Shown here one piece after another: positions 1 through 64,000 of a DNA stretch of 64,000 bases. Made by a program: the position numbers and the translations under genes. The notes under the pieces were generated by a model. The model made no database searches. It had not been told where the DNA came from and saw nothing but the letters and a program-made list of their open reading frames with translations. The DNA comes from Hydrolagus colliei (Eukaryota). The stretch covers positions 3,038,001-3,102,000 of the forward strand of contig CM068771.1 of assembly GCA_035084275.1 (NCBI GenBank). Reading direction: 5' to 3'. Every line of letters starts with the position of its first letter. Position 1 is the first letter of the stretch.

Positions 1-39
1 ACATCAAATGTAAGTTTCTCTTCTCTCCGGTCAGAGCAA

Positions 40-520
40 ACTCACATAAGGTGCTGCACACTGGCTCCCCAACATCCAGAGGATCCAATTCAAGATCCTG
101 GTCCTCACATTTAAAGCCCTCCACAACCTCGCCCCCACCACCCTACATCTGTGACCTCCTATCCCCACTTACTAATCTGCCTGCCCCCTCCACTCAGCAG
201 GCTCTGGCCTACTCCACGTACCCCTGACCCGCCCGTTCCACCATTGGTGGGCGAGCCTTCAGTCACTCTGCTCCCAACCTCTGGAACTCCATCCTGCAGT
301 CCTCCACCTCACTCGCCCCCTCCCTGGCATTCTTCAAGTCTCGCCTTAAGACTCTCCTCTTCAATGGACCCATTGGCAACTCCTAATCCCCACCTTACCC
401 CAATCCCACTCACCCCTGTCCCCATCTTGGGTCTGAAAGAGTGACTATCCAGCACCTTGGGATGTTCTCCTGACATGAGAGGCACTGTACAAGTGGAATT
501 TTGTTGTTGTTGATGAAGGA
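40..520 (+). mobile_element. L2-clade LINE 3' fragment
   Basis: Encodes decayed ORF2 C-terminus (FKILVLTFKALHNLAP...LWNS...LKTLLF) and ends in the L2-type tail with (TTG)n/(TAA)n. Confidence 0.8.
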
Positions 521-900
521 CATGGGAATAATAATAATAATAATAATATTCCTTGCATTTGATATAGTGACTTGTCACGTATCTGAGACATCTCCAAGCT
601 CTTCAAACAGTACATTGTAAAATGAATTGACTGTATTTTGTGAGCAAAATCCGGCAAACGATGGTGACCAGCAGTGTCTCCCAAACAGTTGTTGATCGAA
701 TGACCAAATTACTGATTTTTGCAAGGAATTATTACCCCAGAAATTCGATCTGCCAATCGACTAACAACCAGGTTCTTACTTACTACTGGTAAACAGAGGG
801 GTGTGGAGTAAGGAAACTTTTCTAAGGTTTTGCCCTGCCTGGGATCCGAACCCCAATCCTCTCGAGTATGAATGCTCTAACCAATACACTATGTGACTCC
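520..900 (-). mobile_element. tRNA-headed SINE with AmnSINE1-like 3' region and L2 tail (dominant family, decayed copy)
   Basis: Reverse complement matches the head-core-tail consensus seen in more than 20 copies in the window. Confidence 0.75.
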
Positions 901-906
901 ATAAAA

Positions 907-1204
907 CAGTGGTTCCCAATCTCAGGTCCCGACCCAAATCAGAGTCGCAAGTGTCCTCAGGGTCAGTGAAGGGTCATCAGAATTTTTTTTTGGTTCCTTT
1001 CTTAATGCTTTAAAGTGCCCGAGGCGACACCGCCAACTAATTTGTATGAAAGACCGTACGAGCGAGTTGCGCTGAGTCCACAAAAGAGATGGAGATATGG
1101 TCTTGGCTGAGCTTTGCTTCAGTCGCGCAGTCGCCCCCTAAGGGTCAGGAGGACCTGTTGGCGGTCAATTTAGGGTCGCAGCAAAAAAATGTTGGGAGCC
1201 ACTG
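907..1204. mobile_element. hAT (Charlie-type) MITE, copy 1
   Basis: Terminal inverted repeats CAGTGGTTCCCAA...TTGGGAGCCACTG; decayed 8-bp TSD CCATAAAA/ACATAGAG; closely related copy at 26962-27255. Confidence 0.85.
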
Positions 1205-1555
1205 ACATAGAGCAATGGAAGGATGTGGGAGGGAGTACAGAATGGGTAGAAACTTGTGTGAAATGTAAACACCAGTGTGCACTTATAGGCCAATTGGTGG
1301 GTGAAGTTGTGTTGTACATTTTTTGTAATCTTCAATATTGGAGAAAATACACCAAAGTGGATCAATCAGCACTGACTGATTATTTCACTCTGTCTCCTTT
1401 TCTCTCTCCCCTCCTCTCCCTGCTCCCTTTCCAACTTCTCTCTCTTCCCTCCCCTTCTCCCTCCGCACTCGCCCGCCCTCCATGTTTTTCTCTCCTCCTC
1501 TCCCTGTTCCCTGTGCTCCCCAACCCCACCAACCCACACCCCTTCCCCCATATAG

Positions 1556-1697
1556 GGTGCAGTATGTGCTGGATGGCAAGACCTGGATTGAGGAGATACT
1601 ACCTGAAAACCAATGTCTTCTTTCCAAATACAGAGTTGCCTGTAAAACATTCAATGATTTTATTCGATCCTTTCAAACCAATGGCTGCCGGGGCTAG
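1556..1697 (+). CDS. C4: Terminal coding exon of a complement C4-like gene (end of C345C/NTR domain)
   Basis: Long polypyrimidine tract then TATAG acceptor (phase 2). Peptide VQYVLDGKTWIEEILPENQCLLSKYRVACKTFNDFIRSFQTNGCRG* aligns without gaps to the human C4 C-terminus as recalled ([46 protein letters not shown]), with C-x8-C-x14-C spacing. Closer to C4 than to C3 or C5. Upstream exons are not in the window. Confidence 0.8.
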
Positions 1698-1766
1698 TTG
1701 GCCCCTTGCAACGCAATGAACCTGATTGTCTACTCTCTGTCATTGTATCAAAACAATTCCCGATTC

Positions 1767-1772
1767 AATAAA
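1767..1772 (+). terminator. Polyadenylation signal of the C4-like gene
   Basis: AATAAA 70 nt after the stop codon. Confidence 0.65.
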
Positions 1773-1844
1773 CCAACAATCTTGCATTTATATAGTGTCT
1801 TCAGATGAGCTGTTTACACCCCCTACAAATCAAACCTACAAGTA

Positions 1845-2150
1845 ACTACAACAACAAATTACATGTACATGGTGCCTTTCACATTGGGATGAGGTCCCAA
1901 GATGATGGACAGTCAAGGATTTGAACTCGAGCTTAGGGTCGGGATCGGGGAGGGTGGAGTACCAGTATTGGAGGAAGGAGAGCGGCTGAAGACTCGGTCA
2001 TAGGTGAGGGTCCTGAGATGCACCCTGAAGCAGGCGAGGGAGATGGTGAAGGGAATGTGGGATGTAGTTCCATAGGATGATGGCATTGAGGCTGAAGGCC
2101 AATGATGGAAAGGGCCAGACAGGGGAAATGACGCAGACCAAAGCCTGCTG
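1845..2150 (-). mobile_element. L2 3' fragment
   Basis: Reverse complement of the L2 tail and ORF2 C-terminal region. Confidence 0.6.
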
Positions 2151-2768
2151 ATAGCGGCATTGAATACAAAAGTCAGGAGGTTATCATGAATATTTATGAA
2201 ATGCTGATTAGGTCTCAGTTGGAGTACCGTGTTCAGTTCTGGGCACCACATTTTAGGAAAGATGTTAAGGCATTAGAGAGGGTACAAATGGAGATTTACC
2301 AGGATGGTACCAGGTAGGAAGGAAACTTGGTTATGAGTAGAGATTAGCGAAACTAGGAATATTCTCCTTAGAGCAGAAAAGGTTAAGTGGGAATTTAATG
2401 GAGGTTTTCAAGATCATGAGGGGAATCATAGGTTGAACTGCGAAAAACTGTTTATACTGGCATTTGGATTGGTGACCCGAGGACACTAATTTAAGATAGT
2501 TGTTACAAGAAACAGAGGGGAGGCTAGGAACAAAATTTTCACACAGCGACTTGTTCGGATCTGGAATGCATTACCTGAAAGGGTAGTGGAAGCCGATTCA
2601 ACAACAACTTCTAAGAAAGAAGTAGATGGGTATTTGAGGAGGACAAGATTGTAGAGTTATGGAGAGAAAACGGGCCAGTGGGATTGAGTTGGATTGTTCT
2701 TTTCAGAGTAGCACAGACACGATGGGCTGAATGGACTCTTTCTGTGCTCTATAATTCTATCATTCTAA
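2150..2768 (+). mobile_element. CR1 LINE 3' fragment (decayed)
   Basis: IEYKSQEV...LEYRVQFWAPHFRKDVKALERVQ-like coding remnant and ATTCTAT-type tail. Confidence 0.85.
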
Positions 2769-2779
2769 ACATTAACCAC

Positions 2780-3545
2780 AAATTACACTAGTATACAACA
2801 ACAACTTTGATGTATATAGTGTCCTCCACGCCGGACGGCGCCTCAGAGTGCTTCACAACAACGGATCCCGGGACCGAACCAGGGGCAGGGGGAGAAAGGT
2901 GACTAAAGGCGCAGTCAAAGAGAAAGGTCTTTAGCTGGGACCTAAAACTGGGAAGAGAGGGAGAGAGGCGATGGGAGTGAGGAAGGGAGTTCCAGAGCCT
3001 TGGGGCGTAGTGTTTGAAGGCATGGCTGCCGAGGGTGGAGCGGAGGATTCGGGGTGATGTGGAGGAGACCAGACCCGGTGTATCAAAAACAATGGGAGCT
3101 GGTTTGAGGAGAGAGGAGATCGGAGAGGTAGGGGGGTGCAGAGGAGTGGAGGGATTTGAAGACAAGGGTGAGGATCTTGAAATCGATCCTCTCTGGGATA
3201 GGGAACCAGTGAAGTCCGGCAAGGACTGGGGTAATGGGGGAGTGAAGTTTGGTGCGGTAAAGCTCACTTCATGCAGGAAAGAGGTCCCTGGGCAATGGAC
3301 TGGAGTATTTTTGGGACCCGAGCTGCGAGTTGGGTTCAGGAGGGCGGATCGAGGTCAGGGGGAGTGTGGGTGGGAGGGTGGATGATGGCACGGTTTGAAG
3401 AGGAAATGCTTCAGACAGGACCTGAAGGTGGAGATTTGGGGGATTGCGGGACAGAGATCGAGAATGTGGTGGCGGAAATGACTGTCATTCATGGGGCGAG
3501 AAGCGTGGGTGACCTGAATAGAGGGTAGGCGAGCAAGCAAAGTCA
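2780..3545 (-). mobile_element. L2 LINE 3' fragment
   Basis: ORFs 2788-3267 and 3355-3546 contain AFKHYAPRLWNSLP...FRSQLKTFLF. Confidence 0.85.
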
Positions 3546-3935
3546 TCGCCGAAGAGGGTGGTCTGTCTGTCTAGATGTACCCAGACACACACGGACACAC
3601 ACACACAAACGTGAAAAGTGCTAAATCAAATGCAAGTATTATCGTGACAGACAGAGAGACAGACAGACAAAATGTCTGAGTTCTATGAGTTCCTGCTTAT
3701 TGTAGACACTGCACAGCAGACCCACTTGGTTTCTTTCTCTGTGGAGAACACAGGTTACAATCGGCCAAATTGAGCCAGGAGATGTGCAAGCTATCACAAC
3801 GCGATGCCACAGTTCCACTTATGACCAACAGATGGCGGGGAGGACACACCGCACATTTTTCACGCAGTGACATTATACAGAGACGAAGGGAAAAAATGGA
3901 TGCCTTGCTAATCGTTTGGTTTCCTCGCTTGAATC

Positions 3936-3941
3936 TTTATT
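3936..3941 (-). terminator. Candidate polyadenylation signal of the tapasin-family gene
   Basis: First minus-strand AATAAA I found downstream of the stop at 5597; no transcript evidence. Confidence 0.3.
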
Positions 3942-4719
3942 TGCTCAGTTATCTAACATGCGCAGTTTGCACACCTGCAGAAATTGCACACTCGAAAGTA
4001 TTTGCACACTTGAAAAACACATCTACCATCCTCACACCGAGACAATTTGAGTATTTCCATGTTCGAGTGACTGTGTGTCAGTCAGCCTGGCTCAGTTGGC
4101 TTCGCTGTCGGCCTCTGACCTCAAGCCCCCCACATTGGGGATTTGGTGCTTCTTCAATCATTGTTGAGCGTTCACTGTATTCAACCCTATTTCAATTTCA
4201 GCCAGCAAACTTAAATTCACCCAAGCTTCAGCCACTCCCTTCCCTTCCCTCCCTCCCTCTCCTCCCTCCCCTCCCCTCCCTCCCTCCCCTCCCTACCCAG
4301 TGCCAACCTGCATGAGGAGTGCTCTCTAAATGCAAGTTGTTGTTGTTTCCTCCCCCCCCCCCCCCCCCCTTTGTTCCCCTCCCATAGTTGGGACTGTTTT
4401 AACCGTTTCAACAGCGCAGAATGTACACAGCAGCCAGACCACAAAGCAGAGCCTAGGTTAGAGAACGACAGCAAAAAAACTAACAAAGCAGATTGTGCGG
4501 AGATGGAGTTTGTTCGAGTCCGGTGGAGGTAAGGGGTGGGGGCAGGGGGGAGGAATGTCCACTTCAAGTTCACCATCCATTTCATAGCTTCCCGCCGTCC
4601 GCTCGAAGGCCGCTCTGAAAACACAGCCCAAAGTTAAGCAGCGTTCGACCATTCACAAGCCACCTCACCAGATAATAATCCTACAATCCATACGGTTGAT
4701 TACATGAAGCACTTTGAGA

Positions 4720-5410
4720 TAATAATAATAATAAGAAGAATAATCCTTGCATTTGGTGTAGCATTTTTCACGTCTTCTAGACATCTCGAAACTCTTCACA
4801 GAATCTACTGAATCACCCATCTGCTATATCGGGGATTACCGGAGCCAAGTCACCGGGAGAGAGAGAGAGAAAAATTCTCTTTTCCAATAGCACTGCGGGA
4901 TCTTTAACGTCCACCAGACGGACACAGATGGAGGATCGAGGTTGAACAAGGTCTCACCTGAAGGATGCCACCTCTGACAATGCAGCCCACTCCAACACCA
5001 CGTTGGGTGTCAGCTTAGAGCAGTGGCTTCCAAACTTTAAATAGCGGTGCCCCACCCACTAATTCAACAAAGTTTCCGTTGCGCACCCCCATCCACCCAC
5101 TCCCCCCCCACCCCCACCTTCACACTCAGCTCCACACACACTCAGGTCCTCAGCTCTGCACACTCGGGTCCTCGGATCCACACGCATTTGGGTCCTTGGC
5201 TCCACACACACTCGGGGGCTCGAGACTCTGAAGCTCCACGCCCCCCCACTCCACCTTTCCCCACCATCTAGCCAATGGTACGCGTCTCCCCCCCACCCCC
5301 CCACAGTTTGGAAACTTCCAAACTTAGACCAAGACCCAAGAGTGGCTTCAACCCACAGCCTTCTGACTTATAGCGATGGGAGAGCTGGAGACTGAGCCAG
5401 GCTGACACAT
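4720..5410 (-). mobile_element. DeuSINE (SacSINE1/AmnSINE1-like) interrupted by a hAT-type MITE at about 5021-5325
   Basis: Reverse complement contains the Deu-domain motif GGTGGACGTTAAAGATCCC (4893-4915 region) and a tRNA-like head at 5340-5410. The insert starts CAGTGGCTTCCAAAC and has GTTTGGAAAC near its right end. Confidence 0.6.
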
Positions 5411-5596
5411 AAACGAAATCACCAAACCTGGCTTCCTGACTATGAAAATGTCAATCAATAATAATAATAATAATAAAATTCCTTCCAATAATGCAGCAAC
5501 AGCCAGTCACTGTTTAACAGGCCAGTCAGGTGGGGGGGAATGTCATTCGTTCATCTCGTGCTCACCATCGTTCTTTCTTCTCTTCACCGCACCAAT

Positions 5597-5611
5597 TCAA
5601 TTACTTTTCTC
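5597..5611 (-). CDS. TAPBP: Tapasin-family gene, exon 8 (EKSN*)
   Basis: Strong acceptor TCTTCCTTTCCTCTCAG; phase 0; completes a KxKxx ER-retrieval motif (KEKSN*). Confidence 0.7.
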   Translation of the reverse strand, partial: EKSN

Positions 5612-5689
5612 CTGAGAGGAAAGGAAGACAGATAATGTTACTGCAGATGGCAACAGGGGCTAGGGGAAAGGGGGTCACGTCTGGGTGGG

Positions 5690-6150
5690 TCAGGACTGGG
5701 GATGAGTTGAGGTTTGGGTCCAGGTTGAGAGGTTGGAAGTCAGGATCAGAGTTGAGTGGTTGAGGTTGGGGTCAGGGTTGAGAGGTTGGGGGTCAAGATC
5801 AGGGGTCAGTGGTTGAGGTTGGGGTTAGTGGTGAGAAGTTGAAGTCAGGGTCAGGATCGAGGGTGAGTGGTTGAGGTTGGAGTCAAGGGTGGGAGGTGGG
5901 GGGTCAGGATCAGGGGTGAGCAGTTGAATTTGGTGTCAGGGGTGAGAGGTTGAGGTTGGGGGTCAGAATCAGGGGTGAGAGTTTGAGTTTGGGGTCAAGG
6001 TTGGGGTCAGGATCAGGGATGAGGGATTGAGGTTGGGGTCAGGGGTGAGAGGTTGAGGTTGGGGTCAGAGGTGAGAGGTTGAGGTTGGGGTCAGGGGTGA
6101 GAGATTGAGGTTGGGGGTCAGGATCAGGGATGAGTTTGGGGTCAGGGTTG
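5690..6150. repeat. G-rich minisatellite (about 30-35 bp unit, GGGGTCAGGATCAGGGGTGAGAGGTTGAGGTT) in tapasin intron 7; further units at 6730-6815
   Basis: Visible tandem degenerate units. Confidence 0.9.
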
Positions 6151-6222
6151 AGGTGGAGGAGAACGAGTCCCTCGACCCGACTGATGGTTGGGAGTGATAT
6201 TTGCGAGGTTTTATTTTCTCAC

Positions 6223-6260
6223 CTTCTCTTCCTGAACCGAGCCGAAGATCAGGGGGTAAA
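6223..6260 (-). CDS. TAPBP: Tapasin-family gene, exon 7 (cytoplasmic, VYPLIFGSVQEEK)
   Basis: TTTCTAG acceptor, AAG|GTGAGA donor; 38 nt, phase 1 to 0, links exon 6 to exon 8 in frame. Confidence 0.65.
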
Positions 6261-7004
6261 CTAGAAACCAAAACCAAAACAGATTTAATACATCTTCTTT
6301 GCACTTTCTCTCTTCTTCACTTTCTCCCCATTCCACTTGATAGGTGAGTGCAAGGATCTTGAAATCCATTCTGCGATGGGAGCCACGACTGGNNNNNNNN
6401 NNNNNNNNNNNNNNNNNNNNNNNNNNNNNNNNNNNNNNNNNNNNNNNNNNNNNNNNNNNNNNNNNNNNNNNNNNNNNNNNNNNNNNNNNNNNNNNNNNNN
6501 NNNNNNNNNNNNNNNNNNNNNNNNNNNNNNNNNNNNNNNNNNNNNNNNNNNGGTTGTTTGTCTCGTAGTCCATCACTGGGCAGGAGTGAGGTAGGGAAGT
6601 GCTCTGAGATGCCGTCTGGCGTGGAGAGCGCTATATCAATCCAATTTATTGTTGTCGTTGTAGGGATAGCAGGGTAGCCAAAGGCTTGGTTGAGACGGAG
6701 GTTTTGGGGCGTGACTTGACTAAAGGAGGCAAGGTTGGGGTCAGGGGTGAGAGGTTGAGGTGGGGTTTGGGTCAGGATCAGGGGCAAGAGGTTGAGGTTG
6801 GGGGTCAGTGAGGCTGAAGGCCCGCCTGCCGATGGGGTGTGGGGTTTGCAGGCCGGAGCCAGCTGAGCAGAGGGAGCGGTTGGAATGGTGGTCGGTGTCA
6901 AGGCGATGAACGCGTTCGAGAACCAGCTCGAGTTCTGGAAGGGCGAGATCAAACCCGACCTCGGGATCTGGTGATGGACGAGATGGGGGGGGTGAGTCAC
7001 TCAC

Positions 7005-7106
7005 CTGATTTATTGTAGATCCAGTAGAGCAGCCTCAGGACTCCATAAAGGACGAAGGCACAAACAAACATTCCCATCATATCCTCGATTGAGGGTCCAG
7101 AAGCTC
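7005..7106 (-). CDS. TAPBP: Tapasin-family gene, exon 6 (transmembrane)
   Basis: GASGPSIEDMMGMFVCAFVLYGVLRLLYWIYNKS matches the tapasin GPSLEDSVGLFLSAFLLLGLFKALGW signature; (CT)n-CAG acceptor, G|GTGAGT donor; 102 nt, phase 1-1. Confidence 0.9.
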
Positions 7107-7142
<36 letters not shown>

Positions 7143-7189
7143 CAGAGAGAGAGAGGAGAGAGACATTGTTGGTTTCTCTGAGGGCATGT

Positions 7190-7394
7190 AATAATAATAA
7201 TAATAATCCTTGCATTTTGATATAGCGCTTTTCACACCTTATCGACGTCTCAAAGCGCTTCGCAGAATAGACGGTAAAGCGAATCGACTATATATTTGTG
7301 GGTGAAACACGGCAGCCAATTGCGCACAGCAGCGTCCCCCACAAACAGACGTGGATTGAAATGATCAATTTTTGGGGGGAGATTATTATTAGGC

Positions 7395-7468
<74 letters not shown>

Positions 7469-8020
7469 GGAGTAAGGAAACTTTATAGAATCATAGAATC
7501 TTACGGCACAAAAGGAGGCCATTCGGCCCATCTAGTCTGTGCCTTTGAACAGAGTCACTCAATCCCACTGCCCAGCTCTCTCCCCATAACCTAACAGACC
7601 TGCTCTCCCTAAATAAAGATCCAGTTCCCTTTTAAAAGCTGATATGGAATCTGCCTCCATCAATCTTTTCAATGCATTGCATTCCAGATTCGAACAACCC
7701 GCTGAGTGAAAACATTTCTCCTCAGCTCCCCTCGGCTTCGCTTCGAAACTATTTTAAATCTATGACCACGGGTCACTGATTCGCCCACCGGTGGAAACAG
7801 CCTTTCCCTGTTCACCCTGTCGAAACCTCTCATAATCTTATCAACCTCTATCAGGACTCCTCTCAACCTTCTTTGTTCTAGAGGGAATAAGCCTGGCCTC
7901 TCTAGCCTTTCCTCGTAGCTGAAGTCCCTCAGGTTTCGCCCTGATTTGCTTGGATTCGAACACGGGTCTCACGCTTGTAAGGCGCGAGTGGCTCTAACCC
8001 CTGAGCTACAGGAGCTCCAC
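7190..8020 (-). mobile_element. Dominant SINE with expanded internal (TG)n, split by a CR1 3' fragment inserted at about 7485-7932
   Basis: SINE tail and core at 7190-7485, head at 7933-8020; the intervening sequence is the reverse complement of a CR1 3' end starting with ATAGAATC repeats. Confidence 0.85.
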
Positions 8021-8793
8021 TGAACCCAAAAGCCTCAGTGTAAACAGCAATAATAATAATAATCCTTGCATTTGGAGTCACAAAGCTTATGAAAGCGCTT
8101 CACAGAAAACATTGTAAAATGAATCGACTATATTCTTGTGGGTGAAACGCGGCAGCGTCCCCACAAACAGTCACGGATTGAGCGATCAATTTGCTATGTT
8201 TTATTGTTCCTTTCATTTTCTTGAAGGGATTATTACCCCCCCCCACCAGAAAGTGATCCGCCGATCGGCTAACAACAAAATTTTCCTACTTACCAAAACT
8301 GTATATTGACTGTATATTCGAACTGACTGTATATTTGTGGGTGGAACGCGGCAGCCATATTGCGCCCAGCAGCGTCCCCCACACAAACAGCCGTGGATTG
8401 AAAATGATCGATTTTCGAGGGCTTGTTTTGAGGGATTGTTATCCGGCGTCGCGCAGGAGTAAGGAAACTCGCCCGAGGTTTCGCCCTGACCTGCCTGGAA
8501 TCAAACCCAGGTCTCTCGCTTTGTCAGGCAAGTGCTCTAACCACTGAGCTACAGAGCTCCACATGTGGTGTGACAATGTTTCGGCAGAATTATTAATAAT
8601 AACAATAATAACCCTTACATTGATATAGCGCGTTCCACGTTTTATCGACGTCTCAAGGCGCTTCACAGAATATAACAACGTCCCACGGTAGGGACCAGAG
8701 CTTGGGGGGGTGGGGGGGGGGGGAAGGAGACCAGGAAAGCCGACCGTGCGTTCGTAGGCGAAACGCAGCGTCCGAACCGCGCGCAGCCGTTAC

Positions 8794-9120
8794 CTGCCAC
8801 CTTCAGGGTGATGCTCTTCCTGACGTGATGCGCAATGGAGACGTGCTGGACACTGCAGGTGTAGACGGTTTCGTGGTGGCTGATCTCGGGCTGGACCTGG
8901 ATGTAGCTCGAGACGCTGTAGGTGCCGTCGGGGTTCTGGTGGTGCCCGCTCTGCCAGAGCCTCGTCACCTCCTCCGAGCCGTTAGCGGCGCCCGGGACTC
9001 TCCTCGTCCACTTGACACTGACGTCGAGCGGGTAGTAGCCAGTGATCTCACAGTTCAGCCTCTCCTTCCCGCCCGGAAACACGTACAGGGGGTCAGGGCT
9101 CAGCGTCACCGTCGGGGGCT
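8794..9120 (-). CDS. TAPBP: Tapasin-family gene, exon 5 (Ig C1 domain)
   Basis: EPPTVTLSP...LNCEITGYYPLDVSVKW...DGTYSVSS...YTCSVQHVS...LKVA; CCCAG acceptor, G|GTAACG donor; 327 nt, phase 1-1. Confidence 0.93.
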
Positions 9121-9149
9121 CTGGGCAAACACGAGACACAGCGGAGAAC

Positions 9150-9390
9150 ATCAGACCATAAGAATGAGGAGCAGGATTAGGCCATTCAGCCCCTCAAGCC
9201 TGCTCCGCCATTCAATAAGATCATGGCTGATCTTCTGACCTAACTCTGATTACCCGCCCTATCCCCATATCCCCTAATCCCTCTATTTTTCAAAAATCTC
9301 TCAGTGTCAGCCTTGAAAATGTTCGAGGACTGAGCATCTACAGCCTTCTGGGAGAGTGAATTCCATACAGTCACTACCCTCTGAGTGAAG
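9150..9390 (-). mobile_element. CR1 3' end
   Basis: GGCCATTCAGCCCCTCAAGCCTGCTCCGCCATTCAATAAGATCATGGCTGATCT is the reverse complement of a CR1 3' UTR; related copies at 28930-29080 and 39270-39410. Confidence 0.75.
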
Positions 9391-10369
9391 ACACAACAAC
9401 AACAACAAAAAAAATTACATTGATTGAGGGCCTTTCACGTCGCGAGGACGTTCACAAGGCGCTGAACTGTTGGGTCGGGACCCGAGCAAGGGGTGGGAAG
9501 AAGGGTCGGGGGGGGTAGGGGGAAGGACAGCAGGAGAGAGAGAGAGGAGGGACGGATAGGAGGGGAGCAGAAGGCACGGTCAAAGAGGAAGGTCTTGAAG
9601 GAGGAAAGGGAGGAAGCGAGGCCGAGGGATTACTGGGCGGAGTTCCAGACACACACACGTGCATACGCACACACAGACAAGACTTGTGTGTATGTGTGTG
9701 TCTGCGCAGTGTGTGTGTGTGTGCATCTGTGTGTGTGTCTGTGTCTGCTCTGCTGTGCGCACACTGTAACGTGTGTTGTGAATCTAAGTACGTGCGCTGT
9801 GCTTGCGTGCTGTACTGTGTGTGGATGGTCAAGGCCGGTCTCAAGACCTTCCTCTTCGACCGTGGCTTCTGCTCCCCTCCTAACTCTCCCCCCCCCACCC
9901 CCACCCCTCTCCTACCCCCCCTTCCCCCTACACCGAACCCTCCGCCCAGCTCGGGTCCTGACCTCAGCGCCTTGGGATGTCCTCCCGACGTGAAAAATGC
10001 TCTATCAATGTAATTTTCTTCTTGTTCTTGTGTGCTTTGCTGCGCGTGTGTGCGTGTGAGTGTGTGTGCTCTACTGTTTGTATGTGTACATGCGTGTGTG
10101 TGCACTGTTTCCCTATCAGCCTCCGCCCGTCCCCTCCGCTCAGCAGACTCAGGCCTGCTCCGCGTCCACCGCCCTAACCCCCCAACCATCGGTGGCCGGG
10201 CTCTCAGCCTCTCTGCCCCCCACACTGTGGGACTCCATCCCGCAGCCCCCCTACCTCGCTCGCTTCCTCCCTTTCCTCCTTCAAGGCCGATCTCAAGACC
10301 TTCCTCTTCGACTCCCCCACTAACTCTTCCCCCCCTCTCCAACTCGCCTTCCTCTTCCCCATACCCGTG

Positions 10370-10822
10370 CTGCATGTGTGTGTTGCAATGTGCTGTACTG
10401 TGTGTGTGTGTGTGTATATATGTAGGTGCTGTACTGTGTATCTATGTGTGTGTGTTTGTTTATCTGTTTGTGTATGTGCTTGTATGCTGTATGGTGTGTG
10501 TCCGTGTGTGTGTTTGTGTGCTGTGTGTGTGTGTGTCTGTTTGTGTGCTGCATGTGTGCTTGTGTGCTGTTTATGTGTGTGTTTGTGTGTGTTTGTACGT
10601 TTGTGTATCTGTTTGTGTATGTGTTTGTGTGCTGTATGTGCGTGTGTCTGTGTGTGTGTTTGTGTGCTGTATGTGTGTTTGTATGCTGTGTGTGTGTTTG
10701 TTTATTTGTTTGTGTATATGTTTGTGTCTGTGTGTGTGTGTATGTGTGTGTATGTGTGTGTGTTTGTGTGCTGCATGTGTTTATGTGCTGTGTGTGTGTT
10801 TGTTTATCTGCTTGTGTATATG

Positions 10823-10855
<33 letters not shown>

Positions 10856-10995
10856 TTGTGTGCTGCATGTGTGTTTGTGTGCTGTTTATGTGTCTGTGTG
10901 TGTGTGTGTGTGTGCTGTGTCTGTGTGTGTGTGTGTGTGTGCTGTGTGTGTGTGTTTGTGTGCTGTGTGCGTGCGTGCGCACGTGCGTGTGCGTG
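10370..10995. repeat. Compound (TG)n-type microsatellite in tapasin intron 4
   Basis: Interrupted TG tracts with TGCTG and TGTTTG punctuation. Confidence 0.95.
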
Positions 10996-11035
10996 TATAT
11001 ATATCTATCGTGCTGCGCGAGGCGCGCGCGTGCAC

Positions 11036-11368
11036 CTGAGATCTCCAGGTCAATCGACTGCTGTGCGTGGAGGTTGGGCATGTAGACGGTGCAGATGTAG
11101 GTTCCCTCGTGTTCCTGGCTGACGTTGCGGATGAGGAGGGAGGCGTTTCCCCGGCTGTGCAGCTCGTAGAAGAGCATCTCGCTGCCGTCGCGCGCCACGT
11201 GCACCCGGTCCCGGGGGCCGTGATAGGCGTAGACCAGGTGCCCGCTGCCCTTGTACTGGTAGCGCCACTCCACCCCGAAGCCGGTCGTCCTGTCCATGGT
11301 GAAGCCGCAGTCCAGGAGCACATCGCGTCCCAGCCGAGTCCTCACCAGCCCAGAGCGCGAGAACACGT
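11036..11368 (-). CDS. TAPBP: Tapasin-family gene, exon 4 (Ig V-like domain); 5' end lies in the gap 11369-11699
   Basis: VFSRSGLVRTRLGRDVLLDCGF...FGVEWRYQYKGSGHLVYAY...GNASLLIRNV...EGTYICTVYMPNLHAQQSIDLEIS; G|GTGCAC donor at 11035. Confidence 0.93.
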
Positions 11369-11739
11369 NNNNNNNNNNNNNNNNNNNNNNNNNNNNNNNN
11401 NNNNNNNNNNNNNNNNNNNNNNNNNNNNNNNNNNNNNNNNNNNNNNNNNNNNNNNNNNNNNNNNNNNNNNNNNNNNNNNNNNNNNNNNNNNNNNNNNNNN
11501 NNNNNNNNNNNNNNNNNNNNNNNNNNNNNNNNNNNNNNNNNNNNNNNNNNNNNNNNNNNNNNNNNNNNNNNNNNNNNNNNNNNNNNNNNNNNNNNNNNNN
11601 NNNNNNNNNNNNNNNNNNNNNNNNNNNNNNNNNNNNNNNNNNNNNNNNNNNNNNNNNNNNNNNNNNNNNNNNNNNNNNNNNNNNNNNNNNNNNNNNNNNG
11701 CATACGCAGGCCGACACGGGTTACACACACGGGCGGACG

Positions 11740-22490: not shown

Positions 22491-23577
22491 GCTCTCGCTG
22501 AGATCGTTTCTGTTTCTGCCATGTCACCCCCGCCCCCCTCCCCAAACTCTCACACACGCCCACTGTCCCATCACATCCTCAAAATTTTCGAGAAACATTT
22601 TTTCTCCAGAAGTCTTTAAAAGCGTTTCTCAAATCACCACCCACGATTGTAGTAATACGCTTTTGAAGCGAATTGACTAGATTTTCCCAGAGAAAATCAA
22701 CTCCACAGTACATTATGTGAAGGATTTTCTGTGAAACGCTTTGAGATGTGAGGAGTTATATCAAACGCAGTGATTATTATTATTAAGTTTTGCTGCTGCT
22801 GGGGATTTTATTATTTTTTCGGGGTGTTGTGGGGGGGCGGAATGGGTACTGGAGGAATCTGAATTCAGAGCCAAATGCTTCAGAAAAGCCAAATTCGAAG
22901 ATAGTGCGATACAAGTCTCAGTAAAGTTGCGCGTGTGTGTTTATACACAAATGTACCACTTAAATGAATGTCAAGTTTTAACGTGAGTGGGGGAAGCGAA
23001 GCGAACGAGAGCCACTGATCTCTCAGTCACCTTGTGGAACGCTGAGGCGTATTTGATTGGTGCGTTCACCTCGCAAGCGAGAGAACCCGGGTTCGATTCC
23101 CGGCCGGGCCCCACACGCCACCGTTTGCCCAGCAGTCAGTCTTAACCCGGTTGTCACGTTGATTTGTGGATCGCTTTCCGGGCTTATTAACTCACTTTAA
23201 ATGAATAATTTGGTCACTCGCTCAATCCTGGACTGTGTTAACAGAGAGAGGGAACAAAAAACGTGTATTATTAGCAGTTCAATCCACGGCTGTTTGTGGG
23301 GACGCTGCTGTGCGTAAATTGGCTGTCGTGTTTCGCCCACAAAATATACAGTCACTTTACAGTACACTACAGGTAGATCTCGCTTAGCGTTGTCATTTGG
23401 TTCTTGAAAAATGTGACTTTTGAGCGAAACGACGTTAAGCGAATACATTTTTTGCATAATTTTTCTCGTAATGTAAAGTAAACGTACAAACCGGAGTTGG
23501 GTTCTTTTGGACATTTTTTCTTTTTTAAAAAAAATTATTTTCAAAAACAATGTAATACTGACTACCTGCCCGGCTAC

Positions 23578-23995
23578 TGGTCTCTCTCTGGCTCTCTCTC
23601 TGGCTTTCTCTCTGGCTCTCTCTGGCTTTCTCTCTGGCTCTCTCTCGCTCGCTCTCTCTGGCTCTCTCTCTGGCTCTCGCTCTCTCTCTCTGGCTCTCGC
23701 TCTCTCTCTGGCTCTCTCTCGCTCTCTCTGGCTCTCTCTCTGGCTCTCGCTCTCTCTCTGTCTCTCTCTCTCTCTCTGGCTCTCTCTCGCGCTCTCTCTG
23801 GCTCTCTCTCTGGCTCTCTCTCGCTCTCTCTCTGGCTCTCTCTCTGGCTCTCTCTCTGGCTCTCTCCCTGGCTTTCTCTCTGGCTCTCTCTTTGGCTCTT
23901 TCTGGCTCTCTCTCTCTGGCTCTCTCTCTGGCTCTCTCCCTGGGTCTCTCTTTGGCTCTCTCTCGCTCTCTCTCTGGCTCTCTCTCTGGCTCACT
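23578..23995. repeat. (CTCTCTCTGG)n-type minisatellite
   Basis: About 420 bp of tandem 10-12-nt CT-rich units. Confidence 0.95.
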
Positions 23996-24849
23996 CCCGA
24001 GCGCCATCGTGCCCCCTTTCCACCCGCTGGCAAATGACACAATAGCGACCGTCGCCACGTTAAATGGACATACGTTCCCAACGTATCAGCAACGTAATAA
24101 CGAAACAACGTCAACCTGTGACGGGCTTTGAGGCGTCTTAGAAGGCGCTACATCAAATGCAAGGATTAATATCATTTATTATCATTAAAGGAATGAATGT
24201 TCCTGTGCGTTGTTTATTGTTCGAGAGCAAACGACTGAGGGTCAGTCCCACATCTCCTCGCCCCAGCGAGCTGTCCCGTAAATCAACCAATGTACCTTCT
24301 TACAAGTTAATAGATTCCTTACTCCCGCAAGGATAGACCGAATAGGCCGCGTTTTGTTTGAGAGGAGGCGTTTGATGGGACCCTAATAATGTTTAAAATA
24401 ACGTTTCCGGACTCCCCATGTCTCCCCCTCCCTCCCCCCCTCTGCCCCCCCCCCCCCCCCCCACACCGTGGAACTCCATCCCGCAGTCCCTTCTCGCTTC
24501 CTCCCTTTCCTCCTTCGAGGTCGGCATCGAGACCTTCCTGTTCGACCATGCCTTCTGCTGCCCTCCTAACTCTTCCCCCTTCCCTAGGCCCCCACCCCCT
24601 TACCGTGATCGCCACCCCCCCAAACCGCCCCTACCCCCCCCCCCACCCCCACCCCCGAATCTGATCCCCACCTGACTTCAGTGCCTTGACACGTCCTCCC
24701 GACATGAAAGGTGCTCTCAATGTAATTTTGTTGTAAAAGTTGTCCATAAATAGGATATTCTCACTGGTCGGGGATTGCGTAACCGGGACATGTGCATATA
24801 TATATACATATATAGTATTGTCAGCTGTGTGTCTGACATATCTGGAGCT

Positions 24850-25185
24850 ACTGGAGCTCAGTGATTAGAGCCACTCGTCTTACAAGCGTGAGACCTGTGT
24901 TCGAACCCAGGCAGGTCAGGGCGAAACCTTGGGCAAGTTTCCTTACGCCCCACACTTACACACTCACACACGCCTGATAATAATCCCTCCAAAAAAAAAC
25001 ACAATAATAAAATTGGGTCATTTTCAACCCACGGCTGTTTGTGGGGGGACGCTGCTGCGCGCAATCGGCTGCCGCGTTTCGCCCACAAAATATACAGTCA
25101 CTTCACTTTACAGTATATTGTGTGACGCGCTTTGAAACGTCGATAAGCTGTGAAAAGCGCTAGATCAGAATGCTAGGATAATAAA
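24850..25185 (+). mobile_element. Dominant SINE, full-length young copy
   Basis: Head, core and tail all present; further copy at 25710-26000. Confidence 0.85.
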
Positions 25186-26182
25186 GTCACTGTAGCAGTT
25201 TAGAAGTATTTTTCCACACAGACCGAGCGGCCTGGGCGAATAAACATGAAATCATTTGAATTGTATTGAATGATTGATGTTTCAATTCATCAAACGAGAT
25301 ATTGAAATTAGTCTATCGTCAATTGTATGGAACACGGGTGGGGTGGGGGGTGTGGAGGGAGGGAGGGAGGCACGGAATGCAATGATTCAGTAGCATTAAC
25401 GAGAAGGAAAGGTGAATTTTCTACCAGACGTATTGTTTATTACTGTCTGTTGATATTATACTGTTGTATCAGAAATAATGAGGCAAAGTTTCACCACCAC
25501 CTGTTGGTGACGCGTGGTCACTGCAGGATTTTCAAATATGTTTCACTGACTGGATTTCACCCGTTGCATCTACAGTAATTGTCAGCCGAGGGAGAGCTGG
25601 GAAATGGTAATACATTGTTGACGCGGGGGTTTGAAGCAATATGTTTCATTCCTGGACCATCGTCACACATCTCCATCGCACCAGCTTTTGTGTTTCTTCC
25701 AGAGTCCCACAGCCCGGCGGTCAGAGCCCTCGCCTTGTAAGCGAGAGATGTGGGTGTGATTACTCCGCACACCCGATAATAATCCCTCAAAAAACAAGAA
25801 CAATAATAAATCAGTCGCTACAATCCACGACTGTTTGTGGGGGGGGGGCGACGGGGTGGCTAACGGGACGCTGCTGCGCGCAATCGGCTGCCGTGTTTGG
25901 TCCACAAATATACAGTCACTTTACAGTATATTCTGTGAAACGCTTTGAGACGCCGATAAGATGTGAAAAGCGCTATATCAAATGCAAGGATTATTATTAG
26001 AATAGTCTCAGCGGCGACAAAAGCAAAATCCTTTTATTTCCGTTTATTTTTCATCAGTAAGGCATGTACACGATATACACAGCTTAATCATATAATCATA
26101 CCAGTGATCATCAGTCAACATTGACTGAAATTTTGATCTGGTGTGCTTCATTCTCGAAAATGTCTGCTCACTGACGTGGGTA

Positions 26183-26260
26183 CAGTAAAAGCCAGTTTAT
26201 CCGGCAACCTCGGGACCTGACTAATGCCGGTTAAACCGCATGCCGGATATTCAGGTGGCC
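26183..26260. mobile_element. Possible Tc1/mariner-pogo-type terminal fragment
   Basis: TA|CAGTAAAAGCCAGTTTATCCGG resembles a Tigger-like end; no partner TIR found. Confidence 0.3.
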
Positions 26261-26639
26261 AGCTGTCGAAAACCCAACGCAAAAAAAAATTACTTTAAAA
26301 AAAATGAAATTTACGTTTTTTTAAACATACTGTTAGAGTCCACCTTGATACCGAATTAACATGAGGTATCAATACCACATTAAAAATAGACTGAATAATA
26401 ACAGAATATTGTATGGATGCTTACCAATAAAGCAATAATTATCGATTACAGTCTATAAACACAGCACAGAATCACAAAGGAAACTTCTACAGTGGCGGAT
26501 GGAAGTTTTTTTCTCCTGTCCCCTTCCCAACCTTTTGGCTGAGATCAAGTGTAGTATCGTCCTCGTGTATCGGATTTCCTGTTAAACGCTCTGATGTCAG
26601 GTTGTGTCAGTGTAGGATTGTTCTCTCTCTCTGCCTCAC

Positions 26640-26880
26640 CTGGTGAGATGCATTTAGGGCACAGATCTGCAGAGACTGGCTTACTGACTGCCTGGCTGAC
26701 CAGATTGCGAACTACACATCTCTCTCTCCTGTGCCGTGACTTTGGTCGGAAGTAATGTGGTTCCATTGTAGATGACTGAGATACCAACAGAGGCGGAGAC
26801 TTTCTCCCAGTGAAACAAATTAGGCCGGGAGCATCTCATAGAAAAGACATTGATGTATAAAAAAAACTAGTCCTGCATTT
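26640..26880 (-). pseudogene. Disrupted Ig C2-type exon of the CD2/SLAM/HEPACAM-like gene
   Basis: NVFSMRCS..FHWEK..YNGTTLLPTKVTAQ, then a frameshift in a (GA)n run into RCVVRNLVSQAVSKPVSADLC; intact G|GTGAGG donor at 26639; 5' part contains stops and has no clear acceptor. Confidence 0.7.
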
Positions 26881-26961
26881 AATACAGAGCCTGATGACAT
26901 CAAAACATGTCAGTCATACAGATCATCAAAACATCTCAAAGTAAAGTAATTTTGTCTGAAG

Positions 26962-27255
26962 TAGTGGTTCCCAACCTCTTGTCCCGACCCAAATCAGGGT
27001 CATGGTGGTCCTCTGTAGGGTCACGAAGGTTCATCCGAATGATTATTTTTTCTTTGTTAACGCTGAAAAGTGCCCCAGGCGACACCGCCCACCAATTTGT
27101 ATGAAAGACCGTACTAGTGAGTTGCGCTGAGTCCACAGAAGAGAAGGAGATCTTGGCCGAGCTTCGCTTCAGTCGCGCAGTCGTCCCCTAAGGGTCGGGA
27201 GGACCTGTAGGTGTGCCAATTGAGGGTCGCAGCAAAAAAAGGTTGGGAATCACTA
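26962..27255. mobile_element. hAT (Charlie-type) MITE, copy 2, in the V-C2 intron
   Basis: TIRs TAGTGGTTCCCAA...TTGGGAATCACTA; TSD GTCTGAAG/GTCTAGAG (NTCTAGAN-like). Confidence 0.85.
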
Positions 27256-27396
27256 GTCTAGAGGGTTGCTTTCCTAGATACTCAGAGAGAGAAATTGCTT
27301 GAGAGTACTTGAGCAGAGTGCCAATGTACGGCTTGAACCGACAACGCTCTGCCTCAGTGACAAGAGGGAGCGTATCCCAGCCAAGCCAGTACTCAC

Positions 27397-27768
27397 CAAA
27401 CACCTTCAGATGAAATATAAGCTGGTCTCTCTGCCGCAGAAACTCTCCCAGGTAGTCTGTTGTGATCTGATACTTTCCACTGTCTGCCATCTGTACACCT
27501 TTAAGTAGCAAAATGCCATTGACCGTGAGCTGAATCCGGCCTCTATAGAGAGGGTGGACAATGTGGGCATTTTCTATAGAGAAGGGACGATCAGAATTCC
27601 AGCCGAGGATTTTAATGAAATAGGGCGATTCCCGGTGAACTGTCACTTCGTATTTCACGTTGTGGCCGTGAATTACGGGGAACTTGACATCTTCCCCAAC
27701 ACAGAGATTGGTGACAGTGTCCGGAGTCGCACACACAGCCGGGCGGCACGGTCTGACACAGAGCAGGA
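27397..27768 (-). CDS. Ig V-type domain exon lacking the canonical B/F cysteines (CD2/SLAM/HEPACAM/CEACAM N-domain type)
   Basis: Open 372-nt phase 1-1 exon with CTCTTTCAG acceptor and G|GTGAGT donor; motifs YRGRI, NGILLLKGVQMADSGKYQI. Confidence 0.85.
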
Positions 27769-27946
27769 CTGAAAGAGGAGAAACACAGCAAAACATTACA
27801 AACCACAAGACGACTAAGAGATGCTGAGGTGGGACATGTTATCAAATGATTGGCCAGAAATATACAGTAGCCAGTAGCAGATCTGAAAGGTGTCTTTACA
27901 CAGATGGTGTGAAACCCACTTACTAAAACAAAATGGTGATTATTAC

Positions 27947-27986
27947 CCGCAAAAATTCTGAAGATAGTGTCCATGTCTGGCACCAT
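27947..27986 (-). CDS. Leader exon of the Ig V/C2 gene
   Basis: (MVPD)MDTIFRIFA then G|GTAATA; splices in phase to give MDTIFRIFAVLLCVRPCRPAVCA, a plausible signal peptide; both ATGs have good Kozak contexts. Confidence 0.7.
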
Positions 27987-28069
27987 CTCATGTTTGATAA
28001 CTTCACAGTTGTTTGTGCGCAAATTGACTGTGACATTCGCCTGCATTCTGAAAGTGAGTCCTGGGGATT

Positions 28070-28290
28070 GAAGTGGGGAAAGTGGAGCAGGTTTCAGTAA
28101 GAGAGTGTCTGGATAATAGTGATCACATTACCATTAGATTCATTCAGAGTATGTATGGAAAGGGAGAAGGAACAATTAAAATTGAGGAAACTCAACTGGA
28201 AGCGGCTGATTTCAGTGAGGGCTAATTTCAGTGAGTTGAAAAGGAATCTGGCCCAGGTGGATTAGAAAAAAACATTGACGTGTAAAATAG
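28070..28290 (+). mobile_element. CR1 ORF2 internal fragment
   Basis: DNSDHITIRF...KLNW..ANFSELKRNLAQVD-like remnant. Confidence 0.65.
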
Positions 28291-31200
28291 TAACATTAAC
28301 AACAAAATTACATTTAAGTTGCGTCTTTCATGTTCGGAGGACATCCCAAAATGCTGAAAAAGTCATTATTTCGGTTGGGGTCGGAATCGGGGGAGGTTGG
28401 GTGACCGACCGATGGGTCAATTAAAATTGAGGAATGCTGAAGAGGAGGGTTTTGAGGTGGGACATGAAGGAGGCTAGCGAGAGGGTGAGCGGGAAGGATT
28501 GCAAGATGGAATTCAAAAGTTTAGGGGCAGAGAGCCTGAAGGTTCGCCCGCCGTTAGTGGGTCAGGCGGGGTGGGTGGGTGGGTGGGTGGGGGGACATGG
28601 AGCAAGCCGGAGTCCACTGAATGGAGTGAATGAGCAGGTTGTTATAGTGTTAGGATTTGCAGAGGTAGGGTGGAACAAGGCCACAGATGGTTTAATTCAA
28701 TATAACCTTTGAATGTATCCTTTGGGTTAGGGTTAGGTCTAATGGTTGTCATACGCATTATGGGTAATGAAGCCTTGGTCAAGCCACATAACCCAGGGTC
28801 AAGTCGAGTCAGCAGATCTCAGCTGACCAGTTCAGCACGATATCAGGAGAGCAGGACAACGAACAGAGAGAAATAACCAAATAATAGAGAGAAATATATT
28901 CCGCGTTGAAAGACTGAAATTTACAGATTTCTTATGGATACAGAGATTAAGTGATATGGGGATAAAGCGGGGGCAGGTGGAGTTAGATTAGAAGATCAGC
29001 CATAATCTTATTGAATGGCGTGGCAGGCTCAAGGGGCCGAATGGCCTACCCCTGCTCTTTATTCTTATGTTCTTATGTAAAATAAATCTGGCTAAAATAC
29101 AAAAGTAACAGGTTGAATTTGATGAGAAGTATCAGGCAGCACAGACAGGGTTTGAAGACAGAATACAGATAATGTTGGGTAAGTTTCTAGATGCAGAAAG
29201 GAGTAAGGAACAATTCTATCAACAGTTGCTACCAGGAAAAGAGGATATGATAGGTTATATGGATGCCCGTATTACAGAATTATGTAGCACAGTGAACCTC
29301 AACAGTGTGTGGTAACGATGGCTAAACAACAGGGGAGCGAGTTCGTTGCCAAAGCTCAGCGATATGAGGAATTGGAAAACATTGCAGTCTTGCTAAAATA
29401 CAAGCTGGAGGATGCACAGGCTGCACACCGAAATAGACATGAATAGAGAATTCCCATTTGGAGATCACAAACAGTGCCAGAAAATAATAATAATGCTTGC
29501 GTTCGATACAGCGCTTGTCACATCTTATTGACGACTCCATGCACTTCACAGAATACACTGCGAAGTGAATTGACTGTATATAAGGCTGTGAGACCACTTG
29601 CCTTATAAGCGTGAGAACTGCTTTTGAATCCAGGCAGATCAGGGCAAAACCTAGGGCAAGTTTCCTACTCCACACGCTTACAGTACATTCTGCGAAGTGC
29701 TTTGAGGCTTGCTGTTGGGTTGACGGACATGGAGCAGGCCATATGCTGTGGGAGCTGTGGGAGTGGACAGTTTGGCAAAGAGTTATGAATCATTCCAGGG
29801 GATGGAGAGGAAAGGGAGTTTGGAGATGGTGTGGTAGATGGAGAATAGGGATGGGTCCCAGGAAAGCTGTATCAGAATGGTGAAGACAACTGTAGTTAAG
29901 TGGCTGGGAACAGCGCCAGTGGATAATGAGAGTTTGATGTAAATTGGGAGAGAAGTCAGGAGATGGAGCTGGGAGGTGAGGAGGCAGTTGATGACGAGGT
30001 GGTGAGGCAGTTGACGGAGCAGTGAAAGGTTACATTTTGGTGAAAAGAGAGGTGAGAGAGGAAGGCAAGTTACAAGCGATGAGACAGTAGTGGTGGACGG
30101 GGTAGAAGTCGCTTAACGGATACACTCGATTTGGGATTTGTGGATGTTCAGCAGCTCCTCACAAGTGGAATTGGAGAAGAGGCATGGGAAGGTTGATGAA
30201 GGTGCCGATCCTTGGCCTCCAAGATTATCTTAGAGTAGATGAATAATTTGGCAGAGGGTAGGCAGAGCAGCCTTGGTGTGATTAAGCCAAATCGTCCGAT
30301 GGACTCCTGATTTGGATGGGGGTTTGGCAGCTCACAGTTGAGAGATCAGAGAAGGCTGGGGTACCAATGGGATTTATGGTATATGAAGTAGTTGATAGGT
30401 AAGAGGGGCCAGGCAGATGTGGTTGGAGGAGATAATTGGTTTGGTCTCTAAGGGCCAGATGGGCAGGACTTCAGATGACTCCAGGGCAGTGGAATGAGGA
30501 AGAGAGATTTTCCAAACTAGAGATTCAAGCACACAGAATTTTTTGAAGGTGGCAGGATAGGTTGACAAAGCTGTACAAGAAACACATGGGATTCTTGGCT
30601 TTGCAAATATAGGGAAAGCGTATAAAAGCATGGAGGTTATGTTGAATCTTTAGAAATCATTGGTTAGTCCTGAGCGGGAGAATTGTGTCCAATGCTATGG
30701 CTTGGAAAACCTGTTTCCTATGATGTGTTCGTTGATACCAGGGGACATAGTTTCTTCCTATTTACTTCATCAAACCCTGTGCGGGTGGGATACATCAACT
30801 AAATTAGGCCTTAAATTTCTCTGATCTAAGGAAAACAATCCCAGACTCTCTTGTCTCTCCACACAATCTAAATATCTTATCGCTAGATTCATTCAGGTGA
30901 ATATTCTTTTCGAACATCTTTCCTAAATTGGCAAAATAATCAGAAGACAGACAAGAGGAATTTGTTAAGCCCAGAGATTTGATATGATCTAATATTCACT
31001 GTCTGACAGTGTGCTGGAAGCAGATTGGATAGTAGCGAACAAAAGAAATAACATAATGACTTGAAAATAAAATATATGCACGGCTATAGGACAAGTTCTG
31101 GACTTCTTTCAAAGAGCAAGCATGTACATGATGGGCCAAATGTCTTTCTGTTGTACTGCAACATTCTAGAAAAGGTACGAAACATGACTAATCAGTTTTG

Positions 31201-32464
31201 AAGTCTCTTCTCCCAAATCAGGTTCCCAAAGCCGGCTATAATTTAAATTATCTTTCGACTTTTGTTCAGCTGGGACTATCACACCAGTCAAGGCTTTGGC
31301 TTTCAGAGTTCACTGGAGATAATTGGAACAAATAATCCTCTCATTAGTGTCCCTTGCAGCCCTGAAAATGAGCCAAGCTGGCTGTCCTGTCACCTGCATT
31401 GCCCAACAAGACTGAGGGACCCACTTGGCTCAGTACTGAAGGGCTGTGATATTAAGGAGGTAGAGTATTAATTGTTTATTTAATCCACACATCAATCAAA
31501 AACCTACATCAGTTCTCTTTCAAATATTAAAAATCTCATAGCATTGAATGTTTCTCTGTTTGATGTCCAGATGCTTCCTCTTGACATTGTCATCTGCAGA
31601 CATGAGGTTAACATTCACATGTATGTGGATGATACCGTGCTGTGAATCCATGTCTGCTGATGTTCTTTCAGCTTCTTTGACAAAGTTTATGCAGCTGAAT
31701 GTCAGACACCATACTACTTGGCTACATGCAATATTTTCTTTCCTGTGGGTCTGAAAACCTCAACCTCTCTGGGCTCCCCCTCAGAATCACCAAACTCAGT
31801 TTCGAAGACCAGCTTTCCTTTCTACTCCACATGAATTCACTGAACAAGCCCACTCATTCCACCGACATCGCATTGCCCACCCCCATGCCTGCCTCACACC
31901 CATAGCAGTCAAAACCCTCATCAATGCGTTTGTCACATTTCAGCTGAACTATTCACCTGCCCTCCTCGCTGGACTCCCCAGCTCCATCGTTTCTCACCTC
32001 GTACTGACTCGGTGTCTGACTGTCAAAAGCCACACGATGCTGCACTAGGTGAAGGACACTGCATGAATGCGTATTTTGTTGTTGCTGTTGGTTTGTCAGT
32101 ATGTTTTGAGAACTTAGCATCTGTATTCCTTGGCTGCAATAAACACCTTCTCCCCTTATGCACTGACCGACTCAACCTATGCAGAGTAAGTCCATTTATG
32201 TATAATATTTGTGTTTAACTGTTTGAAGATCTGGCTTTTTCACAATCTCTTCCACAAATCATCTTTTCCCACATAATCCAAACTGATTACACAGAGGTAA
32301 GAGGAATCCAATAAAGACAGACAGAGGTAACAGAATACAAGGAATGCAAATACTATAAACTATATTAGAGCCATCAAGTTGGTTTTCACAATTGAGATTC
32401 CAAACACAGATTGAAGAGAAGTATTGACTACAGAACGACCTTTCCACAAAGATGCCATATGTAA

Positions 32465-33455
32465 TGCCAGGATTGAGGGACATCAATGAACTGGACTTGG
32501 GTGTACGGAGTACAGTTTCCAAGTTTGCAGATGACACTAAGTTAGGAAGAATAGTAAATAGTGAGCAGGATAGTATCCATCTGCAACAGGATATAGACAA
32601 ATTGGTAAAGTGAGGCAGACACATGGCAGATGAAGTTTAATGCAGAGAAGTGTGAGGTGATGCATTTTGGGAGAAGAAATGAAGGGAGGCAATATAGGCT
32701 AGATAGTACAATTTTAAATGGTGTGAAGGAACAGAGAGTCCTGGGGATTTGTGTTTGTGACTCGTTGAAGGTGGCAGGAAGGTAGACACGGCTTTCAAGA
32801 AGGCATATGGGATACTAGGCTTTATAAATAGGGGTATAGAGTACAAAAGTCAGGAAGTGCTGACTAACCTCTATAAGACTTTGGTGAGGCCTCAGCTGGA
32901 ATACTGTGTTCAATTCTGGTCACCACACTACAGAAAGGATGTGAAGACATTGGAAAGGGTATAAAGAAGATTTACTAGGATGGTGCCAGGATTGAGGGAC
33001 TTCAGCTACGAGGAGAGGCTAGATAGGCTAGGGTTATTCTCTCTGGAGCAGAGAAGATTGAGGGGAGACCTAATAGAGGTTTATAAGATCATGAGGGGTT
33101 TCGACAGGGCAAATAGAGAAAAACAATTTCCACTCGTGGGCGAATCTGTGACTCATGGTCACAGATTTAAAATAGTTTCAAGGCGAAGTAGAGGGGAGCT
33201 GAGGAGAAATGTTTTCGCTCAGCGAGTTGTTCGAATCTGCAATGCAGTGCCTGAAAAGGTGGTGGAAGCTGATTCGATAACAACTTTTAAAAGGGAATTA
33301 GATCTTTTTTTAGGGAGAACAGGTCTATTAGGCTATGGGGAGCAGGCAGGGCAGTGGGATTGAATCGCTGTTTTCAAAGAGCCGGCACAGACTAGATGGG
33401 CCGAATGGCCTCCTTTTGTGCCGTAAAATTCTATGAATCTATGAATCTATGAATC
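32465..33455 (+). mobile_element. Young CR1 3' segment inserted in the 3' UTR of GPCR1
   Basis: SKFADDTKLG...LEYCVQFWSPHYRKDV...MVPGLRDFSYEERLDRLGLFSLEQRRLRGDL; (ATCTATGA)n tail; the flanks join seamlessly in the GPCR3 UTR (57500-57545). Confidence 0.92.
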
Positions 33456-33548
33456 TTCTTCTATGTATGCGTGTCCGTGTCTTTGTGTGTGTGCGCAAAT
33501 GTGTGTATGTATGTTTCTGTGTTGACCAGTCAGAAATGACCAGCAAAT

Positions 33549-34453
33549 CTAAGTGGGGTTATGCGAATGGACCAGAGAGCGAGTGATGGGGTAAGTGAAG
33601 ATGGATATGAGCTGTTGCCTGAATTTGGTCTGGGTCACACCATAGATGAAGGTGTTGGAGCAGGAGCTCAGACGCTGCAGCATGTAACCCACCTGCTCAG
33701 CGATGGTGAATGGGCTGCTGTAGTCAGACTCTAGGTGCTTTGACTCTGTGACCATCGCAAACATGAATGTGACCGTGTAGGTGAGCCACAGCAACACAAA
33801 GCTGCCCGAAATAGTAAACAGCAGGATTATGGATTTCCGCCGACTCTCCATCTCCTCGTCCCTCCCCTTCGCAGCCCCCCGCAGACCCTGGCGTACCCTG
33901 CTGGCCACCAGCACATGCCTGATGGTCAGGGTGTTGAACAGGAGGATGAGGATGAATGGAAGCAGTGGGTTTACAATAACATCCAACCAGGCAAAAGTTC
34001 TCCAGGCAAGAGAGATGTAAACAATAGGTTTGATGGTGCAGTACCAGGGCTGTCCATCGATTACCAGCCGTGGTTCATAGATAAAATACAGGGGGATGTT
34101 CTCCAAGCACAAACCTGCACAGATTGTCCAGATCACCAGGCCCGCTGTCCTCTCAGTGCAGTACGTGGTTTTGAGGTTTGAGCAGCAGATGGCAATGAAA
34201 CGGTCGAAGGTGAAGGCCATGGTCAGCCATACAGAGGTTTCGGAGATAATATTGCAAATCGCTAGGTGCAGGCGGCAAACGGGTGTTTGGTGTATTGGTG
34301 AGTGTGGAAAGCAGAAGAAAAGTGTCATCAACAGGATCACATCAAAAATCATGACCAGCAGATCAGCAACAGCCATTGCGACCAGGTAGCGGGTGACACA
34401 TTTGGAGAGTCCACAGTTTCCCTGGGCCAGGACCACAATGGTCAGTGAGATCA
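33549..34453 (-). CDS. Orphan class A GPCR (GPR139/GPR142-like, chondrichthyan-type) GPCR1, exon 2
   Basis: Intact ORF with TM1 end to TM7; motifs GLSKCVTRYLVAMAVADLL, FTFDRFIAICC, NTFIY; TTTTCCTGCAG acceptor, phase 1. Confidence 0.92.
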
Positions 34454-37167
34454 CTGCAGGAAAAACACCATCATTTTATTTCATTTGAAGGAATTATTAC
34501 ATTGCGGAAATATGATCCAACATAAAGCCAGAATCCTACTGACTGCAAGGTAAACAGAAGCATGTGGAGTATGTCAGATTGCCCAACACTTTTCCATCTG
34601 GAAATCAAACCTACGTCTCTCCCTTATGAGGAGTGTGCACCAATCATTGAGCAACAAATAACCATTCAGATGAAAGCAGCAATAATAGTAATTCTTGCAT
34701 TTGTTGACAAACATGATACACATCATTGAGATGTCTCAAAGTGGTTCACGTTGTACACTGTAATGTAATTTGAATGCGCATTTTTTGTGTTGAAATATGT
34801 AGCCAGTGGTGCAGAGTAGTGTCCCACAAACATGCATGGAGTGAGTGACCAATTTTATTTTGGGGATTTGTTGGCCAGTACACCTGATGATACAGATCAT
34901 GACTTTAGTTTAATCTCTCATCTGAAGGACAGAACATCCAAAAATCTCCACCCTCACCAGCACTGCCTACATTGGAGTGACATCTCAGCCAATGTGATTC
35001 GAAGTCTTGATGTGGGCTTGGAACCACAACTCAATGAGAATTCCATCAGAAGATTTGGCTTCAGCAAAACAAGCAGCATACTGACATAGATTATTGATAG
35101 TTTAGTTTTTCAACACTAAATACTTTTTAAAATATCATTCTATATGTATCACATCCTCTCAGAAACATTAACGTTACAACTTTGCCCTTCGAAGCTGAGA
35201 AGTTGCATCTTGCCATATTGTGAAAAAATTGTTCTTCATCGAATGTCTTATTCCATGACGGCAAATGAAGCACATTCTACACTGTACAGTTAGAGATGTG
35301 TCTATTTTTATATAGATAACCTGTACAACCTTCAATAAATGAAGGAGATCCACTCACCCAATATTTGCTGTTAGCTTATCCTGCAAGCTTGCTCTCCTCC
35401 TCACCACACCTAGTACACTAACAATACTATCCTTATCAGCAAACTCCCTGTATGTTTCGAGGTGTACCTTGACATTACTAATGTGCACACATTCACATAA
35501 ACAGACTTCAGTTATACAGGCATATTGAAGCATTAATAACTCACACTCATACCTGTACCATGCCCCAGGATCAGAAAAGATAATTTGAGTTGAAATATCC
35601 AAAGTGGGTTTTAACCCGCACTCTTCTGATTGACAGGTGGCAGTATCTTAAAAACGCTGCTGCCAAGGATACACACCTCCCATTGATCCAGTCTCAGATC
35701 ATTCGATCTTGGGTTTTGAAGCCTCATGTTGGAAAACAGAGTTCCCAACAATCACCACCCATCCAATTATCTCTTCCATCTCTACTTTCAAACTTCATCT
35801 AGCACTGCAAAACCCAATTTTGACCCCTCCAACCTCACAAGTTATGGTCCCACATCTAACACGCACCCTTGGCATGTTGATGCTGTGCCCACAGCACAGA
35901 GACTGTGCTTCTGAAAGTCACAATCCATGTTCTATCTCTGTCATCAGTGTTCCCTCTGCCTCTCTAACCTTTGGACTCAGCTACCCCAAACAACAAATTC
36001 TACTATGTTATCAAATAGCTTAATGGTTGCAGCATTTGCCTCACAAGAGACGAGAGGACTTGAGTTTCATTCTAGAGAACTGTGTGATGTTATGAAATTC
36101 ACTTATTTCACACGATTCACTGTTTATCGAGCAGCAAGAAGGAATATGGTTGTTCGGCGATTGGTGGATCGCTTTTCTGGGGATAACTTTCCCTCAAAAC
36201 CTTGGGAAACTTTCCTTGCTTCACATCGCTGATAACTATTTCTCGTAACAAACAATAATAAATTGGCCATTTCAATCCATAGCTTTTTGTGTGGCACTGT
36301 TTTGCACAATTGGCTGTGCCTCTAAGTAAATTCATAATTCACAAGTCAATTCCATTTATAGTATGTGTTGTGAAGCACTTTGAGATGCCTAGAAGTTCTA
36401 TGTCAAAGGAAACATTATTAATAATAGTGTAATATAATTACTAGATAATAATACACTAATAATAACTATGAATTATAATTATAGTGCAATATATAATACA
36501 TAATTATTAATAATAGTGTTCAGTACATACATAAAATTATTTGGTCACACAATTCAGCATGGTTTGTTCTACACCGCTGTGCACATTTTGCTAGCACATT
36601 TGCCCCACCAAAATGCAGTAAATTCAGTTGAAAGTGTATTCTCTGAAGATAATGTATTCTCTCCTGTTTTGAGATGTCATGAAGGCACGATTACAGTACT
36701 ACCATCAACATAGGGACAAAGTTTTATCTTCCTCCAATGACTTCCTCCACTTTCGTGGGACTAAAAGCTCTGTCCTTCACCTCTGCCACATTGTTACCTT
36801 TTCACTGCACCTCAACCAAAATACAGTTTGGTTGTATGCCTTGAACATGTGATTGTCATCTCCCACCTCGATTACTCAAACAACCTTCTCACCGGTCTCC
36901 CCAGCTACACTATCCACAAAATCCAGTTAAACCTGACTACCACAACCCTACACCACTACACTGTATTCCGTTCCCCCACCACTGCAGTCCATGGCGGGCT
37001 CCAATGGCTCTCTATCACTCAAATGATAGAATTGACGATGCTCATTCTCTAACACTGGTGATCAGGCTGGTTGCTCTCCTCCAGTAATAAAGATATCACT
37101 GCCAGTTACATGGTCACAGCTGTGAGACCCATCTTTGCCCGAGTGTGAGTTATTTGGAATGGCTTAC

Positions 37168-37231
37168 CAGGAATACCAATGAATCCCAGCAGAGGATAGA
37201 ACACTTTTATTATTTCTATCAACCCCACCAT
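37168..37231 (-). CDS. GPCR1 exon 1 (MVGLIEIIKVFYPLLGFIGIP)
   Basis: 64 nt, G|GTAAGC donor, in phase with exon 2; supplies the first half of TM1; three homologous copies in the window. Confidence 0.85.
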
Positions 37232-38439
37232 TCTCAACCAGTGCTGGCTTCCTTCTGCTAAAGCTTAAAAACTACACCCCAACTACATCGCTCCAGAGCT
37301 TCCACTCCTTTTTGTAGCTGTGACTCAGGTCCGCTGGGATGTAGATTGCCAAAGCACGAAGTCACCTTCTCATCTGAAAACAACATCTAACAGCAGCTGC
37401 TTTCACGCCATTCCCCCACATAATGCCCTTATTTCCAAGAAAAAAAAGAACTACAAGAATAAACAAAGCAAGCGAGATACTGGGCTCCATCTTTGGATGT
37501 GTTGAATTCATGTACAGAGCAGATAGTCTCAAATTGCAGTTTGAGGTTTGTTCATTGAAGTACGGCATAGAGTTCTGATCAGGATCCAGATTGATTAATT
37601 AGAAATCAGTATCGAAAGGAATTATTAGCAGAAGGAGTGTTCCTGCTCCTCATCTCTCTCATTTGTACATGTTTGTGTGTACCTGTTGGCGACACAAATC
37701 AACTTCTTCTCTATCTGCAACTCGCAGTCCACTCATGTCTGGTCAGCTTGTTTTCCAGACATCAAGGCCTGGAGCAGCAGGAATTCCCAACAGCTGAATG
37801 TCGGCAAAATTAAAATTCCATCTTCTTTGTCTCTCAACAACATATTCTCTCCTGCAGGCAGAATAACAACTGCCAAATTACATTTGTATAACGCCTTTCA
37901 CATCAAGAGGAAATACAACAACAACCACAAGATTACACTTTCATAGCACTTTTCACATCAATAGAATGTCCTACGTTACTGAAATACCTAGGCACTCGGC
38001 TTCAGTGCTTCAGACCCAAACTGGGGTCAGGATCGGGGTGTGTTTAGGGAAGGAGGGAAAAGGTTGTTAAAGATTGTATGGTCACATAGGAGGTCCTTGA
38101 GGCGATACTTAAAGGACCCCAATGCCTGTAGAGCTCCTCTTGTTCAGTGATTAGAGCACTCGCCTTACAAACGTGAGACCAGGCAGATCAAGGCAAATCC
38201 TTGGGCCAGTTTCTTACTCCACATGTTTAATAATAATCCGTCCAAAAACAAAAATAATGATAAAAATTGGTCATTTCAATCCATCACTGATTGTGGGACT
38301 CTTCTGCGCAAACTTCGCTGCCATGTTTTGCCGACAATTAATCAATGAGTTCACTGTACATTATATTCTGTGAAGCACTTTGAGATGTTGATAAGATGTG
38401 AAAAGTTCTGTATCAAATGCAAGGATTATTATTATTATT

Positions 38440-41400
38440 ATTTTCAAAAACAATGTAATACTGACTACCTGCCCGGCTACTGGTCTCTCTCTGGCTTTCT
38501 CTCTGGCTCGCTCTCTGCCTCTCTCTGGCTCTGTCTTTGGCTCTCTCTGGCTCTCTCTTGCTCTCTCTCTGGCTCTCTCTCTGCCTCTCTCTGGCTCACT
38601 CCCGAGCGCCATTGTGCCCCCTTTCCACCCGTTGGCAAATGACACAATAGCGACCGTCGCCACGTTAAATGGAAATACGTTCCCAACGTATTAGCAACGT
38701 AATGACGAAACAACGTCAACCTATACTTTGTGACGCGCTTTGAGGCGTCTTAGAGGGCGCTACATCAAATGCAAGGATTAATATAGTTTATTATCATTAA
38801 AGGAATGAATGTTCCTGTGCGTTGTTTATTGTTCAAGAGCAAACGACTGGGGGTTGCCCCAGCGAGCTGTCTCGTAAATCAACCAATGTACCTTCTAACA
38901 AGTTAATAGATTCCTTACTCCCACAAGAATAGACTGAATAGGCCGACGTGAAAGGCGCTCTATAAATGTAATATGTTGTTATAGTGTTAGGATTTGCAGA
39001 GGTAGGGTGAAACAAGGCCACAGATGGTTTAATTCAATATAACCTTTGAATGTATCCTTTGGGTTAGGGTTAGGTCTAATGGTTGTCATACTCATTATGG
39101 GTAATAAAGCCTTGGTCAAGCCACATGACCCAGGGTCAAGTCGAGTCAGCAGATCTCAGCTGACCAGTTCAGCTCGATATCAGGAGAGCAGGATAACGAA
39201 CAGAGAGAAATAACCAAATAATAGAGAGAAATATATTCTGCATTGAAAGACTGAAATTGACAGATTTCTTATGGATACAGAGATTAAGAGATATGCGGAT
39301 AAGGCGGGGGCAGGTGTAGTTAGATTAGAAGATCAGCCATAATCTTATTGAATGGCGTGGCAGGCTCAATGGGCCGAATGGCCTACCCCTGCTCTTTATT
39401 CTTATGTAGAATAAATCTGGCTAAAATACAAAAGTAACAGGTTGAATTTGATGAGAAGTATCAGGCAACACAGACAAGGTTTAAAGACAGAATACAGATA
39501 ATGTAGGGTAAGTTTCTAGATGCGGAAAGGAGTAAGGAACAATTCTATCAACAGTTGCTACCAGGAAAAGAGGATATGATAGGTTATATGGATGCCCGTA
39601 TTGCAGAATTATGTAGTACAGTGAATCTCAACAGTGTGTGGTAACGATGGCTAAACAACAGGGGAGCGAGTTCGTTGCCAAAGCTCAGCAATATGAGGAA
39701 TTGGAAAACATGGCAGTCTTGCTAAAATACAAGCTGGAGGATGCACAGTCTGCACATAGAAATAGACATGAATAGAGAATTCCCATTTGGAGATCACAAA
39801 CAGTGCCAGAAAATAATAATAATGCTTGCATTCTATACAGCACTTTTCACATCTTATTGACGACTCCATGCACTTCACAGAATACACTGTGAAGTGAATT
39901 GACTGTATATAAGGCTGTGAGACCACTTGCCTTATAAGCGTGAGAATTGCTTTTGAATCCAGGCAGATCAGGGCAAAATCTAGGGCAAGTTTCCTACTCC
40001 ACACGCTTACAGTACATTCTGCGAAGTGCTTTGAGGCTTGCTGTTGGGTTGACGGACATGGAGCAGGCCATATGCTGTGGGAGCTGTGGGAGCGGACAGT
40101 TTGGCAAAGAGTTATGAATCATTCCAGGGGATGGAGAGGAAAGGGAGTTTGGAGATGGTGTGGTAGATGGAGAATAGGGATGGGTCCAAGGAAAGCTGTA
40201 TCAGAATGGTGAAGACAACTGTAGTTAAGTGGCTGGGAACAGCGCCAGTGGATAATGAGAGTTTGATGTCAATTGGGAGAGAAGCCAGGAGGTGGAGCTG
40301 GGAGGTGAGGAGGCAGTTGAGCAAGAGGTGGTGAGGCAGTTGACGGAGCAGTGAAAGGTTACATTTTGGTGAAAAGAGAGGTGAGAGAGGAAGGAAAGTT
40401 ACAAGCGATGAGACAGTAGTGGTGGACGGGGTAGAAGTCGCTTAACGGATACACTCGATTTGGGATTTGAGGATGTTCAGCAGCTCCTCACAAGTGGAAT
40501 TGGAGAAGAGGCATGGGAAGGTTGATGAAGGTGGCGATCCTTGGCCTCCAAGATTATCTTAGAGCAGATGAAAAATTTGGCAGAGGTTAGGCAGAGCAGC
40601 GGATCTTGGTGTGATGAAGCCAAATCTTCTGATGGACTCCTGATTTGGATGGGGGTTTGGCAGCTCACAGTTGAGAGATTAGAGAAGGCTGGGGTACCAA
40701 TGGGATTTATGGTATATGAAGTAGTTCATAGGTAAGCAGGGCCAGGCAGATAAGGTTGGAGGAGATAGTTGGTTTGGTCTATAAGGGCCAGATGGGCAGG
40801 ACTTCAGATGACTCCAGGGCAGTGGAATGAGGAAGAGAGATTTTCCAAACTAGAGATTCAAGCACACAGAATTTTTTGAAGGTGGCAGGATAGGTTGACA
40901 AAGCTGTACAAGAAACACATGGGATTCTTGGCTTTGCAAATATAGGGATAGCGTATAAAAGCATGGAGGTTATGTTGAATCTTTAGAAATCATTGGTTAG
41001 TCCTGAGCGGGAGTATAGTGTCCAATGCTATGGCTTGGAAAACCTGTTTCCTTTGGTGTGTTCGTTGATACCAGAGGACATAGTTTCTTCCTATTTACTT
41101 CATCAAACCCTGTGCGGGTGGGATACTTCAACTAAATTAGGCCTTAAATTTCTCTGATCTAAGGAAAACAATCCCAGACTCTCTTGTCTCTCCACACAAT
41201 CTAAATATCTTATCGCTAGATTCATTCAGGTGAATATACTTTTCGAACATCTTTCCTAAATTGGCAAAATAATCAGAAGACAGACGAGAAGAATTTGTTA
41301 AGCCCAGAGATTTGATATGATCTAATATTCACTGTCTGCAGTGTGCTGGAAGCAGATTGGATAGTAGCGACCAAAAGAAATAACATAATGACTTGAAAAT

Positions 41401-43354
41401 AAAATATATGCACGGCTATAGGAAAAGTTCTGGACTTCTTTCAAAGAGCAAGCATGTACATGATGGGCCAAATGTCTTTCTGTTGTACTGCAACATTCTA
41501 GAAAAGATACGAAACATGACTAAATCAGTTTTGAAGTCTCTTCTCCCAAATCAGGTTCCCAAAGCCGGCTATAATTGAAATTATCTTTCGACTTTTGTTC
41601 AGCTGGGACTATCACACCAGTCAAGGCTTTGGCTTTCAGAGTTCACTGGAGATAATTGGAACAAATAATCCTCTCATTATTGTCCCTTGCAGCCCTGAAA
41701 ATGAGCCAAGCTGGCTGTCCGGTCACCTGCATTGCCCAACAAGACTGAGGGACCCACTTGGCTCAGTACTGAAGGGATGTGATATTAAGGAGGTAGAGTA
41801 TTAATTGTTTATTTAATCCACACATAAATCAAAAACCTACATCAGTTCTCTTTCAAATATTAAAAATCTCATAGCATTGAATGTTGCTCTGTTTGATGTC
41901 TAGATGCTTCCTCTCGACATTGTCATCTGCAGACATGAGGTCAACATTCACATGTATGTGGATGATACCGTGCTGTGAATCCATGTCCGCTGATGTTCTT
42001 TCAGCTTCTTTGACAAAGTTTCTGCAGCTGAATGTCAGAAGCCATACTCCTTGGCTGCAGTCAATGTTTTCTTTCCTGTGGGTCTGAAAACCTCAACCTC
42101 CCTGGGCTCCCCCTCAGAATCACCAAACTCAGTTTCAAAGACCAGCTTTCCTTTCTACTCCACATGAATTCACTGAACAAGCCCACTCATTCCACCGACA
42201 TCGCATTGCCCACCTCCATGCCTGCCCCACACCCACAGCAGTCAAAACCCTCATCAATGCGTTTGTCACATTTCAGCTGAACTATTCACCTGCCCTCCTC
42301 GCTGGACTCCCCAGCTCCATCGTTTCTCACCTCGTACTGACTCGGTGTCTGACTGTCAAAAGCTACACGATGCTGCACTAGGTGAAAGAGATTCATAGAG
42401 ATTCATAGCATTTTAAGGCACAAAAGGAGGCCATTCGGCCCATCTGGTCTGTGCCGGCTCTTTGAAATGATCGATTCAATCCCACTGCCCTGCCCACTCC
42501 CCATAGCCTAATAGACCTGTTCTCCCTAAATAAATATCTAATTCCCTTTTAAAAGTTGTTATCGAATCAGCCTCCACCACCTTTTCAGGCAATGCATTCC
42601 AGATTCGAACAACTCGCTGAGTGAAAAAAATTCTCCTCAGCTCCCCTTTACTTCACCTTGAAACTATTTTAAATCTGTGACCACGAGTCACAGATTCGCC
42701 TACGAGTGGAAATAGTTTTTCTCTATTTGCCCCGTCGAAACCCCTCATGATCTTATAAACCTCTATTAGGTCTCCCCTCAATCTTCTCTGCTCCAGAGAG
42801 AATAACCCTAGCCTATCTAGCTTCTCCTCATAGCTGAAGTCCCTCAATCCTGGCACCATCCTAGTAAATCTTCTTTGTACCCTTTCCAATGTCTTCACAT
42901 CCTTTCTGTAGTGTGGTGACCAGAATTGAACACAGTATTCCAGCTGAGGCCTCACCAAAGTTTTATAGAGGTTAGTCAGCACTTCCTAACTTTTGTACTC
43001 TATACCCCTATTTATAAAGCCTAGTATTCCATATGCCTTCTTAACAGCCTTGTCTACCTGTCCTGCCACCTTCAACGAGTCACTAACACAAAACTCCAGG
43101 TCTCTCTGTTCTTTCACACCGTTTAAAATTGTACTATCTAGCCTATATTGCCTCCCTTCATTTCTTATCCCAAAATGCATCACCTCACACTTCTCTGCAT
43201 TAGACTTCATCTGCCATGTGAAACTGCATGAATGCATATTTTGTTGTTGCTGTTGGTTTGTCAGTATGTTTTGAGAACTTAGCATCTGTATTCCTTGGCT
43301 GCAATAAACACCTTCTCCCCTTATGCACTGACCGACTCAAACTATGCAGAGTAA
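38440..43354. other. Segmental duplication block B
   Basis: Mosaic of 23535-24350, 24700-24735 and 28638-32189, plus a private CR1 insertion. Confidence 0.88.
42388..43222 (-). mobile_element. Young CR1 3' segment private to block B
   Basis: About 95% similar by eye to 32620-33450; absent at the homologous site in block A (32050-32065). Confidence 0.92.
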
Positions 43355-43638
43355 ATATTAATCTTTCTTTGTCACAGTTCCCACCCAAAGAATGTTCGCT
43401 TTAGTTTACAGGAATGAATGAATTAGTATTTCTGCTGACTGTGAACAGTCTGTCTCTCCAGGTCTTGTCAATGAAATATACTGGTTGGTCTATTGCCAGC
43501 TGTGCATCGACTAACATGGAGTCCACAACAAATGATGGAATCAATTTAACTAGTCCACTGTAAGGCAAAATAAAGAATAAGCCAGTGCAGATCACATTCC
43601 CAGGGAAATGTATGATTGTATCTGTGTCTTTTCTGCAG

Positions 43639-44543
43639 CGATCTCTTTGACCATTGTGGTCCTGGCCCAGGGAATGGGTGGACTCTCCAAATGTGTAACT
43701 CGATACCTTGTAGCTATGGCTGTTGCTGATCTGCTGGTCGTAGTTTTCGATGTGATCCTGTACGAGACACTTAATATTCACAGTCCTTATTCACCCATAC
43801 ATCAGACAGCCATTTGCCGTCCACATCTGACACTTTGCTTCATTGTTATTGATAGTTCTGTCTGGCTGACCATGGCCTTCACCTTTGACCGTTTCATTGC
43901 CATCTGCTGTCAAAGGCTCAAAACCCAATACTGCACTGAGAGGACAGCGGGCATGGTCATCTGGACAATCTGTGCAGGTTTGTGCTTGGAGAACATCCCC
44001 CTGTATTTCATCTACAAACCACGGCTGGTAGTCAATGGGCAGCCATGGTACTGTTCTGTTAAACCTATTATTTACACCTCTCCTGCCTGGAGAGTATTTG
44101 CCTGGTTGGAAATTTTTGCAAATCCACTGCTTCCCTTCATCCTCATCCTCCTCTTCAACACCTTGACCATCAGGCATGTGCTGGTGGCCAGCAGGGTACG
44201 CCAAGGTCTGCGGGGAGCTGCAAAAGGGAGGGACGAGGAGATGGAGAGTCGGCAGAAATCCATAATCCTGCTGTTTACCATCTCGGGCAGCTTTGTGTTG
44301 CTGTGGCTCACCTACATGGTCACCTACATCTTTGCGAGGGTAACGGAAGCCAAGCACATGCAGTCTGACTACAGCAGCCCGTTCACCAACGCTGAGCTGG
44401 TGGGTTACATGCTGCAGCGTCTGAGCTCCTGCTCCAACACCTTCATCTATGGTGTGACCCAGACCAAATTCAGGCAACAACTCATATCCATCATCACTTA
44501 CCCCATCACTCGCTTATTTGTCCACTCGTATAACACAACTTAG
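43639..44543 (+). CDS. Orphan GPCR2 exon 2; ORF intact but no exon 1 upstream on this strand
   Basis: Same family motifs; TTTTCTGCAG acceptor, phase 1; an in-frame ATG at 43608 reads through the acceptor. Confidence 0.85.
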
Positions 44544-46519
44544 CTTCTGCCTGGTCAACACAGACACTCACACTCATACTCAGACACACACACACAAAGA
44601 CACATGCACACATACACAGACACACAGACACATATATATATATGAAATCTTGTGGAATCGTTCTGTATTCAAGAATTCTCTTCAATCTGTGTTTGGAATT
44701 CCAATTGTGAAAAACAGCTTTATGTCTCCTATGTAGTTGATTGTAATTGTTTTCTTGATATTCTGTTACCTCTGCCTGACTTTATTGAATTCCTCTTACC
44801 TGTATGTAATTAGTTTGAATTATGTGGGAAAAAATTACCTATGAAAAGGACAGATCTCCAAGAAGTTATACAGAAAGTTCTCAAAATATACTGACAAACC
44901 AATAGCAACTAAAAAAATTCATGTGTTGTCGTTCACCGAGTGTAGCATTGTGTAGTTTTTGACAGACGACATTGTGTCCTGCTAAAAAGTGACAAATGCG
45001 TCCATGAGTGTTTTGACTGCTGTGGGTGTGAGATAGGCTTGGAGGTGGGCAATGTGGTGGATGTGGGAAAGCGTGTTCCTGTTCAGGGAATAGATGTCAA
45101 TTGGAAAGGAAAGCTGGTCATTGTAACGGATGCCTAAATTGAGTTTGGTGATTCTCAGGGTGAACCCAGAGAGATTGAGATTTTCAGACCCACAGGAGAA
45201 AAAACACTGAGCGGAGCCAAGGAGTATGGCTTCCATTCTGCCGACATTGAGCTACTGAAAATTTGTCAAAGAAGCTGAAAGAACATCAGCGTACATGGAT
45301 TCACATGTGAATGTTAACCTGATGTCTGCAGATGACACTGTCGAGAGGAAGCATCTAGACATTAAACAGAGCAACATTCAATGCTATGAGCTTTTCAATA
45401 GTTGAAAGAGAACTGATTTTCAATTGATGTGTGGATTAAATAAATATATAATACTCTACCTCCTTGATATCACTGCATCTTGGCCCATCTTGTATATGCT
45501 TGTTCTTTCAATGAAGTCTAGAACTTGTCCTACAGCCCTGCACATTTTTTGTTTTCAAGTCATTAAGTTATTCCTTTCAGTAGCTACTGTCCAATCTGCT
45601 TCCACCACACTTCCAGGGAGTGAGTATCTGATCATAACTAAACACTGGGCAAGAAACAATCCACTTGCCTCCCCTCTGGTTATTTTGCCAATTTAGGAAT
45701 TATGTCAGCACCTTGGAAAGGATGCTAAGAATATTAACCTGAATCATTCTAGGGATCAGGGATTTAAATTGTGCGGAGAGGCTAGATGGGCTGGGATTCT
45801 TTCTCTTAGATCAGTGAAAATTTATTCGAAGTGTTCACAATCCTTGATGGGTTTTCATAAAGTAAACAGGGAGAAACTGTATCCTCTGGTTGTAGACCAT
45901 CACGTCGGAGAAACAGCCTTTCCAAGCCACAGAAGTGGACACAGTACTCCCGCTTTGGACTAACCAGTGGTATGTAAAGATTCAACATAACCTCCATGCT
46001 TTTATACACCATCCCAATATTTACAAAGCCAAGAAGCTCATGTGCTTTTTTCACAGCTTTGTCAAATTATCCAAAGATGTTTAAAAATGTATGCGTGCAT
46101 GAATCCCTGGGTCTCTCTGCTTGGAAAAATAATTCTCCCTTGCCCATTCCACTGTCCTGGAGTCAACTGAAGACCTGCCTGCCTGGCTCTGATAGACCAA
46201 TCTATTATCTCTTCCAACCTTGCCTGACATCCCTAACCTACAAACTGCCTCATTCACCATAAATCCCACTGGTACCCCAGCCTTCTCTGATCCCTCAAGG
46301 CAGAAGAGTGAACTGCCAAACGCCCCTGAAGCAAATCCAAATCAGGAGTCCTTTGGATGATTTGGCTTTATCACACTAAGATCTACTGCTCCGCCTACCT
46401 TCTGCTAAATATTTCTTCTATTCCAGGATAATCTTGGAGGCCAAGAATAACACCAGGCTCCACTTTGCCACCACTAAACACCACATTCATCAACCTGCCC
46501 ATGACCAAACATACGTATA

Positions 46520-47260
46520 TTAGATATTATACGTAAATTTTAAGCAAGCATTTGACAAAGTGCCACATAAAAGGATATTGCAGAAGGTTAAGGCCCATGG
46601 ATTTAATGGGAGCATATTATAATGCATTGAAGAGTGGCTAATGGGTAGAAAACAGAGAGTAGGGGTAAATGGGTCATTCTCAAATTGGCAGGATGTGACA
46701 AAACGATCAGTGCTTCGGCCTCAAATATTTTCAATTTTCATCAATGATCTAGACAAAGACATTGAATGTAGCATGTCTAAATTCGCAATTGACACCAAAC
46801 TGGGTGGGAGAGTAAGCTCTAAGGATGATGCAAAAAGATAGCAATGGGATATAGAAAGGCTAGCGAGTGGGCAAGGTAGTAAACCGTGGTAAACCGAGGT
46901 AGTAAAAATAGAAAAACAGATGATTTTGTAGAAGAGAAGAGGTTAGATAATGTCAGTGTTCAGAGGGATTTGGTGTCCTTGTACACCAGTCGCAAAAAGT
47001 TAGTTTGCCAGAACAGCAAACAACTAAGAAGACAAACATCATGTTAGCGTTCATTGCAAATGTTTAGAGTACAAGAGTAGGGAAGTCTTGCTGCAACTGT
47101 CTAGGTCCTTAATGAGACAAGACCTAGAATGTTGTGTGCAGTTTTGGTCTCCTTATTTAAAAAAAGGACAGACTTGCCTTCGAGCTGCTTCAGCGTAGAT
47201 TCACTGGGTTATTTCATGGGTTGAGGGGACGGACTAACCTACAAGATTGAATAAACTAGG
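46520..47260 (+). mobile_element. Old CR1 RT fragment
   Basis: FDKVPHKR...QRVGVNGSFSNWQDVT...FINDLDKDIECSMSKFA remnant with stops and frameshifts. Confidence 0.8.
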
Positions 47261-48019
47261 GCTGTAGTCGCTTATGTTGATGCTCCGCCCACAGCAGAAA
47301 CGTGTTTCTCAAAGTCACAATCTATGTTCTGTCTGTGTTAGCAGTGTTCCTTCTACCTCTCTATCCTTTGGAATTATCTGCACAACACAACAAATTCTAC
47401 CATGTTATCAAATAGCTTAATGGTAGGAGCATTTGCCTCACAATGGAGAGGATTTGTGATTCATTCTAGACCAGTGTGTGATGTTATGAAATTCCCTTAC
47501 TTCACAAGATTCTCTGTTTACCGAGCATCAAGTAGGAATACTGTTGTTCAGCGATTGGTGGATCGCTTTTCTGGGGATAGCTTTCTCTCAACACCTTGCC
47601 ACTAATTCAATTCACAATTCATTAGTCAATTAGTCAACACCTCTCCTTAGCTCCTTCAAGTCTCACCAGAAGACCTTCCTCTTCAAGTCCCATTGTAACC
47701 CCAAATCTCCACCGTTCCCTCCTCCTTTACATCCCCAACCCCAGCTTGGATCTGAAATAACGTCTGCCAGTACCTGGGACATTCTCCTGACGTGAAAGTT
47801 GCTATATAAGCATAATTGTGATGTCATTGCTGTTTATAGTATTTTTGTTCTGTATGTTCTGTTACTTTTCTCTGTATTTATTGAATTCTTCTATCCTGTA
47901 AGTAAATTGTGTGGATTATGTGCAAAATACTGATTTATATAACAGTGTATGAATAACTCTAGAGACTCCATGCTTTCAGTTATACACAAAGAGTATGAGT
48001 GAATGGATTTTTTCTGCAA

Positions 48020-50760
48020 AGTTTGAGTATAACAGCAACAAAATTATACCTGTATTGGGCCTTTCACATCAGGAGGACATCTCAAGGCACTGGGCAGTCA
48101 CTGTGTCAGACCCAGCTGGGGATGGTGGGGGTGGTGAAGGGAAGTGGGGATTAAGGAGTTGCCGATGGGACCATCGATGGGGAGAGTCTTGAGGCAAGTC
48201 TTGAAGGATGCCAGGGATGGGGCGAGATGGAGGTACTGCAGGATGTACTTCCAGAGGTAGGAGGCAGAGTGGCTAAAGGCTCTCCCACCAATGGTGGGGC
48301 AGATGGGTGGGGGGATGTGGTGCAGGCCAGAGCCAGGGCAGGTTGGTAAGGGGTTAGAAGGTCACGGATGCAGGAGTGCGGGGGCGAGGCTGTGGAGGGA
48401 TTTATATATGAGGACCAGGATCTTGAATTGGATCCTTTGGATGATGGGGAATCAAAGGAGTCAGGCGTGGATGCTGGTGATAGGTTCACGGAGTTTCAAA
48501 AGCAGAGCATTTGCATAGTCAAGCTGGGATGTAATGAAGGCATGAATGAGTAGGTCAGAGTAGAAGGGGAGAAAATCTTCATGACAACCAAGGAGTACAG
48601 CTTCCAATGTCTCATAACAAGCTGACTGATCAACCACAATGGCAACAAAAAACTTGGATTCAGATAGCGTCATTCACATTGGTTAGCGTCCTGTAATGTT
48701 TGACAGTTAGACTCCAAGTGGAGTCCTGTAGCCCAGTGATTAGAGCACTTGCCTTACAAGTGAGAGATGTGGGGGTCAACCCCTGGAAGGGCAAATCGTT
48801 GGACAAGTTTCCTGCCCAAGGAAATAATAAATTGATAATTTGAATCCATGACTATTGATGGGACACCGCTGTGTGAAATTTCGCTGTTGCATTTCACTGA
48901 TGTATGTACAGTCAATTCACTTTACAGTATATTCTGTAAAGAGTTTTGAGATGTCTATAAGATGTGAAAAGCACTATATTGAGTGCAAACATGATTATTA
49001 TTATTATTAAGTCAGTGGAAGTGGAGTATTGATGGAGCTGTGGAGCCCAGCAAGAAGGTCATGTGAATTGTCCAACTGAGAAGTGACAAATGCGACGATG
49101 AGGGTTTTGACTGCTTTGGGTGTGAAGTATGTTTGGACGTGGGCAATGTGATGGATACCAAAGGGAATGGTCCTGTTCGGGGAATGGATCTAATCCAAAA
49201 CTGTTGACAATATTGGCGCAGATTCAGTGATTCTGAGGTTGAGTCCATTGAGGTAGAGTAGTTCCACAGGAAATAAGCCAACGAGTATGGCTTCTGTTTT
49301 GCCAACATTCAGCTGCAGGATGTTTGTCAAACAAGCTGACTGGAGATTAGAGAGTGGGAGTCACAGCAGGCTGTCGTCCACAAACATGTGGAAGTTATTA
49401 ATGTCTATTCCTGTAGCTCGGTGGTTAGAGGCACTAGCCTTACAAATGTGAGACCTGTGTTTCGAATCCAGGCATGGTGAAACACTGGGCAAGTTTCCTT
49501 ACTCTAAGTGACCAGATTTGAACACAGTACTCTCATTGAGGCCTAACCAAATTTTTATAGAGGTTAGTCTTAACATTTTGACTTTTGTACTCTATGCCCC
49601 TATTTATAAAGTCTAGTATCCCACATGCTTTTTTTTTAACAGCCTTGTCTACCTTTCCTGCAACCTTCAAAGATTCACTCACACAAACCCCGAGGTTTCT
49701 CTGTTGCTTCACACCCCTTAAAATTGTACCAACTAGGCTATATTGCCTCCCAAAATGCATCATCTCACATTTCTTTACATTAAATTTCATCTGCCATGTG
49801 TCTACCCATTTTACCATTCTGTCTATATCTTCTGGCAGATGGCTACTATCCTCCTCACAATTTACTATTGTTCCTAACTTTGTGTCATCTGCAAACTTGG
49901 AAATGGTATTCCCTATTCCCAAGTCCAAATACAAGGATGATTATTATTATTATCCTCATATCGGCAGATGATGTCACCGAGTGGAAGAATGTACATATTA
50001 AAAGCAAGGCCGAAGATGGAGCCTTGTAGTACCCCACAAATTACTAGGTGGGTGCTGGTGGAAAAACTATTTGCTGAGATGTATTGTTGAGTAGGAGTCA
50101 AGTGAAGTCCCACTAAGGTGGATGAGGGAGGAGAGACACTAGAAGAGGATGTAATAATAATGGTAATCCTCACATTTGATATAATGCTTTCCATGTCTTC
50201 TGGACAACTCAAAGTTTCATAGAATATATTGTAAAGTGAATTGACTTTACTTATTTTAAAAAGGCAAAATACTGCGTTTGTTGGAAATCTGAAAGAAAAA
50301 CAGAAGTCACTGGGAAAACTCAGCAAGTCAGGCAGTGTCTATGGAGAAGAAAAAGCGAGTCAGTATTTTGGGTCCTTGACCCTTCATCAGAAATTTATTT
50401 TTTTAGTTATTATGTGTGGGTAAAACACGGCAGTCAACTGTCCACATCAGCTTCCCCACAAACAGTCGTGCATTGAAGTGACCAATTTCTTGATTATTTT
50501 TCAAAGGATATTATTAGGTGTGTGTAGTAAGGCAACTTGCCTAAGGTTTCACCATGTGAACACAGGTCACACAGTTGTAAGGCTCTAAGCTGCACATCTC
50601 AGTCATCAACTGTGTGAAACTCAGTGGAGGTCACCAGGAGAATGAGGTGGTAGATTGAGCCCTGATCACAGACGACGGTGCAGAGTAAAAACCAGACATG
50701 AGTAGTTCAAGTAGGGAGTAGAGGAAGAAGTGTGAGCAAAATTGAAATGACAACATTCCA
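48020..50760 (-). mobile_element. Old L2 element fragmented by SINEs and by a CR1 fragment (about 49500-49935)
   Basis: Minus-strand remnants GVLQGSIFG..YILPLGDII, QLNVGKTEAIL and HAFITSQLDYANALL lie in the expected order. Confidence 0.65.
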
Positions 50761-50797
50761 AAACGTTCGCCAGGAAGACCACCACACATAGCATATT

Positions 50798-52228
50798 GAA
50801 AGAATGGTTGCCTCCCAGCTCCGCTCTTTCCTTTCAACTCACTCACTCCTTGAACCCCTCCAATCAGGTTTCCACCCAATTCACAGCACAGAAACTGCCC
50901 TGGTTAAGGTTACAAATGACATCCTAACAGCCTGTGACCAGGGTTCCCTCTGCCTCATCGTCCTCCTTGACCTGTCTGCTGCGATCGACACAGTCGATCA
51001 CACCATCCTCCTCCAACGTTTTTCATCCCACCTCTACCTTCAAGGCACAGTCCTTGACTGGTTCCATTCCTACCTGACCCACCGTTTACACTTTGTTTCT
51101 TCCAACGGTTTTTCCTCAAACCCCCGCAAAGTTTCTTACGGCGTCCCTCAGGGCTCTGTCCTAGGCCCCCTCCTTTTCACCCTTTACACGCTCCCTCTGG
51201 GCGATGTCATCCACAAACATGGGGTAGATTTCCACATGTATGCGGACGACACACAGCTGTACCTTTCTGCCTCATCCTTTAACCCCCAGAGCATCGATGT
51301 TCTGACAGCATGTCTGTCCGACATAGAGTCCTGGACGAGGGACAGCTTCCTGCAATTGAACGTGAGTAAGACCGAGGCCCTCCTGATCAGCTCAAGCCAG
51401 TGCCTCCGCACATCGGGCGCTGCCAGACTCAACATCCAAGGCTGCACTCTCCACCTCACAAAGCCAATCAGGAACCTCGGCATCATGTTCGATCAAAAAC
51501 TCTCCTTCCTCCCCCACATCCATGCCTTGACAGCTTATTTCCACCTGCACAACATTGCCAGGCTCCGCAACTATCTTACCCCCTGCGCTGCCGAAACACT
51601 TGTGCACACATACATCACCTCGAGGCTGGACTATGGAAACTCTCTCCTCGTCGGCCTCCCCAGTTCCTCCATTCACAGGCTGCAGATCATCCAAAACTCT
51701 GCAGCCCGTGTACTATCCCGCACCTGCCTCCGCAACCACATAACTCCCACCCTCGCCCATCTCCATTGGCTCCCCATTCTCCAGAGGATCAAATCCAAGA
51801 TCCTCGTCCTCACCTTCAAGGCCTTACAAGGCCTTGCCCTGCCCTATTTAACCGATCTAGTTTCCCCCTACAAGCCCACCCCGACCCTCCGTTCAACAGT
51901 ACTTGGCCTGCTCCAAGCCCTCCACCCAAACAGCCCCACCATCGGAGGCCGGGCCTTCAGTTTCTCCGCTCCCAACCTATCGAATACCATCGCCCAATCC
52001 CTCCATCTCGTTTCTTCCCTTTCATCTTTCAAGGCCAGTTTGAAGACTTTCCTCATTGACCGTGCCTTTTGTTCCACTCCGAACTTTGTGACCTCCCTTT
52101 CTTGTTTCACCCCTTCCCAAACACTCCCCTCCCAGCTCGGGTCACACGCCTCCTGTGCAGCGCCTTGGGACGTCCTCCCGACGTGAAAGGCGCTCTATAA
52201 ATGTAATTTGTTGTTGTTGTTATTATTA
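50798..52228 (+). mobile_element. 5'-truncated young L2 LINE with an open 460-codon RT frame
   Basis: QSGF...STETAL.KV.NDI, GVPQGSVLGPLLF, MYADDTQLY, TSRLDYGNSLL; ends in the L2 tail with (TTG)n. Confidence 0.95.
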
Positions 52229-53689
52229 CAGATGTTGTTAGATTATCAAGAGGTGAAACAGTACGTAACTAGATTTTTGAATTCATGTGTTTTTAAAATA
52301 AATATGCAATACTCTACCTCCCTGATATTGCAGCCCTTCAGCAATGAGTCAAGTGAGTCTACAGCTCTGTTGGACAATGCAGTTGACAGAACAGCCAGTC
52401 TGGCTCATTTCCAGGACTACAAAACACATTCAGGTGAGGAACTTGTACCTCCAATTTGCTCCAGTATACGTTGGAAGCAAAATATTTGACCGGCAGGAAA
52501 TTTCCAGCTGGATAACGTTCAAACATTACCAGGCAGTAGAGCTACATTCATATGTGTAACATTCAGTCTAGTTTGGGCAACTTAAAGCATGGCAATGGGC
52601 ATGAGATTTCAATGTGATGCATCTGATTAATATTAAGTTGCCTAATGAAACAAGAATGCAAGAAACATCCCCACTTGAGCTCAAATATAAATTTTGGATA
52701 AATTCCCATGGCTTACAGTTTCATAGCAGAAATTTCATGACTTGGTTGAAAGTCTTGTGGAAGTCTGTAAATCCCACTTAGTTAGGTTTCCCATTCGTTA
52801 CAAAATGAAATCCTTGTTTCCTCGTGGCCTGCAGAAGAAAATACATTCATGGGAGACAAAGAATATGGCTATCATTTTGCCTACATTCAGCTGCAGGAAA
52901 TTTTTACTCCTACGGGCCTTGATGTCTGGACAACAAGCTGACCAGACACCAGATCCCATGTGGCAGAGTTGAAGTACAGAGTTTCTGGAAGTAAAATGAA
53001 ATAATAATGTCACTTCAATCCATGGTTGTCTGGGGAACACTGCTGTGCACAATCAGCTGCCATAGTCATGCACAAAATACATGGTCAATTGCAGTAATAT
53101 TCTATGAAGTGATTTTAGGCATCTCAACGATGTGATAAGATGCTACAACAAAGGCAAGATTGATAATTAGAATTATTGTATTGGTCAAATTTAGGACCAC
53201 ACTATGTCATTACCCTGACATGGAATCTGGGACTGCAAAGGTGACCAGGAAGGAGGTGGAAGCTGAGATATTATGACATGTTTCAGAAACAACTTGATCA
53301 TGAGAAAGGCGAGAGAGAGAGCATTTGGATTCTGGAAGCACAAGGATCTGATTCAAACATGAAAGTATAAAAGAAAATTCACATTCCCTCTGAGGAAAGT
53401 GAGTCTGTGATCTTTCAGGCATTTGTCTCTTGGGAAAATTATCAGGGGCTTAGGAATATCCAAACCTAAAGGGTTCCACACATATTGATCACTAACACAA
53501 AGCAGTTCATTTCTATCTAGAGTGGGGTGCATACTCTCTTCCTTGAAACATTCGATTGCGTACCCATTTCTCTGCAGAGTATGATACACATTTTACCATG
53601 AGACAATGTTTAGGGATCCAATAATTTGAATTGGGTTGAGGTGGGGTGGAGTATGATAATTCCTGGAAAAAAACTGGTTGATATTGATA

Positions 53690-53903
53690 TTTCTCTGTCA
53701 CAGTTCCCACACAAATAGAATCGGCTTTAGTTTACAGGAATGAATGACTTAGTAGCTCTATGGACAATGAACAGTTTAGTCAATGAGATATACTGGTTGG
53801 TCTGTTGCCAGCTATGGATTGACTAACTTGGAGTCCACCACATCAGACAGCCATTTGTCGTCTGCACCTGACACTTTGCTTCGTTGTTATTGATAGTTCT
53901 GTC
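53690..53903 (+). pseudogene. GPCR2-type relic: intron end fused to a 63-nt TM3 fragment
   Basis: 53690-53840 matches 43355-43520; 53841-53903 (HQTAICRLHLTLCFVVIDSSV) matches 43800-43862. Confidence 0.8.
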
Positions 53904-54107
53904 AGTTTGAAAAACAACGCATTTTGTGGGGAATGGCGTGAAAGCAGCTGCCTCTACATGTTGTTTTCATGTGAGAAGGTGACTTCCTCCTTCTGCAATC
54001 TACGTCCCAGCGGACCTGAATCACAGCTACAAAAAGGAGTAGACGCAACGATGTAGTTGGGATGTAGATTTCAACCTTCAGCAGAAGGAAGCCAGCACTG
54101 CTTGAGA

Positions 54108-54171
54108 ATGGTGTGGTTGATAGAAATAGCAAAGGTGTTCTATCCTGTGCTGGGATTCATTGGTATTCCTG
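54108..54171 (+). CDS. GPCR3 exon 1 (MVWLIEIAKVFYPVLGFIGIP)
   Basis: 64 nt, G|GTAAGC donor, in phase with exon 2. Confidence 0.85.
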
Positions 54172-56542
54172 GTAAGCCATTCCAAATAACTCACACTCGG
54201 GCAAAGCTGGTTCTCACAGCTGTGACCGTGTACCTGGCAGTGATATATTTTTTACTGGTGGAGAGGAACCAGCCTGACAGAAGTTTTAGTCACACTAAAT
54301 TGCCTGAAATTAACTTACTGCATTTTTGTGGGGCAAATACAATAGTTCACGATAGTGTAACACAAACAGTCCTCAGTTTTGTGACCAAGTAATTTAATGG
54401 CTATTATTATTAATAATAATGTATTATTAAATATTTCCCTGTTATTTTTATTATTCATAATGGTTATTATTAATGTATTATTATATAATAATTATACTAT
54501 GTTATTATTAATAATGCTTGCTTTTGACATAGAAATACTAGGCATCTCAATGTCTTTCACAAAATATACCATAAAGTGAATTGACTTATGAATCATGAAT
54601 ACAATTATGGACATAGCACAGCAGCCAATTGTGCAAAACAGTGCCTCACAAAAAGTTGCAGATTGAACTGACCAATTTATTATTGTTTGCTACGAGGGAT
54701 CATTATCAGACAAGTGAAGCAAGGAAACTTCCCCAAGGTTTTGAGGGCAAGTTATCCACAGAAAAGCAATTTCCGAACAACCGTATTCCTACTTGCTGCT
54801 TGATAAACAGAGAATCGTGTGAAATTAGGAAATTTCATAACATCACACGCTGCTCAGGAATGAACCATAAATCCTCTCCATTGTGAGGCAAATGCTCCAA
54901 CCATTAAGCTACTTGATAACATGGTAGAATTTGTTGTTTGGGGCAGATAAGTCCAAAGGATAGAGAGGCAGAAGGAACACTGCTGACAGAGAGAGAACAT
55001 AGTTTGTGACATTGAGAAGCAGTGTCTGTGCTGTCGGCAGAGCATCAACGTGCCTGGGGTGTGGGTTAAAAATGGGAACATAACTTATGAGGTTGTAGGG
55101 GTCGAAATTGGGTTTTGAAGTGTTGGATGGAGTTTGAAGTTAGAGATGGAATAGATCATGGGATGGGTGATATTTGTTGGGAAACCTGTGTTCTAACAAG
55201 AGGCTTGAAAACCCAAGACCTAATGATCTCAGAGTGGATCAATGGGAGGTGTGTATCCTTGATAGCAGCATTTTTAGATGGAGTTGTCTATTTGGCTCAA
55301 AGATACTGCTACCTGTCAATCAGAAGAGTGTGGATTCACTTTGGATATTTCAACTCAAATTATCTTTTCTGATGCTGGGAGTTGGTGCAGATATGAGTGT
55401 GAGTTATTAATGCTTCAATATGACTGTATCACTGAAGTCTGTTGATCTGATTGTGTGCACAGTAATAATGTCAAAGATATTATTGGTAGTGTACTAGGTT
55501 TGTTGAGGAGGAGAGCAAAGTTGCAGGATGAGCTGACAGGAAATATTAGGTGAGTGGAGCTCCTTCATTTATGAATGGTTTTAGAGTATATCTATATAAA
55601 AATAATCATATTTCAAACTGTACAGTGTAGAATGTGTTGCATTTGCCATCAAAGTATAAGACATCAAATGAAGAACAATATTTTCAGAATGTGGCAAGAT
55701 GCAACTTCTCAGATTCGAAGGGCAAATTTGTAACATTAATGTTTCCGAGAGGATGTGATACATATCAATTTTTTTATTTTTTTTAAGTGTTTAGTGTTGA
55801 AAAACTAAAGTATAAATAATCTATGTCAGGATGCTGCTCTGGTAACAGTTTGACTCTGAGTCAGAAGGTTGTGGTTCCAAACCCACATCAAGACTTCGAA
55901 TCACATTGTCTGAGATGCAACTCCAAAGTAGGCAGTGGCGGTGGAAATTGTTGGACATTGAGTCATTCAGATGAGGGATTATACTAATGTCACGATCTGT
56001 ATCATAAGGTACAGTGCACCTAATAGCAGGATCTGCTATTGTGAAGCGCTCTGAGACGCCATGCGGCGTGGAGGGAGCTATATAAATTGAATTTGTTGTT
56101 GTTTTTGTTTACTGGCAAAGAAATCCTCCAAATAAAATTGATCACTCACTCCATGACTGCTTGTGGGACACTACCCTGAACCGTTGACTATCACATTTCA
56201 CCACCAAAATGCGCATATAAATTACATTACAGTATACCACGTGAACCAATTTGAGACATCTCAATGATGTAAACAGATGACGCAACAAAAGCAAGAATTA
56301 TTATTATTACTGGTTTCATGTAAACGGTTACATGGATTCCTGTTGCTCAATGGTTCATGCACACTCCTCACAACTGAGAGACATGAGTCGATTTCCAGCA
56401 AGAAAAATATTGGGAAGCTTACTTACTCCATATGCCTCTGTTTACCTAGCAGTCAGCAGGATTCTGGTTGTTTGGCTGGACCATGTTTCCAGAATGTAAT
56501 AATTCCTTCAAATGAAATAAAATGATGGTGTTTTTCCTGCAG

Positions 56543-57447
56543 TAATCTCACTGACCATTGTGGTCCTGGCCCAGGGAAAGTGTGGACTCTCCAAATGTGT
56601 CACCCGCTACCTGGTCGCAATGGCTGTTGCTGATCTGCTGGTCATGATTTTTGATGTGATCCTGTTGATGACACTTTTCTTCTGCTTTCCACACTCACCA
56701 ATACACCAAACACCCGTGTGCCGCCTGCACCTAGCAATTCGCTTTATTATCACTGAATCCTCTGTCTGGCTGACCATGGCCTTCACCTTCGACCGTTTCA
56801 TTGCCATCTGCTGCTCAAACCTCAAAACCACATACTGCACTGAGAGGACAGCGGGCCTGGTGATCTGGACAATCTGTGCAGGTTTGTGCTTGGAGAACAT
56901 CCCCCTGTATTTTATCTATGAACCACGGCTGGTAATCGATGGACAGCCCTGGTACTGCACCCACAAACCTATCGTTTACATCTCTCTTGCCTGGAGAACT
57001 TTTGCCTGGTTGGATGTTATTGTAAACCCACTGCTTCCCTTTATCCTCATCCTCCTGTTCAACACACTGACCATCAGGCATGTGCTGGTGGCCAGCAGGG
57101 TACGCCAGGGTCTGCGGGGGGCTGCGAAGGGGAGGGACGAGGAGATGGAGAGTCGGCGGAAATCCATAATCCTGCTGTTTACTATTTCGGGCAGCTTTGT
57201 GTTGCTGTGGCTCACCTACACGGTCACATTCATGTTTGCGATGGTCACAGAGTCAAAGTACCTAGAGTCTGACTACAGCAGCCCGTTCACCATCGCTGAG
57301 CATGTGGGTTACATGCTGCAGCGTCTGAGCTCCTGCTCCAACACCTTCATCTATGGTGTGACCCAGACCAAATTCAGGCAACAGCTCATATCCATCTTCA
57401 CTTACCCCATCACTCGCTTACTGGTCCATTCGCATAACCCCACTTAG
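56543..57447 (+). CDS. Orphan GPCR3 exon 2
   Basis: Intact ORF; 23 nucleotide differences from GPCR1 exon 2 by manual count. Confidence 0.92.
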
Positions 57448-60233
57448 ATTTGCTGGTCATTTCTGCCTGGTCAACACAGAAACATACATACACACATTTG
57501 CGCACACACACAAAGACACGGACACACATACATATGGGATCTTTGTGGAAAGGTCGTTCTGTAGTCAATACTTCTCTTCAATCTGTGTTTGGAATCTCAA
57601 TTGTGAAAAACAACTTTATGGCGCTAATATAGTTTATAGTATTTGCATTCCTTCTATTCTGTTGCCTCTGTCTGTCTTTATTGGTTTCCTCTTACCTCTG
57701 TGTAATCAGTTTGGATTATGTGGGAAAAGCTGATTTGTGGAAGAGTTTGTGAAAAAGACAGATCTTCAAACAGTTAAACACAAAGATTATAAATAAATGG
57801 ATATCCAATTATACTCCAGGTTTTACCTAACTTCACCCACCTCAAATCAATTCAAAATGTTGGATTGCTAAACATTGTCTCATGGTAAGATGTGCATTAT
57901 ACTCTGCAGAGAAATGGGTGAGCAATCAACCGTTTCATGGTAGAGTATGCCTCCATTCTAGATAGAATAAACTTCATTGTGTCAGTGATCAATATGTGTG
58001 GAACTCTTGAGGTTTGGGTATTCCTTAGCACCTGATAGTTTTCCCAACAAGCAAGTGGCTGACAGATCACAGACTCACTGTCATTTTAGACATTCATGTT
58101 TGAATCAGATCCTTGTGCTTCCAGAATCTAAACCCTGCATCTCTCCCTTCTCAGAAACATGCTATAACATCTCAACTTCCACCTTCCTTCCTGGTAACCC
58201 TTGTGGTCTCAGATATCACCTCAGTGTAATGACACAGTTTGGACTTGAATTTGACCAACATAATAATTGTAATGCTCAACCTTGCCTTTCATGTAGCATC
58301 TTATTACATCGTTGAGATGCTCAAAAGCACTTCATAGAATGTTACTGTAATTGACCATATATTTTGTGCATGTCTATGGCAGCCAATTGTGCAGAGCAGT
58401 GTTCCTCATACAATCATTGGATTGAAGTAACCTATTTATTATTATTTTATTTCATTTGATGGAATTATTACCTCTGGAAACATGATGCTGCAATTGCCTA
58501 ACTACCAGAATCGTACTGATTGCTAGGTAAACAGACGCATGTTGAGTAAGTAAGATTGCCCATCGTATTTCCAGCTGGAAATCTAATCCACATTGATCAT
58601 GCAAGGCATGTGCTCAGCACTGAACAACAGGACTCCACATAACCATTCAGATGAAAGCAATAATAATAATAATTCTTGAGTTTGTGGCGCCATCTACTCA
58701 CATTGTTGACATCTCTCAAAGTGATTCACAAGGGATACTGTAATGTAATTTGACTGCACATTTAGTGTGTTGAAATGTGGTAGACAGTGGTGCAAATTTG
58801 TGTCCCATAAACAGTCATGGAGTGAGTGACCAATGTTATTTGGGGGATTTGTTGGCCAGTACACCTCAAGATACAGATCATTAATTTACTTTAATATCTT
58901 GCCTGAAGGACAGAATATCCAACAATCTCCACACCCCACCAGCACTGCCTACACTGGAGTGACATCTCAGCCAACGAGATTCCAATTCTCGATGTGGGCT
59001 CGGAAACACAACCTTCAGAGTCAAACTGTTACCAGAGCAGCATCCTGACATAGATTATTGATAGTTTCATTTTTCAACACTAACTAAATTTTTTTTAGAA
59101 AATCATTCAATAAAGATCACATCCTCTCAGAAGCATTTAAGTTACAAACTTGCACTCCAAAGCTGAGAAGTTGCATCTTGCCATATTGTGAAAATATTGT
59201 TCTTCATTTAATGTCATATTCCATGATGGCATATGCAGGATATTCTACACTGTACAGTGTGAAAAATGTTTATTTTGCTATAGATATCCAATAAAAATTT
59301 GATAAATGAAGGAGGTCCACTGACACAATATTTCCTGTCAGCTAATCCTGCAAACTTGTTCTCCTCCTCAACACAACTAGTACACTACCAATATTATACT
59401 GATTGGCAAACTCACTGTATGTTTCAAGGTGTGCCTTCACACAATCACATCAATAGACTTCAGTTCTACAGTTATGTGGAAGCACTGACACTCACGCTCA
59501 CATCTGCAGCATTTCCCAGTGTCAGCAAAGATAATCAGAGTGGAAATATCCAAAGTTGGGTTTTCTCCCACATTTGCCTGATTGACAGGCGGGAATATGT
59601 CTGTAAGCCAAATAGAGACATCGATCGCAAAATGCTGCTACCACAGACACATACCTCCCTCAGATTATCCAATCTTGGGTTTTGAAGCCTCTTGTTTGAA
59701 CACAGGTTTCCCAACAAACAACCTTTCTACAGATGTCTTTCTCTTAACAAGGGACAAATATCATTTGCATATTAAGTTGAATGCTGCTGTCCTGGTTAGA
59801 CTGTCCTATTGTCATGTAACTCAGTGGTTGGAGCATTTGTCTTTCAAGTTAGAGATATGCATTTGATTCCCAGCAGGGAAAATCCTTTCATGAATTTTCT
59901 CACTCCACATGCCTGCCAGTAATTCCTGAAGAAAAAAAAGTTGGTCATTTTAATCCACAGCTGTTTGTGGGAAACCCAAATTGGATTAATTCAGCACACA
60001 ACAACCCTACACTACACTCGCTACAATAATCCTTGTTCCCCCACCACTATGGTTCATGGCGGGCTCCAATGTCTCTCTATCACATGAAAGGACAGAACTC
60101 ATGATGCTGATTCTCCAATACTGGTGATCAGGCTGGTTGCTCTCCTACAGTAAAAAAAGATATCACTGCCAGGCACATGGTTACAGCTGTGAGACACAGC
60201 TTTGCAGAGTGTGAGTTACTTGGAATGGCTTAC

Positions 60234-60297
60234 CAGGAATACCAATGAATCCCAGCAGAGGATAGAACACCTTTGTTACTTCTATCAACCCCACCAT
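60234..60297 (-). CDS. Orphaned GPCR exon 1 (MVGLIEVTKVFYPLLGFIGIP), probably the displaced first exon of GPCR2
   Basis: Intact ATG, frame and G|GTAAGC donor; its intron runs to 57804 and ends at GPCR3's 3' UTR with no exon 2. Confidence 0.75.
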
Positions 60298-63200
60298 TCT
60301 CAAGCAGTACTGGCTTCCTTCTGCTGAAGGCTGAAATGTATTTCCCAACTACATCACTCCAGAGCTTCCACTCCTTTTTGTAGCTGTGATTCAGGTCCAC
60401 TGGGATGCAGATTGCAGAAGCATGAAGTCACCTTCTCATCTGAAAACAACATCTAGAGGCAGCTGCTTTCACCATCTGCCATTCCCCACCCAATACAATT
60501 TTTTTTTTAAAGAAAAGAAAGGACTACAGCAATAAACAGAGCAAGCGAGATACTGGGGTCCATCTCTGGATGTGTTGAGTTCATGTACAGAGCAGGTAGT
60601 CTCAAATTGCACAGTATGTGGTTAGTTGATTGAAGTATGGCATAGAGTTTTGTGCAGGATCCAGACTGATGAATTGGAAATCAGTATGGAAAGGAATAAT
60701 TATCAGAAGGAATGTTCCTGATCCTCATCTCTCTCATTTGTACATGTTTGCGTGTAGGTGTTTGTGACAAAATCAACTGCTTCTCTATCTGTAACTTGCA
60801 GACCGCTCATGTCTGGTCAGGTTGTTTTTCGGACACGAAGGCGCAGGAGCAGAAATTTCCTGCAGCTGAATGTTGGCTAAATCAAAGCCATGTTCTTTGT
60901 GTCCCATTAACAAATTCTCTCCGCCAGGCAGAATAACAACAGCAAAATTCATTTGTATAACACCTTTCACATCAAGAGGAACTACAACAAAAAATACAGA
61001 ATTGCACTTTCATAGCGCGTTTCGCACCAGTAGGATGTCCCAAGTTTCTGAAATACCAAGCACTGGGTTTCAGTGCTTCATACCCAAACTGGGGTCAGGA
61101 TCGGCGTGGGTTTAGATTAGGAGGGAATAGGTTGTGAAAAACTGAATGGTTGAAAAAGAGGTCCTTGAGCTGATACGTGAAGGATCCCAAAGCCTTTGGA
61201 TCTACTGTAACTCAATGGTGCGAGCTCGTGCCTTACAACCGAGAGACCTGTGTTTGAATCTGGGCAGATCAGTGCAAAACTTTAGGCAAGTTTCATTACT
61301 CCACATGCTTACAGTATTTACTGCAAAGTGCTTTGAGGCGTCGATAAGATGTGGAAATTTCTATATCAAATGCATGGATTATTATTATTATTAAAAGGAG
61401 GCAATGGTGGTGGACTGCTAGATGGAATTTCACATGTTGTGGGCAGATTGGCTGAAGGCTTGCTGTTGGATTGTGTGGCTGTTGGATTTGGGCAAATGTG
61501 GCAGGTCATATCCTGCTGAGCATTGGGAGCGGACAGTTTGGTAGAGTGTAACAAGTCATTTCAAGGGATGGAGAGGAAAGGGAGTTTGGAGATGGTGTGG
61601 TAGCTGGAGAATAGGGATGGGTCCAGGGGAAGCTTTATCAGAATGCTGAAGACAGCTGTATTTAATGGGGTGGGAACAGTGTCAGTGGATAAGGAGAGCT
61701 TGACATCAGTTAGAAGAGAAGCCAGGAGGTGGAGCTTGGAGGTGAGGATAGAGGTGGGGAGATGGACAAGGGAGCAGGCGACAGTCTACGTTTTGATGAT
61801 GATGGAGCTGAGGGAGCAGGGAAAGTTACAGGTGATCAGGTGGTAACGGTGGACAGGGTAAAAGTAGTTTAACATATACCCTCTATTTTAGATTCAGAGT
61901 CTTGGGAAGGTTGATGAACATGGTGTTTAATGGTAGCAAAGTGGAGCCTGGTGTTATGCTTGGCGTCCACGATTATCCTGGATTAGAATAAATATTTGGC
62001 GGAAGTTAGGCGGAGTAGCACAGCTTGTTGTGATGAAGCCAAATCTTCTGACGGACTCCTGATTTAGATGTGGTTCAGGGGCATTCGGCAGCTCACACTT
62101 CTGACTTGAGGGATCAGAGAAGGCTGGTGTACCAGTGGGATTTAAGGTATATGAAGCAGTTTATAGGTTAGGGGTGCCAGGCAAGTTTGGAGGAGATAGT
62201 ACATTGGTCATCTGAAGTCGCCCACGTAGGACCAGATGGGCGGGACTTCAGATGACTACAGGACAGTGGAATGAACAAGAGAGGATTGTTATTTCCAAGC
62301 AGAGAACCAGGGATTGACACGTATACAAATTTTTGAAGGTGGTAGGATAATTTGACAAAGCTGTGAAAGAAGCACATGGGATTCATGGCTTTCTCACTAG
62401 AGGTATAGTGTATAAAAGCATTCATGTTGAATGTTTACAAATCGCTGATTAGTCCTCAGCGGGAGGATTGTGTCCATTTCTAGGCTTGGAAAGGCTGTTT
62501 CTTTAGGCAGGTTGCTCAATAATCAGAGGAACAGTTTCTCCCTATTTACTTTATCAAAACCCAAAGCGCATTTTGAACAGTTCTATTAAATTTTCCCTTA
62601 AATTTCTATGATATTAGGAAAACAATTGCAGACTCTCTCATCTTGCCACGCAATTTGAATCCCTTATCCATAGAATCATTCAGTTGATTATATTTTGCAC
62701 CAACTACAAGGCCCTGACACCATTCCTAAATTGGCAAAATAGCCAGAAGGGAGGCAAGAGGAATTTTCTCTTACATAGAGGTTTGATATGATCTGATATT
62801 CACTGCCTGAAACTGTAGTGGAAGCAGATTGGATAGTAGCTACCAAAAGGAATAAGTTAATGACTTGAAAACAAAGTATATGCATGGCTATCGGACACAT
62901 TCTGGACTTCATTCACAGAGCAAGCATGTACATGTTGGGTGAAATGTCTTCCTTCTGTGCTACAAGATTCCACAAAATGTGCCAAATGTGACTAAACAGT
63001 TTTGTAGCCTCTTCTCCCAAATCATGTCCCCCAAACCAGCTATAATTTAGATTACCTTTCAATTATTTTTCCAGCTCAGAATATCACACGGGCCAAGGGT
63101 TTGGTTTTTGAGAGTTCACTGCAGCTAATTGAAAATAATCCTAGCATAAATATCCCTTACAATACTAAAAATGAGACAAGCTGGCTGTTCTGTGACCTGC

Positions 63201-63309
63201 ATTGCCCTACAGGACAGAGGTACCCACTTGGCTCAGTACTGAAGAACAACAACAACAAATTAGACTTATGGAGTGCCTTTCACTTCGGGAGGACGTCCCA
63301 AGGTGCTGC

Positions 63310-64000
63310 TAAAAATGCTGCTACCGAGGCTGCACATCTCCCATTGATCCACATTGAGATCATTAGAGCTTGGGTTTTCAAGCCTCTTGTTAGAACACAG
63401 GTTTCCCAACAAACACCACCCATCCCATGAACTATTCCATCTCGACCATCAAACTGCATCCAACACTTCAAAACCAATTTTGACCTCTACAACCTCATAA
63501 GTTATGGTCCCATTTCTAACCCGCACCCCTGGCACATGTTGTTGCTCCGCCCACAGCAGAGACGTGTTTCTCAAATTCACAATCTATGTTCTGTCTGTGT
63601 TAGCAGTGTTCCTTCTGCCTCTCTATCCTTTGGACTTATCTGCACCACACAACAAATTCTACCATGTTATCAAATAGCTTAATGGTAGGAGCATTTGCCT
63701 CACACTGGAGAGGATTTGTGATTCATTCTAGAGCAGTGTGTGATGTTACGAAATTCCCATACTTCACAAGATTCTCTGTTTACCGAGCATCAAGTAGGAA
63801 TACTGTTGTTCAGCGATTGGTGGATCACTTTTCCGGGGATAGCTTTCTCTCAACACCTTGCCAATAATTCAATTCACAATTCATCAGTCAATTTGTTCTC
63901 TACTATATTTTGTGAAGCACGTTGACTTGCCTAGAAGATGTGAAAAGTCAAATGCAAGCATTATTAATAATAATCTGATATAACTATTATATAATACTAC
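63310..64000 (-). pseudogene. Further GPCR intron copy running off the window end; near-identical fragment at 47270-47620
   Basis: Matches 35650-36450 directly; no exon 2 to its left. Confidence 0.6.

Follow-up and report, generated by a model that had tools for sequence, protein, structure and literature searches.

Our analysis of a 64,000-nt stretch of Hydrolagus colliei DNA (the window) suggests that mosaic copying together with uneven constraint in a tandem array is probably the best overall explanation for the near-identity of two receptor genes, G1 and G3, and for the clustering of their few differences. The pair is a mosaic of young and older sequence, constraint is uneven along the receptor, and the ligand-binding pocket is hypervariable across the wider family. 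We propose that G1, G2 and G3 represent three units in a tandem array of a two-exon orphan gene for a class A G-protein-coupled receptor (GPCR), itself part of a very large cartilaginous-fish expansion, and that a recent non-allelic gene conversion or unequal exchange copied ~4.9 kb, comprising exon 2 and the 3' flank, between the G1 and G3 units. Copying would have been patchy, with an island of 31-49 nt at the top of TM3 keeping older G1/G3 divergence. Since then, purifying selection would have acted overall, most strongly on the cytoplasmic face, with outward pocket sites (TM3 top, post-Cys ECL2, ECL3 and TM7 top) free to change or favoured to do so.

Three receptor units in the window

Three intact class A GPCR exon-2 open reading frames (ORFs) are present where the first-pass annotation had placed them: G1 at 33549-34454 on the minus strand, and G2 (43608-44543) and G3 (56560-57447) on the plus strand. 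All three, taken from the ORF list, match Pfam 7tm_1 (E 4e-20 to 7e-19), with scores of 68.8-72.8 bits against a gathering cut-off of 30.5. Reading the phase-1 acceptor of G1 (cag/TG ATC) together with its ORF and Pfam match places exon 2, from the end of TM1 to the stop codon, at 33549..34453 (minus strand); from ORF and Pfam evidence, exon 2 occupies 43639..44543 (plus strand) in G2, where the ORF is intact, and 56543..57447 (plus strand) in G3. Exon 1 of G1 lies at 37168..37231 on the minus strand (21 codons plus 1 nt, MVGLIEIIKVFYPLLGFIGIP, donor GTAAG) and that of G3 at 54108..54171 on the plus strand (MVWLIEIAKVFYPVLGFIGIP, donor GTAAG); in both genes exon 1 is intact and the splice sites are consensus. 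We found no exon 1 upstream of G2 on its own strand in this assembly. An orphan third exon 1 (MVGLIEVTKVFYPLLGFIGIP), located at 60234..60297 on the minus strand, probably belongs to G2, parted from it by a putative inversion. The window holds three units of a tandem expansion.

A G2-type TM3 segment also survives as an isolated relic of 64 nt (exon-2 nt 159-222, 92% to G2) at 53840..53903 on the plus strand, ~205 nt upstream of G3 exon 1. A larger decayed exon 2 at 53829-54014 was considered and rejected, since the alignment covers only 64 nt and the flanks on both sides are unrelated. One Logan contig was likewise rejected as a transcript: it is unspliced genomic DNA whose 5' end reads like an intron end.

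An AF2 model of exon 2, covering TM2-TM7 and the end of TM1 with exon 1 left out, shows a confident receptor fold with an ECL2 hairpin (pLDDT 86.9, pTM 0.83). All of its top fold matches in the PDB are class A receptors, with TM-scores of ~0.7, and those closest in structure are peptide receptors that also have an ECL2 hairpin. The exon-2 model has the seven-helix class A fold with the C3.25/ECL2 Cys pair, both cysteines being invariant, and the microswitches D2.50, DRF, W6.48, N7.49 and Y7.53 are kept. Position 1.50 is I in all holocephalan members and N in sharks; such a loss would be an unusual feature in a functional class A receptor. P6.50 and P7.50 are missing across the family, and GPR139 is likewise without P7.50. 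We infer that the proteins work as G-protein-coupled receptors whose ligand specificities vary and whose coupling interface is shared.

A young, probably copied tract and a putative older island in TM3

A young tract of ~4.9 kb, made up of exon 2 and the 3' flank, is common to G1 and G3 and shows ~3% divergence. Its edge is sharp and lies in the intron ~50 nt upstream of the exon-2 acceptor, with the step at 56492/56493 in G3. On the G3 side (56493..57801, plus strand), the tract takes in the final 50 nt of the intron and continues through exon 2 into the 3' flank. The whole G1 side (28638..34503, minus strand) comprises block X (28638-32053), a spacer (32055-32190), the 3' flank (32191-32463) and exon 2, along with a repeat insertion of ~1 kb (32620-33448). 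G1's X and spacer pair with a second block, X' (38975-42386), and its spacer (43220-43354), both within 38975..43354 on the plus strand; these adjoin the 3' flank of G3 only when 43355-57801 is flipped.

Beyond the step, the intron and exon 1 are older, with 12-14% substitutions and, counting indels, ~82% identity in the intron. Differences occupy 88 of 386 columns in the intron versus 27 of 1042 in the tract (Fisher P 5e-31). Within the tract, non-coding DNA is as alike as the exon: substitutions amount to 2.8% in X, and identity is 98% in the spacer and 95.6% in the 3' flank. Synonymous divergence is uneven, with dS of 0.033 in the rest of exon 2 versus 0.37 in an island in TM3, and pS of G2 versus G1/G3 varies along the exon from 0.03 to 0.54. 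Such a sharp identity step that takes in non-coding DNA, together with uneven synonymous divergence, is the signature of segmental copying, and we attribute the near-identity of G1 and G3 exon 2 to this recent event.

Exon 2 of G1 and G3 differs at 22 of 888 nt and, as the first-pass annotation had claimed, at nine residues: N/K in ICL1, C/R at 3.32, N/F at 3.33, S/T at 3.36, T/S at 3.38, I/H two residues after the ECL2 Cys, H/Y in ECL3, Q/H at 7.36 and S/L in the tail. Direct comparison confirmed the annotation's four TM3 differences, as well as those in ECL2, ECL3 and the top of TM7, and its residue numbering, anchored on C3.25 and R3.50, is right and agrees with an alignment to NTSR1. G2 carries C, F and I at 3.32, 3.33 and 3.36 and D at 3.37, again as described, and the reportedly almost invariant TM5-ICL3-TM6 segment has a sole difference among the three proteins from N5.46 to Y6.51 (R/Q at 6.31). 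The eight TM3 substitutions are also real, although they span 31 nt (G3 56736-56766) and not the 33 nt claimed; a cluster of this kind within the tract has P = 9e-5 in a permutation test. Canonical pocket positions account for four or five of the nine differences (3.32, 3.33, 3.36, ECL2 C+2 and, marginally, 7.36), and 3.38 is not among them.

The island extends over 56718..56766 on the plus strand in G3, with the eight-substitution cluster as its core, and corresponds to 34230-34278 in G1. It holds 9 of the 22 exon-2 differences. Its 17 codons contain four synonymous changes against an expectation of 0.36 (P 5e-4), and its omega is 0.40. Over this segment G1 and G3 have derived states in common relative to G2 and a Callorhinchus paralogue, which argues that it is old G1/G3 sequence; on this ground we rejected a G2-type copy as the source of the G1 patch, and a search of the window for a donor found no other copy within 9 mismatches. 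We suggest that four of the nine amino-acid differences exist because the island escaped copying, and that the TM3 clustering arose because recent copying left old patches. Alternatively, clustered mutation or selection could have produced the island in situ once copying was over: most of its changes map to the G1 lineage, which equally fits a G1-specific burst. Non-coding X holds a comparable cluster (7 substitutions in 31 nt, P 0.01), and adjacent double substitutions are in excess there too. N3.33, the G1 state, is found in only 4 of 115 shark proteins and in no other holocephalan member. The island and the 64-nt relic end at the same exon-2 nucleotide, nt 222.

Variability across the family and the case for selection

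A family search returned 1970 matches at E <= 1e-3, and the best 120 of the 1970 are all from cartilaginous fish; many of these 120 come from one species, and most from two shark species. At 50% identity, 105 clusters reach E <= 1e-30. The skate loci retrieved yielded only one or two genes each. In the literature searched, no relevant paper turned up on a GPR139-type expansion in sharks, elasmobranchs or cartilaginous fish. We measured variability in 115 shark homologues by protein entropy and by comparison of close pairs, using a set of pocket positions patterned on standard class A lists; pocket residues were assigned from generic class A numbering and a GPR139 mutagenesis study (PMC5430874).

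Hypervariable sites include 19 of 38 canonical pocket positions versus 5 of 154 other TM positions (P 1e-11, 115 shark homologues). Entropy averages 1.34 bits in the outer halves of the TM helices and 0.58 bits in the inner halves. Lipid-facing TM positions usually tolerate change; here they are far less variable than pocket-facing ones. Among 13 independent close shark pairs, 38 differences fall in the TM3 top versus 15.9 expected (P 2e-6), and the sites that differ most often are 3.29, ECL2 C+2 and 3.32. At the other end of the receptor, ICL3 and the cytoplasmic ends of TM5 and TM6 have a pN/pS of ~0.06, and this coupling face is under strong purifying selection. Variability is therefore concentrated in the pocket and the intracellular face is conserved. 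Judged by its sequences, the family behaves as a diversifying ligand-binding repertoire, and at this level the first-pass reading of a diversifying repertoire with shared coupling stands.

For the G1/G3 pair itself, that reading, in which a simple recent duplication would have been followed by positive diversifying selection at residues of the orthosteric pocket, fares less well, and we consider it unlikely. Five of the nine G1/G3 differences do coincide with the 49 shark-hypervariable sites (P 0.007), and at those sites the pair shows 7N:1S (omega 2.25) as opposed to ~4.5N:9.5S elsewhere (omega 0.15; Fisher P 0.02-0.03). Selection would also account for the repeated differences at the same positions in independent close shark pairs, for the three amino-acid differences that each require two adjacent nucleotide changes, and for the bias of island changes toward G1. 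However, the 7N:1S ratio does not significantly exceed the neutral expectation (P 0.39), the island holds a cluster of synonymous changes as well, and non-coding X shows both a similar cluster and an excess of adjacent double substitutions. In comparisons of G2 with G1 or G3, omega at hypervariable sites (0.26-0.29) is no higher than elsewhere (0.31-0.32), and in older pairs it ranges from 0.26 to 0.63. Overall omega for G1/G3 is 0.34, different from 1 (P 0.008-0.02). Given these values and the recent copying, positive selection for new ligands is not shown in this pair, and we favor mosaic copying with uneven constraint.

In the primate L/M opsins, gene conversion has homogenised near-identical tandem paralogues everywhere but at the sites that determine function, and selection holding their tuning sites apart is documented. 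G1 and G3 resemble them as near-identical tandem paralogues whose remaining differences are concentrated at residues predicted to set specificity. In contrast to the opsins, the chimaera island could have escaped homogenisation by chance, which is conceivable because non-coding DNA has a similar island. The family also resembles odorant receptors (ORs) and TAARs in its large lineage-specific tandem expansion, its pseudogene relics, and its hypervariable pocket-facing residues (outer TM halves and ECL2) with a conserved intracellular face, but unlike them it has two coding exons, and by sequence it is a member of neither. Nor is it one of the six chemoreceptor families covered by PMC10869828. 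A more speculative possibility, which we regard as improbable, is that the receptors form an undescribed chemosensory-type repertoire supplementing a small OR set, in which the pocket is diversified by short-tract exchange of TM3-top cassettes among paralogues and pseudogene relics, and selection keeps converted and unconverted cassettes apart.

Near-neutral drift at weakly constrained extracellular positions, in genes with little or no function and with the pocket pattern reflecting missing constraint, would fit the omega of 0.5-1.0 reached in the TM2-ECL1 block, the loss of N1.50 in the holocephalan clade, and the lack of an own-strand exon 1 in G2 with a relic fragment nearby, but is very improbable in view of three intact ORFs, an overall omega of 0.3 with ~0.06 in ICL3, the intact exon 1 and consensus splice sites of G1 and G3, and the far lower variability of lipid-facing than of pocket-facing TM positions.

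Possible kinship with GPR139 and implications

In a PDB search, NTSR1 (2.4e-10) ranks above a GPR139 chain (2.6e-7). With GPR139, the chimaera receptors have in common a class A fold, N instead of Y at 5.58, no proline at 7.50, an S3.39/W3.41/T3.43 motif and, in G2 and G3, F3.33; the motif in the 7.49 region is NTFIY in the chimaera receptors and NFFLY in GPR139. The rare states shared at 5.58 and 7.50 would favor kinship with GPR139. Homologues in sharks and Callorhinchus carry the NCBI label 'probable GPR139'. Outside cartilaginous fish, the closest relatives are GPR139-like genes of coelacanth, salamanders, bichirs and teleosts (29-36% identity over full length), which served as the tree outgroup; in our look-up they formed small clusters of one to five sequences with no tandem expansions. 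GPR139 is a single conserved gene, unlike the cartilaginous-fish family with its very many copies. The coelacanth, salamander, bichir and teleost genes are possibly the 'GPR210A/B' groups of PMC6504862.

The first-pass annotation had also suggested amino-acid or peptide ligands by analogy with GPR139 and GPR142, two orphan receptors of humans that respond to aromatic amino acids and to peptides. Mutagenesis and modelling place F109 (3x33), H187 (5x43), W241 (6x48), N271 (7x38) and R244 (6x51) in the GPR139 pocket (PMC5430874). W6.48 is kept in G1, G2 and G3, and F3.33 in G2 and G3 only; the other three of the five are replaced, by V/I at 5.43, Y at 6.51 and G at 7.38. The mapped GPR139 pocket is thus not preserved, and with H5.43, R6.51 and N7.38 replaced and the match to GPR139 remote, the analogy is weak.

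Patchy DNA copying is known to mislead selection tests. The G1/G3 case warns that clustered amino-acid differences in near-identical paralogues are not safely read as selection, because the clustering here is largely the footprint of patchy copying. The pair also offers a natural swap experiment, because just nine residues separate the two proteins and four or five of these lie in the pocket; given any ligand, a few mutants could map specificity. More broadly, our data suggest that cartilaginous fish possess a very large family of orphan receptors in which the pocket is hypervariable and the coupling face conserved. Sharks and chimaeras have a very small OR repertoire, and if this family proves to be expressed in sensory tissue, the picture of chemoreception would change for a lineage poor in odorant receptors.

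Gene models and kinship of the three receptors

The window contains three intact open reading frames, each the large second exon of a class A GPCR and each matching Pfam 7tm_1: G1 (33549-34454, minus strand), G2 (43608-44543, plus strand) and G3 (56560-57447, plus strand). All three frames start at a consensus phase 1 acceptor (ttttcctgcag). The first exons are short (21 codons plus one base) and end in a GTAAG donor; we located them at 54108-54171 (+) for G3 and 37231-37168 (-) for G1, and a third, without a partner, at 60297-60234 (-). The predicted spliced protein of ~322 residues has the length usual for shark homologues. Among the matches listed, the closest relatives are Callorhinchus proteins (72-80% identity), followed by many shark and ray proteins at about 50-56% that bear the NCBI name 'probable GPR139'. 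Our tree places G1, G2 and G3 in a single clade (support 94/86) with five Callorhinchus proteins as its sister group, and bony-vertebrate GPR139-like genes outside both. A literature search found no paper on this cartilaginous-fish receptor expansion, an absence that is not proof of novelty.

Structure modelling, proposed as a check in the first-pass annotation, gave a confident AF2 prediction for G3 exon 2 (pLDDT 86.9, pTM 0.83) with a beta-hairpin in ECL2. Peptide receptors (ghrelin, GPR15, SSTR2, NTSR1, orexin and galanin receptors) give the top structural matches, and the nearest solved structures by sequence are NTSR1 (2.4e-10) and then GPR139 (2.6e-7). Like GPR139, the receptors carry N at 5.58, lack a proline at 7.50 and contain an S-x-W-x-T motif in TM3; these shared unusual states make it plausible that they are distant kin of the GPR139 group. 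The mapped GPR139 pocket comprises F109 (3x33), H187 (5x43), W241 (6x48), N271 (7x38) and R244 (6x51) (PMC5430874). Of these five residues, however, only W6.48 is kept, plus F3.33 in G2 and G3. With most of the mapped pocket replaced, the amino-acid ligands earlier proposed from GPR139 and GPR142 find no direct support. Mutation of F3.33 abolishes GPR139 activation and G1 replaces this residue, which supports a ligand-facing position 3.33.

Elsewhere in the fold, the first residue of exon 2 (G3 56545-56547) is position 1.50, where class A receptors almost universally have N. This residue is I in G1, G2, G3, the Callorhinchus homologues and thus every holocephalan member seen, and N in 111 of the 112 shark sequences having a residue there; position 4.50 shows the opposite pattern, with W in holocephalans and A in most sharks.

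Copies of sequence resembling the intron and the non-coding block X, on the G1 side, also occur close to the window end (61501-63244 and 63310-63893), suggesting that a fourth array unit may lie beyond 64 kb. An ORF of 460 aa between G2 and G3 (50804-52186, plus strand) encodes a reverse-transcriptase domain (Pfam RVT_1, E 5e-25) and probably belongs to a LINE-type element. In the Callorhinchus locus MU249860.1, 3187487-3208413, the homologue P0002 has a TRIM-type RING/PRY-SPRY gene ~7 kb away; this neighbour and the C4 and tapasin genes of the window hint that family members may occupy MHC-linked or MHC-paralogous regions.

A young tract and a putative inversion in the array

Identity between G1 and G3 changes abruptly ~50 nt upstream of the exon-2 acceptor. 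Upstream of this step, the introns differ at 88 of 386 columns, or one per 4-5 nt, whereas after it (G3 56492/56493) we counted 27 differences in 1042 columns (Fisher P 5e-31 vs the intron). High identity extends beyond the stop codon into non-coding DNA, through a 273-nt 3' flank (95.6% identical), a 135-nt spacer (32055-32190 vs 43220-43354; 98% identical) and the 3.4-kb block X, which differs from its partner X' upstream of G2 by 2.8% substitutions (28638-32053 vs 38975-42386). The intron and exon-1 region, with 10-14% substitutions and numerous indels, is older than exon 2 and the 3' flank. The young 3' part (~4.9 kb) is thus joined to an older 5' part, and the G1 and G3 units are chimeric.

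The spacer and X pair with the G3 flank only after 43355-57801 is flipped, and in the G1 unit the spacer passes directly into the reverse complement of 57801-57529. This arrangement supports an inversion of 43355-57801 relative to the ancestral unit order, with putative breakpoints at 43354/43355 and 57801/57802, and could reflect either a real inversion or an assembly misorientation. Inversion of this segment would explain why G2 exon 2 (+) has no same-strand exon 1 and why an intact orphan exon 1 stands at 60.3 kb (-).

A repeat of ~830 nt has two main copies that are 95% identical (32620-33448 and 42389-43220) and further copies at 7485-7931 and 2210-2766. One main copy directly follows the G1 stop codon; the other, which has the opposite absolute orientation, separates X' from the spacer on the upstream side of G2. 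Two independent insertions of a mobile element probably account for this pair.

The TM3 island

Of the 888 aligned exon-2 nucleotides, 22 differ between G1 and G3, and the two proteins differ at nine residues: ICL1 (N/K), 3.32 (C/R), 3.33 (N/F), 3.36 (S/T), 3.38 (T/S), two residues after the ECL2 cysteine (I/H), ECL3 (H/Y), 7.36 (Q/H) and the tail (S/L). Numbering was anchored on C3.25, the DRF motif, P5.50, W6.48 and N7.49 and is consistent with a HMMER alignment to NTSR1. These data bear out the near-identity and nine differences, TM3 sites included, noted in the first-pass annotation, and the G2 states match its listing; of the TM3 sites, 3.38 is no pocket position. The reported cluster of eight TM3 substitutions is also real (P 9e-5, permutation within the tract), but spans 31 nt (G3 56736-56766) and not 33.

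This cluster is the core of an island in which G1/G3 dS reaches 0.37 (codons 58-74), compared to 0.033 in the remaining exon 2, and matches the divergence of either gene from G2 (0.33-0.35). Within the island omega is 0.40, and its 17 codons hold four synonymous-type changes vs 0.36 expected (P 5e-4). Amino-acid selection does not cluster synonymous changes, but an older or foreign stretch of DNA does. At A3.30, I3.31, E3.37 and the second base of codon 3.36, G1 and G3 share derived states when compared with G2 and with a Callorhinchus paralogue; this rules out import from a G2-type copy and identifies the island as old G1/G3 sequence. Most further island changes fall on the G1 lineage; one of them, F to N at 3.33, needs two adjacent bases.

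Block X/X', otherwise 97% identical, shows a comparable non-coding cluster (7 substitutions in 31 nt, ~31703-31733 vs ~42040; permutation P 0.01), and adjacent double substitutions in X occur at twice expectation (6 vs 2.75). Patchiness is therefore general to the duplicate pair and extends beyond the pocket. It is most simply read as conversion or repair along a discontinuous tract, with old sequence left at a few places.

The stretch 53840-53903 (+) is a 64-nt copy of exon-2 nt 159-222 (from the end of ECL1 to 3.40 in TM3) that stands alone, as neither flank is related to the receptor gene. It has 92% identity to G2, and its 3' side stops at the exon-2 nucleotide where the island also ends. 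G3 exon 1 follows ~205 nt downstream, and the homology shared by the regions preceding the three first exons breaks at this site.

Family-wide variability and selection

We measured protein entropy per position in 115 shark homologues and, from these alone, defined 49 hypervariable sites (entropy at least 2 bits). The most variable positions are 2.61, 2.64 and 2.65 in TM2; 3.28, 3.29, 3.32, 3.33 and 3.36 in TM3; C-1, C+1 and C+2 around the ECL2 cysteine; 5.43 in TM5; 6.51, 6.54, 6.58 and 6.59 in TM6; 7.35, 7.39, 7.42 and 7.43 in TM7; and ECL3. Using a standard class A pocket list (38 positions, fixed before the test), we found 19 of 38 pocket positions hypervariable vs 5 of 154 other TM positions (P 1e-11). 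Mean entropy is 1.34 bits in outer TM halves vs 0.58 in inner halves. Hypervariable sites account for five of the nine residues at which G1 and G3 differ (P 0.007). Across 13 independent pairs of close shark sequences (86-95% identity), 38 differences lie at the top of TM3 vs 15.9 expected (P 2e-6); the positions differing most commonly in these pairs are 3.29, ECL2 C+2 and 3.32. The same sites recurrently differ, making the G1/G3 pattern an extreme case of a family trend.

With all sites pooled, the G1/G3 omega of 0.34 is below 1 (P about 0.01-0.02), and both genes have thus stayed under constraint. Hypervariable sites carry 7 nonsynonymous changes and 1 synonymous (omega 2.25), against ~4.5 and ~9.5 at other sites (omega 0.15), a significant contrast (P 0.02-0.03). 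The 7:1 count itself does not significantly exceed neutrality (P 0.39), and the island alone contributes three of its seven nonsynonymous changes. Omega for G2 vs G1 or G3 is no higher at hypervariable sites than elsewhere; synonymous divergence of G2 from the pair varies along the exon between 0.03 and 0.54, a sign of older mosaic exchange there too. The three genes thus do not demonstrate positive selection, whereas pocket hypervariability in the family agrees with the proposal of diversifying ligand recognition. The G1/G3 pattern is due mainly to patchy and recent copying between the tandem paralogues, together with uneven constraint.

As noted earlier, TM5-ICL3-TM6 is near-invariant: codons 181-210 (end of TM5, ICL3 and start of TM6) have pN/pS ~0.06 with synonymous differences present, and the cytoplasmic face is truly under constraint. 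The pocket-site variability of sharks, seen at the protein level, is compatible with positive selection or relaxed constraint, and greater variability of pocket-facing than lipid-facing positions argues against plain relaxation. Overall, the wider family looks like a receptor repertoire whose ligand-binding side diversifies while the signalling face is conserved, a possibility worth testing.

Follow-up and report, generated by a model that had tools for sequence, protein, structure and literature searches.

The present and ancestral orders of a receptor array in the window (the whole 64,000-nt stretch of DNA that was analyzed) differ by one balanced inversion of 14,450 bp with reciprocal junctions, as supported by alignment of the paralogous units. 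The inversion parts exon 2 of the receptor gene GPCR2 from its promoter and exon 1, in line with the split gene described in the earlier note on this DNA. The most probable explanation, to which we assign a probability of about 75%, is a real two-break, end-joining inversion that is younger than the duplication of units A and B (~3% divergence) and that left GPCR2 without decay. The case is, most probably, a clean but ordinary gene-breaking inversion and involves no new mechanism.

At this locus, two-exon rhodopsin-family receptor genes are arrayed in tandem; they come from a family that is expanded in cartilaginous fishes and has been auto-named "GPR139." The window contains three copies of the first exon (64 nt) and three of the second (905 nt). 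In minus-strand reading, an array unit consists of a promoter, a 64-nt exon 1, a 2.4- to 2.7-kb intron, a 905-nt exon 2, a 3' UTR, and a 3' flank. Unit A was used as the uninverted reference, with GPCR1 exon 1 at 37168-37231 and exon 2 at 33549-34453, both on the minus strand. GPCR3 lies on the plus strand, with exon 1 at 54108-54171, an intact exon 2 at 56543-57447, and a 3' UTR that runs from 57448 up to the breakpoint at 57804. GPCR2 exon 2 (43639-44543) is also on the plus strand and comprises 905 nt including the stop codon; its ORF is intact and encodes a 7tm_1 domain. The orphan exon 1 of GPCR2 is found at 60234-60297 on the minus strand (64 nt, MVGLIEVTKVFYPLLGFIGIP plus 1 nt); from 60297 to 60234 it reads ATG...CCTG/GTAAGC, with a GTAAGC donor in phase 1, and its peptide aligns with the N termini of full-length shark family members. 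The spliced ORFs of GPCR1, GPCR2, and GPCR3 each encode 322 amino acids, and that of GPCR2 is complete only with the orphan exon. The in-phase splice of this exon to GPCR2 exon 2, proposed earlier from the sequence, was thus reproduced with an intact ORF of the same length as those of GPCR1 and GPCR3. All three exon-2 ORFs matched the 7tm_1 profile with 68.8 to 72.8 bits (curated cut-off, 30.5), which places the three products among the rhodopsin-family (class A) G protein-coupled receptors. An ATG101-like copy is present elsewhere in the window.

The best relatives of the window receptors were Callorhinchus milii proteins with 71 to 79% identity, none of them identical, and more than a thousand relatives of the family occur in sharks and chimaeras. 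The close relatives carry varying names in their source records (AT2-like, GPR15-like, CCR3-like, and galanin-receptor-like). Orthology to GPR139 was rejected, as GPR139 (E = 9.6e-10) was no closer than other class A receptors such as neurotensin receptor 1 (E = 1e-10). Exact look-up of the 311-amino-acid ORF of GPCR2 in protein collections returned no identical entry, and exact look-up of ten variants (the three 322-amino-acid proteins, the LINE reverse transcriptase, and exon-2 ORFs started at GTG or ATG) returned no match. A C. milii locus (GCA_018977255.1, MU249860.1) with 78 to 82% nucleotide identity showed the same two-exon structure, with an exon-1-like sequence at 3016-3078 and exon 2 from ~10030; this locus is paralogous and is not the same place. 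Literature searches on GPR139 in sharks, elephant shark, and cartilaginous fishes found nothing relevant, and those on inversions in C. milii assemblies found nothing on this locus. The receptor family itself, which is large, only remotely GPR139-like, and apparently undescribed, may be the more interesting lead.

The inverted segment (43355-57804) was delimited by the flip that restores both the alignments across the junctions and a colinear tandem array. Besides the entire GPCR3 gene, it contains exon 2 and the 3' flank of GPCR2, a GPCR2-type relic, and degenerate unit remnants together with a LINE. The left junction at 43354/43355 reads ...GCAGAGTAA/ATATTAATCTTTC, where the acceptor-proximal GPCR2 intron now follows the end of 3'-flank block B (GAGTAA/ATATTAATCT, 43349-43364). 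The right junction at 57804/57805 reads ...AAATAAATGGATAT/CCAATTATAC, where the end of the GPCR3 3' UTR is joined to the distal GPCR2 intron (AAATGGATAT/CCAATTATAC, 57795-57814), and an AATAAA signal at 57792-57797 lies 7 nt ahead of the break. The junction letters quoted in the earlier note agree with the sequence at both places.

On the left side, flank block B (38976-43354, plus strand) ends at the breakpoint and is 96.7% identical to flank block A (28639-32189, plus strand), which continues unbroken into the GPCR1 3' UTR at 32189/32190 and was the template for the restored left junction. Block B carries an inserted LINE 3' fragment at 42389-43220. The last 284 nt of the GPCR2 intron (43355-43638, plus strand), homologous to 53681-53842, are still attached to exon 2, and the acceptor at 43638/43639 reads ttctgcag/CG; the retained 284 nt correct the earlier description. 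The 3'-flank block of GPCR2 itself (44981-46448, minus strand) is 75 to 79% identical to 30208-31944 and 40540-42277, and it is oriented opposite to flank B as the right arm of a palindrome around GPCR2. On the right side, the distal 2,429 nt of the GPCR2 intron (57805-60233, minus strand) lie outside the inversion, with 57815-58453 matching the relic and 58441-59720 matching the GPCR1 intron. The presumed GPCR2 promoter lies in the upstream region at 60298-61311 (minus strand), which is homologous to the sequence upstream of GPCR1 exon 1 (82.7% identity between 36939-38229 and 59998-61311). The relic (52988-53903, plus strand) retains an intron end and 64 bp of exon 2 with ~270 bp deleted, and the sequence at the right junction has its unbroken homologue here. 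A LINE reverse transcriptase ORF (50804-52186, plus strand; RVT_1, E = 5e-25) lies inside the segment, away from the breakpoints.

In the present order, four alignments were truncated at or near the junctions. The alignment of flank B with unit A (32055-32189, 97.8%) ended exactly at 43354, and that of 43355-43530 with 53681-53842 began exactly at 43355. Similarly, the alignment of the GPCR3 3' UTR with the GPCR1 3' UTR (32463-32191, 95.6%) ended at 57801, and that of 57815-58404 with 53667-53035 began at 57815. When 43355-57804 was flipped in silico, the four became two junction-crossing alignments: a single HSP crossed the left junction (32055-32463, 411 bp, 95.6%, 658 bits), and another crossed the right junction (53842-53035, 823 bp, 77.9%, 675 bits). 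Both HSPs had an E value of 0, thereby excluding chance. The reciprocity of the junctions, suggested earlier by eye, therefore held under formal alignment, with continuity restored at both ends. The flipped window was colinear with unit A through units B and C (GPCR2) and the start of unit D, all on the minus strand, which agrees with the tandem array expected after the flip. The proposed unbroken homologue of the right junction was indeed continuous there; however, it is a relic and not a gene. The palindrome of flank copies around GPCR2 (40540-42277/46445-44981) and the inverted repeats (52988-53667/58453-57815, 79% identity) are real, and both are accounted for by the inversion. The polarity of the change is clear: in GPCR1, GPCR3, and a C. 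milii paralogue alike, exon 1 shares a strand with exon 2 and lies in cis to it.

The present order might also have been built without any inversion, if pieces of unit A and of the GPCR2-type unit were duplicated separately, in direct and in inverted orientation, in a region that clearly underwent several duplications, deletions, and LINE insertions. However, two independent duplications would then have to end at one base in unit A (32189/32190) and two more at one intron base (53667-53681 in the relic), and GPCR2, unlike all the relatives examined, would have lacked a cis first exon from the start. We regard such an origin as extremely improbable.

A second alternative is an assembly or scaffolding artefact, in which the genome is un-inverted and a 14.45-kb contig was placed backwards with gap-free joins. 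The assembly behind the window has gaps, its near-identical paralogous units (95 to 97%) are hard to assemble, and both halves of GPCR2 are perfectly intact. Moreover, ATAT is its own reverse complement, so that a 4-bp end overlap is satisfied in either orientation, and a contig reversed in scaffolding and abutted via this palindrome would look identical. However, neither junction has an N or a repeat, and repeat-induced misjoins fall within shared repeats, whereas these joins share just 4 bp. The earlier observation that no N gap lies at either breakpoint was confirmed: the window has five N runs, all within 6393-20117, and none past 20117. The ancestral right-hand site is unique sequence, with a sole relative in the window that is 78% identical. 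Because this site is unique and the junctions lack N and repeats, repeat-driven misassembly is unlikely; for one contig to carry two precise, reciprocal, and gap-free misjoins, chimeric reads would be required at both ends. We consider an assembly flip unlikely and infer that the inversion is biological. If the segment was flipped in assembly, the value of the finding would lie in the assembly correction, and the annotation should list GPCR2 as a third intact gene.

For the preferred reading of a real inversion, we propose that two double-strand breaks occurred in the sequenced haplotype, the first in the GPCR2 intron, 284 nt short of the exon-2 acceptor, and the second at the end of the GPCR3 3' UTR, and that the ends were rejoined in the wrong orientation, inverting 14,450 bp. 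The rejoining was probably by nonhomologous or microhomology-mediated end joining, with a gain of no more than 2 bp and with 2 to 4 bp of AT/ATAT at the joins. The inversion is balanced, and hardly any sequence came or went at the breakpoints: the restored left (flank/UTR) site has 2 extra bases relative to two paralogues, and the relic aligns without interruption across the restored right site. The claimed ATAT microhomology was borne out in part. At the intron site the motif is native (GATATT in the paralogue), but at the flank/UTR site the paralogues (GT and AT) back 2 bp only. The probability of a chance 4-bp match, by arithmetic from base composition, is ~0.004 to 0.007.

Other sources of the breaks were also considered. 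A search for inverted-repeat pairs whose arms lie at 43355 and 57804, respectively, found none, and the sequences flanking the two junctions are unrelated to each other. The absence of long, similar inverted repeats at the breakpoints excludes nonallelic homologous recombination (NAHR) of the F8 type and leaves end joining as the likely repair pathway. LINE-mediated breakage was rejected, as 135 bp separate the end of the flank-B LINE fragment from the breakpoint and the reverse transcriptase ORF is internal to the segment. An extra 905-bp piece of the GPCR2 intron was considered as a transposon and rejected, since it has just one further copy in the window; that copy runs on into 64 bp of exon-2 sequence and is thus a paralogous relic.

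The same features bear on the polymorphic on/off switch suggested in the earlier note, taken here as a segment that flips to and fro, reversibly or in a programmed way, to turn GPCR2 on and off. Its appeal is only that both halves of the gene are intact and that a flip would restore GPCR2. The breakpoints have no inverted-repeat pair and share only the 4 bp of ATAT, and the ORFs scanned include no recombinase, the sole enzyme ORF among them inside the segment being the LINE reverse transcriptase; nothing seen here could thus flip the segment back. No programmed inversion switch of this kind is known for a vertebrate receptor gene. The suggestion was dropped as scarcely credible.

The inversion is younger than the A/B duplication, because the 95 to 97% tract in common with unit A crosses the restored left junction unbroken. 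The description of the event as recent is therefore reasonable in relative terms, and GPCR2 showed no excess of damaging changes: deviations at conserved family columns numbered 9 of 102 in GPCR2 and 8 of 102 in both GPCR1 and GPCR3. Both halves of GPCR2, exon 1 and exon 2, were undamaged, as had been noted. An unconstrained 900-nt ORF has a 50% chance of survival only to ~0.4 to 0.9% divergence. The dN/dS ratio was ~0.3 in all receptor pairs; over the long GPCR2 branch, such a ratio cannot resolve the brief interval after the inversion.

GPCR2 exon 2 now lies on the strand opposite to its own promoter and exon 1 and 15.7 kb from them, so that the normal mRNA cannot form. Loss of GPCR2 expression is the expected outcome, and GPCR2 is most likely a young null allele. 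GPCR3 is intact with its orientation reversed, and foreign sequence begins 7 nt past its AATAAA signal.

GPCR2 might still be used if the inversion is older or fixed. A new start in flank B would then permit translation from an in-frame ATG at 43608 in the GPCR2 intron, which opens an unspliced ORF of 311 amino acids with a shortened first transmembrane helix (TM1). The database models of two C. milii paralogues (P0004 and P0007) begin at the equivalent intronic ATG, and an intact ORF without decay is also expected of a used gene, as is a dN/dS of ~0.3. However, the C. milii starts look like annotation shortcuts: the full-length shark members and the three window genes have an N terminus and first half of TM1 encoded by exon 1. 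The plus strand upstream of 43608 has no exon-1-like sequence or known promoter, and the dN/dS value carries no weight over the short postinversion time. Continued use of GPCR2 is thus quite improbable.

If the inversion is real, it would represent a base-precise, end-joining micro-inversion that retires one receptor of a tandem array, caught before decay, and it could serve as a population marker and a natural knockout. A more specific proposal, which we hold only tentatively and consider rather doubtful, is that the inversion is a structural polymorphism still segregating in a holocephalan population, as a natural GPCR2 null allele in a receptor family that would be specific to cartilaginous fishes. 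In that case, the orphaned promoter and exon 1 (60.2 to 61.3 kb, minus strand) would fire convergently into GPCR3, and the inversion might also damp GPCR3 by antisense transcription.

The locus can be compared with several known systems. Local orientation errors in draft assemblies are normally bounded by N gaps or repeats. The present case resembles them as a reversed piece of ~10 to 20 kb in a repeat-rich region of a gapped assembly; however, neither N gaps nor repeats bound 43355-57804. The array also resembles the birth-and-death arrays of olfactory, vomeronasal, and taste receptors in its tandem young paralogues (dS, 0.05 to 0.35), relics, LINE insertions, and one freshly disabled member. 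In contrast to those arrays, it belongs to a divergent class A group that is expanded in cartilaginous fishes and bears the name GPR139 only by automatic naming, and its disabling lesion is a structural flip and not a point mutation. In hemophilia A, the F8 intron-1 (int1h) and intron-22 inversions arise recurrently by NAHR between inverted repeats of ~1 kb or 9.5 kb. As in GPCR2, an intronic breakpoint parts the promoter and first exon(s) from an otherwise intact gene, giving a null allele. The GPCR2 breakpoints, however, lie in nonhomologous sequence with 2 to 4 bp shared, which points to a one-off event, unlike the recurrent F8 inversions. Finally, inversions formed by nonhomologous or microhomology-mediated end joining, as in Drosophila and among human polymorphic inversions, carry short microhomology or small staggered-break duplications at their junctions. 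Here, paralogue support at the flank/UTR site extends to only 2 of the 4 bp, and sequence alone cannot separate the pathways. The GPCR2 inversion resembles the end-joining class in being balanced, in its junctions precise to 0 to 2 bp with 2 to 4 bp of AT/ATAT at both joins, and in its repeat-free breakpoints.

The sequence of the window is eukaryotic, and a repeated unit is present from 28.6 kb to its right end. Three long ORFs, those of GPCR1 (33549-34454, minus strand), GPCR2 (43608-44543, plus strand) and GPCR3 (56560-57447, plus strand), matched the 7tm_1 (rhodopsin-family) profile with 68.8 to 72.8 bits (cutoff, 30.5 bits). Their nearest database relatives were Callorhinchus milii proteins (71 to 79% identity), followed by hundreds of shark and ray proteins of about 50% identity automatically named "probable GPR139"; the search returned 1,496 matches at E ≤ 0.001, each shark genome contributing dozens. 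The three receptors are part of a very large cartilaginous-fish receptor family; their own proteins were absent from the protein collections searched, and our literature searches found no paper on this expansion in cartilaginous fishes. Among solved structures, GPR139 (E = 9.6e-10) was matched only remotely, on a par with neurotensin receptor 1 (NTSR1; E = 1e-10), and therefore "GPR139" is the nearest label and not an indication of orthology. The first-helix (TM1) asparagine is normally conserved in class A receptors and was kept in at least 90% of 47 relatives, mostly shark proteins (ANLVTIV). GPCR1 to GPCR3 have isoleucine at this position (GIP-V/A-ISLTIVV) and the C. milii paralogues alanine or isoleucine; judged from these sequences, the replacement looks like a holocephalan-specific change.

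The coding sequence of each receptor gene is divided between two exons. The first, exon 1, measures 64 nt (ATG...CCTG/GTAAGC, phase 1) and occurs in exactly three copies in the window, for GPCR1 (37231..37168, minus strand), for GPCR3 (54108..54171, plus strand) and as an orphan (60297..60234, minus strand), which are 88 to 92% identical across about 180 bp. Exon 2 is located at 33549-34453 in GPCR1 (start 34453, minus strand), 43639-44543 in GPCR2 (start 43639, plus strand) and 56543-57447 in GPCR3 (start 56543, plus strand), preceded in all three genes by a pyrimidine tract and CAG. In silico splicing gave an intact 322-aa ORF for every gene, for GPCR2 only with the orphan exon, as the earlier note had proposed. 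The exon 1 peptide MVGLIEVTKVFYPLLGFIGIP aligned readily with the N termini of full-length 324-aa shark members, e.g., MGQPVIIQIENIYYPILAIVGVP, and in a paralogous C. milii locus exon 2 is preceded, at a distance of 7 kb, by an exon-1-like sequence in the same strand. These results indicate that exon 1 is genuine and that genes of this family normally have both exons in cis on one strand.

In the assembled sequence, the exons of GPCR2 are separated by an inverted arrangement of 43355-57804. The junction letters quoted previously were the same on rereading, and formal alignment bore out the reciprocity of the junctions. In the present order, the alignment of the 3' flank block of unit B with unit A (GPCR1 and its flank) stops at 43354, and that of the following sequence with 53681 onward starts at 43355; likewise, the alignment of the GPCR3 and GPCR1 3' UTRs stops at 57801, and that with 53667 and below starts at 57815. 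After scripted reversal of 43355-57804, a single 411-bp alignment to 32055-32463 (95.6%) spanned the left junction and a single 823-bp alignment to 53842-53035 (77.9%) spanned the right one. The flipped window was colinear with unit A, with all receptors in minus-strand tandem as had been claimed: unit B (flank B and GPCR3), unit remnants, unit C (GPCR2 flank, UTR and exon 2, intron, exon 1 and upstream region) and the flank of unit D. The restored GPCR2 intron is 2,713 nt long, versus 2,714 nt in GPCR1 and 2,371 nt in GPCR3. These results confirm the inverted arrangement and exclude chance.

The restored order must be ancestral, because GPCR2 needs exon 1 in cis, like all its relatives, and because unit A and a relic at 52988-53903 each keep one ancestral join unbroken. 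The relic (plus strand) immediately precedes the GPCR3 promoter region; 52988-53842 matches the end of the GPCR2 intron, and 53840-53903 matches 64 bp within GPCR2 exon 2 (43799-43862, 92%), with about 270 bp deleted between them. It is therefore the relic of a GPCR2-type unit, which rules out a transposon, and it points to an older deletion in which most of another receptor gene was lost. Origin of the present order by separate duplications was rejected, since it would require independent events to end at an identical base twice, once in each of two pairs.

We estimate the probability of a real inversion at roughly 0.75. Reversal of a contig during assembly is an unlikely source of the same arrangement: the assembly has gaps, the region is rich in paralogues, and a flipped contig would be equally compatible with a palindromic 4-bp overlap and with perfectly intact gene halves, but two reciprocal, gap-free misjoins would be required. 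Neither junction has N, the N runs being confined to 6393-20117, and the sequence at the right-hand ancestral site is unique, which means that confusion between repeats cannot account for a break there.

Several of the long, imperfect, TG/CA-rich and similar short tandem repeat arrays (10367-10996, 11816-12246, 16889-17159, 20146-20719 and 23577-23996) adjoin N runs; the arrays yield spurious Cys/Val- or His/Thr-rich ORFs. Exons for immunoglobulin C1-set (E = 6e-14) and V-set (E = 7e-13) domains at 8663-9151 and about 11050-11330 (both minus strand) resemble pieces of one Ig-superfamily gene, tapasin-like or MHC-region-like, that is broken by N runs. An intronless copy of ATG101 (autophagy-related protein 101; 20734-21413, plus strand), in a GC-rich stretch adjoining an N run, is spread over three reading frames, which match Pfam profile positions 1-43, 45-115 and 118-157, respectively; either the copy is a processed pseudogene that has acquired two frameshifts, or sequencing errors account for the frame changes.

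Regarding the joining of the breaks, no inverted-repeat pair with one arm at each breakpoint was found, and the sequences flanking the two junctions are unrelated to each other. Homologous recombination between inverted repeats and any way of flipping back are thus ruled out, which leaves the suggested on/off switch without support. The only letters common to both breakpoints are ATAT, which equals its own reverse complement, so each breakpoint can be placed only to within 4 bp; given the base composition, four letters would match by chance with a probability of about 0.004 to 0.007. The proposed ATAT microhomology held at the intron site, where ATAT is native (the relic reads GATATT), but less well at the flank/UTR site, where two paralogues read GAGTAA-GT-CC and GAAAAA-AT-CC and the restored site reads GAGTAA-ATAT-CC. 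This site may already have had ATAT, making the event perfectly conservative, or only AT may have been common, the other 2 bp then coming from fill-in at a staggered break. Both courses carry the signature of end joining (NHEJ/MMEJ).

A 95 to 97% tract common to units A and B crosses the restored left junction from flank through UTR to CDS; therefore, the inversion is younger than that A/B duplication or conversion. Flank divergence between these units is about 3.3%, and dS between GPCR1 and GPCR3 is 0.05. GPCR2 deviates at 9 of the 102 columns conserved in the 47 relatives (8 each in GPCR1 and GPCR3), I272N being its only specific deviation, and dN/dS is about 0.3 in every pair. An unconstrained ORF copy has a 50% probability of a stop or frameshift by 0.4 to 0.9% divergence and 95% by 1.8 to 3.9%. 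As read from its coding sequence, GPCR2 shows no decay; together with the tract, this makes the description "recent" fair in relative terms. Two LINE 3'-end fragments (32464-33461, plus strand; 42389-43220, minus strand) in units A and B are 95% identical, share the 3' end, differ in 5' truncation point and flank opposite sides of the same 409-bp segment in opposite orientation. Probably, members of a young LINE family inserted separately into the two units once these had been duplicated; less probably, a second small rearrangement accounts for the arrangement.

GPCR2 exon 2 now lies 15.7 kb from its promoter and exon 1, on the opposite strand, and we infer that normal GPCR2 mRNA cannot be made. 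An in-frame ATG at 43608, within the final 31 nt of the intron (43608-43638; MYDCICVFSA...), keeps a 311-aa ORF open; in the receptor predicted from it the first helix would be shortened, and expression would require a new promoter. Database models of C. milii paralogues use the same kind of intronic start (P0004, MFVVFPAA...; P0007, MYDYVCDFPAA...) and probably lack the true exon 1. GPCR3 is intact. The sole canonical AATAAA of its 3' UTR (57792-57797) is followed after 7 nt by the right breakpoint, which leaves GPCR3 with foreign sequence in its cleavage region; GPCR1 has CATAAA at the paralogous site, and the hexamer may therefore not be the true polyadenylation signal. The orphaned putative GPCR2 promoter would now be directed into the GPCR3 3' end. 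Altogether, the structural reading in the earlier note, an inversion splitting GPCR2, was right. The event belongs to a known kind, the micro-inversion that splits a gene; in this lineage-specific receptor array it is well documented and resolved to the base.
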